Positions 1-64,000 of a stretch of DNA of 64,000 bases are shown in pieces. The notes below the pieces were generated by a model, which made no database searches, was not told the origin of the DNA, and saw nothing but the letters and a program-made list of their open reading frames with translations. Positions within the stretch are counted from its first letter, which is position 1. Each line of letters starts with the position of its first letter. The stretch comes from a virus: the IMG/VR virus record IMGVR_UViG_3300046467_002136, positions 50,038 to 114,037 of that record, one strand, 5' to 3'. A program made the translations under genes and the position numbers.

Positions 1-1231
1 CGTTCCGACCGTCGATTACCGCGAAGATCAAATCTTCTAGAGCCACATTTGCTTCTGTCACCACACCGTTGACCGTGTCCTGGCCGGTGATGTAGCGGAA
101 GTTCGTGGTGTCTCCCGACAGAGAGCGGGCTCCGTAAACTCGAAGCGAACCGTTGATCACTCTCAGTGCATTCACGAGAGCTACGTCTAGGGAGTCACCA
201 GAGATCTGATCGACTTCCAGCTCTGGGGAAACGACCCAGCGGGCGTTCGAAATGATTCCTGCACCTGCTTGCTGTGGGCCAACCTGATTGTGTGCCCGCG
301 AGCGTGTCGCCGCCACATAGCCATCCGGTGGGATCAAGCGAGTCACACCTGCTGTTGAGGTGGGGACGTTGATCCAAGGGAAGTAGCCAGCGGCATGTTC
401 CGTGTTGGTTTCACTCGCCGTAATCAGCTCAGACCATGTTTCAGCCTGAGCGACCGTCTGCGAAGCTGCCGGATGCAAGATGGCGATCCGGTTGTAGGTG
501 TTGGCGTGAACGATGAGAGCCTGATAAGTCGCTGTTGCCGAAGACTCTGGGTTTGATACGCAACCTGTGCCGTAAGCATGGTTGAACAGGGTCAACGCTG
601 CAGCGTGGCTTGAAGTCGTGATGGCCGCACGGTCATCCGTAGAAGCTGTAGTGCCGCCAGAGGGCTGATCCGAATAGGTCAGTGCCGTAGATCCGTGATT
701 GCCCGGAAGGTTGGTTCCCAAACTTGAAGCCGTCACATACTTCGATGCGACTGAGCTGCCGTTAATCTTGCCGATAACCTGATCCACTGTGGTGCAGTTG
801 CCCGAATTAAACACCTGAACGTTGTAGTAGAGAAGCTTAACAATGACGCTATTAGCGACAGTTCCTGCTTCAACGGTGAAGGTCATGTTTGCGGACCAGT
901 CGCCCGGCCCTACAGCGGTTAGCTGCATTGAGTCACCCGCAGAGCTATCGAGGAGCTTATATTTGCCCTCAGTGGCTGATGCACCGACAACGCGAACGAC
1001 ATAACACTGAGTGCCGCCCTCTTCAAAGAAGGTTTCTACAGTCGGATGCAAATACGCGTAAGACTGGTATCCACCATACTGTGATTCGAAGTCAGCAATG
1101 CTGGTGACCAGTGTGGCCTTTTCTTCAGGCCCTCTCAGAGCCAGACCGACAAAAAATGCTTGCGACGAATCGCGAATCGTGTCAGCTGATGGACCCGTTC
1201 TAACTGCTGTGGTAATAACTACGCCAGGCAT
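1..1231 (-). CDS. Contractile tail sheath protein (runs off the left edge)
   Basis: Not in the ORF track. My translation from ATG 1231 gives MPGVVITTAVRTGPS...AFFVGLALRGP...SIADFESQYGG...VETFFEEGGTQCYVVRV, a typical sheath N-terminus. The 3' part contains NALRVINGSLRVYGARSL. Confidence 0.9.
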   Translation of the reverse strand, partial: MPGVVITTAVRTGPSADTIRDSSQAFFVGLALRGPEEKATLVTSIADFESQYGGYQSYAYLHPTVETFFEEGGTQCYVVRVVGASATEGKYKLLDSSAGDSMQLTAVGPGDWSANMTFTVEAGTVANSVIVKLLYYNVQVFNSGNCTTVDQVIGKINGSSVASKYVTASSLGTNLPGNHGSTALTYSDQPSGGTTASTDDRAAITTSSHAAALTLFNHAYGTGCVSNPESSATATYQALIVHANTYNRIAILHPAASQTVAQAETWSELITASETNTEHAAGYFPWINVPTSTAGVTRLIPPDGYVAATRSRAHNQVGPQQAGAGIISNARWVVSPELEVDQISGDSLDVALVNALRVINGSLRVYGARSLSGDTTNFRYITGQDTVNGVVTEANVALEDLIFAVIDGRN

Positions 1232-1374
1232 AAGACCTTCCCGTTCCTAATTGGAGCTTCCGGGTACCGGAGCCACCTTGTTAATTCTACAAAACGCTTC
1301 CGCGTATTTGTGTAACTGTTGACTATAGATTATCAGACCAGAAGCTTTCTCTAGTGAGACTTTACAGTATGTAC

Positions 1375-1737
1375 TCACTTTGCTTCTCGTTCCCATTCAG
1401 TGCCGTCCTGTACAAGACCGTCACCATCACCATCTCTGGCATCAGGGTTGTATCCAGTAGCTTTAGTTGACGCGGCAGGTGGTGCCTTTTTCTTGGGGGA
1501 AGATTTTTTCGGAGAGCCGCCACTAATGAGGTTTAAAAGCCCGGCCTCTACTAATTTCTCTAAAATAGGGTTGCTTTCTGACACGCACCCGAAATGACCG
1601 ATGGGAACCGTGTGTCCTAGCTCGTCTATTTCGCGAATAGCGAGACCCATGTTGTAGACGACAACGTCGCCAGCCTTAACGTGGGCATCCGCTTTGTCGC
1701 GGTGCATGCTGTCAAACACATTAAATGAAATAGCCAT
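1375..1737 (-). CDS. Small virion-associated protein with C-terminal DGDGDG motif
   Basis: 120 aa. Ends in YNPDARDGDGDGLVQDGTEWER, the motif shared with four giant head-locus proteins. TACAAT lies 6 nt before the ATG. Confidence 0.7.
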   Translation of the reverse strand: MAISFNVFDSMHRDKADAHVKAGDVVVYNMGLAIREIDELGHTVPIGHFGCVSESNPILEKLVEAGLLNLISGGSPKKSSPKKKAPPAASTKATGYNPDARDGDGDGLVQDGTEWEREAK

Positions 1738-1751
1738 ACCTTGATTGTACC

Positions 1752-2012
1752 TTATCCTTTGTGAAGCATATGTCCAATAGCGTCAAACTGGGCAATAACC
1801 TCTAAATGATCTGCAGCGAGTGCTCCAGAAATTAATTCTGTGTTGAGACACATCATATTACCTAATGGTTCTATTCTGTGACCACAACAACTACAAGTCT
1901 CAATTGTGTGTTGTGCTTTACTATGAACAACAATGCAGTTGGATCTTTCATAATCCATAGATATGGCATCAGCTGCACCACGCGGAACGGTTTGGCATAA
2001 ACAGCAACTCAT
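1752..2012 (-). CDS. Hypothetical Cys/His-rich protein
   Basis: 86 aa ORF coupled by an ATGA overlap to the upstream gene. Confidence 0.5.
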   Translation of the reverse strand: MSCCLCQTVPRGAADAISMDYERSNCIVVHSKAQHTIETCSCCGHRIEPLGNMMCLNTELISGALAADHLEVIAQFDAIGHMLHKG

Positions 2013-2668
2013 TCAGACGAACCTCCGGTAGTTGTGTATCCAAGGTTTGTTGGCAAATCAAGAGAGGTATCGCCGACACCTACATTCTTGACACCGATCT
2101 GGATGCCCTCTTCTTTGACCGTGCCGAGCTTGGTTCTGGAAACAACTTCATTGATGCCCATGGTGTAGCCGATATACGAACCAGCCATGACTCGATCACC
2201 TTTTACTAGTGTCAGGTCAGAAAACTCTTCACGCATCGTCGATTCGTCGATTTCTACTTTCCATGTGTCTCGCGCGTCTGTTGCTTTAAGACAGGGTCGA
2301 TCAAGAAGGGCAGCTCTAGTCACGGTTGTTAACCGATCGCGCATATAGGTCACAGCCTCAGAACCATTTGCTTTGGCCCAAATATAAGTACGCATTGTGT
2401 AATTAACTCGATACTCGGGTTCTGATGGTGTATCTGATGACCAGCCAAGTCTTTCCATATTTGCAGTCGATATGGCGACGGTAATAATCATTGGCCAAGC
2501 ATCGATAGCAACTGGTTCAAAAGTCAGAAATTTCAAAGGGTCAGGCAAAGTGGCACTGTCGACACCCCAACCGTTTCTGTATTCGACAAGACGAACAGGA
2601 AGATCCGTTTTTAAGAAATCGTTTACATAGCTCTTGGCGAACTGTGCACCATGCATAAGGTCTGCCAT
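2009..2668 (-). CDS. Putative tail terminator/tail completion protein
   Basis: Position between the neck genes and the sheath, and typical size (219 aa). Function inferred from synteny. Confidence 0.55.
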   Translation of the reverse strand: MADLMHGAQFAKSYVNDFLKTDLPVRLVEYRNGWGVDSATLPDPLKFLTFEPVAIDAWPMIITVAISTANMERLGWSSDTPSEPEYRVNYTMRTYIWAKANGSEAVTYMRDRLTTVTRAALLDRPCLKATDARDTWKVEIDESTMREEFSDLTLVKGDRVMAGSYIGYTMGINEVVSRTKLGTVKEEGIQIGVKNVGVGDTSLDLPTNLGYTTTGGSSE

Positions 2669-3183
2669 TAGAGACTACCTTCTAATGCTTCGCGGCCTTC
2701 CGACATGTAGTCAACGGCCCATTTGCCCCAGCGGATATGAGCCTCATACGGTTCAAAAATAATTTGCCGCTTCGGCATCTTGCTCGTTCCCATTTGATGA
2801 AATTTTGCCCATTCGATATCTGTTCCAAAAACTGCTCGTTTGGCATGAATCTCGTTTGGATTTCCCCTCAAGCTCGACAAACTATTAAATAACCGACCCG
2901 TCTGTATGAGTGTCGTAGCTCCAGGAAAGCGAGCTGCTTTCCACGAGCCATACTGGGCGTCCAAAGGTGCCCAACCCCCTACGGGTAGTCCATTTGACGT
3001 GAAGTTTTTTGCCCAGTGCTGTTCTAGATCATCACGAATGCGTTCGAAAACTGGACCAAAGTCTCTGGCACGTCGTTGTACACCATTGATTTCTCGTTTG
3101 AGAGGTTGGGTATTGAACTTGGTGTCAAACTCAATTTGAACACCTTTTGCCCGCCGCGCTCTTTGGAGTGTTCGAAATGCCAT
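2668..3183 (-). CDS. Virion morphogenesis / tail completion protein (Mu gpG / P2 gpS-like)
   Basis: WAPL...LIQTGRLFNSL...FGTDIEWAKFHQMGTSKMPKR motif. The likely start is MAFRTL at 3183, just after the upstream stop. Confidence 0.75.
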   Translation of the reverse strand: MAFRTLQRARRAKGVQIEFDTKFNTQPLKREINGVQRRARDFGPVFERIRDDLEQHWAKNFTSNGLPVGGWAPLDAQYGSWKAARFPGATTLIQTGRLFNSLSSLRGNPNEIHAKRAVFGTDIEWAKFHQMGTSKMPKRQIIFEPYEAHIRWGKWAVDYMSEGREALEGSL

Positions 3184-3184
3184 G

Positions 3185-3820
3185 TTAAGCCACCCGAATT
3201 CGGCGATGTCGTTTGACCGCCAATAACTCCCTATCTGTAAACCCTGTTTCCATAGGGCCGATATTTCGAGGTTCGAGATCTTTGATGCCGACAACATCGT
3301 CGTGCATGTTCTGCATCTCTCTCGAAGCTGCCCTAAGAATCATCAACCTGAAAGTAGGAATACTGGCACCGGCAAGACCGGCATTATAGGTAACTGTCAA
3401 CTTGTCGTTTGCGCCGCCACGATAAACATCTACGCCGTACCGACGTGCAACATATTCAGTTCCGGCAGTCAAAGTCTCGGCGGCACTTCCGGGAGTTACA
3501 GGAGTAAGAACGATACTCGCAATCGAGTTAACAGGGCTCTCTCGTAAATATAGTGTTGCTGGAGGATCTGTATACGAAAGAATGCCGCTTGTGTTCGAGT
3601 CGAGTTTGTTATCGTAGAAGAATGAAGTTTCAGGCATGCCCAAATGATTCGAATCGAGAATGTAATCCTCGGTAAAATTGGCTGCTTCAATCTTGCGCCC
3701 TAAAAAAGTTTCTAGTTCTGATTGAAGACCGCTGAGAATAATGTCAGCAGCGTCTTGTTGACGTAAACTGAACTCAATATCCATGTAGGTTTTAAGATTG
3801 GCACGAGTTACTAGAGCCAT
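3185..3820 (-). CDS. Head-tail connector/adaptor protein
   Basis: MALVTRANLKTYM N-terminus and TVTYNAG motif of gp6/gp15-like adaptors. Synteny and a GGAG RBS support it. Confidence 0.7.
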   Translation of the reverse strand: MALVTRANLKTYMDIEFSLRQQDAADIILSGLQSELETFLGRKIEAANFTEDYILDSNHLGMPETSFFYDNKLDSNTSGILSYTDPPATLYLRESPVNSIASIVLTPVTPGSAAETLTAGTEYVARRYGVDVYRGGANDKLTVTYNAGLAGASIPTFRLMILRAASREMQNMHDDVVGIKDLEPRNIGPMETGFTDRELLAVKRHRRIRVA

Positions 3821-3832
3821 GGTGGCAGGCTC

Positions 3833-4012
3833 CTATCTAATTACACGCGGACGGCGCCTACGGCCTCTGCGGATAATGTCACGCACGCGCTCATTGGCTA
3901 TACGTCCACGACCACGGCGAGCTTCACGGCCACGCAAAAGAGAGCGAATGCTGCGGCGAATTCGCCCAGCTCGCCGAAAGTCAAATTCGCGTTCTTTACC
4001 GGGTGAGGGCAT
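3833..4012 (-). CDS. Small Arg-rich protamine-like protein
   Basis: 59 aa from ATG 4012, with a GGAAGG RBS. 23 of 59 residues are Arg. Confidence 0.6.
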   Translation of the reverse strand: MPSPGKEREFDFRRAGRIRRSIRSLLRGREARRGRGRIANERVRDIIRRGRRRRPRVIR

Positions 4013-4087
4013 ATAACGGCACCTTCCTAGATGGAATCTAGTTCTAGTGTAGCGCACTAGGCCCTTACACTATATACCCGTTAATTG

Positions 4088-4654
4088 TTACCTATCGGCG
4101 TTAGGAGGTTTTTCTGTTGCGACTTCTTTTTTGTCGACAGTTCCGGGCGGAGCTTCCACTGGAACCCATGCCATCGAATAACGATGATTCGGAACTTTTC
4201 GGTGCTTAATGATCGAGCCATCCAGCATCAATTCTAATTCATCGCCCTTCATACAAAAACGAGCCACGAAATCTTCTACCGAAAACGCCTTAGATCTTTT
4301 CAGTTGTTTTACAATTCGAGATAGTTTATGAGCAACCATGTTCCCACGACCACGATTCAATTGAATGTGTAAGGCCATAGCCTCAGTTTCGCCACAATCA
4401 ATCACATGAACAGGTACGCCATCAGCAAACCGTTCTGACAGGTGTTTATTACCCCTGATTGCTCGCAGCCGCTGAGAGCCGTCAATTACGTTCATGCCGT
4501 CCTTCTGAACAACAAGTGGGGAAAGCACCCCATAATCCATTAGGGCCGCTGTCAGGACCAACAAATCCGGTCTAAGGATATATGTGGCATTCCACTCTGG
4601 AATATTGAGCTCCTCGTAATCCCGAACCCACATCGTGTATTGCTCTGCACTCAT
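4088..4654 (-). CDS. ParB/Srx-like protein (IbrB-like)
   Basis: WNA...YGVLSPLVV...VIDGSQRL...IQLNRGRG motifs. Directly follows the IbrA-like gene. Confidence 0.7.
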   Translation of the reverse strand: MSAEQYTMWVRDYEELNIPEWNATYILRPDLLVLTAALMDYGVLSPLVVQKDGMNVIDGSQRLRAIRGNKHLSERFADGVPVHVIDCGETEAMALHIQLNRGRGNMVAHKLSRIVKQLKRSKAFSVEDFVARFCMKGDELELMLDGSIIKHRKVPNHRYSMAWVPVEAPPGTVDKKEVATEKPPNADR

Positions 4655-5778
4655 GAGGCTTCCTCCGCTGCTTTCTGCCTCACTGTGTAGGCTCTGGTTT
4701 TTGGCCCCACGGGGGAGGCCGAAGTCGTGGTGAGTTCATTAAGTAGGAGATTCCTGATCAACCAATTTATTGGATACGAATGCGGATCTAAAGCATGCTT
4801 CTTCCTAAATTCAGCTGCATATGCCTTAGCCCTTCGAGCTTTTGAATCACCGATCATATAATCATCAATTACGTCGGTTACCCCGTCCCAACCTTCCTCA
4901 GCATAATTGTTGATCAGTTGTTCGATGTCGAAGTCCTTCCACCAGCGGCGCTGGGCGTCGATCTGGGGGAAACATTCATACAACCGATCATAAAATTCTG
5001 GTTCGGTGGCGACCACGTCACCAATGCGTCGAATCGCAACAGAGTGAAGTGGTATCCCGACCCGAGTATTTGAACCGGTTAATGCTGCCCTGTCGTAATA
5101 CTCGCAATAGGGGGCATTGTGTTCTTCAGTAATGAATTTGAATACATCGTTGACATTCCAGTCGTAGATGACTTTCGCAAACTTCAGAGGTGTTCCACGT
5201 TTTATACCGAAGGGTGTGACGATGTAGTTCTCGTGCAACTTTTGGACCAAGGATCGATAACGAATCATCGACTCAGCAGCCCGGACACCAGTAATGAAAG
5301 CAACGCTTCCTTGCTTCCCTTGCATCGTGTAAAAATCAACAGCTTCAGGTAGGGGTTGACCCCCTTCTAGCCCAAACGATTTTGCGCTAATCGCATCTTC
5401 CGGCATTTCGCGCACCCATCGTCCTGCCTGTTCCCGATATTCCCCCCATAACACCACAGGTTGTCGTCTGCCTAGAACCCAGACTTCTCCGCCGTAGGGA
5501 AGGCAATACCATTCCATGTCGATCCAATCGAAATTTCTGACCATTTCGACATATTCAAGAACGAGGGGACTTACCATCTCTTCATCCCTGAATATAACTT
5601 TGACTGGACCTAGGCCACGTTCTTCGTGTACCTCTTTAGCCAGATAGAGAACAGCGGTGCTGTCCTTGCCTCCAGAAAATTGAATACAGACGGTATCGAA
5701 AGTATCGTAGACATGACGTATCCGCTGACGAGCGGCTTCAAGACATGTGATGTCTAAAAACATCCGCTGACGAGTCAT
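4651..5778 (-). CDS. PAPS-reductase-family PP-loop protein (IbrA-like)
   Basis: EAARQRIRHVYDTFD, SGGKDS PP-loop, FRDEE, GVRAAES..R and IYDW..NDVF motifs. Confidence 0.85.
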   Translation of the reverse strand: MTRQRMFLDITCLEAARQRIRHVYDTFDTVCIQFSGGKDSTAVLYLAKEVHEERGLGPVKVIFRDEEMVSPLVLEYVEMVRNFDWIDMEWYCLPYGGEVWVLGRRQPVVLWGEYREQAGRWVREMPEDAISAKSFGLEGGQPLPEAVDFYTMQGKQGSVAFITGVRAAESMIRYRSLVQKLHENYIVTPFGIKRGTPLKFAKVIYDWNVNDVFKFITEEHNAPYCEYYDRAALTGSNTRVGIPLHSVAIRRIGDVVATEPEFYDRLYECFPQIDAQRRWWKDFDIEQLINNYAEEGWDGVTDVIDDYMIGDSKARRAKAYAAEFRKKHALDPHSYPINWLIRNLLLNELTTTSASPVGPKTRAYTVRQKAAEEAS

Positions 5779-6563
5779 AGTTCTGAATGCGCCTCGACAA
5801 ATGACATCAACTTCTCCGCAGTTGTGTCGCCCTCATAAGCCGGTTGCCCACGAAGCCATCGCACGAAGGTGTACCAATCTTTCTGCTGGGCGGGATCATC
5901 GAAAACCAAGGTGTACTGAACAACTGCTTTGCTTAACCCGCCCTGAGGCGTAACCGTGCTGCCCTGAATGGCAATATCGTTATGGTCAACGCTGTCGTCG
6001 GCGACAATCCTTCGTTCCCCATCCTCGCCATCCTGCACTAAAGCATCTAACGCATTGTCCATCCTGTCGATCAGAGATGGACGAGTAAATGTTGTGGTGC
6101 CGCCCTCTCTGTCAGCGGCAATTTCTGCCTGCTCTTCATAGAGGGAAATCTCGAAGTCGTCCCATGCCAAGTCACTCATGAGGTCGCCATACTCGTCAAC
6201 AACGCTCAGAATCATGTCAACGGCCTTGGTATTGTCCGTATGACCCAACTCCATTGTCCGGTTGTCGGCGAGTGCAAAAGCAACAGCCCGTTTGTCATCT
6301 CCGTCAAAAGGCACAGCAGCAATATGAGTCCAACCAAGTTTCTTAGCTGCTTCGACCTGATGGTTGCCAGCGATCACCGTGGCCTTATCGTTTTCGTTCA
6401 AACGAATCACGATGGGCTTCACTTGACCAAACTCATCGTATGACGCAGCAATCGCTTCAACATTTCCAACTCTTGGATTGTTGACAAGGGGCTGCAGGTC
6501 ACTCAACGGAATAAGTAGCTCGGTGAGGGACTCGTGGACTTTATGGTTGTTCTCCATGGTCAT
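5775..6563 (-). CDS. ParB-like N-terminal domain protein
   Basis: NNPR...IAASYDEFGQVKPIV...VIAGNH...AAKKLGW...LADNR motifs. Confidence 0.85.
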   Translation of the reverse strand: MTMENNHKVHESLTELLIPLSDLQPLVNNPRVGNVEAIAASYDEFGQVKPIVIRLNENDKATVIAGNHQVEAAKKLGWTHIAAVPFDGDDKRAVAFALADNRTMELGHTDNTKAVDMILSVVDEYGDLMSDLAWDDFEISLYEEQAEIAADREGGTTTFTRPSLIDRMDNALDALVQDGEDGERRIVADDSVDHNDIAIQGSTVTPQGGLSKAVVQYTLVFDDPAQQKDWYTFVRWLRGQPAYEGDTTAEKLMSFVEAHSEL

Positions 6564-6898
6564 ACCTGTACCCGCACGTTGGCATTGAGGGTTCGCATCG
6601 CATCGATGGATGATCTTAAGGAGAGTAGCTTTTCCCGCTTCGATTTTAGTAGGGCTTCCGATATTTTGTACTCAAAGTGTTCGTCAGCCATTTTGTAGTC
6701 GGCCCAGGATTCCCGCTCCTTGATCGACCCCTTGGCAGACAGATACTCCTTAGCCCACGCCGACTTGTATCTTGCTTCTTTCTTAGCGTTGTCTTCAGCG
6801 AGGCTTTCGAAAGCTTCTGTTTCGTTTTCTAACTCGTCAAGGAAATGAAGCAGTCGTTGTTCGATCTCAACTTGGCTGATAGGGCCTCTAAAGTTCAT
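6560..6898 (-). CDS. Hypothetical coiled-coil protein
   Basis: 112 aa helical ORF with overlapping start/stop on both sides. Confidence 0.6.
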   Translation of the reverse strand: MNFRGPISQVEIEQRLLHFLDELENETEAFESLAEDNAKKEARYKSAWAKEYLSAKGSIKERESWADYKMADEHFEYKISEALLKSKREKLLSLRSSIDAMRTLNANVRVQV

Positions 6899-7767
6899 AA
6901 TATTCTTTCTTCAAAATAGGCTTCTACTTCAGCCAAGGTCGGAGTGTCCCAAAGCTCGCTCCTACCGTGAGCTACATCATATTTATATGTTCCGTAATAC
7001 TTGAAATCGTCGTGCAGCTTTGGCAGCCAGTGAGGCTGAGTCCATGTGGCCACGTCATCCGGTTCAGCGATGCGCACCGGAGTGTTGAGTCCGAAGAACC
7101 CTAAATAAGAAAGTCTTTCACCGGAAGTAACTGGCTTAACGGAGTGTGCAGCTATGTAATTGGCAGGAAAGTACATGCAATCACCAGTTGACAATCTGAC
7201 TGTGGTGTCTAGATATGGGAAGAAGAATTCACCGCCCTCGTAATCATCGTTGAGACCCGTCGCACAGGCAACAACCTGAGCGCCTTCTATCTGGTGAGAA
7301 GGCAACTCCCTTTTTCCATTATGTGAACTAAAGCTTGACGCCTGATCGTTGTGGGTGTCCATCCATTGCAAGTCGGTGTAGCTCAGGGCATATCCTCTGG
7401 TGCGCCACCAAAGTGTTTCCGCTAGCAACGGGTACTCCGTCATGTAATCAACCAAATACATGTATCGGAAGTCTTCTAAAACCCCCCACTCTAAATCGAT
7501 GTCCTCATCCGTATCCTGAGTCACCACTTCATGTATTCGTACCGGCTGCTGTGGGAGCATCGGCGTTTCAAGCTTGGCCCTGTCGCTGACGTAACGCTGC
7601 AGCATGGGCTCGATCGTCGTTACATCTCTATATATAACGACTCCCGGCGCAGGCGTTTCCTTCCGACCCAACCCCCATAGAGCTTCCTCCCAACAAGTTC
7701 TCGGGTGCATGATGGCGTCAATGAACTCTTCCACCTCGGGAGTGTAGGCATCCATTTTATTAGTCAT
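6895..7767 (-). CDS. 2OG-Fe(II) oxygenase (prolyl-4-hydroxylase-like)
   Basis: HxD (HND), LNDDYEGGEFFFP, GDxxxFPAN, H.VKPVTSGER motifs. Confidence 0.85.
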   Translation of the reverse strand: MTNKMDAYTPEVEEFIDAIMHPRTCWEEALWGLGRKETPAPGVVIYRDVTTIEPMLQRYVSDRAKLETPMLPQQPVRIHEVVTQDTDEDIDLEWGVLEDFRYMYLVDYMTEYPLLAETLWWRTRGYALSYTDLQWMDTHNDQASSFSSHNGKRELPSHQIEGAQVVACATGLNDDYEGGEFFFPYLDTTVRLSTGDCMYFPANYIAAHSVKPVTSGERLSYLGFFGLNTPVRIAEPDDVATWTQPHWLPKLHDDFKYYGTYKYDVAHGRSELWDTPTLAEVEAYFEERIL

Positions 7768-8284
7768 CGAATTTCCCTACCGCTCTTGACCAGTCGATGT
7801 TCTCCAAGGCTTCCAAGTGGTTCTTAGGCCATTCGTATTCCGAAGCATCAAAACGAGATCGACCCATTTGTTCGAGAATCCACGCATCACACATATCGTC
7901 GGCACCCTTGCCCTCCCAAACTAATCCAGTTCGGGCAGAGATTGCAGAGATGACTTCAACCTTTGACGCGTTTCCTCTTCCGGTTGCGAACTTGGCACGG
8001 CAGGTCGGAGGGATGTCTACGACGGTGTAGTTGTCCTCGTGCAGAGCAAGACGAATGACGCCACCCAGTTCTCCGATGGAATGAGCCTGACTCGCCCGCG
8101 AAGCAAACGAGTAGCCCTCAATCAAGACCACATCCGGGCGATGTTCCCGGCAGACGAGCATGACCTCATCCCTGATGGCCGCAAGCCGTTCCACACCCTT
8201 CTCCTTAACGGCGATTGCGCCCATGTCTTTGTCACAGGAATATCCCGTAGATGTAAGCGACAGGTCAAGACCCATAAACTTCAT
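7760..8284 (-). CDS. ruvC: RuvC-like Holliday junction resolvase
   Basis: GLDLSLTSTG, VLIEGY, KFATGRGNASK and DDMCDA acidic catalytic motifs. Confidence 0.8.
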   Translation of the reverse strand: MKFMGLDLSLTSTGYSCDKDMGAIAVKEKGVERLAAIRDEVMLVCREHRPDVVLIEGYSFASRASQAHSIGELGGVIRLALHEDNYTVVDIPPTCRAKFATGRGNASKVEVISAISARTGLVWEGKGADDMCDAWILEQMGRSRFDASEYEWPKNHLEALENIDWSRAVGKFDD

Positions 8285-8661
8285 GGTTTTTTTCGCCATC
8301 CGGGGATAGCCAAGCCAAGCTCGATTGCAGTTGCCGGTTCACGTCCGATACGGTCATGACAATCACGACACACAGCCATAAGATTTTCTTCTTCAAGAAT
8401 GGAGCCACCCTGTGAGCGGCGTTTCAATTCGTGAATATCGACGCTTGCATTCCGTTTGTAAAGTGTTACCTCATCGTGCTGTGCCCAAATTGGGCATGCC
8501 TCACAGTAGGGTCGCTCTTGCAGGAGACGAGACACCACCTTCCTGCGTTCGACGTACTTCTGCTGCATCTTCTTGCTGCGTGGGTTAAGAGAGCCTGTTC
8601 GCTTTAATGAGCCACTTCGTTTAAGCGGCCCACCACGGTTCATAGGCTTCTTGCGTTTCAT
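8281..8661 (-). CDS. HNH endonuclease
   Basis: CEAC...DIHELKRRSQGGS...NLMAVCRDCH motif. Confidence 0.85.
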   Translation of the reverse strand: MKRKKPMNRGGPLKRSGSLKRTGSLNPRSKKMQQKYVERRKVVSRLLQERPYCEACPIWAQHDEVTLYKRNASVDIHELKRRSQGGSILEEENLMAVCRDCHDRIGREPATAIELGLAIPGWRKKP

Positions 8662-9167
8662 ACGGCGTCACTGGTTACCTGATCAAAGTCCCACTTATTC
8701 TCCAACGCTGCCCACAAGGCACGATCAATAGCCGTATCTTCCAAGTCGTGCGCATCCATTAATTCGCGGTGCTTCAAAATTGCGCGACGGTAAAAATTAG
8801 CTGATTCAAACGGATTCATGTCAATAGGTTTACCGGTCTGAATCATTCCCTTAACTTGGCTCAAACGGTTATCAACATGGAACTTAAAACGTTCGACCTT
8901 TGTTTTTTTAGACGCATATGCATTTTCTGCCTCTTTGGCCAACTTGCGTCCGTCTTTACCCAGAGCCATATAGCGATTCGCGTCTGATTCGGCATCTGCA
9001 TCGATACTCTCAATCTGAGTCAAGAGGTTTTCAGACAATGCGTTCAGGGCGCGCTTCCAACGATCCCAATTTACCGACTCCAACAAAACTTTCCGGTGAC
9101 CCGGCGACAACTTGTTTTTGACTTCTTCCGCAACTAATTGCGCAAAAGAATCATCTGTTATTTGCAT
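8658..9167 (-). CDS. Hypothetical protein
   Basis: About 170 aa helical ORF inside the operon. Confidence 0.6.
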   Translation of the reverse strand: MQITDDSFAQLVAEEVKNKLSPGHRKVLLESVNWDRWKRALNALSENLLTQIESIDADAESDANRYMALGKDGRKLAKEAENAYASKKTKVERFKFHVDNRLSQVKGMIQTGKPIDMNPFESANFYRRAILKHRELMDAHDLEDTAIDRALWAALENKWDFDQVTSDAV

Positions 9168-9169
9168 TT

Positions 9170-10396
9170 TCAACTCCAAGCAGGACACTGGGGCTTATAC
9201 GCACACCAATTGCACAACGCCGTTTTCCTGGTCTCAAATTCATGTGTCTCACATGAAACATCTATGGCCTTTTTAGTACTTACAACGTATTCGACAGTCT
9301 CATCAAAATCACTTTGGGTGAAATTGTGTTCTAGCCTCACGCCATCTTTTAGATACAGTAATTCTAATTTTTCGGTTTCACCCACTCCCAATACTCTGGC
9401 TAATGCGCCATAAATTTTGAGTTGGAGAAACTTGTCGTCACTATAGTTCGGATTCGGAGTCTTGCCGGTTTTGTAATCGCTGATAACCAGTTTGTCACCA
9501 GTCAAGGAATAGCGATCGATAAACCCTTTGAGAGTTACCCCTCCGAGCTCTCCATTGAGTTCATACTCCAAGCCCTCTGGTTCGATCGCCGTGGGCTCTT
9601 CGACCACCCACAAGTTTTCAACACACCAAACAGCACGCCATTTAAATTGACGGATGCGTTTGTCGCCCCTGACATATGGGTGAATCCGATTAATCCAGTC
9701 ACCCGACTCCCACACTTCCGCGAAGAGAGGAGTAATCAGTTCCTTGGTCCTCTCGCTGGAGTCGTACATGTAGAACTGTTCACAAACATCGTGAACCAAG
9801 TTCCCCAGCAGGGTCGCCTCACTGGGCTCATCGGGAAGCTTGTCTATTTTGCTGAAACGAAACTTCATTGGGCATTGGTTGTATGTGCCCATCGAAGACG
9901 GGGACAGATGTGGTGGTGCTTCTAACTTCTCAATCACCGAGGAACCTCCTGTGGTCGGCTCAGATATTTCAGGAAAAGAGATCCATTCCAAAACAGGAGT
10001 CAGCGAGCCGATGTATCGGTTACATGCTCGGCCACCCTTCGTTTTGCCATCACGGTCCACCACTGTCACATATCCAAGGCGCTGAAGCTCGTTGACTCTG
10101 GTTCTGGCGCTGGAATAGGCGGCTGGGCCGTAATGCTGGACGTAAAGTTCGTGAGCACGCTCTTGTGAGATCGGCCCGTTTTCACAGACGATGTTAAGCA
10201 CCCGAACTTTTAGTTCAGTCAGCTTTTCTTTGGTTATTGACCGAGCAGCCTCGTGCGACGTGTCTGGATCGTTGCGCTTAGCAACTGCCCCTTTGGCAAC
10301 TCCCAACAGTTGGTCAAATAGCGAACCATCTTCGAAATCGTCAAATAGCTGGCCATCACCCACTGGAGTCGCTGTCGTTTTCATCCTTTTCGACAT
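9170..10396 (-). CDS. RecB/Cas4-like PD-(D/E)xK exonuclease with N-terminal winged-helix-like domain
   Basis: LSPSS...QCP, GNLVH, GFIDR...DYKTGK, QLKIY and C-terminal CNWCAYKPQCP motifs. The N-terminal part has NDPDTSHEAA...ARTRVNELQRLGYV. Confidence 0.85.
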   Translation of the reverse strand: MSKRMKTTATPVGDGQLFDDFEDGSLFDQLLGVAKGAVAKRNDPDTSHEAARSITKEKLTELKVRVLNIVCENGPISQERAHELYVQHYGPAAYSSARTRVNELQRLGYVTVVDRDGKTKGGRACNRYIGSLTPVLEWISFPEISEPTTGGSSVIEKLEAPPHLSPSSMGTYNQCPMKFRFSKIDKLPDEPSEATLLGNLVHDVCEQFYMYDSSERTKELITPLFAEVWESGDWINRIHPYVRGDKRIRQFKWRAVWCVENLWVVEEPTAIEPEGLEYELNGELGGVTLKGFIDRYSLTGDKLVISDYKTGKTPNPNYSDDKFLQLKIYGALARVLGVGETEKLELLYLKDGVRLEHNFTQSDFDETVEYVVSTKKAIDVSCETHEFETRKTALCNWCAYKPQCPAWS

Positions 10397-11027
10397 ACTC
10401 TGCGTTGAACGACAGGCGAATTGCTTCTTCTGAGAGAGCCGTCAGGTCGGCTACGGTCGCTGTATCTAGCTGCGGCTTGGGCCTATCGTCAGAGAACTCA
10501 ACCCAAAACTCGTTGAGCTTGGCCTTCTGATCGCCGTCTAGAGTTGCCGCTACAGACGTAAAGGCTTCCCATGCCGCTTTGATTGCCGGATCGAGCGCCT
10601 CTTCTTCGGCAACCTCTTGCTCTAGTTGGAGTGATTCGTCCGACCTTGCGAGGTACAAGCCAACGCCAAGAGCCTGCGCAGCTTTCTTGAGAGCGTCAGA
10701 AACGGCACCTTTCATCTCATCGCCGAGATCGACGGGGTCACCGTTTTTCATTCGTTTGATCTTTTGGCCACCAAAGCCGTCTTTGTAAACAACATTGCTG
10801 TCGATCACAGCGGTGAGGCGAACATGTGCAATAGCCCAGTCGGAATCCACCGCATCACGGTGGCAATCCCTGACCTCATAAGACCAGTTCTCGATTCCCA
10901 GTACGGTATTGAGACGAGTGATGACTTCGCTGACAGGGATATAGGTGAGGGAGGTCCCTCCCTTTGTCAGACTGCGTTCGACTTCCCGTGGGAACGGTTC
11001 TGAAAGCTTTTGTAGTATGTCGCTCAT
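10356..11027 (-). CDS. Rad52/Rad22-family single-strand annealing protein
   Basis: LTYIP...VITRLNTVLG...W and KGAVSDALKKAAQALGVGLYL motifs. Confidence 0.85.
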   Translation of the reverse strand: MSDILQKLSEPFPREVERSLTKGGTSLTYIPVSEVITRLNTVLGIENWSYEVRDCHRDAVDSDWAIAHVRLTAVIDSNVVYKDGFGGQKIKRMKNGDPVDLGDEMKGAVSDALKKAAQALGVGLYLARSDESLQLEQEVAEEEALDPAIKAAWEAFTSVAATLDGDQKAKLNEFWVEFSDDRPKPQLDTATVADLTALSEEAIRLSFNAEYVEKDENDSDSSG

Positions 11028-11512
11028 AGGGCTTCGCCCCTCCTAACAATGACGCTGGTTTTTGGCTCAGATGGTTCGCAATATAGATCGGCGTTAAGGC
11101 CAATCTCGTTCAACTTCCCCACCCTCCAATAAGAAGGAGCAAGGTAGTCAAGCATTTGAAGGGCCATCTCTTTTGCAGTGACGACCACTTCACCGGTATC
11201 CATATCAACTGAGGACTGCTGAATTCGGTCCATCACCACGTTGGCGAGGACTTTGTGGTTCCAGCCCTTTCGGGTAGAACCCATCTTGCGTTCCACCTGA
11301 GCGCCATCGCGCAGGTCGATAAGTGGATCGTCGACCATGAGGTTGCCTAGCAACATTGAGACTCGGTCGTAAACAATCCCAAGTTCGACCTTGGCCAGAT
11401 TCAACTCTAAGACCAAATTGGCTACATCTTGGGTTTCGCCGTCTATCTCACCGACTCGATCATCAAGCTGTGCGAGAAGCAAACGGAGGGTTCTAACATG
11501 CTCCAAATTCAT
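11024..11512 (-). CDS. Hypothetical protein
   Basis: 162 aa with a GGAG RBS, coupled to the downstream gene. Confidence 0.6.
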   Translation of the reverse strand: MNLEHVRTLRLLLAQLDDRVGEIDGETQDVANLVLELNLAKVELGIVYDRVSMLLGNLMVDDPLIDLRDGAQVERKMGSTRKGWNHKVLANVVMDRIQQSSVDMDTGEVVVTAKEMALQMLDYLAPSYWRVGKLNEIGLNADLYCEPSEPKTSVIVRRGEAL

Positions 11513-11547
11513 AACAACTCCGGTTAGTAGGGGGTATCGCTATTACT

Positions 11548-12855
11548 TCAGACAACGATAGCGATTCGTTTGCGCTGAGGCAACCCCAATCCGGTTAAGT
11601 GTGTGAAGGCCCCTGTGGCCGAGTCGACTTGATCGTCGTGATCGCAGGCTTCAGGGAAAGTGGATAATTCGTCAAGCCAGTCGGTCAGCCATGGTCCACG
11701 CACTGCTCTGACGTTGCCGTTAGCGAGTGCGGCAGCAAATGGGCGGGCACGGGTAACCTTGTCTCCGGTGGCGCGCATACCAATGAAATCGTAGCCGGGC
11801 ACGATATAGCGAGCGTACTGATCTACAAGGGCTTTTCCAGAGGAGCCCGGCTCTTGTTCCATCCTGATTGGAACTCCATGCCCATCTTCGTAAGCGGTTT
11901 GGGCGATCATTTGTTCCACTTTTTCCCCTTTGACCCTTGCACGCTTCACGTCAATAACGTAGGCAATTCCTTGATCAAACATCATCAGGGTTCCTACGGT
12001 CCAGTCAGGATTAGGGTTGGATGAGGACGGTTCGGTAGCAGCCAAGTCCCAGAAACGCACAGCCTTTGCCATCGAAGTCAACTCTGGGATTTCGTTCTGA
12101 TCCAACAGGACAACCGATTCCCTATCGAACAGAGAGCCTAAAGTGGTAGACCACCAATCGCCTTCTTCGAGTCGTCTACGTTCCACGGGGTCCAAAGCCT
12201 GCAACGATTGTCGGTATGACTCAGCATCAATGCCCGGGTTGTCTTGTAAATAAGATGGAACGAAAACTCGTCCCTCATTCTGACCCTCGATAATGAAACG
12301 CTGTCTAACCCAGTTAGGCGCGGGGTTAGAGGCACATCTCATCCGCAGAGGAACTTTTGACAGTGGACCTGACGCCGGACGGCGCAAGCGAGAGAACAAG
12401 TAGCGATAATCGGCTTCCCGGATTTCCGTGACCTCGTCCATCCCGATGAATTGAAATTCCGCACCTTTATACCGTAAGTAGTCCTGGCTGTTGTTTAGGT
12501 AGCCAAAGGTGATGCGTGCGCCAGAGGGGAAAGTCGCCGTGTAAGTGTTGGCGTTCCAGCGGATTTCGTCGTTTGGCCCTGTCCAAGCTTGGAAACGATC
12601 CATGATCGCTCCCGGCAGGGCAAGGTCGGCGTAAGTGCGACGGAATAGAATGGCCGAGTAATTGGGCACATCAACATATTGGAGTGCTGCCATTAAAAGG
12701 GCTGAACTTTTCCCACCACCCGCAGCACCACCGAAAAGAGCTTCCAACGAATAAGTGCGTAAGAAAACTTTTTGAGTAAGAGACGCTTCCTCTGGGCAGT
12801 AAGGTGATGCGCGCGGCTCTAGGTAATCGAGTATCTTATTCCAATCCGTAGTCAC
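11548..12855 (-). CDS. terL: Terminase large subunit
   Basis: Walker A GGAAGGGKS, Walker B IGMDE, ASNP coupling motif, RNase-H-like WDLA...D and HDDQVD. Confidence 0.95.
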   Translation of the reverse strand: MTTDWNKILDYLEPRASPYCPEEASLTQKVFLRTYSLEALFGGAAGGGKSSALLMAALQYVDVPNYSAILFRRTYADLALPGAIMDRFQAWTGPNDEIRWNANTYTATFPSGARITFGYLNNSQDYLRYKGAEFQFIGMDEVTEIREADYRYLFSRLRRPASGPLSKVPLRMRCASNPAPNWVRQRFIIEGQNEGRVFVPSYLQDNPGIDAESYRQSLQALDPVERRRLEEGDWWSTTLGSLFDRESVVLLDQNEIPELTSMAKAVRFWDLAATEPSSSNPNPDWTVGTLMMFDQGIAYVIDVKRARVKGEKVEQMIAQTAYEDGHGVPIRMEQEPGSSGKALVDQYARYIVPGYDFIGMRATGDKVTRARPFAAALANGNVRAVRGPWLTDWLDELSTFPEACDHDDQVDSATGAFTHLTGLGLPQRKRIAIVV

Positions 12856-12933
12856 TCAATCACCTCGCAGTCTTAGCCTATTCTAGAATAGGCGACAAAG
12901 CGCAGCCTATTCTTGACTATTGTAAGAGGGCAC

Positions 12934-13110
12934 ATGAACATTTGGATGAAACTCAGAAACCTGCAGGAGCAAGGAGTAATAGCAAACGCTCTAATGGTAT
13001 CATTTATCATACTTACAAGCGTCGGTGCAGCGATGGTATATCCGCCGTTGGGCCTTATAGTAGGGGGTCTAGCTTGTGGCATATTCGGATTTCTACTGGG
13101 TCTTGAGTAA
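12934..13110 (+). CDS. Small membrane protein upstream of portal
   Basis: Two hydrophobic segments. Such genes often precede HK97-type portals. Confidence 0.6.
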   Translation: MNIWMKLRNLQEQGVIANALMVSFIILTSVGAAMVYPPLGLIVGGLACGIFGFLLGLE

Positions 13111-13112
13111 CA

Positions 13113-15107
13113 ATGGCGTGGAACTCTACTAACAATCAGTCTTTAGAAGATACAGCTCAGCGGAAGACCGCTATTGGACCCGGCGCGCCCATAGCCACAA
13201 ATCCGACACTTGCTGGACAACCTTATTATGACGCATGGGACATTGAACGGGCGTACCGAGAAGGCATGCAGAAGGTCACATGGGTGGCCCGTTGCGTAGA
13301 TGTGATCTCAGGCAACCAAGCACGCCTCCCAGTTGTTCTTCGTGAGGGTAATGCCCCAGATGGAAAACTAGTTACAAGTTCTTCCGTTATGAAGGAAAGC
13401 ACAATACTAGATATCTTGAATACTAAATCTAATATTGGTGAAAATTCATTTATATTCAGATACCGGCTTTCAGCCCAACTGCTGATGAGTAGCCGTGGTG
13501 CCTTTATAGAGAAAGTGCGTTCTAGAGACGGAAGAATTATCGGGCTAAATCTGCTTCCCCCTCAACACACCGCACCAGTACCTCATCCAAAAACATTTGT
13601 GTCTGGTTATGAAGTCGCCATGCCCGACGGAAAGAAAGTACGTCTTAAGCCAGAAGATGTTGTTTGGGTTCGGAGACCACACCCCATAGACCCTTACCTG
13701 TCGATGACCCCAATGGAGTCTGCGGGCGTTGCTATAGAAATCGAAAACCTCGCGAAGCTGTATAACCGTAACTTTCTTCTTAATGATGGTCGGCCCGGTG
13801 GCCTTTTGGTTCTCCGTGGAGAAATCGACGAAGACGATAAGAACGAATTGAGATCACGATTCAGGGGCAACCTTGGTCGGGTTGGTTCAACCACAGTGGT
13901 AGCTGCTGACGATGGAGTTGACTTTGTCGATACGTCATCGAACCCGCGTGATGCCGCCTACATTCAAATGCGGACAATCACAAAGGAAGAAATTTTTGCA
14001 GCATTCGGAGTTCCCGAAACTGTTATCGGCAACGCTTCAGGTAGAACGTTCAGCAACGCGGGAGAAGAAATTCGTGTTTTCTGGATGGAAACAATGCTTC
14101 CTCATCTCGAACCCATAGCTCGTGCTTTGGATGAACTTGATCCAATTCATTACATCGACTTCGACACTTCAACGGTTCCCAACCTGATTATTTATAAACA
14201 AGAACGCGATCGTTACTTGATGGATGAACTCCAGAACGGGTTGATAAGCATCAACGAATATCGTGACATGACAGGCAAAGAGACAGTTAAATCTGACCTT
14301 GCAGATTCATTACTTATGAACCCGAATTTGACGCCTGTCGCAAATACTGAGAAGGAAATGGAGCAGCCCAACGCAATGATGGGCGGGCAACCGGGCATGA
14401 TGCCACCTCAGCCCGGGATGCCAACGCCGGGAGCGGAAGGTCCGCAACCGGGTGAACAACCCCTTGACCCGAACACGATGCAAGGCTCTTTGGCTCAAGA
14501 ACAAGAAAGTCCACCGGCTGCTGGGCCACCTGCTGCAACTCCCGACATGGGGCAGCTCTCAGGTGAACCATACGACGTTGAGACCAAAGCAGGTGAGCTG
14601 GGTGTGGACTATGAACGTTGGACGGGCATTCTCGACCGCAGCTTCGAACGTTTGTTCGAAAGACAGCAACGAGTTATTTTAGAAAAGGCTGCTGGACGGA
14701 AAGCGCGCACACTTCTAACCGAGGGCACATTGGACATCAAGAATATTATGACTCTCGGCACATGGGATCGGCAGATGGATGAAGACATCCGACCCGTTTT
14801 GAATTCAATTATTAAAGACTCTCAAGAAAAGCAGTCCAACGAATCCGATCAGTATGAACCCCCTTCTGGGGAAGATATTCAAGTTCAACTGAATGCTCAA
14901 ATGGATCGCATTAAATCAATCAATTTAAATACAGAGCAGATTATTAATCAAAAAATCACCACCTGTATGGCATTACAGGACGAGGATCGCCGTCATGCGG
15001 CAGTTAAGGGTGAGTTGGTCAGCGTATTCGCCAGTCTTCTTGCAAAAACACCAGCGGCTTTGGCTGAAGATGAAGCTCGAAGGGCTTGGGTTTTTCCAAT
15101 TAGTTAA
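13113..15107 (+). CDS. Portal protein (HK97 family) with Pro-rich linker and helical C-terminal extension
   Basis: VARCVDVIS, NDGRPGGLL, IFAAFGVP..VIG...FSNA and NGLISINEYR motifs. About 170 extra residues follow DVETKAG. Confidence 0.93.
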   Translation: MAWNSTNNQSLEDTAQRKTAIGPGAPIATNPTLAGQPYYDAWDIERAYREGMQKVTWVARCVDVISGNQARLPVVLREGNAPDGKLVTSSSVMKESTILDILNTKSNIGENSFIFRYRLSAQLLMSSRGAFIEKVRSRDGRIIGLNLLPPQHTAPVPHPKTFVSGYEVAMPDGKKVRLKPEDVVWVRRPHPIDPYLSMTPMESAGVAIEIENLAKLYNRNFLLNDGRPGGLLVLRGEIDEDDKNELRSRFRGNLGRVGSTTVVAADDGVDFVDTSSNPRDAAYIQMRTITKEEIFAAFGVPETVIGNASGRTFSNAGEEIRVFWMETMLPHLEPIARALDELDPIHYIDFDTSTVPNLIIYKQERDRYLMDELQNGLISINEYRDMTGKETVKSDLADSLLMNPNLTPVANTEKEMEQPNAMMGGQPGMMPPQPGMPTPGAEGPQPGEQPLDPNTMQGSLAQEQESPPAAGPPAATPDMGQLSGEPYDVETKAGELGVDYERWTGILDRSFERLFERQQRVILEKAAGRKARTLLTEGTLDIKNIMTLGTWDRQMDEDIRPVLNSIIKDSQEKQSNESDQYEPPSGEDIQVQLNAQMDRIKSINLNTEQIINQKITTCMALQDEDRRHAAVKGELVSVFASLLAKTPAALAEDEARRAWVFPIS

Positions 15108-15131
15108 TTTCCGTAAAATAGTTTACGGAAA
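15108..15131. promoter_or_regulatory. Perfect 10-bp inverted repeat (operator or hairpin)
   Basis: TTTCCGTAAA-ATAG-TTTACGGAAA between the portal stop and the protease gene. Confidence 0.4.
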
Positions 15132-15205
15132 CTACGACGCTTACACTTGTTACTTACACCGTAGAAGCTTTCTGTCACTTATTATGTATTGACGGAGGTT
15201 TCAAC

Positions 15206-18200
15206 ATGCCAAATGAACTGCTTGATGACATTCAATTTAAAGCCCGAAACGGTGCTCAGATCAGCGTTGACAGTGCCCAGGGGATTGTCGAATGTTTTGT
15301 TTCTGGCATAGGCAACAAAGACAGCGTTGGCGACATCGTTCTCCCTGGCGCCTTCAATGAAAGTCTAAAAAGAAGAAAGCCCAGAGTGGTCTGGGGACAT
15401 AGTTGGAACGACCCCATCGGGAAGGTTCTGGAAATCTATGAGGTCTCCAATGCGGACCCTCGACTTCCGCCGAAAATGAAGACTGCCGGAATCGGCGGTC
15501 TCTTCGCAAAAGTCCAGTTCAATTTGGCCGCAGAAAAGGGACGGGAAGCATTCGCTAACGTCGCCTTCTTTGGAGAAGAACAGGAATGGTCAATCGGTTA
15601 TAAGACCCTTCAAGCCACTTTTGACCCAGTTAAACAGGCCAATTTGCTCAAAGAGGTCGAACTTTATGAAGTAAGCCCTGTACTACATGGTGCCAACCAG
15701 CTAACAGGCACGATTTCTGTCAAGGACGGAGAATACGGTGCCTGCGGAACTGACGGTTGTGAATGTGGCACAAAAAGTCACATTGCTTCAGAACCAGATA
15801 TTCAGGTCGAAGCAGAGGAAGCTTTCATTTTCGAAAAGGGTCAGATGATGGGGCGAGTCCCCATGCAGATGATTATCATTCCAATGCCCAAGAAACCAGA
15901 TAGCGACCCCCACGACGCCGATAGCGACATTTGGGCTCGCGGTGAGGCTGGTCCTATTGACATGGAAGCCCGCATGGGGCTAGCACGAGAAATTCACGGG
16001 CGAACGAAGGTACCGATCAAAATCATTGAGGCCACCGAGAACATGGTGGTGTTCCTCAGAAAGATGGTGGATGGCACTACTCGTATGTACCGGATGCCGT
16101 ACCACAAGACGGATTCTGGACAATACACGTTTGGGAAACCGGCACGGGTCAAGCCCCAAACGGTTTATACACCGGTTCAACCGAACATGCCGCCCGTCGG
16201 CCCAATGAGTCATAAACCGAATCATTATGTCAGTCCGATTCAAGGAAAAGAAACTATAGAAGAAGCTAAATCTGATTATCTGATTTCCTGTACGTTGGAC
16301 AACATTTTTGAATTCAAAGATACGCTTCAACCAATTTTCGATTATTACGAAGTGACAGTGACCCCTAGCGTTAGTGGGTTGTTATGTAGTGATTATCCGT
16401 CTGGATTCGAGGACGCAGCAGATACGGCTATCAAAGCTCTAGGTGGAAGACTCGGGCGAGGTGGTGGCCTGGGAAAAGGCCGTAGGGCTGGGAGAGCCCT
16501 CGCCGCAACGTTCGACCCAAAAGCTTGGGATGGTGATGGTGACGGAATAGTTCAAGAAGGTACGCCTTTTCAGCGTCCTTCTATTCCCGGCATTAACACA
16601 AATTGGCCCGGCGATCCCAAAACCAGAGTAAAACCCGACGATTATCCTGACGACAGTGCCCAAGTTAGAGATGCACGGAAGCCTCGTCGTGACCCGAATC
16701 GCATGCGTCCGGGCAAAGGACCTGCTCGTCGTCGTGGCGTAATCGATGCAAGGTGGGCGGCAGGTCTGCGCTCGATTAGTCCAAGTAAGGCTGTCAATGC
16801 TTCTCTAGATAAGACCTATCAGGAGTTGGTAGATGAGGGGCTTTTCAAGTACCCAACCAAGCCGCATGTGGCTGGTAAACCCATTGCGGTAGCACATGGT
16901 GCACCGGACCTCGCCAAGTTGGAAGAAATTGTAGAGAAGGGCTGGAGACGGGAAGGGGGGTACGAGCAAAGACGTATTTATTTCTTTCCCGAAGGACATG
17001 AAAGCTATATGGATTGGGAAGGCGATTACGCATGGGCTCCAGAGGACCCTGTCGTTGATGCAGGAGTCACGGCACAGGTAACTCCCAAAAAGCCGATCAC
17101 TATTTTCCACGAAGATACGCATGGCTCCGTCAACGCGCAGATTGCAAAGCAGTTGGGTATCTCTGAATCAGAACTCAAGTCCACCCTGATGGAACAATCC
17201 GAGCTGGTGCCGGGAACGTCAGAGGTCGCAGATACTGCGAGGGCAGCGAAGCCAGCGTGGCCCGACGACCATCGGTCGCCACTCAGCTTACACAGGGCGT
17301 TTGGTGTCGACCTATTTGCAGATTACACAGACAACAAAAACGACGGAGGTAATGGCCATACCTTGCGCGGCAATATGGGTTCAGAAATAATCGTTATGGA
17401 TAAAGACATCATCGAAGTCGTCGGTGTGCGGCAAACCGGCTGGAACGAAGACCAGATGGTATTCCACGGTGGTCGACGCTTATACCGGAGTCGCAACTGG
17501 GAACAGGGTCGGGATCGTGAGGTTCTTGATGAAGACAAGTTCCAAGAATGGAGATCGCGCACGAATGAACTCGCTTCTTCCGGTATGCGTTCACGTTCAG
17601 GGGGGAGTTCTGGAGATTGGGAAGACTTAAAATCACAACTTCCATCGCAAGCTATTAGAAATATGTCTGTTAAGGAACGTAAAGGCCGACTTGCGGATCT
17701 GGATAAGAAAATTGATGTTTTAGAACATGACATGGACGAGATGGGATCGCTCGACCCTGAATATAACGAAATGAAACAACGTTTATCGCAGTTGGATTCA
17801 GAACGAACAAAGCATCTGATTTCTGCGGCAATTGATAATTGGGAAGGTGGACAAAAAAGTTTTGTTCGATTGCCCGTCGACTCTAAGGGTGTTGAACTTG
17901 AGTTAACACAAGATGAGATCGATTCACTTCGTTCCCATATAAAAGCACTGATTGGTAAAAGCAAAAACAACAAAGTAAATGGCATTTTAGCAAAATATGA
18001 TCAAAGACTTGTTGGTAATAAAGATGGTGTAGTAAAAATCCCTAAAGAGCAATTTAGCGACCTTATTAAAGCGTGGGACCAGATTTCTCCGCCTGCCCAA
18101 AGTCGGATGCATCCCAAAACGGGTCGTGACATACTCGAATTTGCTGCACTTTCACCAACCCAAAAATTTAGGTCGTCGCAACTCGATCTGCCAGACAATA

Positions 18201-20437
18201 AATATAGAGGATTCGGGGATAAGAGAATCAACAATGGTGCTCATCCTGACATAACTCCAGCCAATCAGGCAAAAATGATGGAAGCTATAGGTGCTCCAGA
18301 GGGTGAACGTCGGGGTCTTTATTTGCCCGGTCATGACTATTTGATGTTCGCAGACTTAAAAGAACACGGCTCTGGTTCACCCCGACGGTGGGCAATCATG
18401 GAAGGCCAGTTCATACACGACACCCAACAGGGGCGTTCGCGAGCAGATCTGCCCCAACTCCCCGGTGAGCCGCTTGTCGAAACGTTAAGGGGTGCCCGTA
18501 GGGCCAATATGGGTGGACCCAATATGGGTAGAGGTGGCCGCACGAGAAGACAATCTCGCAGTGGTCCCCAGTCGCTTCGTGCCATGCCGGGGGACGTGGA
18601 TGCCCTATTTGACGAACCTGGTGTCCCGGACGTAAGTCCTGATATCGATGTAACGCCAGAAAATAAACCAGTAGATACCGCTGCACTTCGTCGTCTAACC
18701 GATCGCAGATATGGACCGCCGTTGACAGCAGCGCAAGCGAGGGAACGTCGAGTTGAAAGACTCGCAAGGCGTTCAGATTCGGTTAATCGACGACGGTCAA
18801 ATGATCTTTTGTCCCGATGGGATGAAGCAGCCAGTGGCACCAGTCGCGACCCTATGCGTCGTGGCTTGAGGTCGGAGCAAAAAATCCCACAAAGGGCAAC
18901 TGCCGACCAAGCTAAACCAGAGACTCGTGGTCGCCCAATGGGACATGTCGTAGAAGATTCTCAAAAACGCTTTAAGGGTAAGAAGTTTGAAGAAATCAAA
19001 CCCAGCGATTGGGACGATTTGAGCACTGAAGATAAATTCGCTCTTCTCAGTGCGGAATTGACTCCGAAGAAGAGCGGGATAAGACAAATCGACTATGACC
19101 GTATCTACAATGAATTAGACAAGATTATAGAAAAAAGGGAGCTTCGTAGAGGCCGCTCAGAGGGTCGCTTTGAAACAATGGCGGAACGACGCGCCCGAAG
19201 AGGTGGAGTCGTATTGTCACCCAATGTTCGCAAGCGTGAATCCGAAGATAGAGAGCCCAAACGAACAACGGCACAAGCAGCCAAAACGGAACGCAAAAAG
19301 GTTCTTAATCACCTGGAGTCGTCGTTCGCCAATGCCGATAGTAGAGCAACCGGCGGCGGGGACGCAGTTAGAAGTGAACACGCAGACATTTGGTCCGAAG
19401 CTTTAGACATAGTTTCAGAGTCGGATGATTTAACCCATTCCCAATTGCGTGCTCTTGATGGATTGTTTGACAGTTATCTCAGTAGAGAGTCTGGCGACTT
19501 GTCACCGGTTGAAGGCGAACTGCGCGCTGCCGCACTAAGTCGTAAGAGCCACATTGAAGATCTTCTTTCTGACTATGAGAGTGATCGATTTATTTCTGAA
19601 GGAAATACCCCTGAAGTTCGAACCTTGGGTGGGGGTGGCGACGATCTCGACATTATGGAAGTCAACAACCTTGAACTGTTTTCTTCAGGCGGCATGCGAT
19701 CTATCCGACAAAACAGGAGCAAGCTGCCGGGTACATCAACGCAAGAGTATGTAGATGCCAGACGACGACAAGGTTTGCGTTCGCAAGCTCATACATCCAG
19801 AGAAGAAAAGATCGGAGATCTTCGCAACCTTTGGAGTAACGCGCGAGCAACTGGTGACAAAGAAGAAATGGATCGTCTGGAACGCCAATTGCGAGAGCTT
19901 GGAGCTAAACCCAGTAGGGGCAATCCTCGACCACAGTATTCAGCTCCATCACGCAGACTCAACCAAAATAATGAAACCAGTACGGGCAACCGAGGCATGC
20001 GATCAGAGCGCGAAGGCCGTGCTCAGATTGCGGGCGAAGCCACATGGTTTAAAAAAATTGAAGATTCTCTTCAAAAAGAAATCGATATGGCTTCACGAGA
20101 TAAAGATAAACAAACAGCTGACGCCCTCCGAACCCTAAAACAAACATTGGCTCGCCAGGAGTCGGGTAAAACCGGCGACAAGCGCACCAACGCTGGCACA
20201 TTGACTGTCACTCAGGCAGAGATTGACACAATGCTCGATGCTCTAATGCATGTTTTGGATCGTCAAACTGCTGAAAAGGGGTCCCGAACAGCGATGTTTG
20301 CCGAATTAATTGAAAAGCTTTCTTCCGCAGCTATTTCAACTTTTATATTGAGAGAAACAGAAGAAATTCAGAGTAGAACGCGAAGAGCGACCAACGAAGC
20401 AGGTCGTGGAGTCAACATCCCAAATACGGATTTATGA
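15206..20437 (+). CDS. HK97-type prohead protease fused to about 1550 aa polyprotein cargo
   Basis: Residues 1-175 contain DSVGDIVLPGAF, WGH...PIG, WSIGY and LYEVSPVLHGAN. These are followed by the DGDGDG motif, six G[ML]RS sites and an ART-like module. Confidence 0.9.
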   Translation: MPNELLDDIQFKARNGAQISVDSAQGIVECFVSGIGNKDSVGDIVLPGAFNESLKRRKPRVVWGHSWNDPIGKVLEIYEVSNADPRLPPKMKTAGIGGLFAKVQFNLAAEKGREAFANVAFFGEEQEWSIGYKTLQATFDPVKQANLLKEVELYEVSPVLHGANQLTGTISVKDGEYGACGTDGCECGTKSHIASEPDIQVEAEEAFIFEKGQMMGRVPMQMIIIPMPKKPDSDPHDADSDIWARGEAGPIDMEARMGLAREIHGRTKVPIKIIEATENMVVFLRKMVDGTTRMYRMPYHKTDSGQYTFGKPARVKPQTVYTPVQPNMPPVGPMSHKPNHYVSPIQGKETIEEAKSDYLISCTLDNIFEFKDTLQPIFDYYEVTVTPSVSGLLCSDYPSGFEDAADTAIKALGGRLGRGGGLGKGRRAGRALAATFDPKAWDGDGDGIVQEGTPFQRPSIPGINTNWPGDPKTRVKPDDYPDDSAQVRDARKPRRDPNRMRPGKGPARRRGVIDARWAAGLRSISPSKAVNASLDKTYQELVDEGLFKYPTKPHVAGKPIAVAHGAPDLAKLEEIVEKGWRREGGYEQRRIYFFPEGHESYMDWEGDYAWAPEDPVVDAGVTAQVTPKKPITIFHEDTHGSVNAQIAKQLGISESELKSTLMEQSELVPGTSEVADTARAAKPAWPDDHRSPLSLHRAFGVDLFADYTDNKNDGGNGHTLRGNMGSEIIVMDKDIIEVVGVRQTGWNEDQMVFHGGRRLYRSRNWEQGRDREVLDEDKFQEWRSRTNELASSGMRSRSGGSSGDWEDLKSQLPSQAIRNMSVKERKGRLADLDKKIDVLEHDMDEMGSLDPEYNEMKQRLSQLDSERTKHLISAAIDNWEGGQKSFVRLPVDSKGVELELTQDEIDSLRSHIKALIGKSKNNKVNGILAKYDQRLVGNKDGVVKIPKEQFSDLIKAWDQISPPAQSRMHPKTGRDILEFAALSPTQKFRSSQLDLPDNKYRGFGDKRINNGAHPDITPANQAKMMEAIGAPEGERRGLYLPGHDYLMFADLKEHGSGSPRRWAIMEGQFIHDTQQGRSRADLPQLPGEPLVETLRGARRANMGGPNMGRGGRTRRQSRSGPQSLRAMPGDVDALFDEPGVPDVSPDIDVTPENKPVDTAALRRLTDRRYGPPLTAAQARERRVERLARRSDSVNRRRSNDLLSRWDEAASGTSRDPMRRGLRSEQKIPQRATADQAKPETRGRPMGHVVEDSQKRFKGKKFEEIKPSDWDDLSTEDKFALLSAELTPKKSGIRQIDYDRIYNELDKIIEKRELRRGRSEGRFETMAERRARRGGVVLSPNVRKRESEDREPKRTTAQAAKTERKKVLNHLESSFANADSRATGGGDAVRSEHADIWSEALDIVSESDDLTHSQLRALDGLFDSYLSRESGDLSPVEGELRAAALSRKSHIEDLLSDYESDRFISEGNTPEVRTLGGGGDDLDIMEVNNLELFSSGGMRSIRQNRSKLPGTSTQEYVDARRRQGLRSQAHTSREEKIGDLRNLWSNARATGDKEEMDRLERQLRELGAKPSRGNPRPQYSAPSRRLNQNNETSTGNRGMRSEREGRAQIAGEATWFKKIEDSLQKEIDMASRDKDKQTADALRTLKQTLARQESGKTGDKRTNAGTLTVTQAEIDTMLDALMHVLDRQTAEKGSRTAMFAELIEKLSSAAISTFILRETEEIQSRTRRATNEAGRGVNIPNTDL

Positions 20438-20482
20438 TGACGCTGTCTAGTAATACTAATAAGATGCAACAGGTAGGATACA

Positions 20483-22285
20483 ATGTCTAATAGCGGTCTC
20501 AGAGGCAAACAATCGAAGTACCAATGCATGTTGAGCGGCGAAAAGGTCGCGAAACCGTGTGTTGGCTGCGTCAACCCTAAGGGGTGTCTGTCCAGAGCCA
20601 TGCAGTACAAGGAGCCTAAACAAATGGGTCTGGAAGAAGAAAACGTAGTCAAGCTGAATGCCGATGGTTCGGTTCTTAAGTGTGCTAAGGACTACAGTAC
20701 AAGTGATTGCGAGTATACTGCAGGTAGTAAGATATGTGGTAAATGCGGCGCATCAGCGATTGAACTGAAAGAGAGTCCAATGGAACAAGCCATCGCTAAC
20801 GATGAAACTCTGGACGACGAGGACGCAGTGCTGATTAAGGCACTTGAAGAAAAAGCCAGCGTCATGGACGAGGTGTCCGAAGTCGAAGCCGAAAAACGTC
20901 GTATTGAAAAAGACACTCGCGATACCTCCGATACACAATTGGAGGACGACGACGACGATCCGGATCACGATGACCACGAAGTCACAGAAGCCAAATCTGA
21001 AGATGATGTGGAAGAAAAGGTCGAAGACGAACCAATCGACGAAAAGACTGAAGACGATGGTTGGATCGGCCTAGAGGAAGAAGAGAAGGACGAAAAGGCT
21101 GGCGTTATGATGCGCGAAAGCCGTCTCAACGTCGATGATGAGGAAGAAGAGGAAGAAGAAGAGGAAGAGGCTCCTGTTGCTGCTGCTCCTCCTCCTGCTC
21201 CTCCCGCTGCTCCTGCTCCCCCTCCTGCTGCCGCTGCGCCACCCGCTGCGCCGCCTCCAGCAGAAGAAGCCCCTCCGGCTCCTATTGCCGAAGAGGAAGA
21301 GGCTCCCCCGGCCCCAGCCCCAGCCCCAGCTCTTGCTGAGGAAGAGGAAGAGGAAGAGGAAGAGGAAGAGTACGACGAATCCTCAGCCAAGAAATCCATG
21401 GGTGCATATTTGTGTGCCCTTGACCGAAAGGTCTACCCCGGCAACGCCTCTGTTTGCGACGACTGCCCAGGCGGTTGCGTCTCTGAAAAGGGCATGCCCA
21501 GCTTGCTCGAAGTCGAACAAGCTCTTGAAATTCAATTCAAGGGCGACGAATATGCAACGGTAATTGATTCCGTGTATTCCGATCGCGCAGATCTTTTTAT
21601 CTGCGATCTTGATGTCGATGGCAAAAAGGTCATCGAAGTATTCGTTGAAGCTAAGTCCGGAGAGGTTCTCGGATTCAGCCGTCTTGACGATTCTGTCTTT
21701 GAACAAAAAGATGCTTTCGAGACAATTGACCTTGTTGACTTCAGCGAGGCTGCCGAAATCGCAGTTAAGACAGTCGAAGGCGTAGTCAACGCTGTGGAGC
21801 CAGACGTGTTTGAATCTTTCGACTGCTACGCGGTAGAAATTAATGGCGTAGACGGCAAGTCCCATGATGTGTTCGTTGCTCTTGACGGTGAAGTCTTGGG
21901 TTATGACACATACGAACCAGATGAGGCAGAGGCCATCGAGGCCGAAGCTGCTGAAATCGCCCTTAAACGTGCGTTCTCAGACGATGAACGCGAAGGTTTG
22001 GCCGAAGAAGGCCACGCCATGAAGGATGGTTCGTATCCAATTGTGTCGGAAGAAGATCTCCGCAATGCGGTTCAGGCTTATGGTCGGGCAAGTAACAAAT
22101 CAGCAACAAAAGCTCATATTATGAAACGAGCTAAAGATCTTGGTCTGGAAGAACTCATTCCAACCAACTGGGTTTCTGGTAGTAACGAAAAAGCGATCAT
22201 GAGTGCAGACGATGCCGAATTCATGGTTTCTCTGATCGAATTTGAATTACTCGCGGAGGAAACCAATAACAACGGTCCCATTTAG
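20483..22285 (+). CDS. Acidic scaffold-like head protein with Cys clusters, PepSY-like repeats and a DGSYPI domain
   Basis: Poly-E and Pro-Ala low-complexity region. The PepSY-like part reads VDFSEAAEIAVKTVEG...YAVEI...DVFVALDGEVLG. The C-terminal part reads EREGLAEEGHAMKDGSYPI...AHIMKRAKDLG...IPTNW. Confidence 0.65.
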   Translation: MSNSGLRGKQSKYQCMLSGEKVAKPCVGCVNPKGCLSRAMQYKEPKQMGLEEENVVKLNADGSVLKCAKDYSTSDCEYTAGSKICGKCGASAIELKESPMEQAIANDETLDDEDAVLIKALEEKASVMDEVSEVEAEKRRIEKDTRDTSDTQLEDDDDDPDHDDHEVTEAKSEDDVEEKVEDEPIDEKTEDDGWIGLEEEEKDEKAGVMMRESRLNVDDEEEEEEEEEEAPVAAAPPPAPPAAPAPPPAAAAPPAAPPPAEEAPPAPIAEEEEAPPAPAPAPALAEEEEEEEEEEEYDESSAKKSMGAYLCALDRKVYPGNASVCDDCPGGCVSEKGMPSLLEVEQALEIQFKGDEYATVIDSVYSDRADLFICDLDVDGKKVIEVFVEAKSGEVLGFSRLDDSVFEQKDAFETIDLVDFSEAAEIAVKTVEGVVNAVEPDVFESFDCYAVEINGVDGKSHDVFVALDGEVLGYDTYEPDEAEAIEAEAAEIALKRAFSDDEREGLAEEGHAMKDGSYPIVSEEDLRNAVQAYGRASNKSATKAHIMKRAKDLGLEELIPTNWVSGSNEKAIMSADDAEFMVSLIEFELLAEETNNNGPI

Positions 22286-22309
22286 GGACTCCCCGAAAGG
22301 TGGGTCCGA

Positions 22310-25300
22310 ATGACCGAGTTCTCTCCAAAAAAAAGAACCTACCTCTCAGCAAGAATCCGTCGTAGACGACGAGATTTAGAAGCTGCTGGGCTGGACTTTC
22401 TTGAACGTAGAAACGTTCTTGCTGCACAGCCAACCCTTAACGCTCAAATTGTAGTTAAGGCGCTTGATGGCAGTATCGGAGATTCTCCTGAAAAGGAAAA
22501 AGATAAGTCCAAGAAGCGCACAGCTGGTTCAGGGGTTAAAGAGATAGAGCCCGAGGTTCGTTACGACCCTAAAGGTGTTCGTGATCCTGGACAAGTTTTC
22601 AAACTGCATGTCACTGCTCGTGACCTCAAAACAGGTGAAGACAATTTCGGGTGGATTGATCCGCCCGAGGCAGTGCCGAAAGAAAAACAGCGCTCCAGTA
22701 TGGCTGACGCTATGCAGTGGCGGGCAACTCGGCCTCAGATTCGGATACGGACTTACGATCAGGACCCAAGAACGGGTCAACCAATCGTTGAGACTGAGGA
22801 AGAAATTCAGGTCAAAGGTCTCGGTAGAACCCTCAAAGACACCCTTCCGGGCCAAAGTCTTGGGGGGCGTGCGGCCAGCGGCCTTGGTCTCATTGTTGAC
22901 GCTTTAGGAAAATTCCGTTGCCCACCCGGCACTCCGGCGGCCAATCAGTTCACCGACGAGTTCGGGACAAACTGTTTCTCGCCTGTAGAGATATTACGCG
23001 ACACAGTCCGGGGTCTTGTCAATAGTCTCAGATCCAGCAGAGGCCGAAGCTGGTCATTACCCGGTCGAGGCGATAGCGAAGCGGAACAGCTGAGGTCCAA
23101 TATCGCAGAGCGGCGCGCAGCCGCCGGTAAAGCCGGACAGCTTATTGGTAATACTGCGTCGATTGAAGCAGCCTTGATTGAACGCAACACCGTTATTCAA
23201 TCTTTAATGGATCAGTACGGCATTTCAGCTGGAGACGAACTAAACGAGGATATGTGGTCATTGTTGGAAGCAATGACCGATGTAGATACCGGTGATTTCC
23301 CCGACCTGGAATGGAAAGGATTGTTCACCAGCATGTTCGGAGATGAACTCTGGGATGAAAATCTTACGATGCGTCAAAATTTGGAAAAGATGCGTGCGGC
23401 AGTTCGCGAAGACGTATTCAGTTTCATGGGTGCACAAACCAAAACGGGTGCACAAGCAATCCGGGATTCGTATAACCATAGAGACCCCAAAGCGATGGCA
23501 ATGGTTGACGGTCTTGTTGGTCGACACGAATCAGCGATGCGAGGATTCTTAGGTTCGACTCTTCACGAGTTCGGAGACGATCCGAGAGCCATGAGCGGTC
23601 TCAAAAAGATTTCTTTCCGAGCCTACAACCCAGATATTGACGACTTCCAAAGCTATTGGGGTACCGAAGGGGAATGTATTCCCCTCTGGGAAGGTACCGG
23701 CACCGGGATGGCCACCAAACTCCAATTCAACGCTACTGCCATTGCCCTGCGACCGTTTCAAGAGGGTGGACTGACTCATGAGGGTCCGGACGGTCGACCA
23801 AAACTCGTACAGGTTGATGCTGGAGGCGCCTTTTCGGCATCAGTAACAGACGCCGAGAAATGGGCGGCAATCGCAGACTTTCTTGCACATACTGAAAAAA
23901 TGGAATACTGGCATAAACAATATGCAAATGACCTTACTGCCTCTGCTCACGGTGGAAGCCTCGAAGCCTTTTCCATGCATGTCGGATATCACGAACTTGC
24001 ACACGTTAAACAGTATCAACAGATCGCACAACGAGTATTAGAAACCTATGAGCGTGATGGTCAATTCTCGATTTACAAAAGAGACGGCACTGGACTCGAA
24101 TTATTAACTGCGAATCCTTCTGAATGGACAAACGAACAGTTCGCTATGGCCGTTGCCTCCACATTCCAAGATGCGCTTCCACCCGGCACCACTACCGACT
24201 TTCCCCCGATGGACATGGTCCAATTTGAGGGAAGCATGCTGCATCTTCTCGCAGGACAATATTACCAAGACCTGGTTCAAGGTTTCCTGCAAGCAACCTC
24301 TGGTGGTTATGCAGAAGATATTACTCCGGGTCAATATGTGAGTCCTTTGGACGCCAGAGGACTACCTGTTCACAATTCGGCGAAAGCCCACCTCAACCTG
24401 TTGTTTCTAGAGGGAACAGCTGAACTAGCGGCTCTTAAACGAACCGGAGGCATCGCAGGCGACGAACTCAATGAAGTTCTTGATTGGATGGACGCAGACA
24501 TAGCAGACGTTGTCTACGGGATTCCAGAGGTTGACGTTCCGTTTAAACCCGGTTCCATTGTTTCCGACACTGACATGGGTGAAGCGCCTTGGGACACTCC
24601 TCTCGAACCGGGCGAAGTTATGACGCCATCAGGCATCATTATTCCGACTAGTGCTGTGAAAAAGATAGAAGCAGCAGCGGCGAGGAAGAGGCAAGAACGC
24701 CAACTAACTACGGAGAAGCGAAAGCTCGAAACTGCTAGACGATTGCGGCATCGAACAGAAATACACAGTTGGGGCAGCGGCGGGGACGGTGAAATCAAAA
24801 CTGCGTCTGATGGAACAAAATATGTTTGGATCGGAGCATTAAGTGGTGAGGGCGAATGGCAGGTGCTATTTGATGACCTGTTTGAACCAGCATTTCTGGA
24901 GGAGCTAGAAGGTGTCACCCCACCCGAAGTGGACTATGACCTTCCACCCGGCATGCGCTCTGGCGGTATGCGCTCTAGGCGAGAATTGGGCCAATTCGAC
25001 AACGGACCCAGAGTCGGAAAGTTTTCCGGAGAAACACACGAAGAACCAGACGGCTCAGTCTGGGAGTTTCGCCCTACTCTTCGGGATCGTCCAGAAAAAG
25101 GTGGTTTCTGGCGTGATATGACAGACCCTGCAAACCGACGAGAAATAGCCGAACGCGCCACACGCAGACGCCAATTGGAAGCTCAAGAGGGTCGAAGCAT
25201 GGGACGACTTGCTCGCCCGGGGGCTGGAAGCGAATGGGAAAACATTGTCCGGAGGGGCGATGGCGGGATGCGTTCCACAAGGGCCACTGTGGGACAAAGT

Positions 25301-28300
25301 CTCACTCCCGAGGAGATCAACGATCACGCAATACTTGACGACCTAGAACTAGAACTGGAGAGATTAGACGCAGCGTCCCCCACCCTTCTGGGGCGGTTGC
25401 GTCAAAAGTTTGGTGGCCACAAAGGGCTCGAACAGCGCAAAGAGAGACACCGAGAGAGTATTGCAGCCGTTAAGGAAGCATTAGCTGAGGGCAGATTCGT
25501 CGAAAGTCTGGATGATTACATAAACCTTACCGACGAAGACAAGATGAAGTTTTTCGGACCTGAATACCATGGCAAGCCTCTCGTCGTCACCGCCGATCAG
25601 ACAGAACTTGCAATGAGAATCATCTTGGATAGTTATCGCCTCAACCCTGACGAATCTGATTCCGACAAACTCATGCACGTCAAAATTGTTCCCACTGATT
25701 CAATTACCGGAGAAGAGATCCAATCACTGCTGCATAAGGAATTCGCTGAGGCATTGGAAAACGGAATGCCTATTGCAGAGGCGCTAGAACAGGGTAATGA
25801 CATTGAAGCACAGCGCTTAATCGCAGAGTTCAACGCTAGCGACACCCCATTCATGCTCGGTAAAGAACATTATGACTTATGTAAGGTTTCCGTAGCGGGC
25901 TCAAACATGTTCTGTTATGACCACGAAGGCATATTGCGAAACAGCATGCCTCAGTTCAGTGGCCCTGTCTGGGATTTCGACACAGAAGAACACCAAAAGG
26001 TGTATGAAGACGCTATGACCAAGCTCGCCAACGCAGCCGGTCATGTCGACCCCTCAACGGATGAGTACGAAGACTGGTTCAAGTCCCCGGAAGGATGGGC
26101 CGCTAGGCAGGAAGCCCACAAGGAAGTGTTAGATGCAGGGGGCCAGGCGACGAAAGCCGCAACACTCTGGCATCAACAATTTGAAGAGAAGAAGAGACGA
26201 CTCATGTCGGAAGGGATGAGCGAAGCAGACGCCCTTCAAGGCGCAGCGGACGCAACCCAGTTCGGAGCAGATTCCACTCGTCAATTGATCGATCACTTAA
26301 GGGCAAACGGTGTTCGGGTCGAGGGTGGATTTGGCAAAGAAGATTTACGGCCCGATTCCGCCCGGATTGACGCCCCTGGCGATGATCTGGAAACCGGCAC
26401 AGAGAACCCGATCAAGAAAGCTTTGCTATTTCTTAAGGCCAGTCAGAACGAACTAATCGGACCCAAGGTGATGAAAGAAGCCCGGAAGGCGACCATAAAA
26501 CAACCTGACGGGACATACATCAAAAACCCGGACCACTGGCTCTTTAAAGGATTCGATGGTTCTTCAGATCCGATTTTGGTTACCGACGACGGGTTCATTC
26601 TTGATGGTCATCACCGCTGGGCAATGCTCGTAGCGGTTGCCAGTCTGACGGGAGATGAAGACGAAATTTTGGGCCACAAGAACGTTGTCGTCGTTCATAT
26701 GCCCATCAACGAAGCCTTGTCTTACGGGGTGGCCTTTGCCGACGATATGGGTATGCAGCGGGCACCCGCTGGACCGGATGAAGCTGCCCCACATCCTTCG
26801 ACGCTTCCTGACGTATCAGGAACGTGGGCGAAACGACAGGCTCTGGCTGACGAGAAGAAAAGTTTATTGCCTGAAAGTCCGGTCGAAGAACGTGGGATGC
26901 GATCCTCCCGTCGCATGCAAGGCGATTTCGACGAAATCACCCGGGTCGGAAAATTCCATGGAGAAACTCACACAGAACCAGATGGTTCAGTCTGGGAATA
27001 CCGCCCAACTCTTCGAGATAGGCCCGAACAAGGCGGGAATTGGATTGATCTTTCTGATCCCGGCATGCGACGACATATGGCTGATCGCGCAAGAAAAAGG
27101 CGTCTGGCAGAAGGCGAAGCCGGTGCTTTCGGTGGCTATGACCGTCCTAGAGGGCGTGCAGGTATGCGCTCCGAGCGTCTACCTCAAAGGGACGAAGAAA
27201 CCCGCCCAGGGTGGGACCATGCTCCGCATCGAGGCCGAGGGGTTCCTGATGGTTCGCCGAACCGCTTCCGTGAGGTACGCGGTGGTCAATATGTCAATAG
27301 CGAATGGGACGACATCAGTCGCGGCGGGATGCGTTCCCAGCGCAGAGAAATAGAACTGCGGAACATGGAACGTGAAATCCAAGCCGCAGTAGGGCGTGAA
27401 CGGGCTCTCGAAACAGATCTTCTTCAGCTCCGAGAAGATGAAGATGGTTTCGTTATTACTCGTGAAGAATTTGACAATTCGGTTGCCGAAATATCTATTG
27501 AGCGACAGGCATTGAAGGAGCGTAAGCAGCGACTGCAGCAACAGCACTCGATCCTTAAGCGCCATCGCGACAGGGGTTCTAGAACGGGCATGCGGTCGAT
27601 TCGTGTGAGAAAGCAAAGCGACAACCCCGGCGCAGCAGAAATGATGACCAATCGCAACGCCAGCTTGGCTGAAGCGATTCCGGATTCAGCGTTCTCTGCT
27701 CCCAGTGGTTGGGGAAGCAACTATGGAACTGATCGCACTTCTAGAGCCTTGCCGCCAATCCAAAGTCGCAGTAGCGCACTCTCGGATCACTATGAAAAAC
27801 TCGACAGTTCACTGGAAGATTTACTAGGAAGTGAAGACGGGCAATACCTGCAAGGGCCTAACCTGTCATTTTTGGAGTTCGACCCGGAAGTTGTCGAATT
27901 CCTATCCAACCACGAAAAAGACGAAGTTAGTGAGACTATTGCCAAAGCAGCCGTTCAATTCCATCGTGGATTCGACCGGAGACCAAGAGTCCTACTCGAT
28001 TCAGATGAATTTGAAAATCTGTTAGAAACAGGCAGCCACTCCAGACCAGATGTTCCATACGGCGAAAACAGTGTTGCGGATTTACGCATGGACTATGACC
28101 TTCGTAACGGTTTTGACACAAATACCCCGGCGTCTCAGCGTCCGGTAAGTGGACACCTGTATCACGCCATGGATGATGACCAAATATCCGAACGCCTCGA
28201 TGCCATTGATGGGCCGTTGATGGAACGACTCCCTGACTTCTGGGATTCAGAAGGAACGGCCCCTTGGGGAGATCCAGCAGCAATGGGTGGAGACATCGAC

Positions 28301-29041
28301 ATCGTTTTACGCCCAGAGGTATCCGACAGAACTCATTACGGATCAGGCGACGCTATGGGCCGTGGGGCCATTCCGACGCCCATGAACTCAAATGACGCAA
28401 ACGAAATTCTTGCTGCTCAGACCCCACGCTGGAACAGCGGGCAAGAAGATGGTCCCTTCAAAAACACTGTGAAAATGCACGACCTGTTAAAAGCGGGGGC
28501 AACTGGAAACTATAGAGATCTCTCCCCCGACGGTGAGCACCATGAAGCACAAATCGCTGGGGGTATCGATATGGACGACATTGAGTTTGTCCGCTATCCG
28601 GTCAACAAGCTCAATTGGCGCAATCTCAAACTCAGCGATGCAGATACAGGGAAAAACGACGAATCTGCAGCAGCCCGACTGCGCACTGCAGGATTTAGCG
28701 ATGCCGAAATTGGTTACTTCTATGACGCTATAAGCGATGGGCGAGTTGCAGGTTTACGAAATGTCAACTGGCTTCGCCAACATCTTGCAGCTCAAAAAGC
28801 ACAAGAACGATTCGATCGTCTTGGAGTTGATGTCAAATTCACAAACCCAGACGGGATAGACCTTATGAATGTTGATTCGTTCATGAGCAATCTTCCAGGA
28901 GCTATTTCAAGCACAACGCCTGCAGACGTTTTACGCAAACGGATACATCTTGAAATCGCAGAGCGCGCAACTGAGCTACTTCAAGATATTCGGAAAGAAA
29001 TGAAGCCAAATCGCAATGCCGCCGCAGGAGTTTTGGTCTGA
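22310..29041 (+). CDS. Giant GMRS-segmented polyprotein (zincin, ParB-like and DUF3626/ART-like modules)
   Basis: 2243 aa. Contains HELAH, DPILVTDDGFILDGHHRW and RPVSG...IVLRPEV..RTHYGSGD...HEAQIAGG, plus seven GMRS sites. Confidence 0.8.
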   Translation: MTEFSPKKRTYLSARIRRRRRDLEAAGLDFLERRNVLAAQPTLNAQIVVKALDGSIGDSPEKEKDKSKKRTAGSGVKEIEPEVRYDPKGVRDPGQVFKLHVTARDLKTGEDNFGWIDPPEAVPKEKQRSSMADAMQWRATRPQIRIRTYDQDPRTGQPIVETEEEIQVKGLGRTLKDTLPGQSLGGRAASGLGLIVDALGKFRCPPGTPAANQFTDEFGTNCFSPVEILRDTVRGLVNSLRSSRGRSWSLPGRGDSEAEQLRSNIAERRAAAGKAGQLIGNTASIEAALIERNTVIQSLMDQYGISAGDELNEDMWSLLEAMTDVDTGDFPDLEWKGLFTSMFGDELWDENLTMRQNLEKMRAAVREDVFSFMGAQTKTGAQAIRDSYNHRDPKAMAMVDGLVGRHESAMRGFLGSTLHEFGDDPRAMSGLKKISFRAYNPDIDDFQSYWGTEGECIPLWEGTGTGMATKLQFNATAIALRPFQEGGLTHEGPDGRPKLVQVDAGGAFSASVTDAEKWAAIADFLAHTEKMEYWHKQYANDLTASAHGGSLEAFSMHVGYHELAHVKQYQQIAQRVLETYERDGQFSIYKRDGTGLELLTANPSEWTNEQFAMAVASTFQDALPPGTTTDFPPMDMVQFEGSMLHLLAGQYYQDLVQGFLQATSGGYAEDITPGQYVSPLDARGLPVHNSAKAHLNLLFLEGTAELAALKRTGGIAGDELNEVLDWMDADIADVVYGIPEVDVPFKPGSIVSDTDMGEAPWDTPLEPGEVMTPSGIIIPTSAVKKIEAAAARKRQERQLTTEKRKLETARRLRHRTEIHSWGSGGDGEIKTASDGTKYVWIGALSGEGEWQVLFDDLFEPAFLEELEGVTPPEVDYDLPPGMRSGGMRSRRELGQFDNGPRVGKFSGETHEEPDGSVWEFRPTLRDRPEKGGFWRDMTDPANRREIAERATRRRQLEAQEGRSMGRLARPGAGSEWENIVRRGDGGMRSTRATVGQSLTPEEINDHAILDDLELELERLDAASPTLLGRLRQKFGGHKGLEQRKERHRESIAAVKEALAEGRFVESLDDYINLTDEDKMKFFGPEYHGKPLVVTADQTELAMRIILDSYRLNPDESDSDKLMHVKIVPTDSITGEEIQSLLHKEFAEALENGMPIAEALEQGNDIEAQRLIAEFNASDTPFMLGKEHYDLCKVSVAGSNMFCYDHEGILRNSMPQFSGPVWDFDTEEHQKVYEDAMTKLANAAGHVDPSTDEYEDWFKSPEGWAARQEAHKEVLDAGGQATKAATLWHQQFEEKKRRLMSEGMSEADALQGAADATQFGADSTRQLIDHLRANGVRVEGGFGKEDLRPDSARIDAPGDDLETGTENPIKKALLFLKASQNELIGPKVMKEARKATIKQPDGTYIKNPDHWLFKGFDGSSDPILVTDDGFILDGHHRWAMLVAVASLTGDEDEILGHKNVVVVHMPINEALSYGVAFADDMGMQRAPAGPDEAAPHPSTLPDVSGTWAKRQALADEKKSLLPESPVEERGMRSSRRMQGDFDEITRVGKFHGETHTEPDGSVWEYRPTLRDRPEQGGNWIDLSDPGMRRHMADRARKRRLAEGEAGAFGGYDRPRGRAGMRSERLPQRDEETRPGWDHAPHRGRGVPDGSPNRFREVRGGQYVNSEWDDISRGGMRSQRREIELRNMEREIQAAVGRERALETDLLQLREDEDGFVITREEFDNSVAEISIERQALKERKQRLQQQHSILKRHRDRGSRTGMRSIRVRKQSDNPGAAEMMTNRNASLAEAIPDSAFSAPSGWGSNYGTDRTSRALPPIQSRSSALSDHYEKLDSSLEDLLGSEDGQYLQGPNLSFLEFDPEVVEFLSNHEKDEVSETIAKAAVQFHRGFDRRPRVLLDSDEFENLLETGSHSRPDVPYGENSVADLRMDYDLRNGFDTNTPASQRPVSGHLYHAMDDDQISERLDAIDGPLMERLPDFWDSEGTAPWGDPAAMGGDIDIVLRPEVSDRTHYGSGDAMGRGAIPTPMNSNDANEILAAQTPRWNSGQEDGPFKNTVKMHDLLKAGATGNYRDLSPDGEHHEAQIAGGIDMDDIEFVRYPVNKLNWRNLKLSDADTGKNDESAAARLRTAGFSDAEIGYFYDAISDGRVAGLRNVNWLRQHLAAQKAQERFDRLGVDVKFTNPDGIDLMNVDSFMSNLPGAISSTTPADVLRKRIHLEIAERATELLQDIRKEMKPNRNAAAGVLV

Positions 29042-32000
29042 TGAAAGCTATTCATGTTGCCAATACGGGTGATAGCCGAATTTATTATCTATTGGAATCA
29101 GATAACGACTCTACCGGTGTAGTGGTCAAACGTAATTCTCCTCCAACATTCGTAAACTTTTTTGCATATGTCTCCAAAAAGCCGCAGATTCAACGTCTTA
29201 TGGATTCAGATTTTCATAAATTTCTTTGGACTGGCAACAAGGGGAGTTTGAAACCTCGCTGGGAACACGTCTTCATTGACCGAGTTGCCGAACCGGTTGA
29301 TTTGTTGGTTGGCGTAAACGTGATCAGCAAATTTAAAACAGACGACGGGCCTAATCGTGTCCGACAGATGGAAGAGAAAGCCAATCGAGCTATCGAATAT
29401 CGATCGCTGGTATCCGCAGGGCTTAACGAAAAAGCTTTTGCTAGGAGTGTCGGCAGAATGGCCGGTCGTGCAGCAACGGGAGCCGTCAGAGGTTTCCGTA
29501 GAGGAGTTCGATTTGATCGACATGCTCGTGACGGTGATTTAGATGGCTTTCTTCAGGAGGGCACAGAGTGGGCTAGAGCTGCCACGCCGTCACGAACAGA
29601 TCTCACTACGCAGGAAACGGTTGGATATAAGCAACCAGGACGACCACGGTTTATGAAAGATAAGCCGCCAGATCCCACAACTTTGTTTGATGCTTCACGG
29701 GAAGAGCTTCGGGCTGCCAAGGGTCGTTATTACCGCTGGAAGAAGGCAGAAGCGGGAGCATCCGCACACGGCGTCGGTCTTGTCGACCCCGAAGAACTCT
29801 TGCAAAGTTGGATCGATTTAGAAAATGAATTGAGTGAAGCGTTTCTTGATGGGCGTCCCATACGAACTACTGACGATTTTCGAGAAGTTGCAGCTCAACT
29901 TCACAGCGGATTCGGACCCAACCTCAATCAAAAGATGAAAATTGTTTACGATTCGAACGGAGATCCGGTAGACCGTAAATATGACATATCGGGGGGCAGC
30001 TATTTCGACTTGATTACCCCCGATCGGAAAGGCGACGAAGAGTTATCTCTGTATGAAAGATATACGGCATTAGCTGTCATGAGGGGATTAAGAGATAACC
30101 CTGATCTTCAAAACCACACCTTGCAAATTGCTCATGAGGACGATCTGGTCCCGAGTAATCCAGTCATCAATGGACCCAAAGGAGTTGGAGGTCAAGCGGG
30201 CGGTCTGATGGGCTGGAACTGGAAGGTCAACAAGATAGCCCTGCAACTATTGAGGGCTACTACGGGTACACGGGAAGAACGAAACAAACGGTTCTCCGAA
30301 CGCCTTGACGAAATGCTCGAAATTGACAAAGTGCCGTCTCAACGCAATCGTCACCCAAAACCGAGAATCACTATCGGCTTACGCAAAGAAAAAGATCATT
30401 CGAACCTACTTGATTTTGAAATCGGTTTAACTGCTGAATATGCTTCAAAAATGGGTCACAACACTGCCACTACTGCTCTGGTTGTCTTAGCGGCCCACCT
30501 TGACAATGTGCCCCAGAGTGAACAGGCGTCAGTTGTCAAACGAGGTAAAGCAATTTTTGGAGCCACGATCGCAACACACGAGTTCTCCGGACATGGAAGT
30601 CACACTTCAAATATAAAATCATTTGCAGATAAAGATGCAGGTGGTGATCACAACGCATTAAAACGGGCGTTTGAACGAATAAAAGAACATCTAGGAAAGA
30701 ATCCAATCGCTGACAAAACCGCGCTGGATCTCGATAGCGAACAGATAGACAAAACCGGCAAGGGTGGTTACAACTTGGCTCATGGAGCATTCGGCCCAAA
30801 GGCGATTGTGAGCATGGATAAAGCTTCTGCAAAATTATCAAACCAAGGTAAAGTCCGAGGCGTTCTAAGTGTCGAACCCGACACTATGGGGGTCGGACAA
30901 TGGCTGGGTTATCTCGACCAGAAGGAAAAGCCAGGTTCGAATCGAGTTGAGCGACTTCATGAATGGTTGAGGCAGCCCATCATGGATGGTGACGGCAACC
31001 CATTTACAGCCACTCCCGGACTCGCCCAGTACTTCAACGCATTGGCAGGTGAGGCTGGCCTTAGTTGGCCGGGTATCGATTTAACAATATCCCAGGGTGA
31101 AGAATTAACTCTTGCGCACGTTTTGTACGGGATGTCTCCCAGCATCAACTTCGGAGAAATTCAATTGCTTTCCGCCGAAGCCTCCAACATGGGCCTCACC
31201 AGATTGTCAGATCATCGAAAGGGTAAATACCTCAGCTACAGGCCAAGAACAGGAACTGCTTCTGGAGCGAACTGGACTGATATTACTGACAAAGCAATAT
31301 TTGTACGGGTTGGTGATGATATGAAACCATTAGATAGCATACCCAGTGGTGTGTTGGATCAAATACCCTGGTATATGAGCGTAGGCGGCGTAGAGTTATT
31401 TGATCAAGGCGTTTTACCCGCACCTACGGTACTCAGGGAACACGGAATACCTGCATTCAAATTTCCCAATACCCAAGGTTCATCGATTGACTCCTCAGGG
31501 CCGCACAGCTCGAACACGAGTTCCAGCGATCCGGTGTCGCCAGAAGATGTCGCACCGTTACTCGATGCTCATGCAGTAGTAAATCGGATTTTGGCTGATG
31601 AAAAATCTTCTATTCCAGTCACTCCACCCCCTGTCACCAATGTGCAAACTGCTTTTAAAGATCCATTCAACCCTACAGACCTAGAACAACGTGCCAACAA
31701 AAAGCGATTGAATGAGGAAGAGGTAAAAAGAAATCAAAACTATTTGGCCAAGCTTCTCAAAGTGAGATTTAATAAAATCAAAGAATCGAAAAGCGAAGTT
31801 GGCACAACAGGATTACCGATTACTGAATTAGTTTCAAATAAAAGTCCTGCACAAAGAGTCGAAATAAGACAACGATTAGTTGACCAGCTACTCGCTTCTC
31901 TCATCTATGACCACAAATTCATCGACCAAAGCCGACGTTCCAGCACCGCCCGCATCGACAAACCCCGGGGAGAAGGTGGCATAGATGCCATGAGAGATCA

Positions 32001-32394
32001 TCGCGTCTTTGAAGAGGGTGGACCACTCGAAGAGATTCTTAGTAACTTGGTCAGCGCTATTGTTCAAGACGGCAGCTTCTGGGATGGCTTAAATGACACA
32101 GACATCGACCTGCTGAAGAATTTATCAGATAATCTTGGGTATAGGGCTTATGGCAGTTATTCGGGTGCACACACTCCGCACGCTCTTCTCGACGAGCTAA
32201 CAGGAGGAGGACGCCACGAACTAGTAGCAGAATTTATGACTCTTATGAATACTGGAATGGATTTTCCGATTTGGGGTCCGAAAGGCCGTCGACCACTTAC
32301 CCCTGCGGAAGTTACTGCATTAACCCGCTTATTCAAATGGCTTTCTCCTAAAGGAACGCCAAAAATACGATCAGGAGGAATCACATATGACTAA
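29041..32394 (+). CDS. Giant head-locus protein with DGDxDG motif and zincin-like metallopeptidase motif
   Basis: 1117 aa. Contains FDRHARDGDLDGFLQEGTEW, THEFSGHGSH and a distal AYGSY...HELVAEF. Confidence 0.7.
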   Translation: MKAIHVANTGDSRIYYLLESDNDSTGVVVKRNSPPTFVNFFAYVSKKPQIQRLMDSDFHKFLWTGNKGSLKPRWEHVFIDRVAEPVDLLVGVNVISKFKTDDGPNRVRQMEEKANRAIEYRSLVSAGLNEKAFARSVGRMAGRAATGAVRGFRRGVRFDRHARDGDLDGFLQEGTEWARAATPSRTDLTTQETVGYKQPGRPRFMKDKPPDPTTLFDASREELRAAKGRYYRWKKAEAGASAHGVGLVDPEELLQSWIDLENELSEAFLDGRPIRTTDDFREVAAQLHSGFGPNLNQKMKIVYDSNGDPVDRKYDISGGSYFDLITPDRKGDEELSLYERYTALAVMRGLRDNPDLQNHTLQIAHEDDLVPSNPVINGPKGVGGQAGGLMGWNWKVNKIALQLLRATTGTREERNKRFSERLDEMLEIDKVPSQRNRHPKPRITIGLRKEKDHSNLLDFEIGLTAEYASKMGHNTATTALVVLAAHLDNVPQSEQASVVKRGKAIFGATIATHEFSGHGSHTSNIKSFADKDAGGDHNALKRAFERIKEHLGKNPIADKTALDLDSEQIDKTGKGGYNLAHGAFGPKAIVSMDKASAKLSNQGKVRGVLSVEPDTMGVGQWLGYLDQKEKPGSNRVERLHEWLRQPIMDGDGNPFTATPGLAQYFNALAGEAGLSWPGIDLTISQGEELTLAHVLYGMSPSINFGEIQLLSAEASNMGLTRLSDHRKGKYLSYRPRTGTASGANWTDITDKAIFVRVGDDMKPLDSIPSGVLDQIPWYMSVGGVELFDQGVLPAPTVLREHGIPAFKFPNTQGSSIDSSGPHSSNTSSSDPVSPEDVAPLLDAHAVVNRILADEKSSIPVTPPPVTNVQTAFKDPFNPTDLEQRANKKRLNEEEVKRNQNYLAKLLKVRFNKIKESKSEVGTTGLPITELVSNKSPAQRVEIRQRLVDQLLASLIYDHKFIDQSRRSSTARIDKPRGEGGIDAMRDHRVFEEGGPLEEILSNLVSAIVQDGSFWDGLNDTDIDLLKNLSDNLGYRAYGSYSGAHTPHALLDELTGGGRHELVAEFMTLMNTGMDFPIWGPKGRRPLTPAEVTALTRLFKWLSPKGTPKIRSGGITYD

Positions 32395-32806
32395 ATGGCC
32401 CGAACTCTCTGACGAACTCCCGGGTGCTGAATTTTTCACAAAAAACAACGAGCGGGCAGAAAGACAAAAACCTTCAACCCAAGATTGGCAAAGCCTGTTA
32501 GAACGGGCACTCGGTTATAAACCAAGCCAATGGACTGGACTCAGTCATAGTCGTGACGAACTAGTTGGGATTCTTCGTCAATTAGAAGATGGATCTGATC
32601 CACATGTTGACGACCGAAGAAACCCTATTGAAGAGCGTATCGAACGCTACCAACACAGCAAACAACGGACAAGAGATGACAGAGATGAACAGCTAGAGCA
32701 GGTTGTGGATCTTGGAAGTTTCTTATTTCCTCAATGGCACACACACAGGGGAAGAACCACTCGGCCATTGAATCCTGAACACTTCGCCGATCCAGGACTG
32801 AATTGA
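32387..32806 (+). CDS. Hypothetical protein (candidate immunity/partner)
   Basis: 139 aa with an AGGAGG RBS, overlapping the stop of the upstream giant gene. Confidence 0.6.
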   Translation: MTKWPELSDELPGAEFFTKNNERAERQKPSTQDWQSLLERALGYKPSQWTGLSHSRDELVGILRQLEDGSDPHVDDRRNPIEERIERYQHSKQRTRDDRDEQLEQVVDLGSFLFPQWHTHRGRTTRPLNPEHFADPGLN

Positions 32807-32832
32807 ACGTAAACTATTATGGGTGACTACAC

Positions 32833-33477
32833 ATGACAACTGACAGTTACGACATCAAAGGGCCACAGGACGTTCTACTCGATCTCCCCCAGGAGAGATT
32901 GACATCAATTACTCGTGGCCATGGACCAAGACGAGGCAATCTAGAGCGATTGCTTAGATATTGGCGCCCAATCATGAAAAAGCCCGGCGGGTTCACACGC
33001 TGTCGTGTCATTCTTAAAAATCACCCAGAGCTATACCCCCTGGAAAGAATTTGTGCGTGGCTTCATCACGAAACCACCGGCAAATGGCCCAATGAAGGCT
33101 GCCATCATCCGGGTATGAAGAACTGTAAAGGAAAACTTCGAAAGTTGGGATGGACAGATGCCGAGTGGGGCAAGCGAATACGCAAACGCTTCAAGAAACG
33201 TAAAAAAGGTTTTGATGAATCTTGGGATCAGGAAGACGTATTCTTCGGAGACTTCTTAGAGTCTAAGAGCTCTTATACGACTATAGAGTATAATCCTGTA
33301 GTAACTACAAGTGACCTCAAGCATGCTTCAACCGTTTTAGCTGATTTCGTTGTGATGGAAAAGGACTTCACGTCCTACCTCCGAGATCACAACAATTGGG
33401 AATTAGTCGGAGAAGGCGACGACGGCGACGAATGGGTTGCGGATTTCAGCGAAGCTAAGGACTGTGGGTGCGAATAA
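32833..33477 (+). CDS. Head-locus protein with Cys/His motif
   Basis: GNLERLLRYW...GGFTRC...CAWLHHETTGKWP resembles a motif I recall from actinophage head-morphogenesis proteins. Confidence 0.6.
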   Translation: MTTDSYDIKGPQDVLLDLPQERLTSITRGHGPRRGNLERLLRYWRPIMKKPGGFTRCRVILKNHPELYPLERICAWLHHETTGKWPNEGCHHPGMKNCKGKLRKLGWTDAEWGKRIRKRFKKRKKGFDESWDQEDVFFGDFLESKSSYTTIEYNPVVTTSDLKHASTVLADFVVMEKDFTSYLRDHNNWELVGEGDDGDEWVADFSEAKDCGCE

Positions 33478-35417
33478 ATATGGCGACTTCCTACACCTAC
33501 ACGAAGGAATTGGATTGCTGCGGCGGCTTGGAAGTGCAGGTCAAACGAACAATCTTACGAAAACTTGACGACACCATTCCTTCGGGTCTAATCCGGCATA
33601 CACGCGCATCTGACGAAATCATTGGCGAATACAAAGCCTTATCTCATAGAAATGGAAATACTCGTCAGTACGACATCAGCGTAACTACCAAAGCGGGTTT
33701 AGTCAGATCGGGCTCCCGTCTCGGGCAGGCAGCTCAGGCAGCGGGTTCGATCATCACACCTGGAAACATTTCTAGAGTTCGAAGTCCCCTACGTTCGGCT
33801 GGATGGCGGGCACTCACCCCTGGCCTCCCCGGAGGCGGACGAGGTATTCGCAAACGTGGACGGGCACACCGATGCCCAGAGGGCTACCAATACGGTGGTC
33901 GATTCACTGACAATCAACTATCCACTTGCGGCCAACAACTTTTTGATATTCCATCTGCCCTCGGTGCAACCATTGCCGCTATCCGCAGAGCCGCTGCCGG
34001 TGCACCCACGGCACCCGAAGGTGAGGTAATTCGTGGACGCCCGGGCCGAAACGTTTTACAAAGCCGTAAGCCAGACATTCCTCGCGTCGGGAACGACAAT
34101 CGCCAAGAACGTATTCGTGCTACAGGAAAAGTCATAGAAGCCATGGGTAAGCCCGACATAGACACGGCTCGGCTTGTTCGACGCGATGGCTTTCAGCTTG
34201 AACCAGTAGTTCCTCCCGCAGTATTGCGCACCATCCCCGACAACAGGGACATGGAAGGCGCCACCTACCTAATGAATCTCACATCCGTTGATGGAATGGG
34301 TGGCGAAGAGTTGGGTCTCCTCTCCAATACGGGAGTTACCAATATCTCTTACGTTCTTCCTGACGGATCTTCTCTTTCTATTGAAAAGGTTCGAGGGCTC
34401 ACAGTCGGTGAGCGTAGGAAACTGGGCCGCACTGTTAATGCTGCCATGAAAAAAGACAATTCTAAAGATCCTGCGGCCAGACTGAAATTTGTCGACGAGG
34501 AGACCGGAACGGGCATCGCATACACCGAGAACTGGGCAGGATCAGCTCGTTCCGTTGCGGATGCCCTCAAGTCCAAGCCAGGAAAAACACCCACGGTGGA
34601 AGCTGAAGCGCCCGAGGCTGAAGTGCCCGAAGGTGTTGGCGACAAAATCAGTAATGTCAGTGACGCTGTAACCCACATCAACGGTGGGGGCAGTCTCGCT
34701 GGAATTGATCCATCTATTCTCCAAGCTGCGATGCGAAAAGCGGGTAAAAAACGACCCGGAGGCATCATCGAGGTCGGCGATAACCGTTATCTTATGCAGT
34801 CTTCGAAAACCGATTTCGACCATTTGCACGTTGCTACGGCAGCGGAAATACAAAATCATCTAGGTCTGGCAGCATTCCCCCCAGCGTTTGCGGGGAAGGG
34901 TGGCAAGCGGCGCGACTACGTTCTCGCTGCTCCATCTATGGATACTGATCGAACATTCGACGATGTAGACCCAGCAGACGCGGTACGCATGCTCCTGGCT
35001 GACTTAATTCTCGGGGTCAACGATAGGCCGCCCACCGCTGTAGGAATACAAGGCGAAGCAACAGTACCGACACACATACCGTCTGCACTTGAAGATTTGG
35101 ATAAAATCAGCATACAAGAGAGAATTGAAGAAAGTATTTCTTCGATGAGACCACTTGCAGATGAAAGTATATATTCCTCGCATTATCAACAATTACGAAT
35201 AGCTCAACAGGAAGAATTCCGCAACGAACTTGAACGCCTTCTTGAAAGGGCTCGTACATTCAATTTTACTGATTATAAAGATCGCCTTTATCGTGACGGT
35301 TCTTTATCTGCAGCCGAAAAAACTCATCTAAATGTTATTCAAACAATTGTTGAAGCTCGCATCCAAACACTTGCTGCTTCCTATGACGCGATTCTTGACC
35401 GCTTGGACGGTAACTGA
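33468..35417 (+). CDS. Head-locus protein with RCPxG motif and degenerate HipA/PI3K-like C-terminal domain
   Basis: Contains HRCPEGYQYGGRFTDNQLSTC and AAEIQNHLGL..P...RMLLADLILGVNDR. Confidence 0.6.
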   Translation: MRINMATSYTYTKELDCCGGLEVQVKRTILRKLDDTIPSGLIRHTRASDEIIGEYKALSHRNGNTRQYDISVTTKAGLVRSGSRLGQAAQAAGSIITPGNISRVRSPLRSAGWRALTPGLPGGGRGIRKRGRAHRCPEGYQYGGRFTDNQLSTCGQQLFDIPSALGATIAAIRRAAAGAPTAPEGEVIRGRPGRNVLQSRKPDIPRVGNDNRQERIRATGKVIEAMGKPDIDTARLVRRDGFQLEPVVPPAVLRTIPDNRDMEGATYLMNLTSVDGMGGEELGLLSNTGVTNISYVLPDGSSLSIEKVRGLTVGERRKLGRTVNAAMKKDNSKDPAARLKFVDEETGTGIAYTENWAGSARSVADALKSKPGKTPTVEAEAPEAEVPEGVGDKISNVSDAVTHINGGGSLAGIDPSILQAAMRKAGKKRPGGIIEVGDNRYLMQSSKTDFDHLHVATAAEIQNHLGLAAFPPAFAGKGGKRRDYVLAAPSMDTDRTFDDVDPADAVRMLLADLILGVNDRPPTAVGIQGEATVPTHIPSALEDLDKISIQERIEESISSMRPLADESIYSSHYQQLRIAQQEEFRNELERLLERARTFNFTDYKDRLYRDGSLSAAEKTHLNVIQTIVEARIQTLAASYDAILDRLDGN

Positions 35418-38400
35418 TGAGACAGTTCGCTATTATCAAAGACGTTAGTTCAGACAAACTTTTTGCAATTATTGTCAAAGGTGATGATTTTACTGTCTGC
35501 CACGGGGTTCATCCTGTTGGCAAACAGTGGGCTGACAGTTACAACAAGGGTTTAACCAAATCCATTTATGACGACCTTCAGCCGGGAATTTCGGTTGGGT
35601 CGTTCGCTCCGGTAACCACAACAACGCAAGCTTTGATTGATGAGGCAATCGAAGGGAAACCCGTTCGTTTTCCTGATCACTCACAGCTTACATATGTCAA
35701 GTCAGTTAACTACAGATATGACGGAGAAATCCCCCAAGTAAAAGATGCAGGGCTATCAAATCTGACAGATAAAGATTTCTTTGTTGGGGCAGACTATAAG
35801 GGAGTAGCTTTTCGTGCCGATGCTGCAAGACTTTCACTTTTGGCCAAAGCTCGTTTAGGGCATTTTGGAACTGATTCTAAAGGTTTCAATTTTACTGAAA
35901 AGGGAACAGATCAGAAAGCTCTAAACGAAGAATTGTTTCAAACTGCTCGGGGGTCCGGCAATGTCCGTCGTGCAGCTAAAGCAGTGCTTTTAGAAAAGCA
36001 TTTAAACTTAGAGGAACATCCGGGGTATCTCGGAACAAGAGAACATTCGTCACCTATCCGTACAAAAGCCAATCGTCTTGGTCGAAGAATTGGCCGAGGA
36101 GGAGGCAGAGGTAGGGGTGGCGGAGGTATTCGCAAAATTGGACGATCGATGCAAGACCCGTTCGATCCAAAGGCTTGGGATGGAGATCATGACGGGATAG
36201 TTCAGGAGGGCACCATATGGGAACGCCCTTCAATACCGGGAGTTAACACGAATCTTCCGGGCCAACGTCGCACCCGAACAAAGCCTCGCAACTACCCAGC
36301 CGATGACGCAGACGGTGTCGAATTCAGATTGCGTAATCGTCGTGAAGAAAACCGTGCCCAAAATGAAATTCTAAGTACTCCGGTTGGAGAGGTTATTGAA
36401 GAATTCCCCGAAGCAACCGAAGCTCTCAGAAACACACTTTCAGGATTCCCTGAAGGCGATGACATCTGGGAAACTCCACTAAGAGACATCACAGATAATG
36501 GAGAATACTTCGGTGAGGATGATTTAGATCGACTTCTTGATGCTGCTGTACCACGGCGTCGAGAAGGTGCCACTGACAGCTTCTATCGCGATGAACAAGG
36601 CATGCGCTCCCAAAGAGACGCACCTCCACCTCCTCCGGTTCCCGAGCGTGAAAGTGAGCGTGATTTTGGCGACCCGCCTCCTCCCCCGCCTGTACCCGAA
36701 CGACGCGATTTACCTGAACCGCCAGAGCCTGGACCCCGAGCATCCGCTCCCGCTCCAGAGCCTCCAGAGCGGAAGCCACAATTAGTTCTACCTCACGCGG
36801 GTACGAGCCATGGGCAGATGACCCCTGAACAGCGACGAGAGCAACTCGACGCTATGGAATACGAAATCCCTGCCGCCAGAGCGAAGTCACGCCAAATGCG
36901 AGAAATCGCTCAAGAACGTAATCAAGATCTGAATTTCTTTAGGGGACGAGGCGCAGACGGGAAACGCCGAAACCGGCATCGTCCTGGCAGTGAGGCAGCA
37001 GCAGAGCGTGGTGAAAAGCCCTCAGGTATGAACGAGAACGCTTGGCATCGCAATGAAACAGAATGGCTTCAAAGACAGATCGACAGTGCCAACGAAGGCG
37101 TGTACTTTTGGGACCAAACAGATTACCAATGGTCCTTACAGCAGCAGAGTCTGCGAGAGTTTAATGCCCGTGGTGAAATGGCAGCCCCCCGGGGTATGCG
37201 TTCTGAACGATATGACATCACACAAGATGAAGCTGGCAAATGGCGTGTGATGGATACGGGCAACAGAAACATGCGGCTTCCCGAAGAATATGACAACCGC
37301 GAGGACGCTTTAAGAGAAGCGATACGAAGAGATAACCCCCGTGGTGGCATGCGATCTACGCGACCGCTTACGCCCGAGGAACGTGCTGACCACGAAGAAC
37401 GATTCGGCCCGGGAACACGAGATGGTACGCGACCGCTTACGCCCGAGGAACGTGCTGACCACGAAGAACGATTCGGCCCGGGAACACGAGATGGTACGCG
37501 ACCGCTTACGCCCGAGGAACGTGCTGACCACGAAGAACGATTCGGCATGCGTTCCTCAATTGAAGTTGGATCTGGACGCCCTAGTGGAGAACGGATCGCC
37601 AGGGCGCGGGAAGAAGTCGCCTTGTCAGCTGGACCCCAGCGGACCAGTGATGGCCGTCTGTATGACGAACGAACTCACGGAGAACTAGTAGATGCCTTCA
37701 CAGGTGCAGGATTGTCTATCTCTGAAGCAGAAGCAGAAGCAGATCGGAGAATGCAACATCGATTTGGTGACAGGTGGCTGCAACACCCCTTAAACCGTGA
37801 TCGCATATCTGGTCGAGGCGGCATGCGCTCGGAAAGCGGAGGCGAATCTCAACAAGATCGAATCGATCGCCGAGAACGAGGCGAGTTCGACGAAATGACC
37901 CGAGTCGGGCGAGCCGCCAGAGAAACTCATGAAGAGCCAGACGGTTCAGTTTATGAATTCCGTCCTACTCTTCACGACAAACCTGAACGGGGTGGCAATT
38001 GGATTGACATTACAGACCCCGGCCAAAGATCTGAAATGGCTAGGCGTGCTACGCAAAGGCGTCAACACGAAGCCCAAACGGGCACGAGCATGGGGCGGTT
38101 AGCGCGACCGGGTGCTGGCAGTGAATGGGATCGAACTACGAGAGGTGGAATGCGCTCTAGGACGCGTGATGCTTCAGTAGATCGTGCCTCTCAATTGCAA
38201 GGCATGCGCTCAGGCGGCAGACGACGCCGAGGCCAAGCTCAACCTGGACTTGATCGTCACTCAGACATTGACGGTCAGATTTGGGAAACTCTTACCGACG
38301 CTGAAAGAGCACATGTCGGAACGGCGATTGATACAGAAATGCGTAGACGCATGCACGGACTCGCATGGAACGACATGGACGGCATAGATCCTCGCAAGCC

Positions 38401-40147
38401 AAAACAAAAAAAGCGTTCAGAGATGACCCCCGAAGAAGAAATGGAAGCAACCTTCCACGTCAACCCCCTCGGAGGGATCGTAAAACAGTATTTCGATCAA
38501 GAAATCAGGCCAGGCTTTAAAAAAGACTATGACGGTGACGAACTTGCCCAAAAACTTAGGGACTATGTTTTCACCGACACCGACATCGACACCATCGAAG
38601 CCGCGATAGAAAGTCAAATCGAAGCGACTGGTGACGCAACTGACAAAGCTGCCGACCAGCTGAAAGATCAGTTAAGGGAAATTCGGATCTACCGAAACAT
38701 GGTCGAACAAAGCAATAACGGCAAAGACTCTGACGCCTTCCAATTCCTTGAGCATCTTACGCCAACACAGCGCGCCCGAATCTATAACCGTGCAAACGGT
38801 GCTGACAAGGATCGTCTGAAAACAAGTAAAGCTTCTTGGGGTCTCAGTAAGGGCAATCGCATCAATTCAACTATCGGCAGCACGTTCACTGAACGCCAGA
38901 CCGCCATTGACTCCGTTAAGCCCGGTGTGAGGCGTCGTGCAGGAGAGTTCTCCCGGTCGATGGCACAACGCATTTGGGCTCCAAACCCGAACAGTGCTTA
39001 TCGTCGTGCGCTTAGAAAGGCTCGACGCGGAGGGGCAGGAAGTTCTCTTCCCGGTTTCCGTCGTGAAGAGGATAAAAGATCAATAGTTGCCCGCCGTGTC
39101 GCTCAACTGCGACGCAAGTTGCGGGTCGTTAAGGGTCGTAAAGGTATTCAAGGCGCAATCAATGCTTCTGAAAAGAAACAAATCAAGAAAGCAGTCGATT
39201 TCGACGCAGACGGCAAGTTGGTTACAAGCGACGAAGGTATCGCACGTCTCGGCAAAGCCTCCAGAGCACTACTCGGCGACAAGTCGCTCCTGAAAGATGT
39301 CAGGATGAAGGGTCGTGGCGGTAAGGGCACGGACGGAGCTAGCGAAGATGAGGTCGAGAAGATACTCAATCAGAACCCAGAAATGGCTGTCATTTGGGAC
39401 GCTATGGGCATGAATGATTTGCCGGTTGTTGTAGACGATGACAACTTCGAAGCCCTGATTGATGCTGGCCATCCCGTTATAGGTCGAGGACACGGAAGCG
39501 CTAGCAATGCGACCGATTATCTTGATGACGAATTACGTTTCCTCCCCGGAGGAGGCGGTGAAGCATCAGGCAAGGGTGAGTATTGGTCAACCGGCCAAGG
39601 CAGTTGGGGTAGTTGGCAAACTACAGAAGGAGGCAACACAGCTGCTGTTCTTACACCCAATGTTCGTCGCATGGACGGAGACACTTTAGACGCCGAATCT
39701 ACCGCTAATAGATCCGTTAGTCAGGCATTCGAGCTTGTGCGAGCAACCTATCCCGGAGATGAATTAGAAAAAGCAGACATTGCCGAAGTCGTCTCCAAGA
39801 TGGATGCTGAAATAGCAAAAATAACAGATCTTGCCGAAGGTGCCCCTATTTGGGAAACCGAAGTTGGTCAACTCTGGACACACTTGTTGGATTCGATCCG
39901 CACCAGCGGCAACCCCGACTCTTTGAATGCCATGTTGCTGCTTAACAAAATTAATAACACCAGAGGCGGCAGAAACCTTATTGCCCCCATCTTGGGTTAT
40001 GACACAATCCAGTCGGGTAGCGTAGAGTTGGTGATGAACCGCAGTGCCGTCATCACCCTAGGCAGAACCCTTGGTTCTTCAGGATTGAGTCAATTCTTTA
40101 AGCAAGCATCAGATGTACGCAGCGAAGGCAGAAGGGCTAGAGCATGA
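35417..40147 (+). CDS. Giant GMRS-segmented polyprotein with C-terminal ADP-ribosyltransferase-like domain
   Basis: 1576 aa with the DGDHDG motif and seven GMRS sites. The C-terminus reads IGRGHG...GKGEYWS...LGYDTI...ELVMNRSAV. Confidence 0.75.
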   Translation: MRQFAIIKDVSSDKLFAIIVKGDDFTVCHGVHPVGKQWADSYNKGLTKSIYDDLQPGISVGSFAPVTTTTQALIDEAIEGKPVRFPDHSQLTYVKSVNYRYDGEIPQVKDAGLSNLTDKDFFVGADYKGVAFRADAARLSLLAKARLGHFGTDSKGFNFTEKGTDQKALNEELFQTARGSGNVRRAAKAVLLEKHLNLEEHPGYLGTREHSSPIRTKANRLGRRIGRGGGRGRGGGGIRKIGRSMQDPFDPKAWDGDHDGIVQEGTIWERPSIPGVNTNLPGQRRTRTKPRNYPADDADGVEFRLRNRREENRAQNEILSTPVGEVIEEFPEATEALRNTLSGFPEGDDIWETPLRDITDNGEYFGEDDLDRLLDAAVPRRREGATDSFYRDEQGMRSQRDAPPPPPVPERESERDFGDPPPPPPVPERRDLPEPPEPGPRASAPAPEPPERKPQLVLPHAGTSHGQMTPEQRREQLDAMEYEIPAARAKSRQMREIAQERNQDLNFFRGRGADGKRRNRHRPGSEAAAERGEKPSGMNENAWHRNETEWLQRQIDSANEGVYFWDQTDYQWSLQQQSLREFNARGEMAAPRGMRSERYDITQDEAGKWRVMDTGNRNMRLPEEYDNREDALREAIRRDNPRGGMRSTRPLTPEERADHEERFGPGTRDGTRPLTPEERADHEERFGPGTRDGTRPLTPEERADHEERFGMRSSIEVGSGRPSGERIARAREEVALSAGPQRTSDGRLYDERTHGELVDAFTGAGLSISEAEAEADRRMQHRFGDRWLQHPLNRDRISGRGGMRSESGGESQQDRIDRRERGEFDEMTRVGRAARETHEEPDGSVYEFRPTLHDKPERGGNWIDITDPGQRSEMARRATQRRQHEAQTGTSMGRLARPGAGSEWDRTTRGGMRSRTRDASVDRASQLQGMRSGGRRRRGQAQPGLDRHSDIDGQIWETLTDAERAHVGTAIDTEMRRRMHGLAWNDMDGIDPRKPKQKKRSEMTPEEEMEATFHVNPLGGIVKQYFDQEIRPGFKKDYDGDELAQKLRDYVFTDTDIDTIEAAIESQIEATGDATDKAADQLKDQLREIRIYRNMVEQSNNGKDSDAFQFLEHLTPTQRARIYNRANGADKDRLKTSKASWGLSKGNRINSTIGSTFTERQTAIDSVKPGVRRRAGEFSRSMAQRIWAPNPNSAYRRALRKARRGGAGSSLPGFRREEDKRSIVARRVAQLRRKLRVVKGRKGIQGAINASEKKQIKKAVDFDADGKLVTSDEGIARLGKASRALLGDKSLLKDVRMKGRGGKGTDGASEDEVEKILNQNPEMAVIWDAMGMNDLPVVVDDDNFEALIDAGHPVIGRGHGSASNATDYLDDELRFLPGGGGEASGKGEYWSTGQGSWGSWQTTEGGNTAAVLTPNVRRMDGDTLDAESTANRSVSQAFELVRATYPGDELEKADIAEVVSKMDAEIAKITDLAEGAPIWETEVGQLWTHLLDSIRTSGNPDSLNAMLLLNKINNTRGGRNLIAPILGYDTIQSGSVELVMNRSAVITLGRTLGSSGLSQFFKQASDVRSEGRRARA
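37358..37546 (+). repeat. Perfect 69-bp in-frame tandem repeat (about 2.7 copies)
   Basis: Identical units start at 37358, 37427 and 37496, encoding TRPLTPEERADHEERFGPGTRDG. Confidence 0.95.
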
Positions 40148-40458
40148 TTACTCCAGAAAATCATAAGGAATATCACATAATGCTCTCAACGCTTCTGCGG
40201 TACCCCCCGTTCTCCACTGAAGACGACGAAAACGGCGACGAATTGGATTACATCGCTGGTAAAGAACTAATGGCCTACCACGACGAGGTTATCGCGCCAG
40301 CATCCAAAGGCGGAAACCTAGATTGGGAATTAGAGGGTGAACCCTTCGAAGAGTTCAGAGAAAAATGGAAAGACGAACTTGAAGAGGCTGAACTTTACCA
40401 ATCCAGACATGGTGACGATTTCGCTGCCGCCGCAAAAGCTGCCAGCGGCGATGAATAA
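40144..40458 (+). CDS. Small acidic protein (candidate immunity protein)
   Basis: 104 aa, very D/E-rich, with an ATGA overlap to the ART-like gene. Confidence 0.65.
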   Translation: MITPENHKEYHIMLSTLLRYPPFSTEDDENGDELDYIAGKELMAYHDEVIAPASKGGNLDWELEGEPFEEFREKWKDELEEAELYQSRHGDDFAAAAKAASGDE

Positions 40459-40460
40459 CG

Positions 40461-43205
40461 ATGCCCGAGGCGCGCACGGACTCCGAAACTGCCAAGAAAG
40501 CACAGGCTCTAAGAGAGGCTGCTGAACTCGGCTGTACTGGTGCGCACCGTCATCCCGATGGAACATGGATGGCGTGCAGCACAATGCAAGAATATGAGCG
40601 TCTCACCAATGGCGAAAAAGAAAAAAGCTCTTTAGATCTCATTGAGGAAACCCAGAAGATCCGTTCCCAAAAGGGTCGCAAGCGCAAGAAGAAAACTAAG
40701 CGCCAATGGGACAAGTTAAGGGAGCGAGGTGTCACTGGAATTGACACTCTGTCTGGTGGTGGACTCGTATCCGGTAAGGGTATGACTTTTCGACCCGTAG
40801 ACGGTGACACAGACGTTTTCGACAACATCAACCAAGCGCGTCGTAGAGCACGCCAATTGGGATGTATCGGTGTATCTAGACGTACTTCCCGTAGTGGACG
40901 TAGGGTTTGGACCCCGTGCACCAACATGACGGACTATGCGCGCGCCACTGGTAGTACGGCTCTTGGAAGGCGCTACCAGCAAAGACTGGAACGTCAACGA
41001 ATACGAAATATTGTTCGTGAAGAGCTATCTAAAATGAAACGACGTAAAAAGCGTTTATTTGAAGAAGTGTACGAAGCCAAAGGTATCGGTCGCCGTATCG
41101 GACGTGCTGCACGGTTTGACCCGAAGGCTTGGGATGGCGATCATGACATGATTGTCCAAGAGGGCACCCCATTTGAACGTCCTGCCATTCCTGGAATTAA
41201 TACCAATCTTCCGGGGAGAAAAAAAAGAGGTATGCGCTCTGTTTGGGATGGGAAACCCGGCACAGTTCAACGCCCAGAACCTAAAGCAAAACCAAAACCC
41301 GTAACCGACGAAGTCAGAATGGCGTCTCTCGGTAAGGAAATTGACAAGTTGCGGATAGGGAAACTTAACCCTCTGCTTCAAGAACTCAAAAAAGCCCAAA
41401 AAGAAGGCGACCACGCGGGAGTTCTTCGCATCAGAAACTTGATGGCGCCACTTCAACAAGAAGAATCACGTCTTCGTGAAGAACTCGGCACCGCCATGGG
41501 TAAAAGCAGATCGGATCTATCGTTAGGAGCTTCTGCAAATGGTGGCGTGCGTTCCCGCCGTCAAATCGATCATATGCTTCAGACTCCGCAGCAAAATATT
41601 GCCGATATGGAAGCTGACATAGATGAGTATTTCGCCTTTTTGGATGAACATAGTCGAATTGATTTTCAGAGACATTCCATCTATCGACCTGGCGATAAAC
41701 GTATTCGGAAAATAGGAGAACCGTCAACAGACCAATATTCGAGTGGAGAAGAGTATGGAGCTTTACCTGAGATAGACCAAGACATTATCGAAGAGCATGA
41801 CGATCTTTGGGGAAAGGTCGAGTGGTGGGCGAACTTTATTGAACAGTCAAGGATTGAACGCAACGACTTGACAACCGAACTTAGAGAAAAAGAAGACGCG
41901 TTAGATAGCGCAACGGAAAGCGCTCATAGGCCATATCACGCAGATACTAGAGATTTCTTAAAAGCCATCGACGGTGACGAAGATAGAGACACCTTTATTG
42001 AGCGCACATACGGCCCCTTCGAAACCAACCAGAGAGATCTGGAATACGGTGGCAGTAGTGAACCTGAGTGGCGTGAAGATCAATGGGGAAGGGATACCTT
42101 CAACCAGTACACCGACTACTGGGATGATTTGATTCGGATACGAGAAGAAACTTCATATATACAATATGAAATAAACTCGATTCAGGATCAGATTGATAAA
42201 TACCATGGGAACGGTACTGAATTCGCCAGAGACGATTATCGTAAAGCTCTAGAAGCCAAGCTGTCTAAAAAGACCAGCTCAGAAGTGATCAAGGGTGAGC
42301 TCGCTGAAGGGCGAATTGCTCTTGATCCTACTCAGGGTTTGCGTTCGCGTAGAGATCGTTTAAGCCCTAGTGAAAAAGAGTGGCTTAAGATGCTTCAAGA
42401 TAATCCTGGTCTTTGGGCTGAAGCCCCAGCAAGCGTGCGAGCGATTGCTTCAGACAAGATGAAACGTGAAGCACTCCAAATACGCAACGATTTTTCAGGT
42501 GGGATGCGAAGCGGACGCTTTGGTAGCGGCGGAAAAGCAATGGGCCAGCGAATACTTGCCAAGGTCAAGCCAGAACACAGAAACAAGGAAGATAGAACCC
42601 TTTACTTCATTGGCGGCACAACGGGTTCCGGTAAATCCACTTTAGTAAAAAATGGCTCCTTCGGCGTTCCGAACGATACTGAAGCTGCCCACATAGATCC
42701 GGATTTCATCAAAACGGGCTTAGAGGGCTGGGACCCCAAAAACGCCACCGCGTTTCACGGAGCATCCGTTACAGCAACTCGCGGCGTTCTAGATAGTGCT
42801 GCCAACGCCAAGATGGACGTTGTTGTACAAGGCACAGGGAAACGAGCCGAACACCTCCATACTGCCAGATCGCGCGGCTATTCGACTGTTGGGCATTTTG
42901 TTTATGTCCCCGGCAACGAGGCGAATAAAAGAATTGCTCAACGAACAGCGGCTGGTGGGCCTGACATCCCAACCGGTTTTGGTACCCAAATCGCTGGAGA
43001 ACTAAAAGGCCATGTAAGCAGACAAATAACACAAGGCTTATATGACGAGTTCTTCTTATGGGACAATACGGGAGATACACCAAGATTGATAGCATTCAGA
43101 AATAGGGATGGGCATTTCGAAATCAATAGCAGAACTGAGTTCGATGCTTTCTTTAGTGAGACCGGCGCAAAGTATGTAGAAAGGTATTGGAAAGATAACC
43201 AATGA
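40461..43205 (+). CDS. GMRS-segmented polyprotein with C-terminal zeta-toxin-like P-loop kinase
   Basis: Two LGCxG...WxxC repeats (DUF3721-like) and the DGDHD motif. The kinase part reads GGTTGSGKST...HIDPDFIK...DVVVQGTG...RIAQR...GGPDIP...WDNT. Confidence 0.85.
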   Translation: MPEARTDSETAKKAQALREAAELGCTGAHRHPDGTWMACSTMQEYERLTNGEKEKSSLDLIEETQKIRSQKGRKRKKKTKRQWDKLRERGVTGIDTLSGGGLVSGKGMTFRPVDGDTDVFDNINQARRRARQLGCIGVSRRTSRSGRRVWTPCTNMTDYARATGSTALGRRYQQRLERQRIRNIVREELSKMKRRKKRLFEEVYEAKGIGRRIGRAARFDPKAWDGDHDMIVQEGTPFERPAIPGINTNLPGRKKRGMRSVWDGKPGTVQRPEPKAKPKPVTDEVRMASLGKEIDKLRIGKLNPLLQELKKAQKEGDHAGVLRIRNLMAPLQQEESRLREELGTAMGKSRSDLSLGASANGGVRSRRQIDHMLQTPQQNIADMEADIDEYFAFLDEHSRIDFQRHSIYRPGDKRIRKIGEPSTDQYSSGEEYGALPEIDQDIIEEHDDLWGKVEWWANFIEQSRIERNDLTTELREKEDALDSATESAHRPYHADTRDFLKAIDGDEDRDTFIERTYGPFETNQRDLEYGGSSEPEWREDQWGRDTFNQYTDYWDDLIRIREETSYIQYEINSIQDQIDKYHGNGTEFARDDYRKALEAKLSKKTSSEVIKGELAEGRIALDPTQGLRSRRDRLSPSEKEWLKMLQDNPGLWAEAPASVRAIASDKMKREALQIRNDFSGGMRSGRFGSGGKAMGQRILAKVKPEHRNKEDRTLYFIGGTTGSGKSTLVKNGSFGVPNDTEAAHIDPDFIKTGLEGWDPKNATAFHGASVTATRGVLDSAANAKMDVVVQGTGKRAEHLHTARSRGYSTVGHFVYVPGNEANKRIAQRTAAGGPDIPTGFGTQIAGELKGHVSRQITQGLYDEFFLWDNTGDTPRLIAFRNRDGHFEINSRTEFDAFFSETGAKYVERYWKDNQ

Positions 43206-43276
43206 GAATTGCTTCACTTATTTGCGCTTCGTCATTCGCGATAGCTGTCTATTGGCATTACTGGTTTAAAAAATAA
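43202..43276 (+). CDS. Putative 24-aa hydrophobic peptide
   Basis: MRIASLICASSFAIAVYWHYWFKK, with an ATGA overlap to the zeta-like gene. Confidence 0.3.
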   Translation: MRIASLICASSFAIAVYWHYWFKK

Positions 43277-43428
43277 ACCAGAAATAAACACCTGAATATT
43301 TGACAGTCTTCCCCTACTGATACCACTATCACTAGTATGCTATAACGTGTACCGGCTCGGGTGCTTACCTTGGGATCGGACGAACAATTAACAACCCACG
43401 TCCAATAACAAATCCCGAGGAGGGAAAT

Positions 43429-44763
43429 ATGAGCGAGGACACCTCCCGTCTTTCCGAATTGCAAACCGCAATGCGGACAAAGATGGATACAAACAAGGAG
43501 ATCGCCGATTCTTTCGAAATCGAAGACGGCGTAGTCCAAGTCGATGCAGAACAGAAAACTGCTTTCGACAAAAACATGAAAGACATCAAAGAGATCAAAG
43601 GTCTCATTGATGGCATTCAGGAGATGGAAAAGACTCGCGAGTGGGGTTCACAGCCCACAACCGAGTCGGTAGCCGCAGAAGCTGCTGCCGAATGGGCGAG
43701 CACCCCTGAGATCAAAGAGGCCGTTCAGCAGTATCGCACTGTTGGCGCCGCCTTCCTTGACTCTGCGGAGTTCAAAGCCCTTGCCAATGGTGCTGCTGGC
43801 GCAAACATGCCTGCTCCGTTCACTGTCCCCGGAAGCCTTGCTTCTAAGGACATTTACGGTCAGAAAGATGTTTACACCGCTCTGCCGACCGGCACTCCTG
43901 GTTCTTTCGGAACCATTCAGCGTGACCCAATCGTCATGCCTCCACAGCGTACAAAGCGTGTTCGTGACTTGTTCCCGAGCCGCACAACCAACGCTGCTGT
44001 CATCGAGTACTTCCGGATGTCCGGCTTCACCAACAACGCTGCTGCAGTGTCTGAGCGCTCAGGTTCTCCTGAGGTCTTCACGGCCAAGCCGCAGTCGACG
44101 TTGGCGTTCGTCGGTGAGCAGGCCCCCGTGCGCACCCTTGCACACTGGGAAGCTGCTCACCGCAACGTGCTGGCAGACGAGCCGCAGCTCCGGTCGATCA
44201 TCGACAACGAGCTTCTTTACGGCCTTCGCCTTCAGGAAGATGCGCAGATCATCAGCGGTGACGGTACCGGTGAAAACCTCACTGGTATCACTGTCGCCAC
44301 TGGTATCCAGACCTACAGCTGGTCTGCAGGTGCATTCACTCCAGTACCCGACACCAAAGCGGACGCCATCCGGCGTGCGGCAACTCTGTCGTTCCTTGCA
44401 TACTACGAGCCCACGGGCGTCGTAATGCATCCGAACGACTGGGAAGACGTTGAGCTCACCAAAGATTCCAACGGCCAGTACTTGGTCGCGGTTTCTGTGG
44501 CGCTTGGCGGCGAGCCTCGCGTGTGGCGACTCCCTGTCATTGAGACTCCGGCAATGGCTGAAGGCACTTGTGTCGTCGGTGCATTCGGTACCGGTGCACA
44601 GCTCTATGACCGTGAGCAGGCCAGCATTCGGATCAGTGAACAGCATTCGGACTTCTTCATTCGTAACGCCATCGTGGTGCTTGCGGAGCAGAGGCTCGCT
44701 CTCGCTGTGAAGCGCCCTGAAGCGTTCGTGAAGGTTACCTTCAACAACGCTCCGACTTCCTAA
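43429..44763 (+). CDS. Major capsid protein (HK97 fold) with N-terminal delta domain
   Basis: Coiled-coil N-terminus and VRTLAHW...LADEPQLRSII...EDAQIISGDGTG, VMHPNDW...KDSNGQYL, LAEQRLALAVKRPEAF motifs. Strong GAGGAGG RBS. Confidence 0.96.
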   Translation: MSEDTSRLSELQTAMRTKMDTNKEIADSFEIEDGVVQVDAEQKTAFDKNMKDIKEIKGLIDGIQEMEKTREWGSQPTTESVAAEAAAEWASTPEIKEAVQQYRTVGAAFLDSAEFKALANGAAGANMPAPFTVPGSLASKDIYGQKDVYTALPTGTPGSFGTIQRDPIVMPPQRTKRVRDLFPSRTTNAAVIEYFRMSGFTNNAAAVSERSGSPEVFTAKPQSTLAFVGEQAPVRTLAHWEAAHRNVLADEPQLRSIIDNELLYGLRLQEDAQIISGDGTGENLTGITVATGIQTYSWSAGAFTPVPDTKADAIRRAATLSFLAYYEPTGVVMHPNDWEDVELTKDSNGQYLVAVSVALGGEPRVWRLPVIETPAMAEGTCVVGAFGTGAQLYDREQASIRISEQHSDFFIRNAIVVLAEQRLALAVKRPEAFVKVTFNNAPTS

Positions 44764-44823
44764 TCTGACTTAGGAAGATGCTCTGCTTAGCAAATAGCTA
44801 GGTGGCACAGAGAAAAGCACAAT

Positions 44824-44866
44824 AGAAAGCCCCCGGTCCACAAAGGGCCGGGGGTTTTCTACTTCT
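44824..44866 (+). terminator. Rho-independent terminator after capsid gene
   Basis: AGAAAGCCCCCGGTCC-ACAAA-GGGCCGGGGGTTTTCT hairpin followed by a T-rich tail. Confidence 0.85.
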
Positions 44867-44896
44867 ATTGGGGTTTACAAGTAGTAATATCTAGTC

Positions 44897-45067
44897 GTGG
44901 CCAAGAATGCAAACGCAGATAATGACTACTGGGAAGAATACCAACGTCTCGGCAAAGACTTTAGGGGTGATCCTGAGGACTTTGAAGACTTAGTTGTCGA
45001 AGAAGAGCATCCGCGAGCTATAAGAAAAAAGCGGGCCGAGAACACGAAGTTCACCCAGAATGATTAG
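44897..45067 (+). CDS. Small hypothetical protein (56 aa, probably leaderless)
   Basis: My translation starts MAKNANADNDYWEEYQRLG. TAATAT lies 6 nt before the GTG. Confidence 0.5.
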   Translation: MAKNANADNDYWEEYQRLGKDFRGDPEDFEDLVVEEEHPRAIRKKRAENTKFTQND

Positions 45068-45078
45068 GAGAAGTATTC

Positions 45079-45480
45079 ATGGAATGCCAATGTGATCCCA
45101 ATTGCGAATGCCGTATGGAATCTAAATACTTCTATGCGGCAAAGGTTGTACGAGTAGTCGATGGTGACACTATCGACGCCATGATCGATGTCGGTTTCGA
45201 CATTCATCACAAAGCTCGTCTTCGTCTTCTTGGGATAAATACCCCGGAGACTCGTACCAAGGATTTGATTGAAAAGGCTGCGGGTAAGGCTGCCACGGCT
45301 TACGCCATCGATTGGCTTGATGGTCTCGACACGATCTACATTCAAACTCACAAAGACAAGAGCGGCAAGTTCGGACGAATATTGGCCGACATCTATTCTG
45401 ATGAGAATAAGAGCGCCTGCTTGAATGAGGATCTGGTCGATGGGGGTCACGCCACGGTTTATCATGGCGGTAAGCGCTGA
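45079..45480 (+). CDS. Staphylococcal-nuclease (thermonuclease) family protein
   Basis: VVRVVDGDTID, RLRLLGINTPE and GKFGRILA motifs. Confidence 0.92.
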   Translation: MECQCDPNCECRMESKYFYAAKVVRVVDGDTIDAMIDVGFDIHHKARLRLLGINTPETRTKDLIEKAAGKAATAYAIDWLDGLDTIYIQTHKDKSGKFGRILADIYSDENKSACLNEDLVDGGHATVYHGGKR

Positions 45481-45545
45481 TCGTCATTTCAGAATCTTAA
45501 ACCCAAAGACGCCGCAAAGCAACTCCCCCGTGGTTCAATGTAGGT

Positions 45546-45971
45546 ATGACAACGGAGCATCGCAAATCTCCCCGACGCTCCATTGAGCGAATCGAACGAC
45601 TCGGTGGTTGGGGGAAAGTCAAATACCACCACCACTTAGAGTGTGGCCATATAGAGGTCCGCAACAGGGCGTCTACGGCACCCAAGATTGCCTGTGTTTG
45701 GTGTTTGAAGACAGCTGAGCGAGACTCCGAGTGGAGAAATCCGGGGGCCGCAGAAGAAAATTCCATCATAAGCGTTGACTACGACGCCATTCTAGGCCAA
45801 GATGAATTATTCATCGAGCGGACTCGTGCAGCACTCGCCAGAGAGCTCTCGGTTCCGTCCGATGCTATAGACATAGTCGCCGTGGACGCCGGGGGAAGCT
45901 TGGAAATCCAGTCTGCGTTGGTGTTTCTATCGGTTGACGACGTAAATCGGATTACTAGGCGGAAGAGATAG
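45546..45971 (+). CDS. Hypothetical protein with zinc-binding motif
   Basis: LECGH...CVWC motif; 141 aa. Confidence 0.55.
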   Translation: MTTEHRKSPRRSIERIERLGGWGKVKYHHHLECGHIEVRNRASTAPKIACVWCLKTAERDSEWRNPGAAEENSIISVDYDAILGQDELFIERTRAALARELSVPSDAIDIVAVDAGGSLEIQSALVFLSVDDVNRITRRKR

Positions 45972-45972
45972 C

Positions 45973-46353
45973 GTGACTACAGAAAAGCCACCTCCCATGC
46001 CACCCCTAACGGGAGCCTGTACTGGGAAACCTACAAACTGGTGGTTTCCTCTCCGAAAAAAAGAGACAGTGGGCGTCGAACTGGTGGAAGCCAAACGAAA
46101 CGCACTTGCAGCAAAGTCAATTTGTCGGTCGTGTCCTTCTAGCAGCGAGTGTTTGGAATATTCTCTTCATCACGAACCCCTAGGGATATGGGGTGGTCTA
46201 GATGAAACAGAACGTGCGATACTAAGACGCGCTAGAAATATTTACGCTGATCGTTCCGCTAGAGTATATTTACCGGGTGCCCGAAGTGGGCGTGGTGGAA
46301 CACGGTCTTCGAATCCAACAGGGTATAGCCCGGGCCGACCTAAGCAAAAATGA
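45973..46353 (+). CDS. whiB: WhiB-family transcription factor
   Basis: C...AKSICRSCP...CLEY...GIWGGLDETER motif. Confidence 0.9.
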   Translation: MTTEKPPPMPPLTGACTGKPTNWWFPLRKKETVGVELVEAKRNALAAKSICRSCPSSSECLEYSLHHEPLGIWGGLDETERAILRRARNIYADRSARVYLPGARSGRGGTRSSNPTGYSPGRPKQK

Positions 46354-48134
46354 AATATAATCACACCGCCGACTTTTTAGATCACCTGAATGGTGTTACT
46401 GCTTCCAGTAACGGATGGGAAGCCCGTTGTCCCTGTAGACAAGACGACAATAATCCATCGTTATCCATACATGAAAAAGATGATGGACAGATATTGGTTC
46501 ATTGTCACCGATCTGCAGGAGCGTGTGGCGCCCTAGAGATAGTTACGGCTGTCGGTTTAACTCTGGCAGACTTGCGTCCGGATAAGAAAAACACAACAAC
46601 AGATTTCGATCCACCTAAATACGCAAAATCGACACCTAAAACACTCACCTTCGTCAGCAAATATGAATACAAAGACGCTGATGGAGTGGTGTTATTTGAA
46701 AAAGTACGGTTCACGGAGCCCGATGGGAAAAAGACATTTCGCCAAAGACGACCTGACGGCTCAGGCGGGTGGACTTACAAACTGGGGAGCACACCGAAGG
46801 TTCTCTACAACTTGCCACTGGTCCTAGCTGCCAAGGAGACTGGTGCGTCTGTCTTTGTCGTAGAAGGCGAAAAGGACTGTGACACCCTCACTGAAATGGG
46901 TGCCTGTGCTACAACCATGCCGGGTGGCGCAGGAAAGTGGCTCGACATACATACTGAGGCTCTTGCTGGAGCAACGGTAGACATTATTATTGACAATGAC
47001 GAGATAGGCAGAAAGCACGCTCTCCATGTTTACGGGGAGCTTAAAAAGGTCGAATGTGATGTCGAAATCTTCAAATGTCCAAAAGCGAAGGACATCACTG
47101 ACCATGTTGAAGCGGGGGGCTCAACAACTGAACTCATAAAAGTTGAGCCGGACACGCTTAAGTCTGAATTCGAGGGTCAGGAAACCCAACTTCAAGAAGA
47201 AGAACTTCCCGAAGAAGAGCTTCCACCTCCGACAAAAGAAGAGTTGGCACTTGAACAAATACGTCAACTGCTTGACGATCCGAATAAAACACCAACACAA
47301 ATACTTAATAAGGCACAACAGTTAGCCCAAACCCGTGATGAAACAACTCTCAGAGATGAGGGTCGTTTGGTCATCTGGGATGAGTTTCTCCAAGAAACCG
47401 TTAACGATGATTATGACTGGCTCATTCCTGGCCTTCTAGAACGTAGAGAACGGGTAATGGTCGTGGCCGCAGAAGGCGTCGGCAAAACCATGCTCGCACG
47501 ACAAGTCGCCATTTGTGCCGGTCTAGGCGTTAATCCATTTACCTTCCAAAAGATGCCTCAAATTCGAACACTGACAGTTGACTTAGAAAATCCTGAACGA
47601 ATTATTCGACGTACCTCCAGAAATATCGTTGGTGCGGCCAAGTCGATGGGCTTCGCTGACAAAATGCAGGCACATTTATTCATTAAACCAGATGGGCTTG
47701 ATTTGTTAAATACCCATGATCGAATTCTGTTAGAGCAACACATAGAGGAAACCAAACCAGACATATTGGTGATGGGACCGCTCTATAAGGCTTTCCTAGA
47801 TCCAGGAACTCGCACTTCTGAAGCCGTAGCCGTTGAGGTCGCTCGATACCTGGACACTATTCGCACCATCTACGGGTGCGCCCTTTGGTTGGAGCACCAC
47901 GCTCCCTTGGGAAGCTCGATGAGTAGTAGGGAATTGCGTCCTTTCGGATCAGCCGTTTGGTCTCGTTGGCCCGAATTCGGGCTTGCTTTACAACCAGATC
48001 CTACTCATATGGGAGAATATGTATATACAGTTAATCATTTCAGGGGTGCACGCGACATAAGATATTGGCCGTTGCAAATGAAGCGCGGGAAAAAGTTTCC
48101 CTTCGAAGTAACAGAGTTTATGGATGTAAGTTAA
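46350..48134 (+). CDS. Primase-helicase (Zn finger, TOPRIM and RecA/AAA_25-type helicase)
   Basis: CPC..D.NPSL, VVEGEKD, DND, Walker A AEGVGKT, DLEN and LEHH motifs. Confidence 0.9.
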   Translation: MKYNHTADFLDHLNGVTASSNGWEARCPCRQDDNNPSLSIHEKDDGQILVHCHRSAGACGALEIVTAVGLTLADLRPDKKNTTTDFDPPKYAKSTPKTLTFVSKYEYKDADGVVLFEKVRFTEPDGKKTFRQRRPDGSGGWTYKLGSTPKVLYNLPLVLAAKETGASVFVVEGEKDCDTLTEMGACATTMPGGAGKWLDIHTEALAGATVDIIIDNDEIGRKHALHVYGELKKVECDVEIFKCPKAKDITDHVEAGGSTTELIKVEPDTLKSEFEGQETQLQEEELPEEELPPPTKEELALEQIRQLLDDPNKTPTQILNKAQQLAQTRDETTLRDEGRLVIWDEFLQETVNDDYDWLIPGLLERRERVMVVAAEGVGKTMLARQVAICAGLGVNPFTFQKMPQIRTLTVDLENPERIIRRTSRNIVGAAKSMGFADKMQAHLFIKPDGLDLLNTHDRILLEQHIEETKPDILVMGPLYKAFLDPGTRTSEAVAVEVARYLDTIRTIYGCALWLEHHAPLGSSMSSRELRPFGSAVWSRWPEFGLALQPDPTHMGEYVYTVNHFRGARDIRYWPLQMKRGKKFPFEVTEFMDVS

Positions 48135-48136
48135 CT

Positions 48137-48814
48137 ATGGCAGAAAATGCAACCAGCAAAGCCCTAACTAGAGAGTTTCTAGCAGAGCGCGACCTACGCA
48201 TGTTCAAAATGCGGCAAGGGGGCGTTCCGGTCAACGAAATAGGTCGTCGCTTTGGGGTCTCCACTTCTGTAGTTTCAAAATCCATCGGTCGACAACTAGA
48301 ACGCCTCAACCGTGAAGCCCTCATGGCTTATCCGGAAGTTCTACGAATGGAATTGGAACGTCTAGATTCGTTACAAGCTGCCATTTGGCCCATGACCCAA
48401 CATCGCAGGGTTTCCCTAGACGATGGCACGGAAATCCAAGTGGAGCCAGACATGAAAGCAATTCAGCAAGTGCTGTCCATCATGGATCGACGCTCAAAGC
48501 TTTTAGGTATGGAAAGTAATAATATCTCTATTCAAATGGATATGCCCACCAGCCTTTCTGATCCCATTCGGGTATCTATGATTGGCGATGAAGCTTCACC
48601 ACTATCTCAGTTTTCCCCTGAGGAAGAAGCCAAAGAATTGTTGCAATTGATGGCCAAAAGCGGTGTTTTGCCACAAGAAGAAGTAGACAAAATGTTGGGT
48701 TCCAAGGTATTAGATGTTCCCGAAGAAGACATCTCAGACTCCACTGATGACGGCATCGTCGATGCTGAGATTATCGAACTTCCCCTACCGGCGCAGCCAG
48801 AGGACGTAGACTGA
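48137..48814 (+). CDS. HTH protein, putative terminase small subunit
   Basis: N-terminal HTH (EIGRRFGVS) and ELERLD...W...D.KAI..VL.IMDRRSKLLG, a pattern typical of TerS-like genes. Confidence 0.55.
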   Translation: MAENATSKALTREFLAERDLRMFKMRQGGVPVNEIGRRFGVSTSVVSKSIGRQLERLNREALMAYPEVLRMELERLDSLQAAIWPMTQHRRVSLDDGTEIQVEPDMKAIQQVLSIMDRRSKLLGMESNNISIQMDMPTSLSDPIRVSMIGDEASPLSQFSPEEEAKELLQLMAKSGVLPQEEVDKMLGSKVLDVPEEDISDSTDDGIVDAEIIELPLPAQPEDVD

Positions 48815-48819
48815 TATAC

Positions 48820-49404
48820 ATGAGCGACTCAACGAATATACCGCTGTCTCACTACCTCCCCACCGACGCCCCAGACAATGACGAGGAATCGGAAAAGACA
48901 GAAGTTGTTGAGACCGACGAACTCCAAGATTTTCTCGACGAGATGGAAGAGATCGAGGCCGCTTTGAAATCAGAACCAGAACCAGAACCAGCAGTTGACT
49001 ATATCGACCCGCTTCAGGCTGCTGCTACTTTATCCCAAAAAATCCATGATGACAGTGAAGCTGTTCTTAAACAAGACAACGTCGAAGCAGCTATGGACAA
49101 ACTGGCGGAAACCTTAGATCCCAAGATTTCTACAAAGATCAGCGATGACGATGGTCCGGCAGATAAGCAGATTCTTATTCGCTCCACACAAAAAGATCAT
49201 GAGCGGTGGAAAGTCGCAGCCGAGCGTGAAGGCAAGTCGTTGTCTGGATTTATTCGCGACATCGTCAATTTGTCAGTTACAGAAATTTTAGATTGTTCTC
49301 ATCCCGAAGAATACCGACAGCGGTATCCCTGGAAAGAGACCTGCCTAAAATGTGATACCACGCTGTGGCAAAAGGTCGAAACCCATCTTGAGAATCGACG
49401 GTGA
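48820..49404 (+). CDS. Acidic protein with ribbon-helix-helix-like domain
   Basis: QILIRS...HERWKVAAEREGKSLSGFIRD motif. Confidence 0.6.
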   Translation: MSDSTNIPLSHYLPTDAPDNDEESEKTEVVETDELQDFLDEMEEIEAALKSEPEPEPAVDYIDPLQAAATLSQKIHDDSEAVLKQDNVEAAMDKLAETLDPKISTKISDDDGPADKQILIRSTQKDHERWKVAAEREGKSLSGFIRDIVNLSVTEILDCSHPEEYRQRYPWKETCLKCDTTLWQKVETHLENRR

Positions 49405-49550
49405 TTGAGCTCCGTCCTGCGGAGAAATACGCATTCTGTCTTGAATGCGATCGGTTCAAGAGGCTTACTAAGCGTTGCAAAGAATGTGGTTGCTTTATGC
49501 CGTTAAAGGTTCGTGTTCCGGGTCTTCATTGTCCTATCGATAAATGGTGA
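49401..49550 (+). CDS. Small Cys-rich protein
   Basis: My translation contains CLECDRF...CKECGCFMPLKVR...CPIDKW. GTGA overlap with the upstream gene. Confidence 0.65.
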   Translation: MIELRPAEKYAFCLECDRFKRLTKRCKECGCFMPLKVRVPGLHCPIDKW

Positions 49551-49553
49551 TCT

Positions 49554-50312
49554 ATGCGGTCCAAATTGAATCTCGGCTGTGGCTATGACCATCGGCCCAT
49601 TGGTTGGATAAACGCCGATGTTGATGAGCGGATCTTTCCTGACCTAACAGTGGGGGGATATCAGCAACTTGATGACTCTGGTACTGAAGAAATGCTTCTT
49701 ATCAGAGGAAACGACGCTCCTGATTTTTACGGCTCATACCTACCTATAGGCCAAGGCGAACTCAAGCAAGTAATGGCGTGTCACATATTTGAGCATGTCG
49801 ATAAAGCAAATGTTGTTTCTTTACTTAGGGAGATTCGACGAGTGCTTGCTCCGGGTGGTCAGCTCTTAATTGTTTGTCCTGACATAGATACCATTATTCG
49901 GCATTTCGTGACATTGGATGGTAGCCGGTTGGGTGGAAACGCCAAATTCTCCGACAATCCTTCACCTTGGGGTTCCACTCCAGATGAGAGATGGACAGGA
50001 GACACCGCAGTGGAACTACTTATGGAGGCAGTTCTCGAAGACGATCCCGATGATCGGAGACTTCCGACTTCTGAGCATCAGTGGAACACCTATGGAAGTC
50101 GTTTATCAGATATAACGAGAAAAGTTTTCCCTGATACTGTTCTTTTGGGTGTAGCTGGTCCACCCCAAAAGATTGTTGAACAGAGTTTCGATGCGAACAC
50201 AACGAACTTCGGCAAGTGTCGTGTCACTTGGGTCGATCCGGATAGTGGATACGAGTGGCCCACTGCCGGTTGGCACAATTTCTCGTGTGCCGTGTTAGCC
50301 ACGGCCTCCTAA
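49554..50312 (+). CDS. SAM-dependent methyltransferase-like protein
   Basis: LNLGCG...GWINAD, HIFEH and EIRRVLAPGG.L.I..PD motifs. Confidence 0.8.
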   Translation: MRSKLNLGCGYDHRPIGWINADVDERIFPDLTVGGYQQLDDSGTEEMLLIRGNDAPDFYGSYLPIGQGELKQVMACHIFEHVDKANVVSLLREIRRVLAPGGQLLIVCPDIDTIIRHFVTLDGSRLGGNAKFSDNPSPWGSTPDERWTGDTAVELLMEAVLEDDPDDRRLPTSEHQWNTYGSRLSDITRKVFPDTVLLGVAGPPQKIVEQSFDANTTNFGKCRVTWVDPDSGYEWPTAGWHNFSCAVLATAS

Positions 50313-50328
50313 ATGGTAACTTTGATAC

Positions 50329-50547
50329 ATGGCTCACAAATACTCTTGTGAATGGTTATACCACTTCACCTGTTCAGACTGTAAAAACTGGTGGTCGTGG
50401 TCTTTGAGCCAGCCCGGACTTCAATATGTCCAAAAAAGCTGGCATTGCCCACATTGTGGGAAAGTCAACACGATACAAGATACGGCGATTCGAGACCATT
50501 CGCAGTCACCATTTGGTTCTGGGCCGGAAACACCTGACGAAAACTAA
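50329..50547 (+). CDS. Small zinc-ribbon protein
   Basis: CSDC...WHCPHCG motif. Confidence 0.65.
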   Translation: MAHKYSCEWLYHFTCSDCKNWWSWSLSQPGLQYVQKSWHCPHCGKVNTIQDTAIRDHSQSPFGSGPETPDEN

Positions 50548-50826
50548 TCAGCCAATCTCGATGTAAATGCACTCGCCAGGGCACTCGTCTGCTGATTCGA
50601 CGACGGCGTCTAAATGCTCCTCAGGGACTCCGGCCAAACCCGTAGCCATCTGGTAGGCAGGATCACCCTTACCGCCATCTGGTCCGGCAATTGATTTCCA
50701 TGTCACTTCCTTGACGTAAGCCAACCCGTCGTCGTGCATCTCAAAGATGTCAGGGCAAATCTCGGCACAGAGGCCGTCGCCGGTACAAAGGTCCTGGTCG
50801 ATCCAGACCTTTATTTGATCGGACAC
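50548..50826 (-). CDS. fdx: Ferredoxin (actinobacterial single-cluster type)
   Basis: KVWIDQDLCTGDGLCAEICPDIF...ECPGECI motif. Confidence 0.9.
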   Translation of the reverse strand: MSDQIKVWIDQDLCTGDGLCAEICPDIFEMHDDGLAYVKEVTWKSIAGPDGGKGDPAYQMATGLAGVPEEHLDAVVESADECPGECIYIEIG

Positions 50827-52736
50827 GCCCCACCGTTGCACTCGTCGAGATCAAGCTCGTGGTTTCCATTTTCGTGAGTCAGCTCAACAGAAAAGTCGAT
50901 CTTTCCATACGCCTTGTCGTACTCTTCTTCGGTGATTTCCTCGTAAGGCGGTAGAGGGAAGTTGTGATCGCTGTGCAGCAGGAAAGAAACTGACTTGATG
51001 GACTTGGTGTAATTAGCTTTCAGCCATGCCTGAATTTCCTTGAGTTCCCCCTTCTGATAATAGACCGTTACCGACACGCAATTGTCGGCCCAGTCGGTTT
51101 GCATCCGCTTGACCCATTCCAACTGATCCACGGCGGTCATGTCAGCGGCCAAAATGGCACCTTCGGGTGACATGCAGGGGAATTCAACGACATAGGAGGT
51201 GTGGTCCTCGCGCCCATCCAACCCAACGTCATACTGGACCTTGTAACCGCGTTGACGACATGTGTCTACGAGAGGATCTGTCGAACGGAACCGGACTCGC
51301 CTGATGTAGAACTTGGCGTATGAAGGGTGTATGCCTGGTGTAACCCCTGGGAGTAGAGACAGCGTCCCTGAGGGTTGAATCGTCGTCAGTCTGACTGACC
51401 GGGGGAGTCCCATTTTCTCCGATTCCTTCTTATCCAACTCGTCTAGAAATTCGTAGATCATCGGCAGCCATTTCAACTGCTTTTCGGAACATTGCAGCAC
51501 GCCGGTAATCGACTGTCCCAGTCTGGCGTTTTTTCGAACCACATTCGTAGTCTTTTCGAATGGGTAGTCCAACTGCGTAACCATCTTCTGGGTTTTGTAC
51601 AGAAGTTGGGAAATCTCTAGTGCTTCCTTCAGCGAATCAATGTTCGGGAGAAAAATCGTCGCAAGATTGCAGCTTTCCCCATCCCCAAGCGCTATCTCGG
51701 CGCAGGGGTTAAACCCTTCAACGCTATTGTCTGCCTTACTCTCTCCGAGTCTGCCAACCTTGCGAGCCAGCTTACGATTGACGAGTCCATACGGTTCTCC
51801 ACTTCCGTCGTACCCTTTCCAAAGCTCGGGCATGACTTCATCAAACGAATCGGCATAGATCGAGTTATTGCTACTTGACCGCCAAGCTGGAACATTGCCT
51901 GTTCCCCAGTTTTTGGCACGCAAGAAAAGCATGTCGTCAGGGTCGCCAATCGCGATCTGCGCCGATCGACGAGATGATCCCGAAACAACAATTCTTCCAA
52001 TGATGTTACATATATCTAAAACATCTACGCTCCGGACCTTTTTGCCTACCCGGTTATCTAGAACGCCACAGATGTCCTTCAACCCGTCGATCAGAGCCCC
52101 CGGACCAGAAGCGGTACCACCGAAAGTCTTGAGCTTGGCTCCGAACTCGCGAACCAGAATCGTCGAGTAGGAGAAAGATTTGCCGGTCTCGAAATATGAC
52201 TTGAGGACGGCGTGCAGCATCCGAGACCATCCGTGCCGTGAGTCGGGCACGATGATGTCGGCATCGTTGGTGCGTTCATGAGTGATCTCAACCCCGGCCT
52301 TGACCTTGGGCAAGTCGTGAATCTTGGCCCTTTCAACGGAATAACCAACACCACCACCCAGCATGAGCATGTCAAACAAGAACTCAAAATCCTCGATGGT
52401 CTCGATGTTCGTGTAATAACAGTTATTCAAACTCGCGCCGTTGAGTGTTCGAACTAGCGGGGTGCCCAATTGCCAGAGAGCCCGCCCTGAAAATGAACAC
52501 TTCAGGTTAAACATCAAATCGAAAAGACGCTCTGCTTCGCGTTTTGTGTAATGAACACCGATTTCGTCGGCACCATTAATAACCCGTTGGATGGTTTCCG
52601 GCCAGGTCTCAACTGTGCCGTCCCCTTTCGAACGGCTGTAGGTTCGGAGGAACACGATTTCGCCCATGCCGCCAAACCCCCACGGGGGTGTCTTGGATGC
52701 ATAGTTGTCCACGAATTCTTGGCTTAGCAGGGTCAT
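50811..52736 (-). CDS. nrdJ: Class II (B12-dependent, monomeric type) ribonucleotide reductase
   Basis: RTYSR, GRALW..G, NNC, LMLGGGVG, RRSA, NPCAEI and TTIQPSGT motifs, with a C-terminal ECNGGACPIK. Confidence 0.93.
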   Translation of the reverse strand: MTLLSQEFVDNYASKTPPWGFGGMGEIVFLRTYSRSKGDGTVETWPETIQRVINGADEIGVHYTKREAERLFDLMFNLKCSFSGRALWQLGTPLVRTLNGASLNNCYYTNIETIEDFEFLFDMLMLGGGVGYSVERAKIHDLPKVKAGVEITHERTNDADIIVPDSRHGWSRMLHAVLKSYFETGKSFSYSTILVREFGAKLKTFGGTASGPGALIDGLKDICGVLDNRVGKKVRSVDVLDICNIIGRIVVSGSSRRSAQIAIGDPDDMLFLRAKNWGTGNVPAWRSSSNNSIYADSFDEVMPELWKGYDGSGEPYGLVNRKLARKVGRLGESKADNSVEGFNPCAEIALGDGESCNLATIFLPNIDSLKEALEISQLLYKTQKMVTQLDYPFEKTTNVVRKNARLGQSITGVLQCSEKQLKWLPMIYEFLDELDKKESEKMGLPRSVRLTTIQPSGTLSLLPGVTPGIHPSYAKFYIRRVRFRSTDPLVDTCRQRGYKVQYDVGLDGREDHTSYVVEFPCMSPEGAILAADMTAVDQLEWVKRMQTDWADNCVSVTVYYQKGELKEIQAWLKANYTKSIKSVSFLLHSDHNFPLPPYEEITEEEYDKAYGKIDFSVELTHENGNHELDLDECNGGACPIK

Positions 52737-52806
52737 AATTAGTTCTCTCGGGCTTCTAAACTTATTCAGCCTTCTGATTGTAGCGAATCAGAAATTGCGG
52801 AAACTG

Positions 52807-53088
52807 TCAAATCAATCCTAAGTTTCTAGCCTCATCTATAGGGATGAGTTTCCCCTTAGCATATTTTAAAACTGTAATAGTTATGCCACCCGCCAGCTGA
52901 CGTTCTTCAGTTATATCTTCTTCAACTAGATGTGTTTGTCCATCCCCATATCCAGAAATATGATTTGGAGAAGAATCAACACCCTCTGGTTTGCAGTTAC
53001 CTGACGGGTCGCCGCAAACAGGACAGGCCATAGGGGCAGCACGGAGTACCTCAATGTTGTACTCGCCTACGCGTATCGATTCCGACAT
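52807..53088 (-). CDS. Hypothetical protein
   Basis: CPVCGDP.GNC motif; 93 aa. Confidence 0.55.
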   Translation of the reverse strand: MSESIRVGEYNIEVLRAAPMACPVCGDPSGNCKPEGVDSSPNHISGYGDGQTHLVEEDITEERQLAGGITITVLKYAKGKLIPIDEARNLGLI

Positions 53089-53141
53089 GCGTTGCTCATA
53101 AGCGCTGTCCGGGGGGTATCCAACCATCCCCCAACATTACA

Positions 53142-54038
53142 TCAGGAACCGGACTCCCACAGGTTGTCGAGACCTCGGACCATGCCGCCACCTCGGAGAA
53201 ACTCGACTGCGATAGATAGCCGGAAATGGAACCGGTCGGGTGTGCCGGGCGGGTACCGTTCCTCCAGCAGCAGGATGGTCTGCTCGAATGGATACCCATC
53301 CCACTCAGCGTCAAAGAGGTCGTAATCGGAGGAAAGCCCAATAGGGGGAGCTATGTCGATGTCGGTGTCGGGCTGGGGAGGAATCGGGTCTGGCTCCAAC
53401 GGAGCAGGTAACGTCGTAGTGGTAGCTGGAGCAGCCGTCGTCGTTGTAGCCGGTGCGACTGTCGTAGTTGTCGTGGCCGGAGCTACCGTCGTCGTCGCGG
53501 GAAGATTCGAAACCCACACGCCGTCTTCGTTGATCTCCATGACCGGGATGGAGTATCCGTAGTTGCCCATGCAGAGCGACTGCCAGACAGTCCACGATGG
53601 GGTCATCGGGTTCGCCGCAGCCCAGTAGGGATCGTTGAACCGGCGGATGACCATGTTGGCGTCCAGAATCCATTCGGGGATTAGACCTGAACTGAACATC
53701 AACGCTTCGATCTCGGGATAGTTGCCGTTGGCCCAATCATCAATGGACAGAATCTGGCCGTCTGTCAGGTTCCTAGCCCACACAACCCTTGGGTCTTCGA
53801 GACCCTTGCCGCCATGAAGTGCTTCGTTATAACGGAACACCACACCGGGCGGGATTGTGCCGTCAGCTTCCATCGTGGTGATGTGGGCTGCCCACTCGTC
53901 GTAGGTCATGTGAATGAAGCCGTACTCCGTAGAGCAGGGTGAGTAGATCGTGTCGTGAGTAGCGGTTGCAGGACTTGCAAACATCAACAAACCTGCAAGA
54001 ACGCTTACCGTCAAAAACGGCAACGTTATTTTTTTCAT
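53142..54038 (-). CDS. Secreted protein with Thr/Pro-rich linker
   Basis: Signal peptide MKKITLPFLTVSVLAGLLMFASPATA and PATTTT repeats. Confidence 0.7.
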   Translation of the reverse strand: MKKITLPFLTVSVLAGLLMFASPATATHDTIYSPCSTEYGFIHMTYDEWAAHITTMEADGTIPPGVVFRYNEALHGGKGLEDPRVVWARNLTDGQILSIDDWANGNYPEIEALMFSSGLIPEWILDANMVIRRFNDPYWAAANPMTPSWTVWQSLCMGNYGYSIPVMEINEDGVWVSNLPATTTVAPATTTTTVAPATTTTAAPATTTTLPAPLEPDPIPPQPDTDIDIAPPIGLSSDYDLFDAEWDGYPFEQTILLLEERYPPGTPDRFHFRLSIAVEFLRGGGMVRGLDNLWESGS

Positions 54039-54046
54039 GTTGATTC

Positions 54047-54346
54047 CTATGAACGCGCCTTATTAGTCCTGCGGCCTTCCAGTGCTTGCCGCAGTCGCGC
54101 TTCAACTAGTAGATGGGCCGTCAGGATACCCCAAATTGCTTGAAGAGCAAACCCCCCCCAAGAGGTTTTGCTGAGCCTCCAGAAGCTCCTAGTAAGGGTT
54201 TCTACCCTCTGTGTCCTTATAGCCCACAAGTCCCAAAGGATCACCGTCACGCTAAGAAGGAGCCATCCCGTCGCCCCTGTCTTTCGCTGCCCCTTCTCCA
54301 AGTCGATGGGACCCAGATATTCCTTTACGAAATCGTTGCGAGTCAC
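54047..54346 (-). CDS. Small membrane protein
   Basis: Two hydrophobic segments with an ETLT...W..L..HL pattern. Confidence 0.6.
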   Translation of the reverse strand: MTRNDFVKEYLGPIDLEKGQRKTGATGWLLLSVTVILWDLWAIRTQRVETLTRSFWRLSKTSWGGFALQAIWGILTAHLLVEARLRQALEGRRTNKARS

Positions 54347-54975
54347 CCAAATTCCTGGACATTAAATCCATTTTCGGTCAAAATGCTCATAATCCTGTCT
54401 ACGTCTTCACCCAGGACATCAGGGTCGGGGTATTCCGAGATGCAGCGGGCTATCGTCGCAGGAATTTTTGCATTCGTAAGGACATCCCCAACACCTCTCT
54501 CAAAACCTATGGCATCGCCCCACACGACATGTCTGCCCAAAAGGTATTGGTATGGCACGCTAACCAGCGTGGCCATGGGCGTGTTGAAATCATCCATCTC
54601 GACATGCGTGGCTGTCAAAACTTCTTCAATTTCCGAACTTTTATCAAGAAATGCCTTGAATATGTCCTCCCCTTTAAGCATTTCTGGAGTTTTTGACTGA
54701 AACCCTTCTGCAACAAGCGTGATTTCTTCACATTGCCAGTACATGCGCATCGCTTGTATTGCGTGTTCGCACTTTTGTAAACGTGCAGCAGCAGGCTTCT
54801 TCATGTCTGCTTTAGAGCACTGAATTATTAATATTAATTCGTTCTCACACCAGCCAAAAAAGTTGAAAGGAAGATCCTCGCCCACTCCCAGCTCTTCAAC
54901 GAGATTTTCTTTGGCATGTTGAGCCGCAGTCATCGAAAGGGCCAGCTTGGAATAGGTATCCGGGTAGGTCTCCAT
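54343..54975 (-). CDS. Hypothetical protein
   Basis: The likely start is METYPD at 54975. The ORF-track extension upstream is the antisense of the histone-like gene. Confidence 0.6.
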   Translation of the reverse strand: METYPDTYSKLALSMTAAQHAKENLVEELGVGEDLPFNFFGWCENELILIIQCSKADMKKPAAARLQKCEHAIQAMRMYWQCEEITLVAEGFQSKTPEMLKGEDIFKAFLDKSSEIEEVLTATHVEMDDFNTPMATLVSVPYQYLLGRHVVWGDAIGFERGVGDVLTNAKIPATIARCISEYPDPDVLGEDVDRIMSILTENGFNVQEFG

Positions 54976-55024
54976 TGTTATGTAGACTACACAAGGTACA
55001 GGACGGATAGAGGACACCTCATTT

Positions 55025-55348
55025 ATGGCTGAAAAGAAGAAACAACCCGCAGCTAAAAAGAAAGCTCCAGCCAAAAAACCTGCAGCTAAAAAGCCTGCGG
55101 CCAAAAAGCCTGCAGCAAAAAAGCCTGCAGCAAAGTCTGGGACTCGCGCTACCACTCCACCACGGAACCCGGCAGCAAAAGCTCGACAGGCATCTGAGCC
55201 GAAAACGGAGAAAAAGCCCTACGCTCCGAAGCCTCCACCCAAGAAAAAAAGTCCCGTAGCAGAACTGCTTAAGGACGCCACCCCGACAGGACCAATTGTC
55301 GTGAAGAAACGAAATTTCTTCTCCCGATTGTTTAGGCGCCGCCAATGA
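55025..55348 (+). CDS. Histone H1-like Lys/Ala/Pro-rich protein
   Basis: Tandem AKKPA repeats and a GAGG RBS. Confidence 0.75.
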   Translation: MAEKKKQPAAKKKAPAKKPAAKKPAAKKPAAKKPAAKSGTRATTPPRNPAAKARQASEPKTEKKPYAPKPPPKKKSPVAELLKDATPTGPIVVKKRNFFSRLFRRRQ

Positions 55349-56202
55349 GCACTCTGGTTCATGAGACATTTGAAGATGGATGGCAGGATTCCTGGAGCGG
55401 GAAGGTTCATAACGCTTATGTAAGCGGTGACTCTTTGCGGCTGATGTTCCGTGAAGGAGATCATTACGGCTGTGCTCTATACAAGGAAGTGCCACCCTCC
55501 CGCCATGTGAAAGTTTCCTACATGGTCAGGGCACTCAGCAATTGGAATTCCCACAGTACGGGAAAGACGCTGGGGTTTGCCGATCTACGATTCAAGAACG
55601 CCAGGGGCCAATCCTACGGTCACGGCAACAGACAGCCCGCGCCCGACGGTTTCTCGTTCCGCACATGGTTCGGTAAGACCAAGGATGGATTCATGCCCAT
55701 CGGCATGTACTTCTACCATCTGGGTCAGGTCCCGAAGTGGGGTGATTCCGTCAAGGTCGGACAACTCAAAATTGGCGGCAATGCCGTTCTCTTTGAATGT
55801 GAAGCCGACTTCGATGAGGGTTTCATTCGAGCCCGGGTAGACGGAGGCGACTGGGTTCGACATAACCTAGTTGTAACAGATAAAACTGCTGTTACTTGGG
55901 CATGGTTGGATGCCTACTACGGCGGACCAGCCGTAGCCCCCGAAAACATGGCGTGGGACATCTCCGACTACAAGTTGGAAAACCTCGGTGCCGATATCGC
56001 AGACCCAGGAATCGACTGGGATGCAATCGCCAGGATGATCGCCGAGAAAGAAGAGGCTGCTAAGGAAACCGCAGCATCCGAAAATCCGGTGAAACTCATC
56101 AAAGCACCCCCGAAACCGGTAGACACGATGGCTGAGATGACTCCGAGCCTGTCTGAACAACTCAGGAGAATCGCAGACCAGATTGAGGCTCTAGACTCAT
56201 AG
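55345..56202 (+). CDS. Polysaccharide lyase-like (PL14-type) protein
   Basis: GKTLGF...DGFSFRTWF...MYFYH...WGD and YYGG motifs resemble PL14-family lyases. Confidence 0.5.
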   Translation: MSTLVHETFEDGWQDSWSGKVHNAYVSGDSLRLMFREGDHYGCALYKEVPPSRHVKVSYMVRALSNWNSHSTGKTLGFADLRFKNARGQSYGHGNRQPAPDGFSFRTWFGKTKDGFMPIGMYFYHLGQVPKWGDSVKVGQLKIGGNAVLFECEADFDEGFIRARVDGGDWVRHNLVVTDKTAVTWAWLDAYYGGPAVAPENMAWDISDYKLENLGADIADPGIDWDAIARMIAEKEEAAKETAASENPVKLIKAPPKPVDTMAEMTPSLSEQLRRIADQIEALDS

Positions 56203-56468
56203 GGTGGCCAGAGAAAAGTACGAAATCAGCCAACTCATCCCCGTCCTTGCCAATCCAGAATTCTGGATTCACTGGGTAGACGACAACGGCGAAGTTCACC
56301 ATACTCCGCGTTCACTTGCAGCCATCATTCCGCCAGACGCAAAAGTCGTCGTTAATTAATCATGAGCTCATTAATCGCTTTAGTTGTCGGCAGTTGTCTC
56401 GTGTTTCTCCTGCTTGTACTGGCCGACAGCAAAGGTTGGCTTCCTACTCGCAAAAACCGGCCCTAACT

Positions 56469-56612
56469 GTGTCTTACAAGCCATACACCTACTCTGATTA
56501 CATCCGTGAACTATATGACCACGGACTTTCAGTCAAGTCGATTTGTTGGAACTTGAAGATCAAACCCGAAACGGTCGAAAAATGGGTCGACAAATCTATT
56601 ACTCGTCGATAG
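56469..56612 (+). CDS. Small HTH-like protein
   Basis: IRELYDHGLSVKSICWNLKIKPETVEKW motif. Confidence 0.45.
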   Translation: MSYKPYTYSDYIRELYDHGLSVKSICWNLKIKPETVEKWVDKSITRR

Positions 56613-56622
56613 GAGGTGAAAC

Positions 56623-56802
56623 ATGTTCTCAACTATTTCCGATGAAATCCAGACAGCCTGCTGGAATGCATGCCTTGAATTAGAAAAACTCACTTTGGGC
56701 GATGATGCACAGGTTCAAATAGACATCATCAAAGAAGCAGTTAAAGAGCCTCCCAATAGGGAATACCGAACTGCCGAAAACAAGCAGCACTGGCACGGCT
56801 AG
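56623..56802 (+). CDS. Small hypothetical protein (59 aa)
   Basis: Perfect AGGAGGTG RBS. My translation starts MFSTISDEIQTACW. Confidence 0.55.
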   Translation: MFSTISDEIQTACWNACLELEKLTLGDDAQVQIDIIKEAVKEPPNREYRTAENKQHWHG

Positions 56803-57815
56803 TTTTCGAACACTCCCAGAAGATAGGGAATAGCTGAAGTTGTATACCAATCTTCAGCCGTCATGCCAAACGTGTCGCTGAACGCGACCTCCCAAGCCGA
56901 CCGAGTTGAACTACTCGGCTGGTTTATCGCTAACCACAATTCGTTAACTTTCGCGTCCCCAAAGTCGTAAAACAATTTCTCGTTGACGAGCAGACCCATC
57001 GAATACTGGATCTCTCGTGTGCATTCATAGTTCTTCGTCACCGAATTGTGTTGGGTACGCTGCAAACGTTCCAATAGGTCATTTTCAGTCAACCTGTCAG
57101 AATTCGTAATCTGCCAGATTCGTAGACCGCGCAAGGTACCGGGCTCCGACCCAAATGGAATCGTGTACAACTCCGCGTGTCCCTCAATAAACCAGCAGGG
57201 CAACAGCGTCCACGGACACGGCATCGACCAGTTCTCCCACCCCATTACCGTTTCCCAATTCGGGTTTGAACACTTGTCGGTCATCCAACCGCTTGCCTGA
57301 TATTGGTACCAATGAGCGCTTTCATGATGGGCTATCAACGCGGCACTAAACGCACCAAAATGTTCAAAATCCGTCTTGCTTCCGGACGCCACAATGACGT
57401 GCGGCATTCCAGTCTCATCAGTATCCACCATCCCAACAGTTCCCCCTGACCGGACGGAACCTTCCCACCAGTGTGGGGAGAACAAATCACGCGGTCCTCT
57501 GGTAGTAGTTGACTCCCACCAGTCTCGGTCCCCTGAATCCATCACCGTAAGGGGAAGTGCTACATCAAAATCGAACGCCCCTGACCAAAACCCGATGGCC
57601 TCTTCGTACAAGCCCATTACGGCGTCTAAACGATCAGCGGGAAAATCGGGAGCTACCCGTAAATCAATTTCTTGACCCGGCCTGTGACGGTCAGTCGCAA
57701 GATCGCGGACATCCTCGTACACCTGCTCCCAAGCGGGCGGCGGAGGTTCACTCCAATAATCCACTCCGGAGCATTGATTTATTAGTAGGGGTAGTGCTAG
57801 TAGTAGTGATTTCAT
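56799..57815 (-). CDS. Exported gluzincin-type metallopeptidase (possible lipoprotein)
   Basis: Hydrophobic N-terminus ending in Cys, HESAHWYQ and WFIEGHAE motifs. Confidence 0.7.
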   Translation of the reverse strand: MKSLLLALPLLINQCSGVDYWSEPPPPAWEQVYEDVRDLATDRHRPGQEIDLRVAPDFPADRLDAVMGLYEEAIGFWSGAFDFDVALPLTVMDSGDRDWWESTTTRGPRDLFSPHWWEGSVRSGGTVGMVDTDETGMPHVIVASGSKTDFEHFGAFSAALIAHHESAHWYQYQASGWMTDKCSNPNWETVMGWENWSMPCPWTLLPCWFIEGHAELYTIPFGSEPGTLRGLRIWQITNSDRLTENDLLERLQRTQHNSVTKNYECTREIQYSMGLLVNEKLFYDFGDAKVNELWLAINQPSSSTRSAWEVAFSDTFGMTAEDWYTTSAIPYLLGVFEN

Positions 57816-57824
57816 TCACACTGG

Positions 57825-58853
57825 TCAGTACATGTAAATACGCCAGTTTCCTAACCGGTTGCGAGTGTTGTCCATCAAATGTCGTGCCATGCGCAGGTTG
57901 CAATCGACATCAAGCAACATTACCTCCAGATCCCATCCTTCACACACCCTGAATACGGCTTTGCGGTGAATCGAATTGATCTGCACAAGGCCGTAATCAA
58001 CTGAACCATCTGAATTCAACGTGTCATTGACTACCGTCGGCCTGCAGCGGCTTTCCTTCCAAGCAACATACGACCAAACGTCGACAGGAACGAGGCCGTA
58101 AGCAACAAACGTTTCCTCCCACTCAGGGCAACGCTTCTCGGGGTCCATCGGATAGGCGTAGCCGCCATCTCCAGCTATTTCATCCAAACTGAAAATCATC
58201 TCGACAGGCTTCCATTGTCCTAGCCGAACAAGAGCCTTGATGTGTTCTCCACGAGTGATTGGGCCATAAATGCCGTCTATATCCACATCCAAATAGTCCT
58301 GAAGAATTTTTACATCCTCATCAAAACGAAAAAATGTGTATTCGTTCTGAAGGATCTCATGAAGAAGCTCCAGCATCACTTCTTCAACAAAATCTCCAAT
58401 GTATTCTGAGTCTTCCCACACCTCAGGAACGTTTGCGATTTCTTCCCTATGAGTATGATTAAATTCATCGTCATAAAACTCTGCGGTGTGATTATCGGGA
58501 GGACACTCCGGATAATCGTTCATGTCTCCCCAGTGGTCGGGCCAGTCAGGAAGTGGATGTTCCCATCCTTCCGGTATCTCACTAAAGACCACACAGTCTG
58601 GAGGTATTTCTAACAGTTCCTCTATTGGAATAACCCCAGAAGTCGTCGTGGTAGCCACCCAAGTAATCACCGGCTGAATAGTCGTAGTGGGACTGAGACT
58701 CAACCCCGATACAGGCAGATCTTCGCGCACGAGATTAAAGGACTGTTCGTCAACATTTCTGTCGTCAACCAATATCGTCAAACCGTAAAGGCTCAGAATT
58801 AAGACCGAAAAAATTGTCAAAGCTTTGACACGGCTGCGGATGTCGTATCGCAC
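57825..58853 (-). CDS. Membrane-anchored lytic transglycosylase with PG-binding motif
   Basis: N-terminal TM segment, DIDGIYGPIT and VAWKESRC...DYGLVQINS...CNLRMA motifs. Confidence 0.8.
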   Translation of the reverse strand: MRYDIRSRVKALTIFSVLILSLYGLTILVDDRNVDEQSFNLVREDLPVSGLSLSPTTTIQPVITWVATTTTSGVIPIEELLEIPPDCVVFSEIPEGWEHPLPDWPDHWGDMNDYPECPPDNHTAEFYDDEFNHTHREEIANVPEVWEDSEYIGDFVEEVMLELLHEILQNEYTFFRFDEDVKILQDYLDVDIDGIYGPITRGEHIKALVRLGQWKPVEMIFSLDEIAGDGGYAYPMDPEKRCPEWEETFVAYGLVPVDVWSYVAWKESRCRPTVVNDTLNSDGSVDYGLVQINSIHRKAVFRVCEGWDLEVMLLDVDCNLRMARHLMDNTRNRLGNWRIYMY

Positions 58854-58862
58854 TTGATCCTC

Positions 58863-59141
58863 CTACAAGTTTTCGGCTACCAGATACTCCTCGGACTTGG
58901 CTGTAAAAAACGCCTCAATGTCCTCAAGCTTGCAGGTCGCCGTAATAGTATCGTCATCTGTTGTTTCTGTAATGGTGAATCCCATGGATTCCAACAGCAA
59001 GTCTGCCCATTCCTCTGCGTCATTGTACTGCTCGTCCAACTCAGCGTCGGTAAGACTCTCGTCGTCGTCCGAAATGGCCAACAACATCACTGTGATGTGC
59101 TTAATAATTTTCAGTCGCAAATCAGCATTTTTCATGGGCAT
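58863..59141 (-). CDS. Small acidic hypothetical protein
   Basis: 92 aa from MPMKNADL, with TAGCAT upstream. Confidence 0.55.
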   Translation of the reverse strand: MPMKNADLRLKIIKHITVMLLAISDDDESLTDAELDEQYNDAEEWADLLLESMGFTITETTDDDTITATCKLEDIEAFFTAKSEEYLVAENL

Positions 59142-59228
59142 GGTTGACGATGCTACCCGAACCGGTGTTAGAGTGCAACCCACACAACGATGGGGGTTCT
59201 CCCCCAAACCCAAGAGAAGCGAGCTGAA

Positions 59229-59675
59229 ATGAACAATTCGACATTCACTGGTTGCGGCAACGTAACCCAAGACCCGGAAATGAAATACACCGATTCGGGC
59301 ATCTCCAAGCTCAAGTTCAGCATTGCCTGTAACCGCAGCTGGAAGAACGCCAAGACAGACGAATGGGAAGAGGACACTTCCTACTTCAACGTCATCGCAT
59401 GGCGAAAGCTTGCTGATGATGCAGCAGACGTTCTGGAGAAGGGCGTTGGCGTCATCGTCACCGGTCGCATGGAACAGCGCGTCTGGGAAAAAGATGATGG
59501 GACCAAACAAAACATCGTCGAAGTGGTGGCTGAGAACATCGCCATCCAGACTCGCAGCATCTCCGACTTCACTCGCAAGCGCGCTGGGGACAACGCAGAA
59601 GGTGGCTCCAAGAGAGCTACGGCTACGTCTCCGCGCAAACAAGTAGAAGAGGAACTGGTCAAAGACCCGTTCTAG
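59229..59675 (+). CDS. ssb: Single-stranded DNA-binding protein
   Basis: GNVTQDPE, FSIACNR, FNVIAWR.LA and V.GRM.QR.WE motifs, with an acidic tail ending DPF. Confidence 0.95.
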   Translation: MNNSTFTGCGNVTQDPEMKYTDSGISKLKFSIACNRSWKNAKTDEWEEDTSYFNVIAWRKLADDAADVLEKGVGVIVTGRMEQRVWEKDDGTKQNIVEVVAENIAIQTRSISDFTRKRAGDNAEGGSKRATATSPRKQVEEELVKDPF

Positions 59676-59707
59676 GTCGCGCGTAGGTAACGCGGAAACC
59701 ACAGCGC

Positions 59708-59783
59708 GAGAGATTAGGGACCTCTTCTGGCATTGCCCGGTACAGAGATACATGGGCAACCCGGAAGGGGTCCCTATTTCTCT
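59708..59783 (+). other. Long imperfect RNA hairpin upstream of tRNA array
   Basis: TAGGGACCTCTTCTGG pairs with CCGGAAGGGGTCCCTA using two G-U pairs. There is an inner TTGCCC/GGGCAA stem. Confidence 0.6.
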
Positions 59784-59867
59784 CTCAGACAGCCGCACAG
59801 CCCTTCTGAGACGTTCCCACCTTCTTACTAGCCCCTTGGAGGTACAAGCAACTATTACTAAGACACG

Positions 59868-59951
59868 GGCGGTGTGGTGGAACAGGCATACACAGGAGAC
59901 TTAAAATCTCCCGACTCTTGAGTCATGCGGGTTCGAATCCCGCCATCGCCA
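59868..59951 (+). tRNA. tRNA-Leu(UAA)
   Basis: Acceptor GGCGGTG/CATCGCC, anticodon arm GGAGA-CTTAAAA-TCTCC, long variable arm and GGTTCGAATCC. Confidence 0.93.
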
Positions 59952-59955
59952 CTTC

Positions 59956-60028
59956 GGGAGCGTAACTCAATTGGCAGAGTAGCGGACTTTTAATCCGACG
60001 GTTGCGGGTTCGATTCCCGCCGCTCCCA
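59956..60028 (+). tRNA. tRNA-Lys(UUU)
   Basis: Acceptor GGGAGCG/CGCTCCC, loop CTTTTAA and TTCGA T-loop. Confidence 0.93.
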
Positions 60029-60032
60029 CAAA

Positions 60033-60107
60033 GCCCCCATCGTCTAGTGGTTAGGACGCCAGCCTTTCACGCTGGTAACACGGGTTCGATCCCCGTTGGG
60101 GGTACCA
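60033..60107 (+). tRNA. tRNA-Glu(UUC)
   Basis: CCAGC-CTTTCAC-GCTGG anticodon arm, with encoded CCA. Confidence 0.93.
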
Positions 60108-60108
60108 G

Positions 60109-60181
60109 TCGGCGGTAGTTCAACTGGCAGAACGCCGGGTTTTGGACCCGGAGGTTGGAGGTTCGATCCCTCCCCGCCGAG
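60109..60181 (+). tRNA. tRNA-Gln(UUG)
   Basis: U1-A72 pair and G73. CCGGG-TTTTGGA-CCCGG gives anticodon TTG. Confidence 0.88.
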
Positions 60182-60186
60182 CTAGA

Positions 60187-60260
60187 GCCCCCGTGGCGCA
60201 ATTGGATAGCGCAGCGGGCTTCTATCCCGAAGGTTGTAGGTTCGAATCCTGCCGGGGGCG
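60187..60260 (+). tRNA. tRNA-Arg(UCU)
   Basis: Acceptor GCCCCCG/CGGGGGC and loop CTTCTAT. Confidence 0.92.
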
Positions 60261-60503
60261 CTACTTGATTGACTTGTCAGAAACTGTTGTTAAGTCTTCA
60301 AGCCAAGAATCAAATTTTTCACGCATCGCAGCCAAACGGATACGACGCAGCACGATTCCCCAATGTGGCAACCTCTCGGCAGTTTTGAAGAAATCATCCA
60401 CCAAGGTTTTAGCCTCAGCAGCCAATTCGTCTAACGACATATCGGCTCTGGGCACCCTTGGCGTGACCTCCCATGTTGTATCTGGAATGGACTCGGGGGA
60501 CAT
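60261..60503 (-). CDS. Hypothetical protein
   Basis: 80 aa, with TAGTGT 7 nt before the ATG. Confidence 0.5.
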   Translation of the reverse strand: MSPESIPDTTWEVTPRVPRADMSLDELAAEAKTLVDDFFKTAERLPHWGIVLRRIRLAAMREKFDSWLEDLTTVSDKSIK

Positions 60504-60521
60504 ATCAGGTACACTAGTACG

Positions 60522-60692
60522 ATGGCCACTTGGGACGGGGAACTACAAGAAATCGAAGCTGTCGTCGGAGCTTTACGCGACACCGTAGACGATTTGCGAC
60601 GACGTTTGCAGATGATGGAATCTAAAATGATCACACTTGAGCAGCAACAAGGACTGATGCTCAAAGAAACCGCGAAGCGGCGACAGATCTAG
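60522..60692 (+). CDS. Small coiled-coil protein (56 aa)
   Basis: My translation starts MATWDGELQEIEAVV. TACACT lies 6 nt before the ATG. Confidence 0.5.
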   Translation: MATWDGELQEIEAVVGALRDTVDDLRRRLQMMESKMITLEQQQGLMLKETAKRRQI

Positions 60693-61516
60693 TCGAACAA
60701 CTCTGTCCAAGACGCTGGACCGACAATACCGTCGCTCGTAAGACCCTCATTTCTTTGGAACTGCTTTACGGCACGCTCAGTGCCGCGTCCAAAGATCCCG
60801 TCAATACCTTTTCCAGCTATCGTGCGACTCGCAGTCTTAGCCGTTCCGATGCCCTGCTTCTCCAACAACATTTGAAGCAGCTTCACCGCATCTCCACGAG
60901 AACCCTTGCGTAAAACCTGACGGCGGGCACGAGCAATCGCTTCAGCGATCTCCACCAACACCGAATGGATCGACACCGGAGGCTTAGGCTTAGCCAACTC
61001 CGCCTCTTTGTGACGCACAGCCTTCTCAACGTCTTCGCCCTTCAGCGCCGGAGCATCAAACCAATCCCACTGTCCGTTTAGAAAACGCCCATAAGGCTGA
61101 TGATGCCACCACTCACCCTTCACTGTAGGGTGTAAGCCATACTGCTTAGCCACATTGTTTACTTCCCAAGTGGACAAGTCTTTGCCAGTAATACGAAAAT
61201 CGACAGCAAATCCGTAATTATCGAATGAGGGCTGACACATGTGCCAGCTCCCCTGAAAGCCATTTCCAAATAATCTGGAGGGATTTGCGGCCAAGTTTCC
61301 CTTGCCAGATTTGTACTTGTCATATAACGCCTGTTGTGCAGCCATAGTTCTCACACCAGAGCAGATGGCCACCCGACCACGAATAACCGAATCGTCAAAA
61401 AACGCCGCTAAGCGCAATTTGAACCGAGGATGCAACTCATCGAGACGCACCCAACGGGATGTTACTGGTAGGTCGATGTCCACAGCACTATCACCTTCAG
61501 TCGTTAGCCTAACCAA
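60689..61516 (-). CDS. Endolysin (M15-type peptidase with PG-binding domain)
   Basis: Peptidase motifs SGVRT..AQ..LY, SWH, AVD and EWWH. The binding domain reads LRKGSRGDAVKLLQ...DGIFG..TE.AVK.FQ...DGIVGP. Confidence 0.88.
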   Translation of the reverse strand: MVRLTTEGDSAVDIDLPVTSRWVRLDELHPRFKLRLAAFFDDSVIRGRVAICSGVRTMAAQQALYDKYKSGKGNLAANPSRLFGNGFQGSWHMCQPSFDNYGFAVDFRITGKDLSTWEVNNVAKQYGLHPTVKGEWWHHQPYGRFLNGQWDWFDAPALKGEDVEKAVRHKEAELAKPKPPVSIHSVLVEIAEAIARARRQVLRKGSRGDAVKLLQMLLEKQGIGTAKTASRTIAGKGIDGIFGRGTERAVKQFQRNEGLTSDGIVGPASWTELFD

Positions 61517-61568
61517 AGACTAGCAGCTGAGGTTTACAGCGACGGGTAAAGCTGCTAACGTCACAACT

Positions 61569-62075
61569 ATGGATGAAGTCAGCACAGAAGCCATAAACAA
61601 AATCGAAGCCATGAAAACCCGGTTCCTCGAACGAGCTCAAGCCGTATCCAAATCCGGCATGCCCCCACTAGAAGGCGTCATGCGTCGCAAATGGGTTCAG
61701 CAAAAAGAAATCGACTACCAAGACTTCCTCATGATTTCCGACTGTGCCGTTGAAGTTATCGACGGCATCCTCACATTCTCACTCGATCTTCGACCCGCGA
61801 TCTGTGACGCCACAATGAGGCAGTCCCCCAACGGGATAACCGACAAGACCGCAGAACACGAAACCCAGGTTGCGATGGAAAACATTGCGCAAGCACTCCC
61901 AACCGACGGAAACAAAATCACCCCCAAAATGCTTGACTCCAAAGCCGACCTTCAAGCCCTCATAGACGGAGCCGAAATGTTCCGAACCGTCGAACAAATA
62001 CAACCAATCGTTTCCAACGACCCATTCATCGAAACTATCGGTACTAAAAAAAAATTAAAAAAAGAGTCGGGCTAA
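61569..62075 (+). CDS. Hypothetical protein
   Basis: 168 aa ORF with TAACGT upstream. Confidence 0.55.
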   Translation: MDEVSTEAINKIEAMKTRFLERAQAVSKSGMPPLEGVMRRKWVQQKEIDYQDFLMISDCAVEVIDGILTFSLDLRPAICDATMRQSPNGITDKTAEHETQVAMENIAQALPTDGNKITPKMLDSKADLQALIDGAEMFRTVEQIQPIVSNDPFIETIGTKKKLKKESG

Positions 62076-62109
62076 GCGGATACAACCCCAACTTCGAATA
62101 CGGAGGCGA

Positions 62110-62283
62110 ATGCTGATGTACACCGACAACCTCGGGCACATGCGCTGGGAAAAACAAGACTTCCAAAAGCACGGAACAATCGCCAAATACCTGATCGGCG
62201 AATGCCGATGCGACCCATGCAAAAAACACATCACCAAACCCGACCTCGAACAACCCCTACGACCCAGATACAACTTCGACTAG
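62110..62283 (+). CDS. Small protein with HGT...CRCDPC motif
   Basis: My translation, with a GGAGG RBS. Confidence 0.5.
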   Translation: MLMYTDNLGHMRWEKQDFQKHGTIAKYLIGECRCDPCKKHITKPDLEQPLRPRYNFD

Positions 62284-62290
62284 GACACAC

Positions 62291-62449
62291 ATGAACATCA
62301 AATCGTTATTCTTCGGCATCACCCTCGCCATCTCAGGCGGAATCATCTCCGGAGGACTCGTCGGCGAATGGTGGGCCTTCGCAACCCTCATCCCCGCCGG
62401 AGCCTACGCAGGATGGACACTCGGAGAACGCAAACCCCGCAACCCCTAA
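62291..62449 (+). CDS. Small membrane protein
   Basis: My translation starts MNIKSLFFGITLAISGGIISGGLVG. AGGA RBS. Confidence 0.5.
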   Translation: MNIKSLFFGITLAISGGIISGGLVGEWWAFATLIPAGAYAGWTLGERKPRNP

Positions 62450-62507
62450 AACCCATGCAACAACAAAAGAAAACAATCCCCTCAAAAATTTTTAGGCACC
62501 CCACAAC

Positions 62508-62870
62508 ATGAACGGGGCTGAACAACCCACACCCCCACCCCAAAAAGGCCCCACGGGACCCAGACAACACACAATCTACGAAGCCCTAGAAATTTATTTA
62601 AACGAACTCGGCCACCTATCCTTCAACGAAACACCCGACGACTACCTAAAAACAAGCCTCGTCATAGAAAACCTCATGGAAATCCTCCTAAACAGCGACA
62701 ACTACGACACACACGGCATCATCATCGACGGAGACGAACTCACCAAAGACGCCTACAAAAAAGGCATCAAACTCTACAACAAAAAAAAGAAACAACTCCA
62801 CCTGCAATGGACACTCACACTCATCACAACCATCACACTCATCACCATCCTCCACTCCGCACTCTCCTGA
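62508..62870 (+). CDS. Hypothetical protein with C-terminal hydrophobic segment
   Basis: 120 aa ORF in an extremely A/C-rich stretch. Confidence 0.45.
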   Translation: MNGAEQPTPPPQKGPTGPRQHTIYEALEIYLNELGHLSFNETPDDYLKTSLVIENLMEILLNSDNYDTHGIIIDGDELTKDAYKKGIKLYNKKKKQLHLQWTLTLITTITLITILHSALS

Positions 62871-62922
62871 ATTAAACCAGAGAAACATACACACCAAAAT
62901 TCTGTATGCGTGCCCCCACAGC

Positions 62923-62938
62923 CCGAACGTGTGTTCGA
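62923..62938. promoter_or_regulatory. LexA (SOS) box
   Basis: CCGAAC-GTGT-GTTCGA matches the Gram-positive/actinobacterial consensus TCGAAC-N4-GTTCGA at 11 of 12 positions and lies in an intergenic region. Confidence 0.65.
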
Positions 62939-63175
62939 AAAGTTTGCGGGACTATGAAGTGACGGTTCGGTAACTTCGTTCGGATTCGCTGAGGGTTGGC
63001 TCATGGTTTCGTTTGCGTGTTGTTCGTGGTTGTTCTTCGGTTGAGCTTGCGAAACGGGGCGGAAGACAACTCGGATGCTCGGTAGGTCGAGAGTGGGGAT
63101 GGTATCCCTTGGCTTTTCTCAACAATCCGTGTTGCGAGGTTGCAAGTCGTTGGCATAACCGCTAGGCTCGTTTCC

Positions 63176-63463
63176 ATGACAGGGCTAATCAGAATCGCAG
63201 TCACCACAGCAGCCGCCGCAATCTTCATGGTTCTCGCCATCGGATTCTTCGGCTGGTCGAACGAACGTCACTCCCGTTTCACTTGTGAGGGTGAGACGCA
63301 TGTGGCCCAACCGTTCGACACCATATGGGACATCGCACGCACCCGGTGTGAAGGCAACCTAGAGAACGCCGTGTACCACTTCGTCCAACTCAATGGTGGG
63401 ACGGCATCGATCCAGATCGGTCAGGAAATTCGCGTGCCCTCTACGGGTAATGCTGATGAGTAG
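63176..63463 (+). CDS. TM + LysM protein (YneA/ChiZ/DivS-like architecture)
   Basis: An N-terminal TM helix followed by HVAQPFDTIWDIA...LNG...IQIGQEIRVP. Confidence 0.75.
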   Translation: MTGLIRIAVTTAAAAIFMVLAIGFFGWSNERHSRFTCEGETHVAQPFDTIWDIARTRCEGNLENAVYHFVQLNGGTASIQIGQEIRVPSTGNADE

Positions 63464-63734
63464 AGAGCCGTGGAAGCACAAGGCAGCCTGCATCTCTGCT
63501 GACACCACTCTCTTCTTCTCCAAACGTGGAGGCAGTAGAGGTCCAGCCTTGGAGTACTGCCATCATTGTGATGTGAGAGATTCCTGTCTCGCTGAGGCCG
63601 TCGTTCAGCCTGACCTCCTTGGTATCTGGGGCGGCACTACTCAGAGGGAACGTAGGAACATCCGACATCAGGAGAAGCTTTCGCCCTCCATGTCTTTCGC
63701 TGATGTCCTCGCTGTCATCCGGAGCCTTGACTGA
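63456..63734 (+). CDS. whiB: WhiB-family transcription factor (second copy)
   Basis: W...AAC...LFF...CHHCDVRDSCL...GIWGGTTQRER motif. Confidence 0.92.
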   Translation: MSREPWKHKAACISADTTLFFSKRGGSRGPALEYCHHCDVRDSCLAEAVVQPDLLGIWGGTTQRERRNIRHQEKLSPSMSFADVLAVIRSLD

Positions 63735-63781
63735 TGTTGCCCCTCCTTGACACGACGTTGACATCCAACTAAGATGCGCAC

Positions 63782-64000
63782 ATGACGAAGAGGGAACAGT
63801 TCTTGGAGGTACAGACGCACTCGCACCCTTGCGAAGAAGGATGTACCTGTTATCGACACGCCACAATGAGCCGCCTCTGCCCATTAGTCAATCCCGAAAC
63901 TGGACGGCGCTGTGTCAAGAAACTCAACTGCAAAGGCATGTGTCGCAATCACTATGTAACAGCAGAGAAGTATGGCGACCCTTTCCATGTGGAGATCCAC
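63782..64000 (+). CDS. Partial Cys/His-rich protein, probably an HNH endonuclease N-terminus
   Basis: My translation contains C...C...KGMCRNHY....YGDP. Runs off the right edge. Confidence 0.5.
   Translation, partial: MTKREQFLEVQTHSHPCEEGCTCYRHATMSRLCPLVNPETGRRCVKKLNCKGMCRNHYVTAEKYGDPFHVEIH

Follow-up and report, generated by a model that had tools for sequence, protein, structure and literature searches.

An uncultured lake phage carries a calcium-loop-like peptide of about 33 residues in five of its proteins: one is small, and four are large proteins of the head region, among them the head protease polyprotein. What does the peptide do? We addressed this question in a window of 64,000 nucleotides (the whole stretch of DNA analyzed), where a sequence-only reading had noticed the shared motif and proposed it as a capsid-targeting signal. 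All the copies were found where they had been reported (Table 1), with the consensus [FY]-[DN]-P-x-A-x-D-G-D-x-D-[GM]-x-[VL]-Q-[ED]-G-T-x-[WF]-x-R, and searching all 114 kb of the record gave exactly five, each in frame inside a long open reading frame. The pattern D.D.D[GM]..Q[ED]GT had five matches among the six translated frames, compared with 0.0 in 100 shuffles (chance expectation, 0). The extension RP[SA]IPG[IV]NTN[LW]PG described for three copies was confined to B, E, and F, and the Gly/Arg-rich linker said to precede the tag in the four giants was real in each of them. When the N-terminal parts of D and E were compared by BLASTP, the tag was the sole aligned stretch. The copy in D is the most divergent among the large carriers. 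Since D has the tag and no G[MLV]RS site, and C has GMRS sites and no tag, the further claim that the tag precedes all GMRS modules is meaningful only for B, E, and F.

Table 1. Tag carriers, tag copies, and associated elements in the window
Feature	Position	Strand	Remark
Tail-sheath gene (phrog_23)	2-1231	-	Gene of protein A directly upstream
Protein A, 120 aa	1375-1737	-	Tag at C-terminus
Tag copy 1 (YNPDARDGDGDGLVQDGTEWEREAK)	1378..1452	-	C-terminus of protein A
Lys of STK-ATG, 5 residues before tag copy 1	1462..1464	-	Possible cleavage site; from sequence and analogy with the K-[AGS]-[LI]-G coupling
Carrier B, 1743 aa	15206..20437	+	Prohead protease fused to passenger modules
K410-A-L-G in B, upstream of tag	16433..16444	+	Putative maturation-protease site K|A; resembles capsid-protein junction
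Gly/Arg-rich basic linker in B	16445..16510	+	AF2: helix over second half
Tag copy 2 with RPSIPGINTNWPG extension, in B	16511..16612	+	From F436 = nt 16511
Protein C, 2243 aa	22310-29041		Seven GMRS sites, no tag
Cysteine-type alternative tag (RCPPG..FTD..C), protein C	22916..22975	+	Behind VKGLG and G/R linker
Carrier D, 1117 aa	29041..32394	+	
K131-A-F-A in D, upstream of tag	29431..29442	+	From sequence
Tag copy 3 (FDRHARDGDLDGFLQEGTEWAR), in D	29512..29577	+	From F158 = nt 29512
Cysteine-type alternative tag (RCPEG..FTD..C), protein I	33870..33929	+	Conserved 649-aa protein
Carrier E, 1576 aa	35417..40147	+	Seven GMRS sites after tag
K217-A-N-R in E, upstream of tag	36065..36076	+	From sequence
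Tag copy 4 with RPSIPGVNTNLPG extension, in E	36161..36262	+	From F249 = nt 36161
Carrier F, 914 aa	40461..43205	+	N-terminal DUF3721, C-terminal Zeta_toxin/AAA_33 kinase-like domain
K207-G-I-G in F, upstream of tag	41079..41090	+	From sequence
Tag copy 5, in F	41115..41216	+	From F219 = nt 41115
Major capsid protein gene	43429-44763		
S-A-E-F-K-A-L, major capsid protein	43762..43782	+	End of delta-like N-terminal domain; comparator for K|[AS]L

The core of the tag agrees with its earlier assignment to the DxDxDG type of Ca2+-binding loop. All four ligand side chains of the Excalibur loop are there, and so is its Gly. In an alignment of 22 tags, D10, D12, and D14 were invariant, G15 was present in at least 90%, and a Glu or Asp stood four residues after G15. 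The bacterial Excalibur domain (PF05901), known from the NMR structure of Streptococcus pneumoniae CbpL (PDB 5J8T; PMC5137146), has the same decapeptide, D-x-D-x-D-G-hydrophobic-x-x-E, and D1, D3, D5, G6, and E/D10 of the tag match its ligands (PMC5137146). The solved domain is unfolded without Ca2+ and folds only in its presence (PMC5137146). Excalibur is a stand-alone module of about 35 to 45 aa found on modular proteins, the tag is similarly small and modular, and the tag profile cross-matched the repeats of a true Excalibur protein. Both cysteines of the defining disulfide are, however, absent from the tag (an invariant Gln replaces the Cys before the Glu), so that it is not a member of Pfam PF05901; the Pfam model matched one of the 22 tags (E = 0.056) and none of the whole carriers. 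The tag also has flanks of its own, F-D-P-x-A before and G-T-x-[FW]-E-R-P after the loop, and it resides on cytoplasmically made phage proteins, whereas Excalibur is found on secreted bacterial ones. From these likenesses, the tag is probably a Ca2+-binding mini-domain, a cysteine-less cousin of Excalibur.

AF2 modeled the tag with a pLDDT of 78 to 87 and a short beta-bridge, placing a helix before it and none after, while a tandem pair of tags gave no confident fold. Dockerins and EF-hands share with the tag the DxDxDG loop, a hydrophobic residue at position 8, and, in some proteins, the pairing in tandem, but in the tag position 12 is not Glu and the exiting helix is missing. A canonical EF-hand, whose 12-residue loop has a bidentate Glu at position 12 and lies between two helices, was rejected because position 12 is an invariant Thr and no helix follows the loop, and a dockerin, which has two tandem Ca2+-binding segments of about 22 aa with helices and binds a cohesin, because most carriers have a single tag, the post-loop helix is missing, and no cohesin-like gene was found. 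The self-processing module of FrpC is about 170 aa long and Ca2+ dependent and has an obligatory Asp-Pro scissile bond. That the tag is a self-cleaving Asp-Pro module of this "clip-and-link" kind is highly improbable: at least 90% of the aligned tags do have a D-P pair immediately ahead of the loop, but many well-scoring copies, among them window copy 3 and those of the tandem-tag proteins, have D-R, D-A, K-A, K-P, T-P, or D-W in its place. Since several well-scoring copies lack D-P and the tag is only about 33 aa long, it does not belong to the FrpC-type modules.

We then determined how widely the tag occurs, genome-wide and in related phages. A 33-position profile run against 1.84 billion representatives (clustered at 50% identity) matched 914 protein clusters when the threshold was E ≤ 1e-3 and 175 when it was E ≤ 1e-10; many of the carriers are homologous, so that these protein counts do not equal counts of independent events. 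Nearly all the tagged clusters came from uncultured phage contigs sharing one common HK97-type capsid protein, with at least 408 relatives in IMG/VR and one to six tagged proteins per related genome (ten records searched). Among 185,579 cellular species genomes there were six matches, every one on the contigs of metagenome-assembled genomes, two of these loci being head modules of the portal-protease-giants-capsid type; the tag is thus all but missing from cellular genomes. A search for a cultured phage bearing the tag found none. The sequence-only reading had held that a motif seen mainly in non-virion proteins would count against it; judged by gene context, the carriers are overwhelmingly cargo proteins encoded in structural regions, and from this location they are presumably packaged.

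By their domains and gene neighborhoods, the carriers are polyvalent cargo proteins. Peptidase_S78 (PF04586) was found in 24 of the 71 carriers listed; in B it occupies aa 24 to 169 and is followed by about 1,330 aa of passenger modules. Other tagged carriers had effector modules (Zeta_toxin, ADPrib_exo_Tox, ART-PolyVal, PI3_PI4_kinase/HipA_2, GNAT, exonuclease), a NUDIX domain with an intein, sigma-70 region 4/HTH, or PG_binding_1; D matched no Pfam or PHROG family. A fusion with Phage_portal had five tags and a weak, subthreshold Phage_Mu_F match. A single polyprotein can hold up to five tags, with a cleavage-site-like element ahead of each. Tandem tag pairs occurred in small phage proteins, one of them ahead of PG_binding_1 domains, and standalone tagged effectors were encoded at other structural or late gene positions. 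Protein A, in which phrog_7924 matches aa 74 to 118 only, occupies the same slot as a 1,174-aa exonuclease-like protein, the gene order being Neck1, phrog_5178, tagged gene, and sheath. Protein A also contains SPKK-type repeats.

It is the carriers, not the tag, that have the features of polyvalent proteins: giant size, multiple effectors, a virion-gene context, and portal, MuF, or peptidase fusions. They are of the kind known from phages and conjugative elements (Iyer et al., 2017; PMC5512222), giant multidomain effectors in head gene neighborhoods, and they share effector modules and a weakly MuF-like fusion with the MuF polymorphic toxins (Jamet et al., 2017). A term search of PMC5512222 for calcium, Excalibur, and EF-hand gave no match, and neither the tag nor the site-linker-tag arrangement was found among the domains described in it.

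The element K[AGS][LI]G was present 5 to 45 aa upstream of 121 of the 203 internal tags (60%), compared with 0.3% of control windows, at a spacing of mostly 15 to 35 aa. This coupling of the tag to an upstream K-[AGS]-[LI]-G is new here. A K-A precedes the C-terminal tag of protein A, and in F the tag lies between K|G and GMR|S; since the first GMRS of F (aa 257) is 5 residues past the tag, putative sites stand on both flanks and would release a piece of about 52 residues. In the capsid protein, an invariant E-F-K-[SA]-L ends the N-terminal domain of about 116 aa at the scaffold/shell junction, S112, E114, F115, K116, and L118 being invariant among 121 homologues; HK97 is cleaved at K103/S104 (PMC10275583). 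The K-[AGS]-[LI]-G element resembles this junction and may likewise be cut by the S78 prohead protease, and the site, the basic linker, and the tag appear to form one cassette.

Could the tag then be a processing signal rather than an address, an exosite bound by the prohead protease, which would cut the nearby K|[AGS][LI] and GMR|S? The tight, spacing-limited coupling, the sites on both flanks in F, and the strong conservation of the protease domain across the clade (79 to 80% over aa 1 to 173) would suit such a role, but about a quarter of the tags stand at the N-terminus and have no site upstream, the site of the capsid protein comes without a tag, 24 GMRS-type sites in the window have no tag nearby, and a cysteine-type tag can occupy the same slot, as it does in other head proteins. 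We consider this explanation quite unlikely.

Another explanation would have the tags serve after cleavage. Among 248 tags, 63 were N-terminal (≤70 aa from the protein start), 181 internal, and 4 C-terminal, and in proteins with two copies the N-terminus itself aligned with the segment after the putative internal K|A site. The tag might be an ejection or handling leader marking the new N-terminus of each released module. It would switch with Ca2+, being folded in the virion, where Ca2+ is abundant, and unfolded in the Ca2+-poor cytoplasm of the host, and would govern head retention, passage into the portal/tail channel, or refolding once in the host. The 63 N-terminal tags, the alignment just mentioned, the presence of one tag for each module (up to five in a polyprotein, even in carriers fused to the portal or the protease, for which no address would be needed), and the Ca2+ requirement of Excalibur folding (PMC5137146) are in line with this explanation. 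We nevertheless judge it unlikely, since some of the predicted fragments would contain nothing but the tag (aa 208 to 259 of F; the C-terminal tags of P0091 and P0080), a cut at K-A would part the tag of protein A from the rest of that protein, and in the window the tag stands only at the first junction of each giant and not at the later GMRS junctions.

The conservation of the tag bears on a further explanation, in which a Ca2+- or Mg2+-stabilized knot would merely insulate modules or buffer divalent cations near packed DNA, with no specific partner, and would have spread by co-shuffling with the modules. No partner of the tag was found, the same position can be filled by a two-Cys alternative of metal type, the neighbors of the tag are very different (including PG_binding_1 domains behind a tandem pair), the adjoining linker is strongly basic, and SPKK-type repeats occur in protein A. 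Yet the tag is far more conserved than its carriers, with eight invariant positions across proteins not otherwise alignable, and the conservation of A8, Q18, G20, T21, R25, and P26, beyond the metal ligands, exceeds what a spacer would need. This makes a mere spacer improbable.

Several known systems load proteins by means of short peptides. The capsid-targeting sequence of the T4 internal proteins has about 10 residues, is strictly N-terminal, lacks a metal loop, and is cleaved off at L-x-E. Encapsulin cargo-loading peptides and the N-terminal packing signals of PVC/eCIS effectors bring proteins into an HK97-fold shell or a contractile particle and can be transferred to foreign cargo. The HK97 prohead protease reportedly has a C-terminal encapsidation region (Duda, Oh, and Hendrix, 2013). 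Like the T4 signal and the phiKZ/SPN3US propeptides, the tag is a short peptide common to unrelated proteins and lies beside prohead-protease sites, putative in this case. It differs from the T4 signal in its length of about 33 residues, its N-terminal, internal, C-terminal, or repeated placement, and a packaging that is presumed. With the HK97 protease region and the encapsulin and PVC/eCIS peptides it would share the loading concept; it has no sequence similarity to them, and, unlike that HK97 region, it is missing from the protease unit of a close relative.

This relative (98% complete, capsid protein 70% identical) has head-region giants without the tag and packages a 561-aa protease unit that also lacks it; its sole tag is on a 679-aa kinase-like protein whose gene lies beside replication genes. 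These tagless giants speak against a simple address label. Moreover, the tag persists in fusions with the prohead protease (B and many homologues) or with the portal, where an address seems redundant. The polyproteins with up to five tags, each following a cleavage-site-like element, are also at odds with such a label. Phage heads assemble in the cytoplasm, where free Ca2+ is submicromolar, and such low-Ca2+ assembly, taken with the Ca2+-dependent folding of Excalibur, would likewise argue against a simple label. The capsid-targeting proposal, then, finds partial and tentative support: a genuine module, a Ca2+-loop core, and cargo carriers stand behind it, while the seeming redundancy in the protease and portal fusions weighs against it. 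As far as its sequence and context tell, the tag is a genuine, undescribed marker of phage passenger proteins, any role of which is a proposal.

The explanation we prefer, with a probability of roughly 0.4, is that the tag is a Ca2+ mini-domain in a junction cassette and a handle for head passengers. The cassette would consist of a K-[AGS]-[LI]-G element, presumably a target of the S78 prohead protease; a basic helix, rich in Gly and Arg, that ends in R-A-x(3)-F-D-P; and the loop D-G-D-x-D-G-x-V-Q-E-G-T-x-[FW]-E-R-P, and it would stand at the start of passenger modules in the polyvalent proteins of a very large clade of uncultured aquatic phages. The tag would be a common handle by which a conserved component within the (pro)head holds the passengers, and the protease would then free them by cutting the flanking sites. 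The motif, where it occurs, which proteins carry it, and its coupling to K-[AGS]-[LI]-G are observed; Ca2+ binding, cleavage, packaging, and docking are what we infer for this cassette. A stronger proposal, that the cassette is a natural portable load-and-release system by which any protein bearing the tag enters an HK97-type prohead and is then freed by the maturation protease, is doubtful. If it is true, a Ca2+ switch could couple the state of the cassette to the virion-to-cytoplasm transition, the cassette would be the tailed-phage counterpart of encapsulin cargo-loading peptides, and a freshwater phage clade that ranks among the most abundant would use it to deliver swappable sets of effectors.

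Five copies of a calcium-loop-like tag of about 33 residues (core D-G-D-x-D-G-x-V-Q-E-G-T-x-[FW]-E-R-P; calcium-type tag) lie in frame in proteins A, B, D, E, and F, at the positions read from the sequence alone. A motif search of the whole 114-kb record returned these five and no others, and the core pattern occurred 5 times against 0 times in 100 shuffles. The extension RP[SA]IPG[IV]NTN[LW]PG, ascribed to three copies, turned out to be common to B, E, and F; the tags of D and A are shorter and more divergent, and the alignment of D with E is confined to the tag. The sequence-only reading had also placed the tag before all GMRS modules (G[MLV]RS, putative separator sites between modules). This order holds for B, E, and F only, since D is tagged but has no G[MLV]RS site, while C has seven sites of this type and no calcium-type tag.

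The window is the final 64 kb of a linear 114-kb IMG/VR virus record that is ~76% complete. Its minus strand carries, in order, the large terminase, recombination genes, ParB-like and PAPS-reductase-like genes, Neck1, the phrog_5178 protein, A, and the tail sheath; the head module lies on the plus strand (see the table). An actinobacterial host fits, because a WhiB gene is present and capsid-protein homologues are binned with Acidimicrobiia and Pontimonas MAGs. The minus-strand group between the terminase/recombination and neck genes may serve DNA modification; it consists of a pair of ParB-like genes, one PAPS-reductase-like gene, and a gene whose product has a short 2OG-Fe(II)-oxygenase-like match.

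Features of the window and of fetched loci of related genomes (positions are those of the window unless a locus is named)
Feature	Position	Strand	Size (aa)	Remarks
A	1375-1737	-	120	SPKK-type repeats; tag C-terminal (1387-1452); upstream element STK-ATG
phrog_5178 protein	2009-2668	-
Neck1	2668-3297	-
Possible DNA-modification group	4088-7767	-
Portal	13113-15107	+		Phage_portal match
B	15206-20437	+	1743	Peptidase_S78 at aa 24-169; tag at 16511; upstream element K410-ALG
H	20483-22285	+	600	pI 4.1
C	22310-29041	+	2243	Cysteine-type tag at 22916-22975
D	29041-32394	+	1117	Tag at 29512; upstream element K131-AFA
Small gene between D and I		+
s214, other small gene between D and I	32833-33477	+	214
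I	33468-35417	+	649	Cysteine-type tag at 33870-33929
E	35417-40147	+	1576	Tag at 36161; upstream element K217-ANR
Gene between E and F		+	104
F	40461-43205	+	914	DUF3721 and Zeta_toxin; tag at 41115; upstream element K207-GIG
Major capsid protein, HK97-type	43429-44763	+		phrog_10; PF05065 in homologues
Capsid-protein junction elements	43735-43782	+		aa 103-118
WhiB	45973-46353
Exonuclease-like protein, N-tagged	L092:8486-12010		1174	Between phrog_5178 and sheath
Kinase-like protein, N-tagged	L122:7238-9277	-	679	Genome G009
Tagged giant	L142:6060-11072		1670
Cysteine-type tag, further loci	L123:16751, L124:2880, L098:13083, L099:3602, L101

At least 408 relatives of the tag were confirmed in IMG/VR by scanning with an alignment-derived pattern, and a 33-position profile run against 1.84 billion cluster representatives matched 914 proteins at E<=1e-3, 175 of them at E<=1e-10; many carriers are mutually homologous, so that these counts exceed the number of independent events. 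Positions A8, D10, D12, D14, Q18, G20, T21, and R25 are invariant, and F4, P6, G11, G15, V17, P26, and P29 nearly so. Five related genomes encode 4 to 6 tagged proteins each (135 to 3222 aa, as open frames), mostly between the portal and capsid genes, with a homologue of A in one of the five, and five additional related records have 1 to 3 tags each. In every tag-bearing genome record in which the capsid gene was found, the capsid protein was 64 to 95% identical to that of the window, which has >2,600 cluster-level homologues. Six loci, all on MAG contigs, were the only matches to the tag in 185,579 prokaryote species genomes, and two of the six have the portal-protease-giants-capsid arrangement seen in the window. 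No carrier was found among cultured phages: when tag peptides, A, and a two-tag protein were run by tblastn against 50,697 phage records, the outcome was nothing or noise at E=9, with a sensitivity limited by the low-complexity filter and the short queries. The tag is absent from Brevibacterium phage Cantare (the best portal relative, 41%), from Actinomycetia phage DSL-LC01, and from one IMG/VR relative of the MuF-like carrier. PHROG 7924, which has no function assigned, matches the tag of A, for which the ESM Atlas returned nothing.

The tag core D-G-D-x-D-G-[ILMF]-V-Q-[ED], with Asp at 1, 3, and 5, Gly at 6, a hydrophobic residue at 7/8, and an acid at 10, shares its ligand pattern with the Excalibur-domain loop DxDxDGxxCE. 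In the NMR structure of CbpL (5J8T), Ca2+ is held by D58, D60, D62, E67, and the V64 carbonyl, and the loop superposes on the calmodulin EF loop (PMC5137146). A genuine Excalibur protein (Pfam E=1.7e-37) has repeats that the tag profile matched at ~1e-4 each. Membership in the Excalibur family was nevertheless rejected: the tag has Gln in place of the loop cysteine and lacks the partner cysteine, and the PF05901 model matched only 1 of 22 tags, even that at E=0.056. A profile search against PDB sequences gave a single chance match of 15 residues and no relative. From the ligand pattern and the Excalibur cross-match we infer, on good grounds, that the tag binds Ca2+. An AF2 model of a 70-aa stretch (51-sequence alignment) had a pLDDT of 78 to 87 over the tag, with the basic linker ahead of the tag partly helical and the loop closed by a beta-bridge of two residues; structure searches with the model (Foldseek against the PDB; VIA wide) gave no match. 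A dockerin reading was set aside, the tag being single copy in most carriers and without a helix after the loop.

The tag carriers are of the "polyvalent protein" type of Iyer et al. (PMC5512222). Prohead-protease fusions make up 24 of the 71 proteins in the carrier list. P0150 (3015 aa) is a polyvalent protein fused to the portal: behind its Phage_portal domain and a weak MuF-like match below threshold come five modules, each headed by a tag and among them a GNAT acetyltransferase. One more carrier has a weak MuF-like match. Carrier modules comprise Zeta_toxin, ADPrib_exo_Tox, ART-PolyVal, PI3_PI4_kinase/HipA_2, NUDIX with an intein, GNAT, DUF3626, and sigma-70 region 4/HTH, as well as an RNase_T-like exonuclease whose match is below Pfam's cut-off. 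The three-tag P0157 (1720 aa) combines an intein (Hint plus LAGLIDADG homing endonuclease) with a NUDIX domain. Some small proteins have two tandem tags ahead of a PG_binding_1 domain; their IMG/VR relatives lack tags and have acidic or proline-rich N termini, and the context of these relatives is for that reason uninformative on the tag. In a fold of the tandem-tag protein (8-row alignment) the tags had a pLDDT of <50, and tag-tag pairing is unreadable from the model.

Tagged genes also occur outside the head module. The slot between phrog_5178 and the sheath (order Neck1, phrog_5178, X, sheath) holds A in the window and an N-tagged exonuclease-like protein at a fetched locus; it is variable, with an untagged 98-aa protein in Cantare. 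The only calcium-type tag of G009, a 98%-complete relative, is at the N terminus of a protein with kinase-like DRHxxN/DNG motifs (read by eye), whose gene adjoins homologues of primase/helicase genes and not head genes.

We aligned 248 tags with their upstream sequence (63 N-terminal, 181 internal, and 4 C-terminal). Of the 203 internal tags, 121 had K-[AGS]-[LI]-G at a distance of 5 to 45 residues upstream, whereas 0.3% of control windows drawn from these proteins contained it. E/T-x frequently precedes the element, which in many cases occurs twice (e.g., ETKSL....EFKAIG), and a Gly/Arg-rich basic stretch ending R-A-x(3)-F-D-P follows; in a divergent subfamily the loop starts 4 to 6 residues after K-A-A. 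That the tag is an Asp-Pro self-cleavage module is very unlikely, as D-P is not invariant among tags. The capsid protein has a comparable junction, where S-x-E-F-K-[SA]-L (residues 112 to 118) and, 13 residues before it, K/R-[ST]-[LIV]-G are (near-)invariant in 121 homologues and end a helical, charged, delta-like N-terminal domain of ~116 residues. These elements resemble K-[AGS]-[LI]-G and, in outline, the G-M-R-S separators, and residues 103 to 118 are likely the maturation cleavage site. In HK97, a protease of the same family cuts at K103/S104 and thereby takes off the scaffolding domain of 103 residues (PMC10275583). Given this cut and the similarity of the capsid junction, we infer that the maturation protease cuts at K|[AGS][LI]; with its hydrophobic P2, basic P1, and small P1', G-[MLV]-R|S may represent another version of this site. 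Where a protein has at least two tags, its N terminus (M-x(5-10)-E-P-Y-D-P...) aligns with the stretch expected after an internal K|A. On rival readings of its role, the tag could act after such a cut, as a leader or as a Ca2+ switch for retention or ejection, which we think rather unlikely, or could recruit the protease, which is somewhat less likely still.

A second, cysteine-type motif, [RK]-C-P-x-G-x(5-8)-[FI]-T-D-x(5)-C, was found in C, in I, in their homologues in related genomes, and in the 2041- and 1416-aa head-region giants of G009, the relative whose head giants have no calcium-type tag. Ahead of it stand a K-G element and a G/R linker in C, in the homologues of C, and in the two giants, and just a Gly/Arg-rich stretch in I and the homologues of I. 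The giants have the lead-in K-G-A-R-A-[IL]-[FW]-D-P-[KS] that also precedes the calcium-type tag. Most of the large head-region proteins examined in the clade thus carry one or the other tag in a common slot, an exception being a 1082-aa F-like protein of G009, in which neither was seen. The cysteine-type tag may be a functional alternative to the calcium-type tag.

The leading model, to which we give a probability of about 40%, is that the tag is an address label for the capsid, as had been proposed. It would account for one peptide being common to unrelated effectors, some of them stand-alone proteins whose genes lie apart from the head genes, and for the cleavage-site-like flanks: the tag of F would leave as a piece of ~52 residues, and that of A would be clipped off the C terminus. 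A simple address is less easily reconciled with the persistence of the tag right after the protease unit in B and in homologues of B, with five tags in the portal fusion, where encapsidation is already assured, or with the 561-aa protease of a close relative, which has no tag. Free Ca2+ in the bacterial cytoplasm is low. By analogy, an Excalibur-like fold should be unfolded at that level (PMC5137146), which also speaks against a simple address. Shuffling of site, tag, and effector as units could explain the redundant tags, as an auxiliary assumption. A host-targeting signal was set aside, the effector types being too diverse for a common host address.

Candidate receptors for the address label were judged by conservation across the clade, and none is confirmed: the capsid protein (~70%), the portal (~60%, for genes fetched in full), the C-terminal half of H (~60%), s214 (49 to 68%), I (42 to 46%), and the protease domain (up to 79 to 80%). 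When the capsid protein and the 70-aa tag region were modelled as a complex, the score was 0.00, which counts neither for nor against binding. A further rival reading, that the tag is a metal-binding spacer without any partner, seems improbable. H has Cys clusters, long poly-Glu and Ala/Pro runs, and no family match, and its C-terminal half shows 58 to 61% identity throughout the clade; a role as a scaffold-like partner, or as one that binds the basic Gly/Arg linkers, is conceivable for it. The conserved small head-region protein s214 matches phrog_6439 over ~40 residues, and this short region also shows a weak match (E 6.5e-4) at the N terminus of a 1670-aa tagged giant from another contig. 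Judged from sequence and gene context, carriers would be packaged, docked, and cleaved, and their tags would bind Ca2+.

Polyvalent head-packaged effectors, MuF, portal, and protease fusions, and DxDxDG/Excalibur loop chemistry are of an already known kind. Three features were not found described in a term search of PMC5512222 or in Pfam and PHROG annotation, and in these the tag is new: a phage-specific module that lacks cysteines and has conserved flanks of its own, the close coupling of this module to a site like the capsid junction, and the parallel cysteine-type tag. Even if structural only, the tag gives a clean new domain definition, absent from Pfam, and a practical marker for cargo-type polyvalent proteins.

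To our knowledge, the choice of proteins carried in the head with the DNA is understood in few model tailed phages only (T4, P22, phiKZ-like). This clade gives a sequence-defined handle on it, one 33-residue module plus a protease-site-like element on hundreds of different passengers. If the tag is a loading or handling signal, the delivered effector set would be readable from sequence for any genome of the clade (>2,600 capsid-protein clusters), foreign cargo could be loaded by means of a minimal tag, and the Ca2+-loop chemistry would hint at how passengers are held and released.

Follow-up and report, generated by a model that had tools for sequence, protein, structure and literature searches.

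In an uncultured actinobacterial phage, the head-gene cluster encodes four modular giant proteins, A, B, C and D, punctuated by a recurrent tetrapeptide, G-[M/L/V]-R-S. Our results support the view that this peptide is a genuine, selected separator at module borders and, judging from its behaviour in related phages, most likely serves as a private signal for protease cutting. The four genes are located, together with those encoding the proteins E and F, between the portal and major capsid protein genes within the analysed window, a 64,000-nt stretch covering positions 50,038 to 114,037 of the IMG/VR record IMGVR_UViG_3300046467_002136 (Table 1).

Table 1. Features of the head locus; positions are those of the window, and numbers following a protein letter are residues.
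Feature	Position	Strand	Details
Portal protein	13113..15107	+	start of head locus; PF04860, E 1.5e-47
A, 1743-aa polyprotein	15206..20437	+	protease, two small folded domains, tag, then six separators and cargo
HK97-type prohead serine protease domain, A 24-169	15275..15712	+	PF04586, E 1.3e-10
Tag in A, FDPKAWDGDGDGIVQEGTPF...IPGINTN	16511..16615	+	tag HMM E 2e-25; ~50 aa before first separator
Separator GLRS, A 520	16763..16774	+	disordered stretch 503-540; P0002/P0003 homology stops here
Separator GMRS, A 793	17582..17593	+	homology with relatives resumes at 789-812
Separator GLRS, A 1220	18863..18874	+	Arg = AGG; P0006 match begins exactly here
Separator GMRS, A 1496	19691..19702	+	in-frame tetrapeptide
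Separator GLRS, A 1523	19772..19783	+	in-frame tetrapeptide
Separator GMRS, A 1597	19994..20005	+	in-frame tetrapeptide
E, acidic 600-aa protein, scaffold candidate	20483..22285	+	26% Asp+Glu; syntenic in 6/6 genomes
B, 2243-aa protein	22310..29041	+	conserved 800-aa N-terminal domain without tag; seven separators and cargo
HELAH, B 561-565, candidate zincin site	23990..24004	+	six-genome alignment
Separator GMRS, B 881	24950..24961	+	in-frame tetrapeptide
Separator GMRS, B 886	24965..24976	+	tandem with B 881
Separator GMRS, B 986	25265..25276	+	closes cassette 886-985
Separator GMRS, B 1529	26894..26905	+	opens cassette 1529-1617
Separator GMRS, B 1618	27161..27172	+	in-frame tetrapeptide
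Separator GMRS, B 1673	27326..27337	+	in-frame tetrapeptide
Separator GMRS, B 1760	27587..27598	+	precedes last module 1760-2243
F, 1117-aa protein	29041..32394	+	tag at F 158-190 (29512-29610); no separator
C, 1576-aa polyprotein	35417..40147	+	tag at 36161-36265; seven separators
Separator GMRS, C 395	36599..36610	+	block replacement versus L003 starts 4 aa downstream
Separator GMRS, C 593	37193..37204	+	L003 block replacement stops here
Separator GMRS, C 644	37346..37357	+	L003 deletion starts just downstream
Separator GMRS, C 710	37544..37555	+	entire cassette missing from L003
Separator GMRS, C 802	37820..37831	+	L003 deletion stops here; opens cassette 802-910
Separator GMRS, C 911	38147..38158	+	in-frame tetrapeptide
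Separator GMRS, C 929	38201..38212	+	precedes last module 929-1576
D, 914-aa polyprotein	40461..43205	+	DUF3721 carrier 40497-40589, tag 41115-41219, four separators, zeta-like kinase
Separator GMRS, D 257	41229..41240	+	pLDDT<50 coil 234-280
Separator GVRS, D 362	41544..41555	+	pLDDT<50 coil 349-363; homology with relatives resumes
Separator GLRS, D 626	42336..42347	+	pLDDT<50 coil 623-630
Separator GMRS, D 681	42501..42512	+	Ser = AGC; pLDDT<50 coil 679-687
Zeta-toxin-like kinase, D 701-831	42561..42953	+	PF06414, E 4.4e-10; Walker A at 719
Major capsid protein (HK97 fold)	43429..44763	+	end of head locus; PF05065, E 4.9e-46

All 24 separators of the original prediction are present at the positions given there and in frame (six in A, seven each in B and C, and four in D), with GMRS accounting for 19 and GLRS or GVRS for the rest. 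The composition of the four proteins leads one to expect only ~0.5 occurrences of G[MLV]RS (0.14 in A, 0.16 in B, 0.14 in C and 0.06 in D) and ~0.09 of GMRS, which is the top-ranking tetrapeptide across A–D; the comparison with a composition-based expectation, proposed earlier as a check, thus reveals a strong enrichment. The asserted confinement to the locus also held, with no occurrence in the 33 other ORFs of at least 150 aa in the window and a single additional in-ORF one in the whole 114,037-bp genome, about the number that chance would place in the remaining proteome. The sites are encoded by 20 distinct 12-nt sequences, using four Gly, five Arg and five Ser codons, among which we verified the AGG arginine at 18863 and the AGC serine at 42501. 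Hence, it is the peptide, rather than a DNA repeat, that is under selection, as had been argued from the wobble positions, and a repeat or recombination site at the DNA level is ruled out. Division of the four proteins at the 24 sites yields 28 segments, in agreement with the predicted number of products, but several of these are just 5, 18 or 27 aa long.

The separators reside in short, polar linkers. Within five residues of 864 sites collected across the family, the hydrophobic fraction falls from 0.26 to 0.11–0.14, and the flanks are rich in Arg, Gly and Ser. The AlphaFold model of D (mean pLDDT 75) displays separate folded modules, with all four sites in coils of pLDDT below 50 that make up 19% of the chain; A 520 lies in a coil of the same kind, so that, for these five sites, the linker placement withstood the check on predicted models. 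Self-cleavage at the Ser residue was considered and rejected, given that it would need a folded context and the sites are found in disordered linkers.

Comparison with relatives shows that the borders are also points of exchange. Compared with its 90%-identical counterpart in L003, C has one block swapped and two cassettes that are absent from the relative, with the junctions at residues 395, 593, 644 and 802. Homology of A and D with their relatives similarly breaks off and resumes at separators, indicating that the modules between sites behave as units of exchange. Three paralogous cassettes with GMRS on both sides (B 886–985, B 1529–1617 and C 802–910) share 58–68% identity. Members of the D family measure 506–1595 aa. 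In most of the short forms (~535 aa), a single site separates carrier and kinase, while up to seven, with cassettes in between, occur in the long forms; throughout the family, a site lies ahead of the kinase.

The zeta-like kinase is the only cargo domain of the original prediction that was confirmed directly. As claimed, it follows the last site of D (681); residues 701–831 match PF06414 with 39.8 bits (cut-off 22.3), and the best Foldseek match is the zeta toxin 1gvn_B (E 7e-8), with 3q8x and 2p5t also retrieved. The DUF3626-like module placed after the last site of B fared less well. The PF12294 HMM finds no match in this genome, but B 1994–2129 resembles residues 2984–3083 of a 3112-aa protein from a related phage, G001 (E 7.6e-5), a region overlapping a PF12294 match at 2915–3006 (30.8 bits), and the last module of B (1760–2243) can thus be called DUF3626-like only by transitive homology. 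The ART-like and ParB-like modules said to lie between sites were not recovered: Pfam finds neither, and the ART-PolyVal (PF18760) and MPTase-PolyVal (PF18818) HMMs, run on the whole genome, return no hit at E≤1. Pfam searches at E≤1 with ten inter-site segments gave sub-threshold hints only, for instance sigma-70 r4/LuxR for A 520–792; C 929–1576 has no significant family match, with an Atlas lead to ART-PolyVal (0.85) and nothing more, and phmmer searches of A 520–1743, B and C against PDB produced nothing useful.

Upstream of the first site, A, C and D carry a common tag resembling a calcium-binding loop (FDPxAWDGDxDGxVQEGT), 72–76% identical over 50 aa. The tag HMM recovers A, C, D and F at E values of 1e-10 to 1e-26, and B is devoid of the tag. 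In the F protein of a 90%-identical relative, GLRS directly follows the tag. Two neighbours of the giant proteins in the locus are free of the separator in its general form, G-Phi-x-S: none was found in the major capsid protein in five related genomes or in the acidic, scaffold-like E in six. The N-terminal region of the capsid protein is conserved irrespective of the peptide employed by a lineage, with neither a separator nor a version co-varying with that peptide.

The design is widespread and the peptide changes from lineage to lineage. Relatives of the protease part of A turned up in at least 525 stretches of viral contigs, and most of the 77 loci that we read encode full-length fusions of protease and cargo. 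We found 313 protease-fusion proteins of 1000–3000 aa; more than 300 metagenomic prohead-protease fusions share this kind of separator, G-[M/L/F]-x-S, and in most of the 313 the top-ranking tetrapeptide is GMRS, GLRS, GLAS, GFAS, GFSS, GLSS or GMAS; in the family loci, the first site is always downstream of the tag. Whereas G, the hydrophobic residue and S are invariant, position 3 drifts in a lineage-specific manner between R, A and S, with P, N, Q and M at single sites. For instance, G001, the capsid protein of which is 73% identical to that of the present phage, uses GLAS in A (nine sites), B, C, D and the tagged 3112-aa giant (10 sites), and in G004 the form is G[MLF]RS, with 23 sites in A, 5 in B, 17 in C and 5 in D. 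A protein of G001 resembling a tail lysin or tape measure contains three sites where 0.1 are expected, including a tandem of GGLAS and YGLAS at a variable joint. The chains of relatives carry NUDIX, DUF3626, sigma-70 r4, KTSC, exonuclease and pentapeptide domains. Homologues, which the original prediction had named as a possible source of refutation, thus keep the joints and rewrite the peptide; such rewriting at equivalent joints in related phages is what makes a private protease cutting signal the most likely reading of the separator. On the tree of the protease domain, the motif class clusters (22 changes versus 62 in shuffles), and protease positions 52, 85, 92 and 124 differ between lineages of the R type and the A/S type, although ancestry confounds both comparisons. 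At positions 85/92, two separate tree contrasts pair R/L with the absence of R-type sites and P/S and K with their presence, again with ancestry as a confounder. Among cultured phages, matches to A are confined to the protease domain and B has no match (tblastn, 50,697 phage records); the cultured relatives Gordonia phage Hanem and Brevibacterium phage Cantare contain neither separator nor tag.

We propose that A–D are cargo polyproteins composed of autonomous modules strung on short flexible linkers, and that the tetrapeptide at the linker core would be the recognition site at which a protease frees the modules as separate proteins. Cleavage by some phage-encoded protease appears probable. 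The candidate that we slightly favour over the HExxH domain of B is the HK97/assemblin-type serine protease (S78) formed by the first 170 residues of A, for which we would give somewhat less than an even chance. The domain matches PF04586 with 42.1 bits (cut-off 21) and phrog_80 (E 1.7e-26); H65 and S129 (EWSIGY) show no variation among 46 homologues and line up with the motifs of HK97 gp4. Its model has pLDDT values of 70–88, and Foldseek returned weak rows only, namely the EBV and KSHV herpesvirus proteases (E 0.08). Pointers to this enzyme are its fusion in cis at the head of A, the contrasts at its positions 85 and 92, confounded by ancestry as they are, and the parallels with HK97, assemblin and SPN3US given below. 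The chains would enter the procapsid whole, A bringing its own protease and C, D and F bearing the tag found downstream of the protease in A; once cut apart, the modules would exit together with the DNA. The scissile bond might be Arg|Ser, comparable to FNK|S of HK97 and A|S of herpesvirus assemblin. In the HK97 gp5 sequence, the known maturation site reads FNK followed by SLGS. Assemblin, with the sites YLQA-T and VQA-S, is made fused to the scaffold and frees itself (PMC4498786), and gp245 of SPN3US favours Ser at P1′ (PMC10052503). With a code private to the lineage, new modules could be inserted between two sites, nothing else being altered.

Several observations speak against the protease of A. 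The canonical substrates of prohead proteases, the capsid protein and the scaffold-like E, lack sites in five and six genomes, respectively, and B has sites but no tag. An ISVK motif at the end of the protease domain, invariant in the homologue alignment, may suggest a Lys-directed specificity, which would leave the GLAS lineages unexplained; the tail-lysin/tape-measure-like protein of G001 would be out of reach for a protease confined to the capsid; and the freedom of position 3 between lineages fits P2′ better than P1.

The main alternative, less probable but to be taken seriously, is that the separators are read by the N-terminal HExxH (zincin-like) domain of B or another metallopeptidase, which would cut Gly|Met/Leu/Phe, perhaps outside the capsid or after ejection. 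Thermolysin-type enzymes prefer a hydrophobic residue at P1′, and it is G, the hydrophobic residue and S that stay constant in the motif as position 3 drifts. This reading also accommodates the site-free capsid protein and E and the tandem sites in the tail-lysin-like protein of G001. In each of the six genomes compared, the N-terminal ~800 residues of B are syntenic, with H561, E562, H565, Q568, E701, E705 and a GKFRCPPGTP motif invariant, and autoprocessing by zincins has been proposed for polyvalent proteins (Iyer et al., 2017; PMC5512222). However, searches of Pfam, PDB and Atlas yielded no relative that would give B a peptidase fold, a profile of the B N-terminus against PDB gives chance-level rows only, and the MPTase-PolyVal HMM does not match. 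Furthermore, the absence of the tag from B leaves its co-packaging with the tagged chains unexplained, activity in the cytoplasm would cut the chains before their single N-terminal tag loads them, and the B profile misses the Gordonia and Brevibacterium phage equivalents, which have HExxH near the C-terminus and come from separator-free phages. The two 'zincins' of the original prediction are, in effect, two HExxH motifs, of which that of B is invariant in six genomes. The motif of A sits in a module missing from the closest relatives.

It is unlikely that the tetrapeptide is left uncut and serves as a hinge, for docking or as a site of modification (by a packaged kinase, for instance), with whole beads-on-a-string chains threading the tail. 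In favour of this reading, the linkers that hold the sites are flexible and Arg/Gly-rich, the cargo includes a zeta-like kinase, and packaging without processing is known for the virion RNA polymerase of N4 (PMC5512222). Nevertheless, a hinge needs no exact tetrapeptide, let alone one that is constant within a genome and yet rewritten between lineages in all chains. Tandem sites 5–27 aa apart are typical of cleavage sites, the modules are exchanged autonomously, with the shortest D forms (carrier, site, enzyme) having the layout of a propeptide, and chains of 1500–3900 aa would have to be ejected intact.

Far less probable still is a host protease as the reader, with codes differing between phage lineages as their hosts differ. 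The capsid and scaffold proteins of staphylococcal phage 80-alpha are processed by the host enzyme Prp at an FF|AS-like site, which GFAS and GLAS loosely resemble, and a cytoplasmic host enzyme could reach the tail-protein sites of G001. Yet different codes occur in phages with capsid proteins 70–73% identical to that of the present phage, chains exposed to a host enzyme in the producing cell would be cut prior to loading, and the motif is restricted to phage cargo chains, with no evident host template. Finally, despite the Arg/Gly richness of the linkers, the reading of the motif as chance, a low-complexity artefact or a DNA-repeat residue is refuted by its excess over expectation, by the diversity of the encoding 12-mers and by its recurrence in hundreds of homologues, in positionally equivalent linkers.

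Returning to cleavage by a phage protease, we tentatively extend this reading to a large clade of uncultured aquatic actinophages, in which G-Phi-x-S may constitute a rewritable, lineage-private cleavage code that co-evolves with the phage protease and marks every protein leaving the virion with the DNA, that is, the head cargo and, in some lineages, a tape-measure protein or tail lysin. Under such a code, placing a gene between two sites would suffice to make it an injected effector, and the chains might not be processed until after ejection. Should the separators be cut, four genes would give rise, by means of one short peptide, to about two dozen proteins delivered by the virion, and the coincidence of exchange junctions with sites would explain the gain and loss of effectors as cassettes. 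The design is common, being present in at least 525 viral contig stretches and over 300 protein clusters; given cutting, it would also allow injected anti-host proteins of uncultured phages to be found by a simple rule at the sequence level, and tag plus separator could serve to load foreign proteins into capsids. The R/A/S rewriting at position 3 would likewise offer natural specificity swaps for the study of an HK97/assemblin-type protease or a new zincin.

We found no paper describing the separator code, which represents a variant of polyvalent proteins or of protease-processed head proteins. Polyvalent proteins (Iyer, Burroughs, Anand, de Souza and Aravind, 2017; PMC5512222) are likewise giant multi-module proteins encoded beside virion genes, for which transfer along with the DNA and processing by a peptidase of the same chain have been proposed. 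The present chains resemble them in combining several unrelated effector-type domains per polypeptide and in their virion-gene location, between portal and capsid protein, and the polyvalent repertoire accommodates the zeta-like and DUF3626-like cargo; by contrast, the signature domains ART-PolyVal and MPTase-PolyVal are not matched in the present genome. The description of polyvalent proteins (PMC5512222) contains no separator peptide, nor does the word 'linker' occur in its text, and the assemblin-like peptidase is reported there as rare and exclusively C-terminal, whereas in the present family it occupies the N-terminus and recurs across hundreds of contigs.

In T4, phiKZ, 201phi2-1 and SPN3US, the prohead protease cuts N-terminal targeting propeptides at a short motif shared by many head proteins, and the mature parts are ejected (PMC10052503, PMC5694885). 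That motif, L/I-x-E or A-x-E, is cut after Glu by an S77-type enzyme, whereas G-Phi-x-S contains no Glu; the capsid protein and portal are also substrates in those systems, in contrast to the site-free capsid protein here. A single propeptide is removed per protein, with no multi-module chains, site-bounded exchange or lineage-private rewriting. The counterpart of the targeting element would be our tag, located ahead of the first site in A, C and D but absent from B, its targeting role being putative. Herpesvirus pUL26 and HK97 gp4/gp5 involve the same protease fold family (PF04586) as A, and the pUL26 protease is, as in A, the N-terminus of a longer chain, from which it releases itself at x-A|S/T. 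However, the passenger in the pUL26 and HK97 systems is a scaffold with two sites, compared with up to ~24 sites and unrelated enzyme modules in the phages described here. Finally, RNA-virus polyproteins and pp220/pp62 of ASFV (GG|X) are translation products cut at a repeated motif by a viral protease, the arrangement that we predict for A–D; but those polyproteins consist of essential proteins, replicative or of the core, in a fixed order, whereas the chains of the present phage carry variable accessory cargo that differs even between ~90%-identical chains.

Comparative and structural evidence gives good support to reading four giant ORFs of the head locus (A, B, C and D; 1743, 2243, 1576 and 914 aa) as polyproteins divided by short separators. 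All 24 G[MLV]RS tetrapeptides originally ascribed to these ORFs lie at the predicted positions, compared with ~0.5 expected from composition, and GMRS alone accounts for 19 of them, against 0.09 expected. As had also been claimed, no other ORF of the window carries the tetrapeptide, and the remainder of the 114-kb genome contains one single in-ORF match. The 24 sites are encoded by 20 distinct 12-mers, with four different codons for Gly and five each for Arg and Ser. As originally read, it is the peptide that is under selection.

The 64-kb window forms the right-hand part of one viral contig, 114,037 bp long (49.5% G+C; completeness estimated by CheckV at 76%). The head module comprises, in order, the portal, A, the acidic scaffold-like protein E, B, the tagged 1117-aa protein F, G, H, C, D and the major capsid protein (MCP). 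Hanem/GMA6-type phages of Gordonia, together with Cantare, a Brevibacterium phage, come closest among cultured phages (capsid proteins 45%–48% identical). WhiB genes are a hallmark of phages of Actinobacteria, and two WhiB-family genes are present (window 46012–46221 and 63471–63659, both on the plus strand; 66 and 52 bits, both over the cut-off); together with the nearest cultured phages, they make an actinobacterial host likely. In the head-locus proteins of Hanem (positions 9181–26714), neither the separator nor the tag described below was found; these proteins repeat DARTPTAH 5–7 times.

Head-module genes and tag copies in the window
Feature	Position	Strand	Remarks
Portal	13113–15107	+	start of head module
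A	15206–20437	+	separator-bearing chain
E	between A and B	+	acidic 600-aa protein
B	22310–29041	+	separator-bearing chain
F	29041–32394	+	followed by G and H
C	35417–40147	+	separator-bearing chain
D	40461–43205	+	separator-bearing chain
MCP	43429–44763	+	end of listed head genes
Tag in A	16511–16615	+	tag profile
Tag in F	29512–29610	+	tag profile
Tag in C	36161–36265	+	tag profile
Tag in D	41115–41219	+	tag profile
Tag at C-terminus of 135-aa ORF	1375–1782 (ORF)	−	tag profile; far from head locus

The sites had been placed at domain borders, and three independent lines (composition, predicted structure and evolution) agree that they link autonomous modules. Near the motif (864 sites from 120 family proteins), the hydrophobic fraction drops from 0.26 to 0.11–0.14 inside five residues and is back up by 10–15 residues, the flanking consensus being R-R-[G/R]-G-Phi-x-S-[S/R]-[R/S/T]-G. 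In the AlphaFold model of D, built from 37 homologues (mean pLDDT 75), confidently folded parts are separated by ten coils with pLDDT <50, and the four sites fall in four of them (residues 234–280, 349–363, 623–630 and 679–687); since the coils of this kind constitute 19% of the chain, the chance of this placement is ~0.001. A model of A(1–540) is confident for the protease and two small domains, and site 520 is within a disordered stretch. When C is compared with a 90%-identical relative, one inter-site block is swapped outright and two cassettes are absent, with every junction at sites 395, 593, 644 and 802. Homology between A and its closest relatives ends at site 520 and restarts at site 793, one match beginning exactly at site 1220, and D breaks and resumes in the same manner at sites 257 and 362. 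Finally, three paralogous cassettes (B 886–985, B 1529–1617 and C 802–910; 58%–68% identical) have GMRS on both sides of each.

Established domains are limited to the HK97/assemblin-type prohead serine protease (S78; PF04586) at the N-terminus of A, DUF3721 and the zeta-like kinase, the last of which had been predicted and is now backed by fold matches to zeta, PezT and AvrRxo1. The last module of B can be linked to the proposed DUF3626-like domain through transitive homology, and not directly. The ART-like and ParB-like modules found no HMM support, and neither did an MPTase call. An Atlas match of C 929–1576 to ART-PolyVal scored 0.85, below the level judged trustworthy. In relatives, the modules include NUDIX, sigma-70 region 4, HTH, KTSC, exonuclease, WYL and pentapeptide domains. 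Between two separators (window 37355–37543), a 23-aa unit of C, RPLTPEERADHEERFGPGTRDGT, is repeated in tandem to give three copies, of which the last is incomplete; the triple repeat is absent in the 90%-identical relative, where alignment is limited to scattered residues of one unit. A proline-rich run at C 402–430 contains PPPPPVPER twice.

A search with A retrieved 313 proteins of ~1000–3000 aa that start with the same protease, and a scan of viral contigs yielded at least 525 stretches encoding a relative of the protease part. These homologues carry the separator in variant forms: in most of the fusion proteins, the commonest tetrapeptide is GMRS, GLRS, GLAS, GFAS, GFSS, GLSS or GMAS, and the code takes the general form G-[M/L/F]-x-S. 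Some lineages use other separator tags, such as PLGSRS, which occurs 17 times in one chain. On the protease-domain tree, proteins with the same class of x (R, A or S) group together, with 22 changes versus 62 in shuffles, a clustering that relatedness alone could give. The design is plainest in the D family (506–1595 aa): an N-terminal DUF3721 carrier that includes the tag is followed by a first site, then by zero to six cassettes, each closed by a further site, and finally by the zeta-like kinase; the dialect shifts with lineage. We also compared the head loci of five relatives with capsid proteins ~57%–73% identical, the lowest value coming from a contig-truncated 172-residue match. In G001, GLAS is found in the protease chain (9 times), in the homologues of B, C and D, and in an extra tagged giant of 3112 aa (10 times); in G004 the form is G[MLF]RS, at 23 sites in A, 5 in B, 17 in C and 5 in D; G006 has GFAS and GLAS, and G002 has mainly GFSS and GLSS. 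The code thus also changes in trans, and any reader of it must be specific to the phage lineage and act on several proteins. Our literature search found no paper on a G-Phi-x-S separator code.

A second shared element is a tag of ~35 aa, the profile of which (FDPxAWDGDxDGxVQEGTPFERPxIPG) matches A ahead of site 520, C, D and F, but not B. Its core, DxDxDGxxQE, resembles a loop that binds calcium, and in the family proteins the first site always lies 30–60 residues past the tag. In four related viral contigs (L083, L086, L087 and L094), the protease ORF stops (...YGQAGGSKK, then the stop codon) just ahead of the tag, and the next ORF, of 1200–3300 aa, has the tag at residue 45; either the fusion is split here, or a frameshift or readthrough has gone unrecognised. 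The tag thus stands at the head of the cargo chain. Analogy with the capsid-targeting sequence of T4 and with the tail of the HK97 protease makes it a candidate address for loading into the capsid.

Beyond this, we infer cleavage, packaging and ejection of the chains, as well as the identity of the enzyme. Tentatively, the reader would be the S78 protease that heads A, cutting between x and S. HK97 gp5 has the sequence FNK and then SLGS at its established maturation site, and in two contrasts protease positions 85 and 92 shift where R-type sites are lost. A single N-terminal tag would be sensible only if cutting follows loading, which fits a prohead protease activated by assembly. Also counting for S78, assemblins, likewise made fused to a passenger, cut YLQA-T and VQA-S (PMC4498786), and SPN3US gp245 favours Ser at P1′ (PMC10052503).

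However, several observations speak against S78. The motif is absent from MCP in five genomes and from E in six, and the N-terminal region of MCP is indifferent to the code: its first ~150 residues (window 43429–43900) are conserved in five genomes regardless of the separator, with an invariant K-D ahead of x-Y-[TS]-[AS]-[LM]-P. Any delta-domain removal site in MCP, if the domain is removed, would not be separator-type. An invariant ISVK closes the protease domain (window 15713–15724); it is kept in 46 homologues, where T169, S171 and K173 do not vary. Aligned to it in HK97 gp4 is AAMK/SVDG; the protease may release itself at this Lys-directed site, which would be a second code. Furthermore, in G001 a variable joint of a tail-lysin or tape-measure-like protein holds GGLAS and YGLAS in tandem. 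The homologue in the present genome (genome positions 44695–48465, minus strand, upstream of the window) shows QGMKS at the corresponding position, residue 582, at which its homology to the G001 protein is interrupted. A tail protein may also be marked by the code; if these sites are real, the code-marked proteins may be those leaving the virion, and the chains might be cut only after ejection.

It seems rather unlikely that the reader is instead the zincin-like N-terminal domain of B, cutting between G and Phi: its HExxH, a Q and two Glu are invariant in B of six genomes, but family and structure searches recovered no recognisable family or fold. The same domain contains GKFRCPPGTPAANQFTD followed by CF (window 22907–22957), invariant in six genomes and matching no known family, which may form a metal site alongside the invariant HExxH (window 23990–24004). 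That the separators stay uncut we consider improbable, and reading by a host enzyme very improbable.

Polyvalent proteins, for which processing by peptidases was proposed, have been described previously (Iyer et al., 2017; PMC5512222). No separator was named in that paper, whereas here the chains bear G-Phi-x-S, and the assemblin-like peptidases of polyvalent proteins are reported there at C-termini only, whereas S78 occupies the N-terminus of A. Motif-directed processing of packaged proteins, proposed here, likewise operates in T4, phiKZ and SPN3US; these phages differ in that the motif is another one, each protein loses a single propeptide and capsid proteins are among the substrates (PMC10052503).

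Follow-up and report, generated by a model that had tools for sequence, protein, structure and literature searches.

Organization of the head module

The DNA analyzed here (the window) is a stretch of 64,000 nucleotides taken from a 114-kb IMG/VR record of an uncultured tailed phage. It carries a head morphogenesis module in which a terminase, a portal protein, an S78 protease and a major capsid protein can be recognized. Four giant open reading frames, designated pA, pB, pE and pF, all lie inside this module, between the portal gene (13113) and the major capsid gene (43429). The corresponding features are as follows.

13113..15107, + strand, portal protein, start of the head module
15206..20437, + strand, pA, 1743 aa, S78 prohead protease domain at the N-terminus, then polyprotein; GMRS at 17582, 19691 and 19994, plus three GLRS
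15275..15712, + strand, S78 prohead protease domain of pA (aa 24-169; Pfam PF04586, phrog_80)
22310..29041, + strand, pB, 2243 aa; GMRS at 24950, 24965, 25265, 26894, 27161, 27326 and 27587
23990..24004, + strand, conserved HExxHxxQY motif, within the N-terminal 880 aa of pB
35417..40147, + strand, pE, 1576 aa; GMRS at 36599, 37193, 37346, 37544, 37820, 38147 and 38201
40461..43205, + strand, pF, 914 aa; GMRS at 41229 and 42501; Pfam domains Zeta_toxin (Zeta-toxin-like, aa 701-831) and DUF3721 (aa 13-43)
43429..44763, + strand, major capsid protein, HK97-type; the polyprotein block ends here

The N-terminus of pA was assigned to Peptidase S78 by Pfam PF04586 (42.1 bits for a cut-off of 21, E 1.3e-10) and matches phrog_80 (E 1.7e-26). 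This protease is 41% identical to that of Gordonia phage Hanem and is shared by more than 590 IMG/VR stretches. At the other end of pA, the final site lies ahead of a conserved 144-aa C-terminal domain, assumed to be a scaffold. The Zeta_toxin domain of pF begins 20 residues past the second GMRS of that protein and belongs to the only module with a recognized Pfam domain; a Pfam search with ten single modules gave no significant match. A putative ParB-like 'DGHHRW' stretch was also noticed by eye in pB, likewise without a significant Pfam match among these ten modules. Searched by tblastn, cultured phages gave no match to the N-terminal domain of pB.

A four-residue separator

The short motif G-[M/L/V]-R-S divides the four giant proteins into about 30 modules. 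Its GMRS form was observed 19 times in pA, pB, pE and pF for an expectation of 0.09, and 2000 shuffles of the four polyproteins never produced more than 3. No GMRS was found in the other head ORFs (3688 aa, including the portal and the capsid protein), pC (1117 aa) and pD contain no separator site at all, and in the rest of the 114-kb record the GMRS-coding DNA is matched only out of frame, at chance level. The wobble positions of the GMRS codons vary freely, which points to selection on the peptide.

The sites are surrounded by linker-like sequence with many R, G, S and D residues, and some of the pieces between sites are as short as 5, 18 or 27 residues. Site positions are kept across the orthologues of related IMG/VR phages while the linkers diverge; in the orthologous pA tails, GMRS, GLRS and GMRA interchange at the same positions. 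Other lineages use GLRS, STRS, SMRS, GMSS, GMTS or GFSS, and these variants track the protease clades. The last residue remains small and invariant throughout (S, rarely A). A gene boundary in place of a separator was not seen in any lineage.

Three copies of a charged cassette

The initial annotation had reported a cassette of about 90 to 110 residues, copied three times across two genes. The three segments are listed below.

24965..25276, + strand, cassette copy 1 (pB, aa 886-989), 104 residues from GMRS to GMRS
26894..27172, + strand, cassette copy 2 (pB, aa 1529-1621), 93 residues within the limits initially given, core intact and tail replaced
37820..38158, + strand, cassette copy 3 (pE, aa 802-914), 113 residues, with a 12-residue N-terminal extension after GMRS

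The translations give the expected 104, 93 and 113 residues, each segment literally opens and closes with GMRS, and the site preceding copy 1 is doubled by a second GMRS located 5 codons upstream (24950). The core said to unite them is indeed common to the three copies and reads G-x-F-D...R-V-G...E-T-H-x-E-P-D-G-S-V-[WY]-E-[FY]-R-P-T-L...G-G-x-W...D-P...R-R; the sequence SMGRLARPGAGSEW, described as shared by copies 1 and 3, is found in both. About 70 residues of the cassette are conserved, and the N-terminal extension and the tail are variable. The three copies are 62-71% identical at the amino-acid level (copy 1 versus copy 3: 62% over 117 aa, E 6e-36 by BLASTP), with 48 invariant columns in the three-copy alignment. 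They are charged, with about 20% K+R and 18% D+E, for a pI ranging from 6.3 to 10.5.

At the nucleotide level, the identity among copies is only 63-65%. The divergence of synonymous positions noted in the initial annotation amounts to saturation (pS 0.67-0.79), and the dN/dS estimate that it had called for is about 0.09-0.18, with dN between 0.25 and 0.31. The three segments are therefore true paralogues under purifying selection: saturated synonymous sites together with a low dN/dS indicate old copies, maintained by selection on the protein.

Borders of the cassette and the interruption of copy 2

The borders had been described as falling exactly at GMRS. This holds for copies 1 and 3, where the similarity, examined with the flanks included, stops at the motif, but not for copy 2, which is interrupted.

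27107..27295, + strand, replacement of 63 residues in the copy 2 tail, not present in the orthologous copy of relative L012, with an extra GMRS (27161)
27296..27337, + strand, NSEWDDISRGGMRS, original end of copy 2 in its displaced position, closing with GMRS 27326

The GMRS at 27161 was thus brought in by the replacement itself. Because the original end of copy 2 lies past this position, its homology crosses one GMRS and is not confined within the proposed borders, the ancestral end being found one GMRS further on. In addition, pre-site linkers of about 20 residues move independently, and one border in relative L013 is GFRS. The borders of the cassette are fuzzy, not exact.

Exchange of modules among related phages

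In the window, the cassette is located twice in pB and once in pE; in L013 it is found in the protease polyprotein. Its order relative to a neighboring 'RYDI' module also changes, since the cassette precedes this module in L013 and follows it in L009. A comparison of pE from the window with pE from L009 reveals swaps of whole modules at the sites, and one module is cleanly deleted, site to site, in L021 and L025. The DNA of copy 1 is 100% identical to that of L012, and the identity is about 90% directly after the closing GMRS. Over 35 polyproteins, 20.6% of the homology end points fall within 5 aa of a site, versus 5.3% in the null expectation.

As read from these alignments, related phages gain, lose, duplicate and permute modules, and the break points cluster on the separators or close to them. 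The proposal that the GMRS-to-GMRS segment is the unit of duplication and shuffling is consequently upheld as regards gain, loss, duplication and permutation, but its borders are inexact.

Distribution and predicted structure of the cassette

The cassette retrieved no family in Pfam, no match in a sequence profile search of the PDB, no PHROG, and no hit by tblastn against 50,697 phage records; the ESM Atlas returned only unnamed clusters with chance-level scores. An HMM search of 1.84 billion proteins, also suggested at the outset, yielded two true matches, both in polyproteins of near relatives, and no stand-alone cassette gene. The weaker matches P0011-P0013 were considered as possible relatives and rejected as repetitive, unrelated proteins. 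P0014, a protein of 112 aa in which a unit occurs twice in tandem, is at most a candidate relative, aligning weakly with the hairpin region of 40 residues (hhalign probability 37%). The cassette is lacking in a close relative (L020) and in every more distant relative with the same head genes, one of them a record that is 98% complete. Judging from these searches, it is an orphan domain of one small phage clade and is always embedded in polyproteins.

Structure prediction with AlphaFold2, performed on six distinct cassette sequences, gave a mean pLDDT of 53 and a pTM of 0.26, with low pLDDT at the ends. The core is predicted to consist of a beta-hairpin plus one long basic helix; with a model this poor, the structure gives no indication of function.

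Proposed processing of the polyproteins

Given its context, the GMRS separator is most likely a proteolytic processing site. The scenario favored here, which seems reasonably probable, is that the cassette is released by proteolysis from polyproteins packaged in the capsid. In this scenario, pA, pB, pE and pF would be loaded into the procapsid and then cleaved inside, most likely by the S78 prohead protease, to which the first 180 residues of pA correspond. Every cassette copy would give rise to a charged peptide of about 10-12 kDa, which would stay in the head and enter the host with the DNA, like the internal proteins of T4. In the maturation of the HK97 capsid, the cut falls after Lys and before Ser, a possible parallel to a putative cut between R and S. 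Modules released in this way would need only to fold independently and to be excised, so that recombination within any linker would yield a working product; this would explain the cassette-like shuffling. The freed cassette may be a small internal protein that binds nucleic acids or a host factor, an assignment made with low confidence.

Several observations weigh against this scenario. Since GMRS is absent from the portal and from the capsid protein, which has no N-terminal extension relative to those of Gordonia phages, these proteins provide no internal positive control connecting the motif with the head protease. Moreover, the S78 domain retains a conservation of about 78% among lineages with different motifs, so that the drift of the motif is not obviously paired with a change in the protease. 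The lack of such a motif in the protease-scaffold proteins of cultured relatives and the fuzzy limits of the cassette also count against it.

The first alternative to be weighed accepts the cleavage and questions the role of the product. Instead of representing a new effector family, as the initial annotation had suggested, the cassette might be an aid to assembly or packing. It could serve as part of an internal scaffold or core, or condense DNA in the way of the T4 core fragments, and would be either expelled in the course of maturation or kept as filler. Its small size, its high charge, its three copies per genome and a model reduced to a predicted hairpin and one long helix would agree with such a role, as would the profile, HMM and Atlas searches, in which no catalytic-looking relative was found. 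Its absence from L020 and from distant relatives with the same head genes, however, means that it is dispensable for assembly, and a variable accessory content is better suited to cargo that interacts with the host. This alternative is judged rather unlikely, although it is the most probable of the competing ones.

A second and slightly less probable alternative assigns the cleavage to another enzyme, either a host protease or the N-terminal metallopeptidase-like domain of pB that carries HExxH, which would act through autoprocessing inside the capsid or following injection. The HExxHxxQY motif is conserved in all the lineages examined (pB homologues of the five distant lineages tested, and L013). 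The second position of the separator is hydrophobic (M, L, F or V), a feature compatible with a zincin that cuts on the N-terminal side of Met, Leu or Phe; a preference for hydrophobic residues at P1' is typical of thermolysin-like zincins. Zincin-like peptidases are also predicted to process polyvalent phage proteins (Iyer et al. 2017, PMC5512222). Against this assignment, the HExxH domain has no match in Pfam or the PDB, so that its protease activity is deduced from a single short motif. The multi-site processing known for head cargo is the work of prohead proteases (PMC5694885), and pA carries conserved sites and itself starts with the S78 protease.

It is improbable that the motif remains uncut, the giant proteins acting intact with the cassette as a repeated internal domain. 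GMRS would then be a linker, a docking motif in contact with the capsid interior, the portal or the scaffold, or a site of Ser modification. Some polyvalent proteins, the N4 virion RNA polymerase among them, are packaged unprocessed (PMC5512222), and pC and pD are devoid of sites. Sites doubled five residues apart and pieces of 5, 18 and 27 residues nevertheless make poor sense as docking units. The location of the sites in R/G/S/D-rich linkers, the small final residue kept across variants, as in protease sites, and the free order of the modules also argue against this possibility. Finally, a DNA-level or translational feature, either a 12-nt recombination signal or internal starts at the ATG present in each GMRS, would account for the clustering of break points but is hardly credible: the varying wobble positions and the chance level of out-of-frame matches dismiss the former, and sister lineages with STRS, GLRS and GFSS, which have no ATG, dismiss the latter.

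Comparison with known systems

The proposed release of the cassette by a prohead protease can be compared with known cases. In T4, phiKZ and SPN3US, many head proteins that are internal or ejected are substrates of the prohead protease, which recognizes short motifs and often cuts at more than one site (PMC5694885). In T4, the cargo is encoded with the head genes, loaded into the procapsid, trimmed by the prohead protease and injected with the DNA (PMC5694885). The likeness with the T4 system (gp21, capsid-targeting sequences, IPI-III, Alt) lies in cargo encoded among head genes, a short motif and small charged products, which are predicted for the window. The differences are that the T4 protease belongs to S77 and its sites read L/I-x-E, whereas the window encodes an S78 (HK97-type) protease and G-M-R-S sites, and that every T4 cargo protein is encoded by its own small gene and has a single propeptide, in contrast with the up to seven sites in proteins of 900-2250 aa observed here. 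In phiKZ and SPN3US (gp175 and gp245), cleavage at S/A/G-x-E or A-x-E affects many proteins of the inner head or of ejection, some of them at multiple sites (PMC5694885). Both the protease family and the motif differ from those of the window, and these substrates chiefly lose long propeptides, unlike the bead-on-a-string polyproteins of the window. To our knowledge, module shuffling at cleavage sites is undescribed for phiKZ and SPN3US. If the present reading is true, multi-site processing by a head protease would be extended from T4-type and phiKZ-type systems to HK97-type (S78) systems.

A second comparison concerns the polyvalent proteins of phages and conjugative elements, presented by Iyer, Burroughs, Anand, de Souza and Aravind (2017, PMC5512222) as giant, multi-domain, adjacent to virion genes, mosaic and rapidly rearranging. 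These proteins are predicted to travel with the DNA and to be freed proteolytically, often through a zincin-like peptidase domain (PMC5512222). The modular mosaic architecture is seen in the window as well, where the recognizable domains of this kind are only Zeta_toxin, DUF3721 and the HExxH motif. No defined separator motif is described in the searched parts of that work (PMC5512222), whereas the window has GMRS, which, if cut, would supply a concrete processing rule for these proteins.

It is proposed, tentatively and with less confidence than the release of the cassette itself, that a large, widespread clade of uncultured tailed phages may build its capsid cargo in the style of RNA-virus polyproteins, with a four-residue mark, drifting between lineages, that separates modules and leaves them excisable after insertion, duplication or transfer to another gene; the cassette would then be a new, diversifying family of small injected proteins. 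Phage cargo could evolve rapidly by this route, as it would be enough for a module to be placed between two such marks. Provided that the separators are cut, about 30 mature head and injected proteins of this group could be listed from sequence alone. The cassette and most of the neighboring modules, being orphans, would be candidates for functions in host takeover or anti-defence.

The cultured kin of this phage are Gordonia phage Hanem (gp34) and Brevibacterium phage Cantare (gp13), whose N-terminal protease is 39-42% identical to that of the window and whose capsid protein is 47-48% identical. Their cargo-like genes between portal and capsid encode an RNA ligase, a VIP2-like ADP-ribosyltransferase and hypothetical proteins of about 1000 aa. 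Their protease-scaffold protein has 418-454 aa, an acidic tail and no GMRS-like motif; in the pA of the window, by contrast, the protease is separated from the conserved C-terminal domain by about 1400 residues, made up of modules bounded by separators.

Locus and gene order

The source IMG/VR virus record is 114 kb long, with a completeness estimate of 76%, and its bases 50038-114037 form the window. Several giant ORFs separate the portal and major capsid genes, and four of them (pA, pB, pE and pF) are polyproteins bearing the tetrapeptide GMRS, a putative protease cutting site referred to here as the separator; a module is the piece between two sites.

Head genes of the window
11548-12855, minus strand: terminase
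13113-15107: portal
15206-20437: pA, with an S78 prohead protease domain at its start
20483-22285: 600-aa ORF between pA and pB
22310-29041: pB
29041-32394: pC
between pC and pE: two smaller ORFs
35417-40147: pE
40461-43205: pF
43429-44763: HK97-type major capsid protein

The N-terminus of pA is identified as an S78 prohead protease by both Pfam (PF04586, E 1.3e-10) and PHROGs (phrog_80, E 1.7e-26). The 600-aa ORF weakly resembles the portal (28% over 111 aa, E 8e-7, no composition correction), which may reflect a portal-derived domain or an artefact. DUF3721 (aa 13-43) and a C-terminal Zeta-toxin/AAA_33 kinase-like domain (aa 701-833) are found in pF, the latter being likely a toxic or nucleotide-modifying cargo.

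Three old copies of a cassette

The initial annotation described a cassette copied three times across two genes, and the translations of 24965-25276 (copy 1) and 26894-27172 (copy 2), both in pB, and of 37820-38158 (copy 3), in pE, match its sequences. Their alignment contains 48 invariant columns, copy 3 being 71% and 62% identical to the other two (BLASTP of copy 1 against copy 3, E 6e-36), and the three cores are equidistant (64-70%). The single copy of a related phage locus, L013, falls outside these three as an outgroup (55-58% identity). DNA identity is only 63-65%, and the divergence claimed at synonymous positions is real, to the point of saturation (pS 0.67-0.79). With a dN of 0.25-0.31 and a dN/dS of roughly 0.1-0.2, the cassettes are therefore old duplicates under purifying selection.

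The proposal that the exact unit runs from GMRS to GMRS stands for copies 1 and 3, whose similarity, when compared with 40-residue flanks, stops at the sites. It fails for copy 2, whose tail is interrupted: relative to the orthologue in the related locus L012, a 63-residue replacement (27107-27295) carries a new GMRS and has displaced the original end of the cassette to 27296-27337. The incoming tail (GEAGA.GG.DRP, then GMRS) also precedes a 51-residue "RYDI" module in L013 and its close relative L020, following a different module in L020, so linkers of about 20 residues ahead of a site can move apart from the cassette core. All copies, in the window and in relatives, end at GMRS and start at GMRS, except in L013 where the start is GFRS. 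The stable unit is thus a core of about 70 residues, whose borders are close to separators and not invariably on them.

Module shuffling between polyproteins

The wider claim of a cassette architecture largely holds, by virtue of module swaps and of an enrichment of homology end points at the sites; the borders themselves are fuzzy. Of 1249 internal BLAST end points from 35 polyproteins, 20.6% fall within 5 residues of a site; the null is 5.3%, and 500 randomisations gave at most 8.4%. The pE proteins of the window and of the related locus L009 are collinear (90-93%) save for whole modules swapped or missing between sites. The pB genes of the window and of L012 are 100% identical in DNA over copy 1 and about 90% directly past its closing GMRS, and the 30 residues ahead of its opening GMRS are unrelated. 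The protease polyprotein is where the L013 cassette is found, with the RYDI module next after it; in the window and in L009 this module belongs to pE, directly before the cassette in L009; the "PQLVLPH" and "TRPLT..HE.RFG" units of the window pE are found in other L013 genes. In orthologous pA tails, sites stay in place while GMRS, GLRS and GMRA interchange, and in two lineages precisely one module, from site to site, is missing. Among distant lineages, the large pB modules vary in order, occur in duplicate or are absent.

Repeats were also observed in pE. A perfect 69-bp tandem repeat (37357-37546; 2.8 copies, 100% matches, units T-R-P-L-T-P-E-E-R-A-D-H-E-E-R-F-G) is restricted to the interval between two GMRS sites, 37346 and 37544, and one diverged unit occurs in the L013 protease polyprotein. 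Pro-rich repeats (P5-7 then V/R-P-E-R) come right after a GMRS at 36608-36800 (pE aa 398-460); L013 has them in the protease polyprotein instead of pE.

A second shared element consists of a Gly/Arg-rich stretch, then F-D-P-x-A-W-D-G-D-x-D-G-I-V-Q-E-G-T ... R-P-S-I-P-G. The pA, pE and pF versions share 51-56% identity, the pC one is weaker and pB has none. Located close to the protein front and without GMRS borders, the element is a candidate capsid-targeting tag.

Positions of the FDPxAWDGD element
16424-16702: pA
29440-29718: pC
36062-36355: pE
41082-41318: pF

The separator and its candidate proteases

A six-frame scan detected 19 in-frame GMRS in the four polyproteins, for 0.09 expected from their composition (maximum 3 in 2000 shuffles), and one elsewhere; none occurs in the other head ORFs (3688 aa), capsid protein and portal included. 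The exception, at 8172 on the minus strand in a 179-aa ORF (7760-8299), is compatible with chance, about one being expected in six frames. Farther upstream in the record, two more DNA matches are on the strand opposite the coding one and were discarded as chance. The wobble positions of the four GMRS codons vary, so the constraint acts on the peptide. R, G, S and D predominate around the sites. When G-[MLFV]-R-S is accepted, 24 sites are counted in all, and hypothetical cutting at all sites would yield about 30 pieces, the smallest of 5 and the largest of 883 residues. Of these, only the Zeta-toxin-like end of pF, which starts 20 residues past a site, has a recognised Pfam domain.

The S78 domain is common to more than 590 IMG/VR stretches and is highly conserved (mean column identity 78% across 16 lineages). 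In the nearest lineages among the best 80 loci, GMRS is the commonest non-trivial tetrapeptide; elsewhere, this rank goes to GLRS, STRS, SMRS, GMSS, GMTS or GFSS. These variants track clades of the protease tree, with position 2 usually hydrophobic and a last residue Ser, rarely Ala. The lineages in which they replace GMRS as the commonest (L028-L034, L049-L058, L065 and L081) are sisters with proteases about 75-80% identical, and many have PGMP-type low-complexity runs.

Two enzymes could perform the putative cutting. The S78 protease heading pA is a candidate by analogy, since the prohead proteases of T4, phiKZ and SPN3US process numerous internal proteins by cutting at a short motif, frequently at more than one position (PMC5694885). 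The second candidate, on the basis of its motif, is the HExxHxxQY domain in the N-terminal 880 residues of pB; Iyer et al. (PMC5512222) proposed a role for peptidase domains of this kind in the processing of polyvalent proteins. This motif (23990-24004, pB aa 561-565), in a domain otherwise without match, is kept in all lineages tested, and the domain opens giant ORFs of 1713-3435 aa in five of five distant relatives (32-37% identity). As the clade has both in its core gene set, co-occurrence does not discriminate between them.

Distribution, structure and role of the cassette

The profile search suggested by the initial annotation, for GMRS-flanked or stand-alone copies, matched only polyproteins. 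Among 1.84 billion representative proteins, just two true relatives were found, in polyproteins of near-identical phages. The L013 protease polyprotein was the one addition from a further search, of 5.8 billion clusters, and neither search returned a stand-alone cassette gene. Within IMG/VR, four other records carry the cassette: two close relatives covering both pB and pE have a copy at each of the three positions seen in the window, a third (a 25%-complete fragment) has the pE copy alone, and L013 has one. It is absent from L020 and from five more distant records that share the head genes, including one of 98% completeness.

Hanem and related Gordonia phages, together with Brevibacterium phage Cantare, are the closest phages in culture, with capsid proteins 47-48% and proteases 39-43% identical to those of the window. 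Their protease proteins are just 418-454 aa, with no separator site found, and their portal-to-protease interval encodes cargo-like products: an RNA ligase, an ADP-ribosyltransferase toxin and hypothetical proteins of about 1000 aa.

No cassette match was found in Pfam, PDB sequences, cultured phages or the ESM Atlas, nor in PHROGs, where the cassette was queried within pB and pE. A weak AlphaFold2 model (pLDDT 53) suggests a single long basic helix and a short hairpin over E-P-D-G-S-x-W-E-F, the ends being disordered. The hypothetical freed peptides would be 89-109 residues long, about 20% basic and 18% acidic. Read from context only, the cassette would be a dispensable and variable cargo of the head module, and these properties favour our guess of a delivered accessory protein rather than an assembly part. 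A 112-aa metagenomic protein, made of two identical tandem 54-residue units, weakly resembles the hairpin region (E 3e-4 in a library search, hhalign probability 37%).
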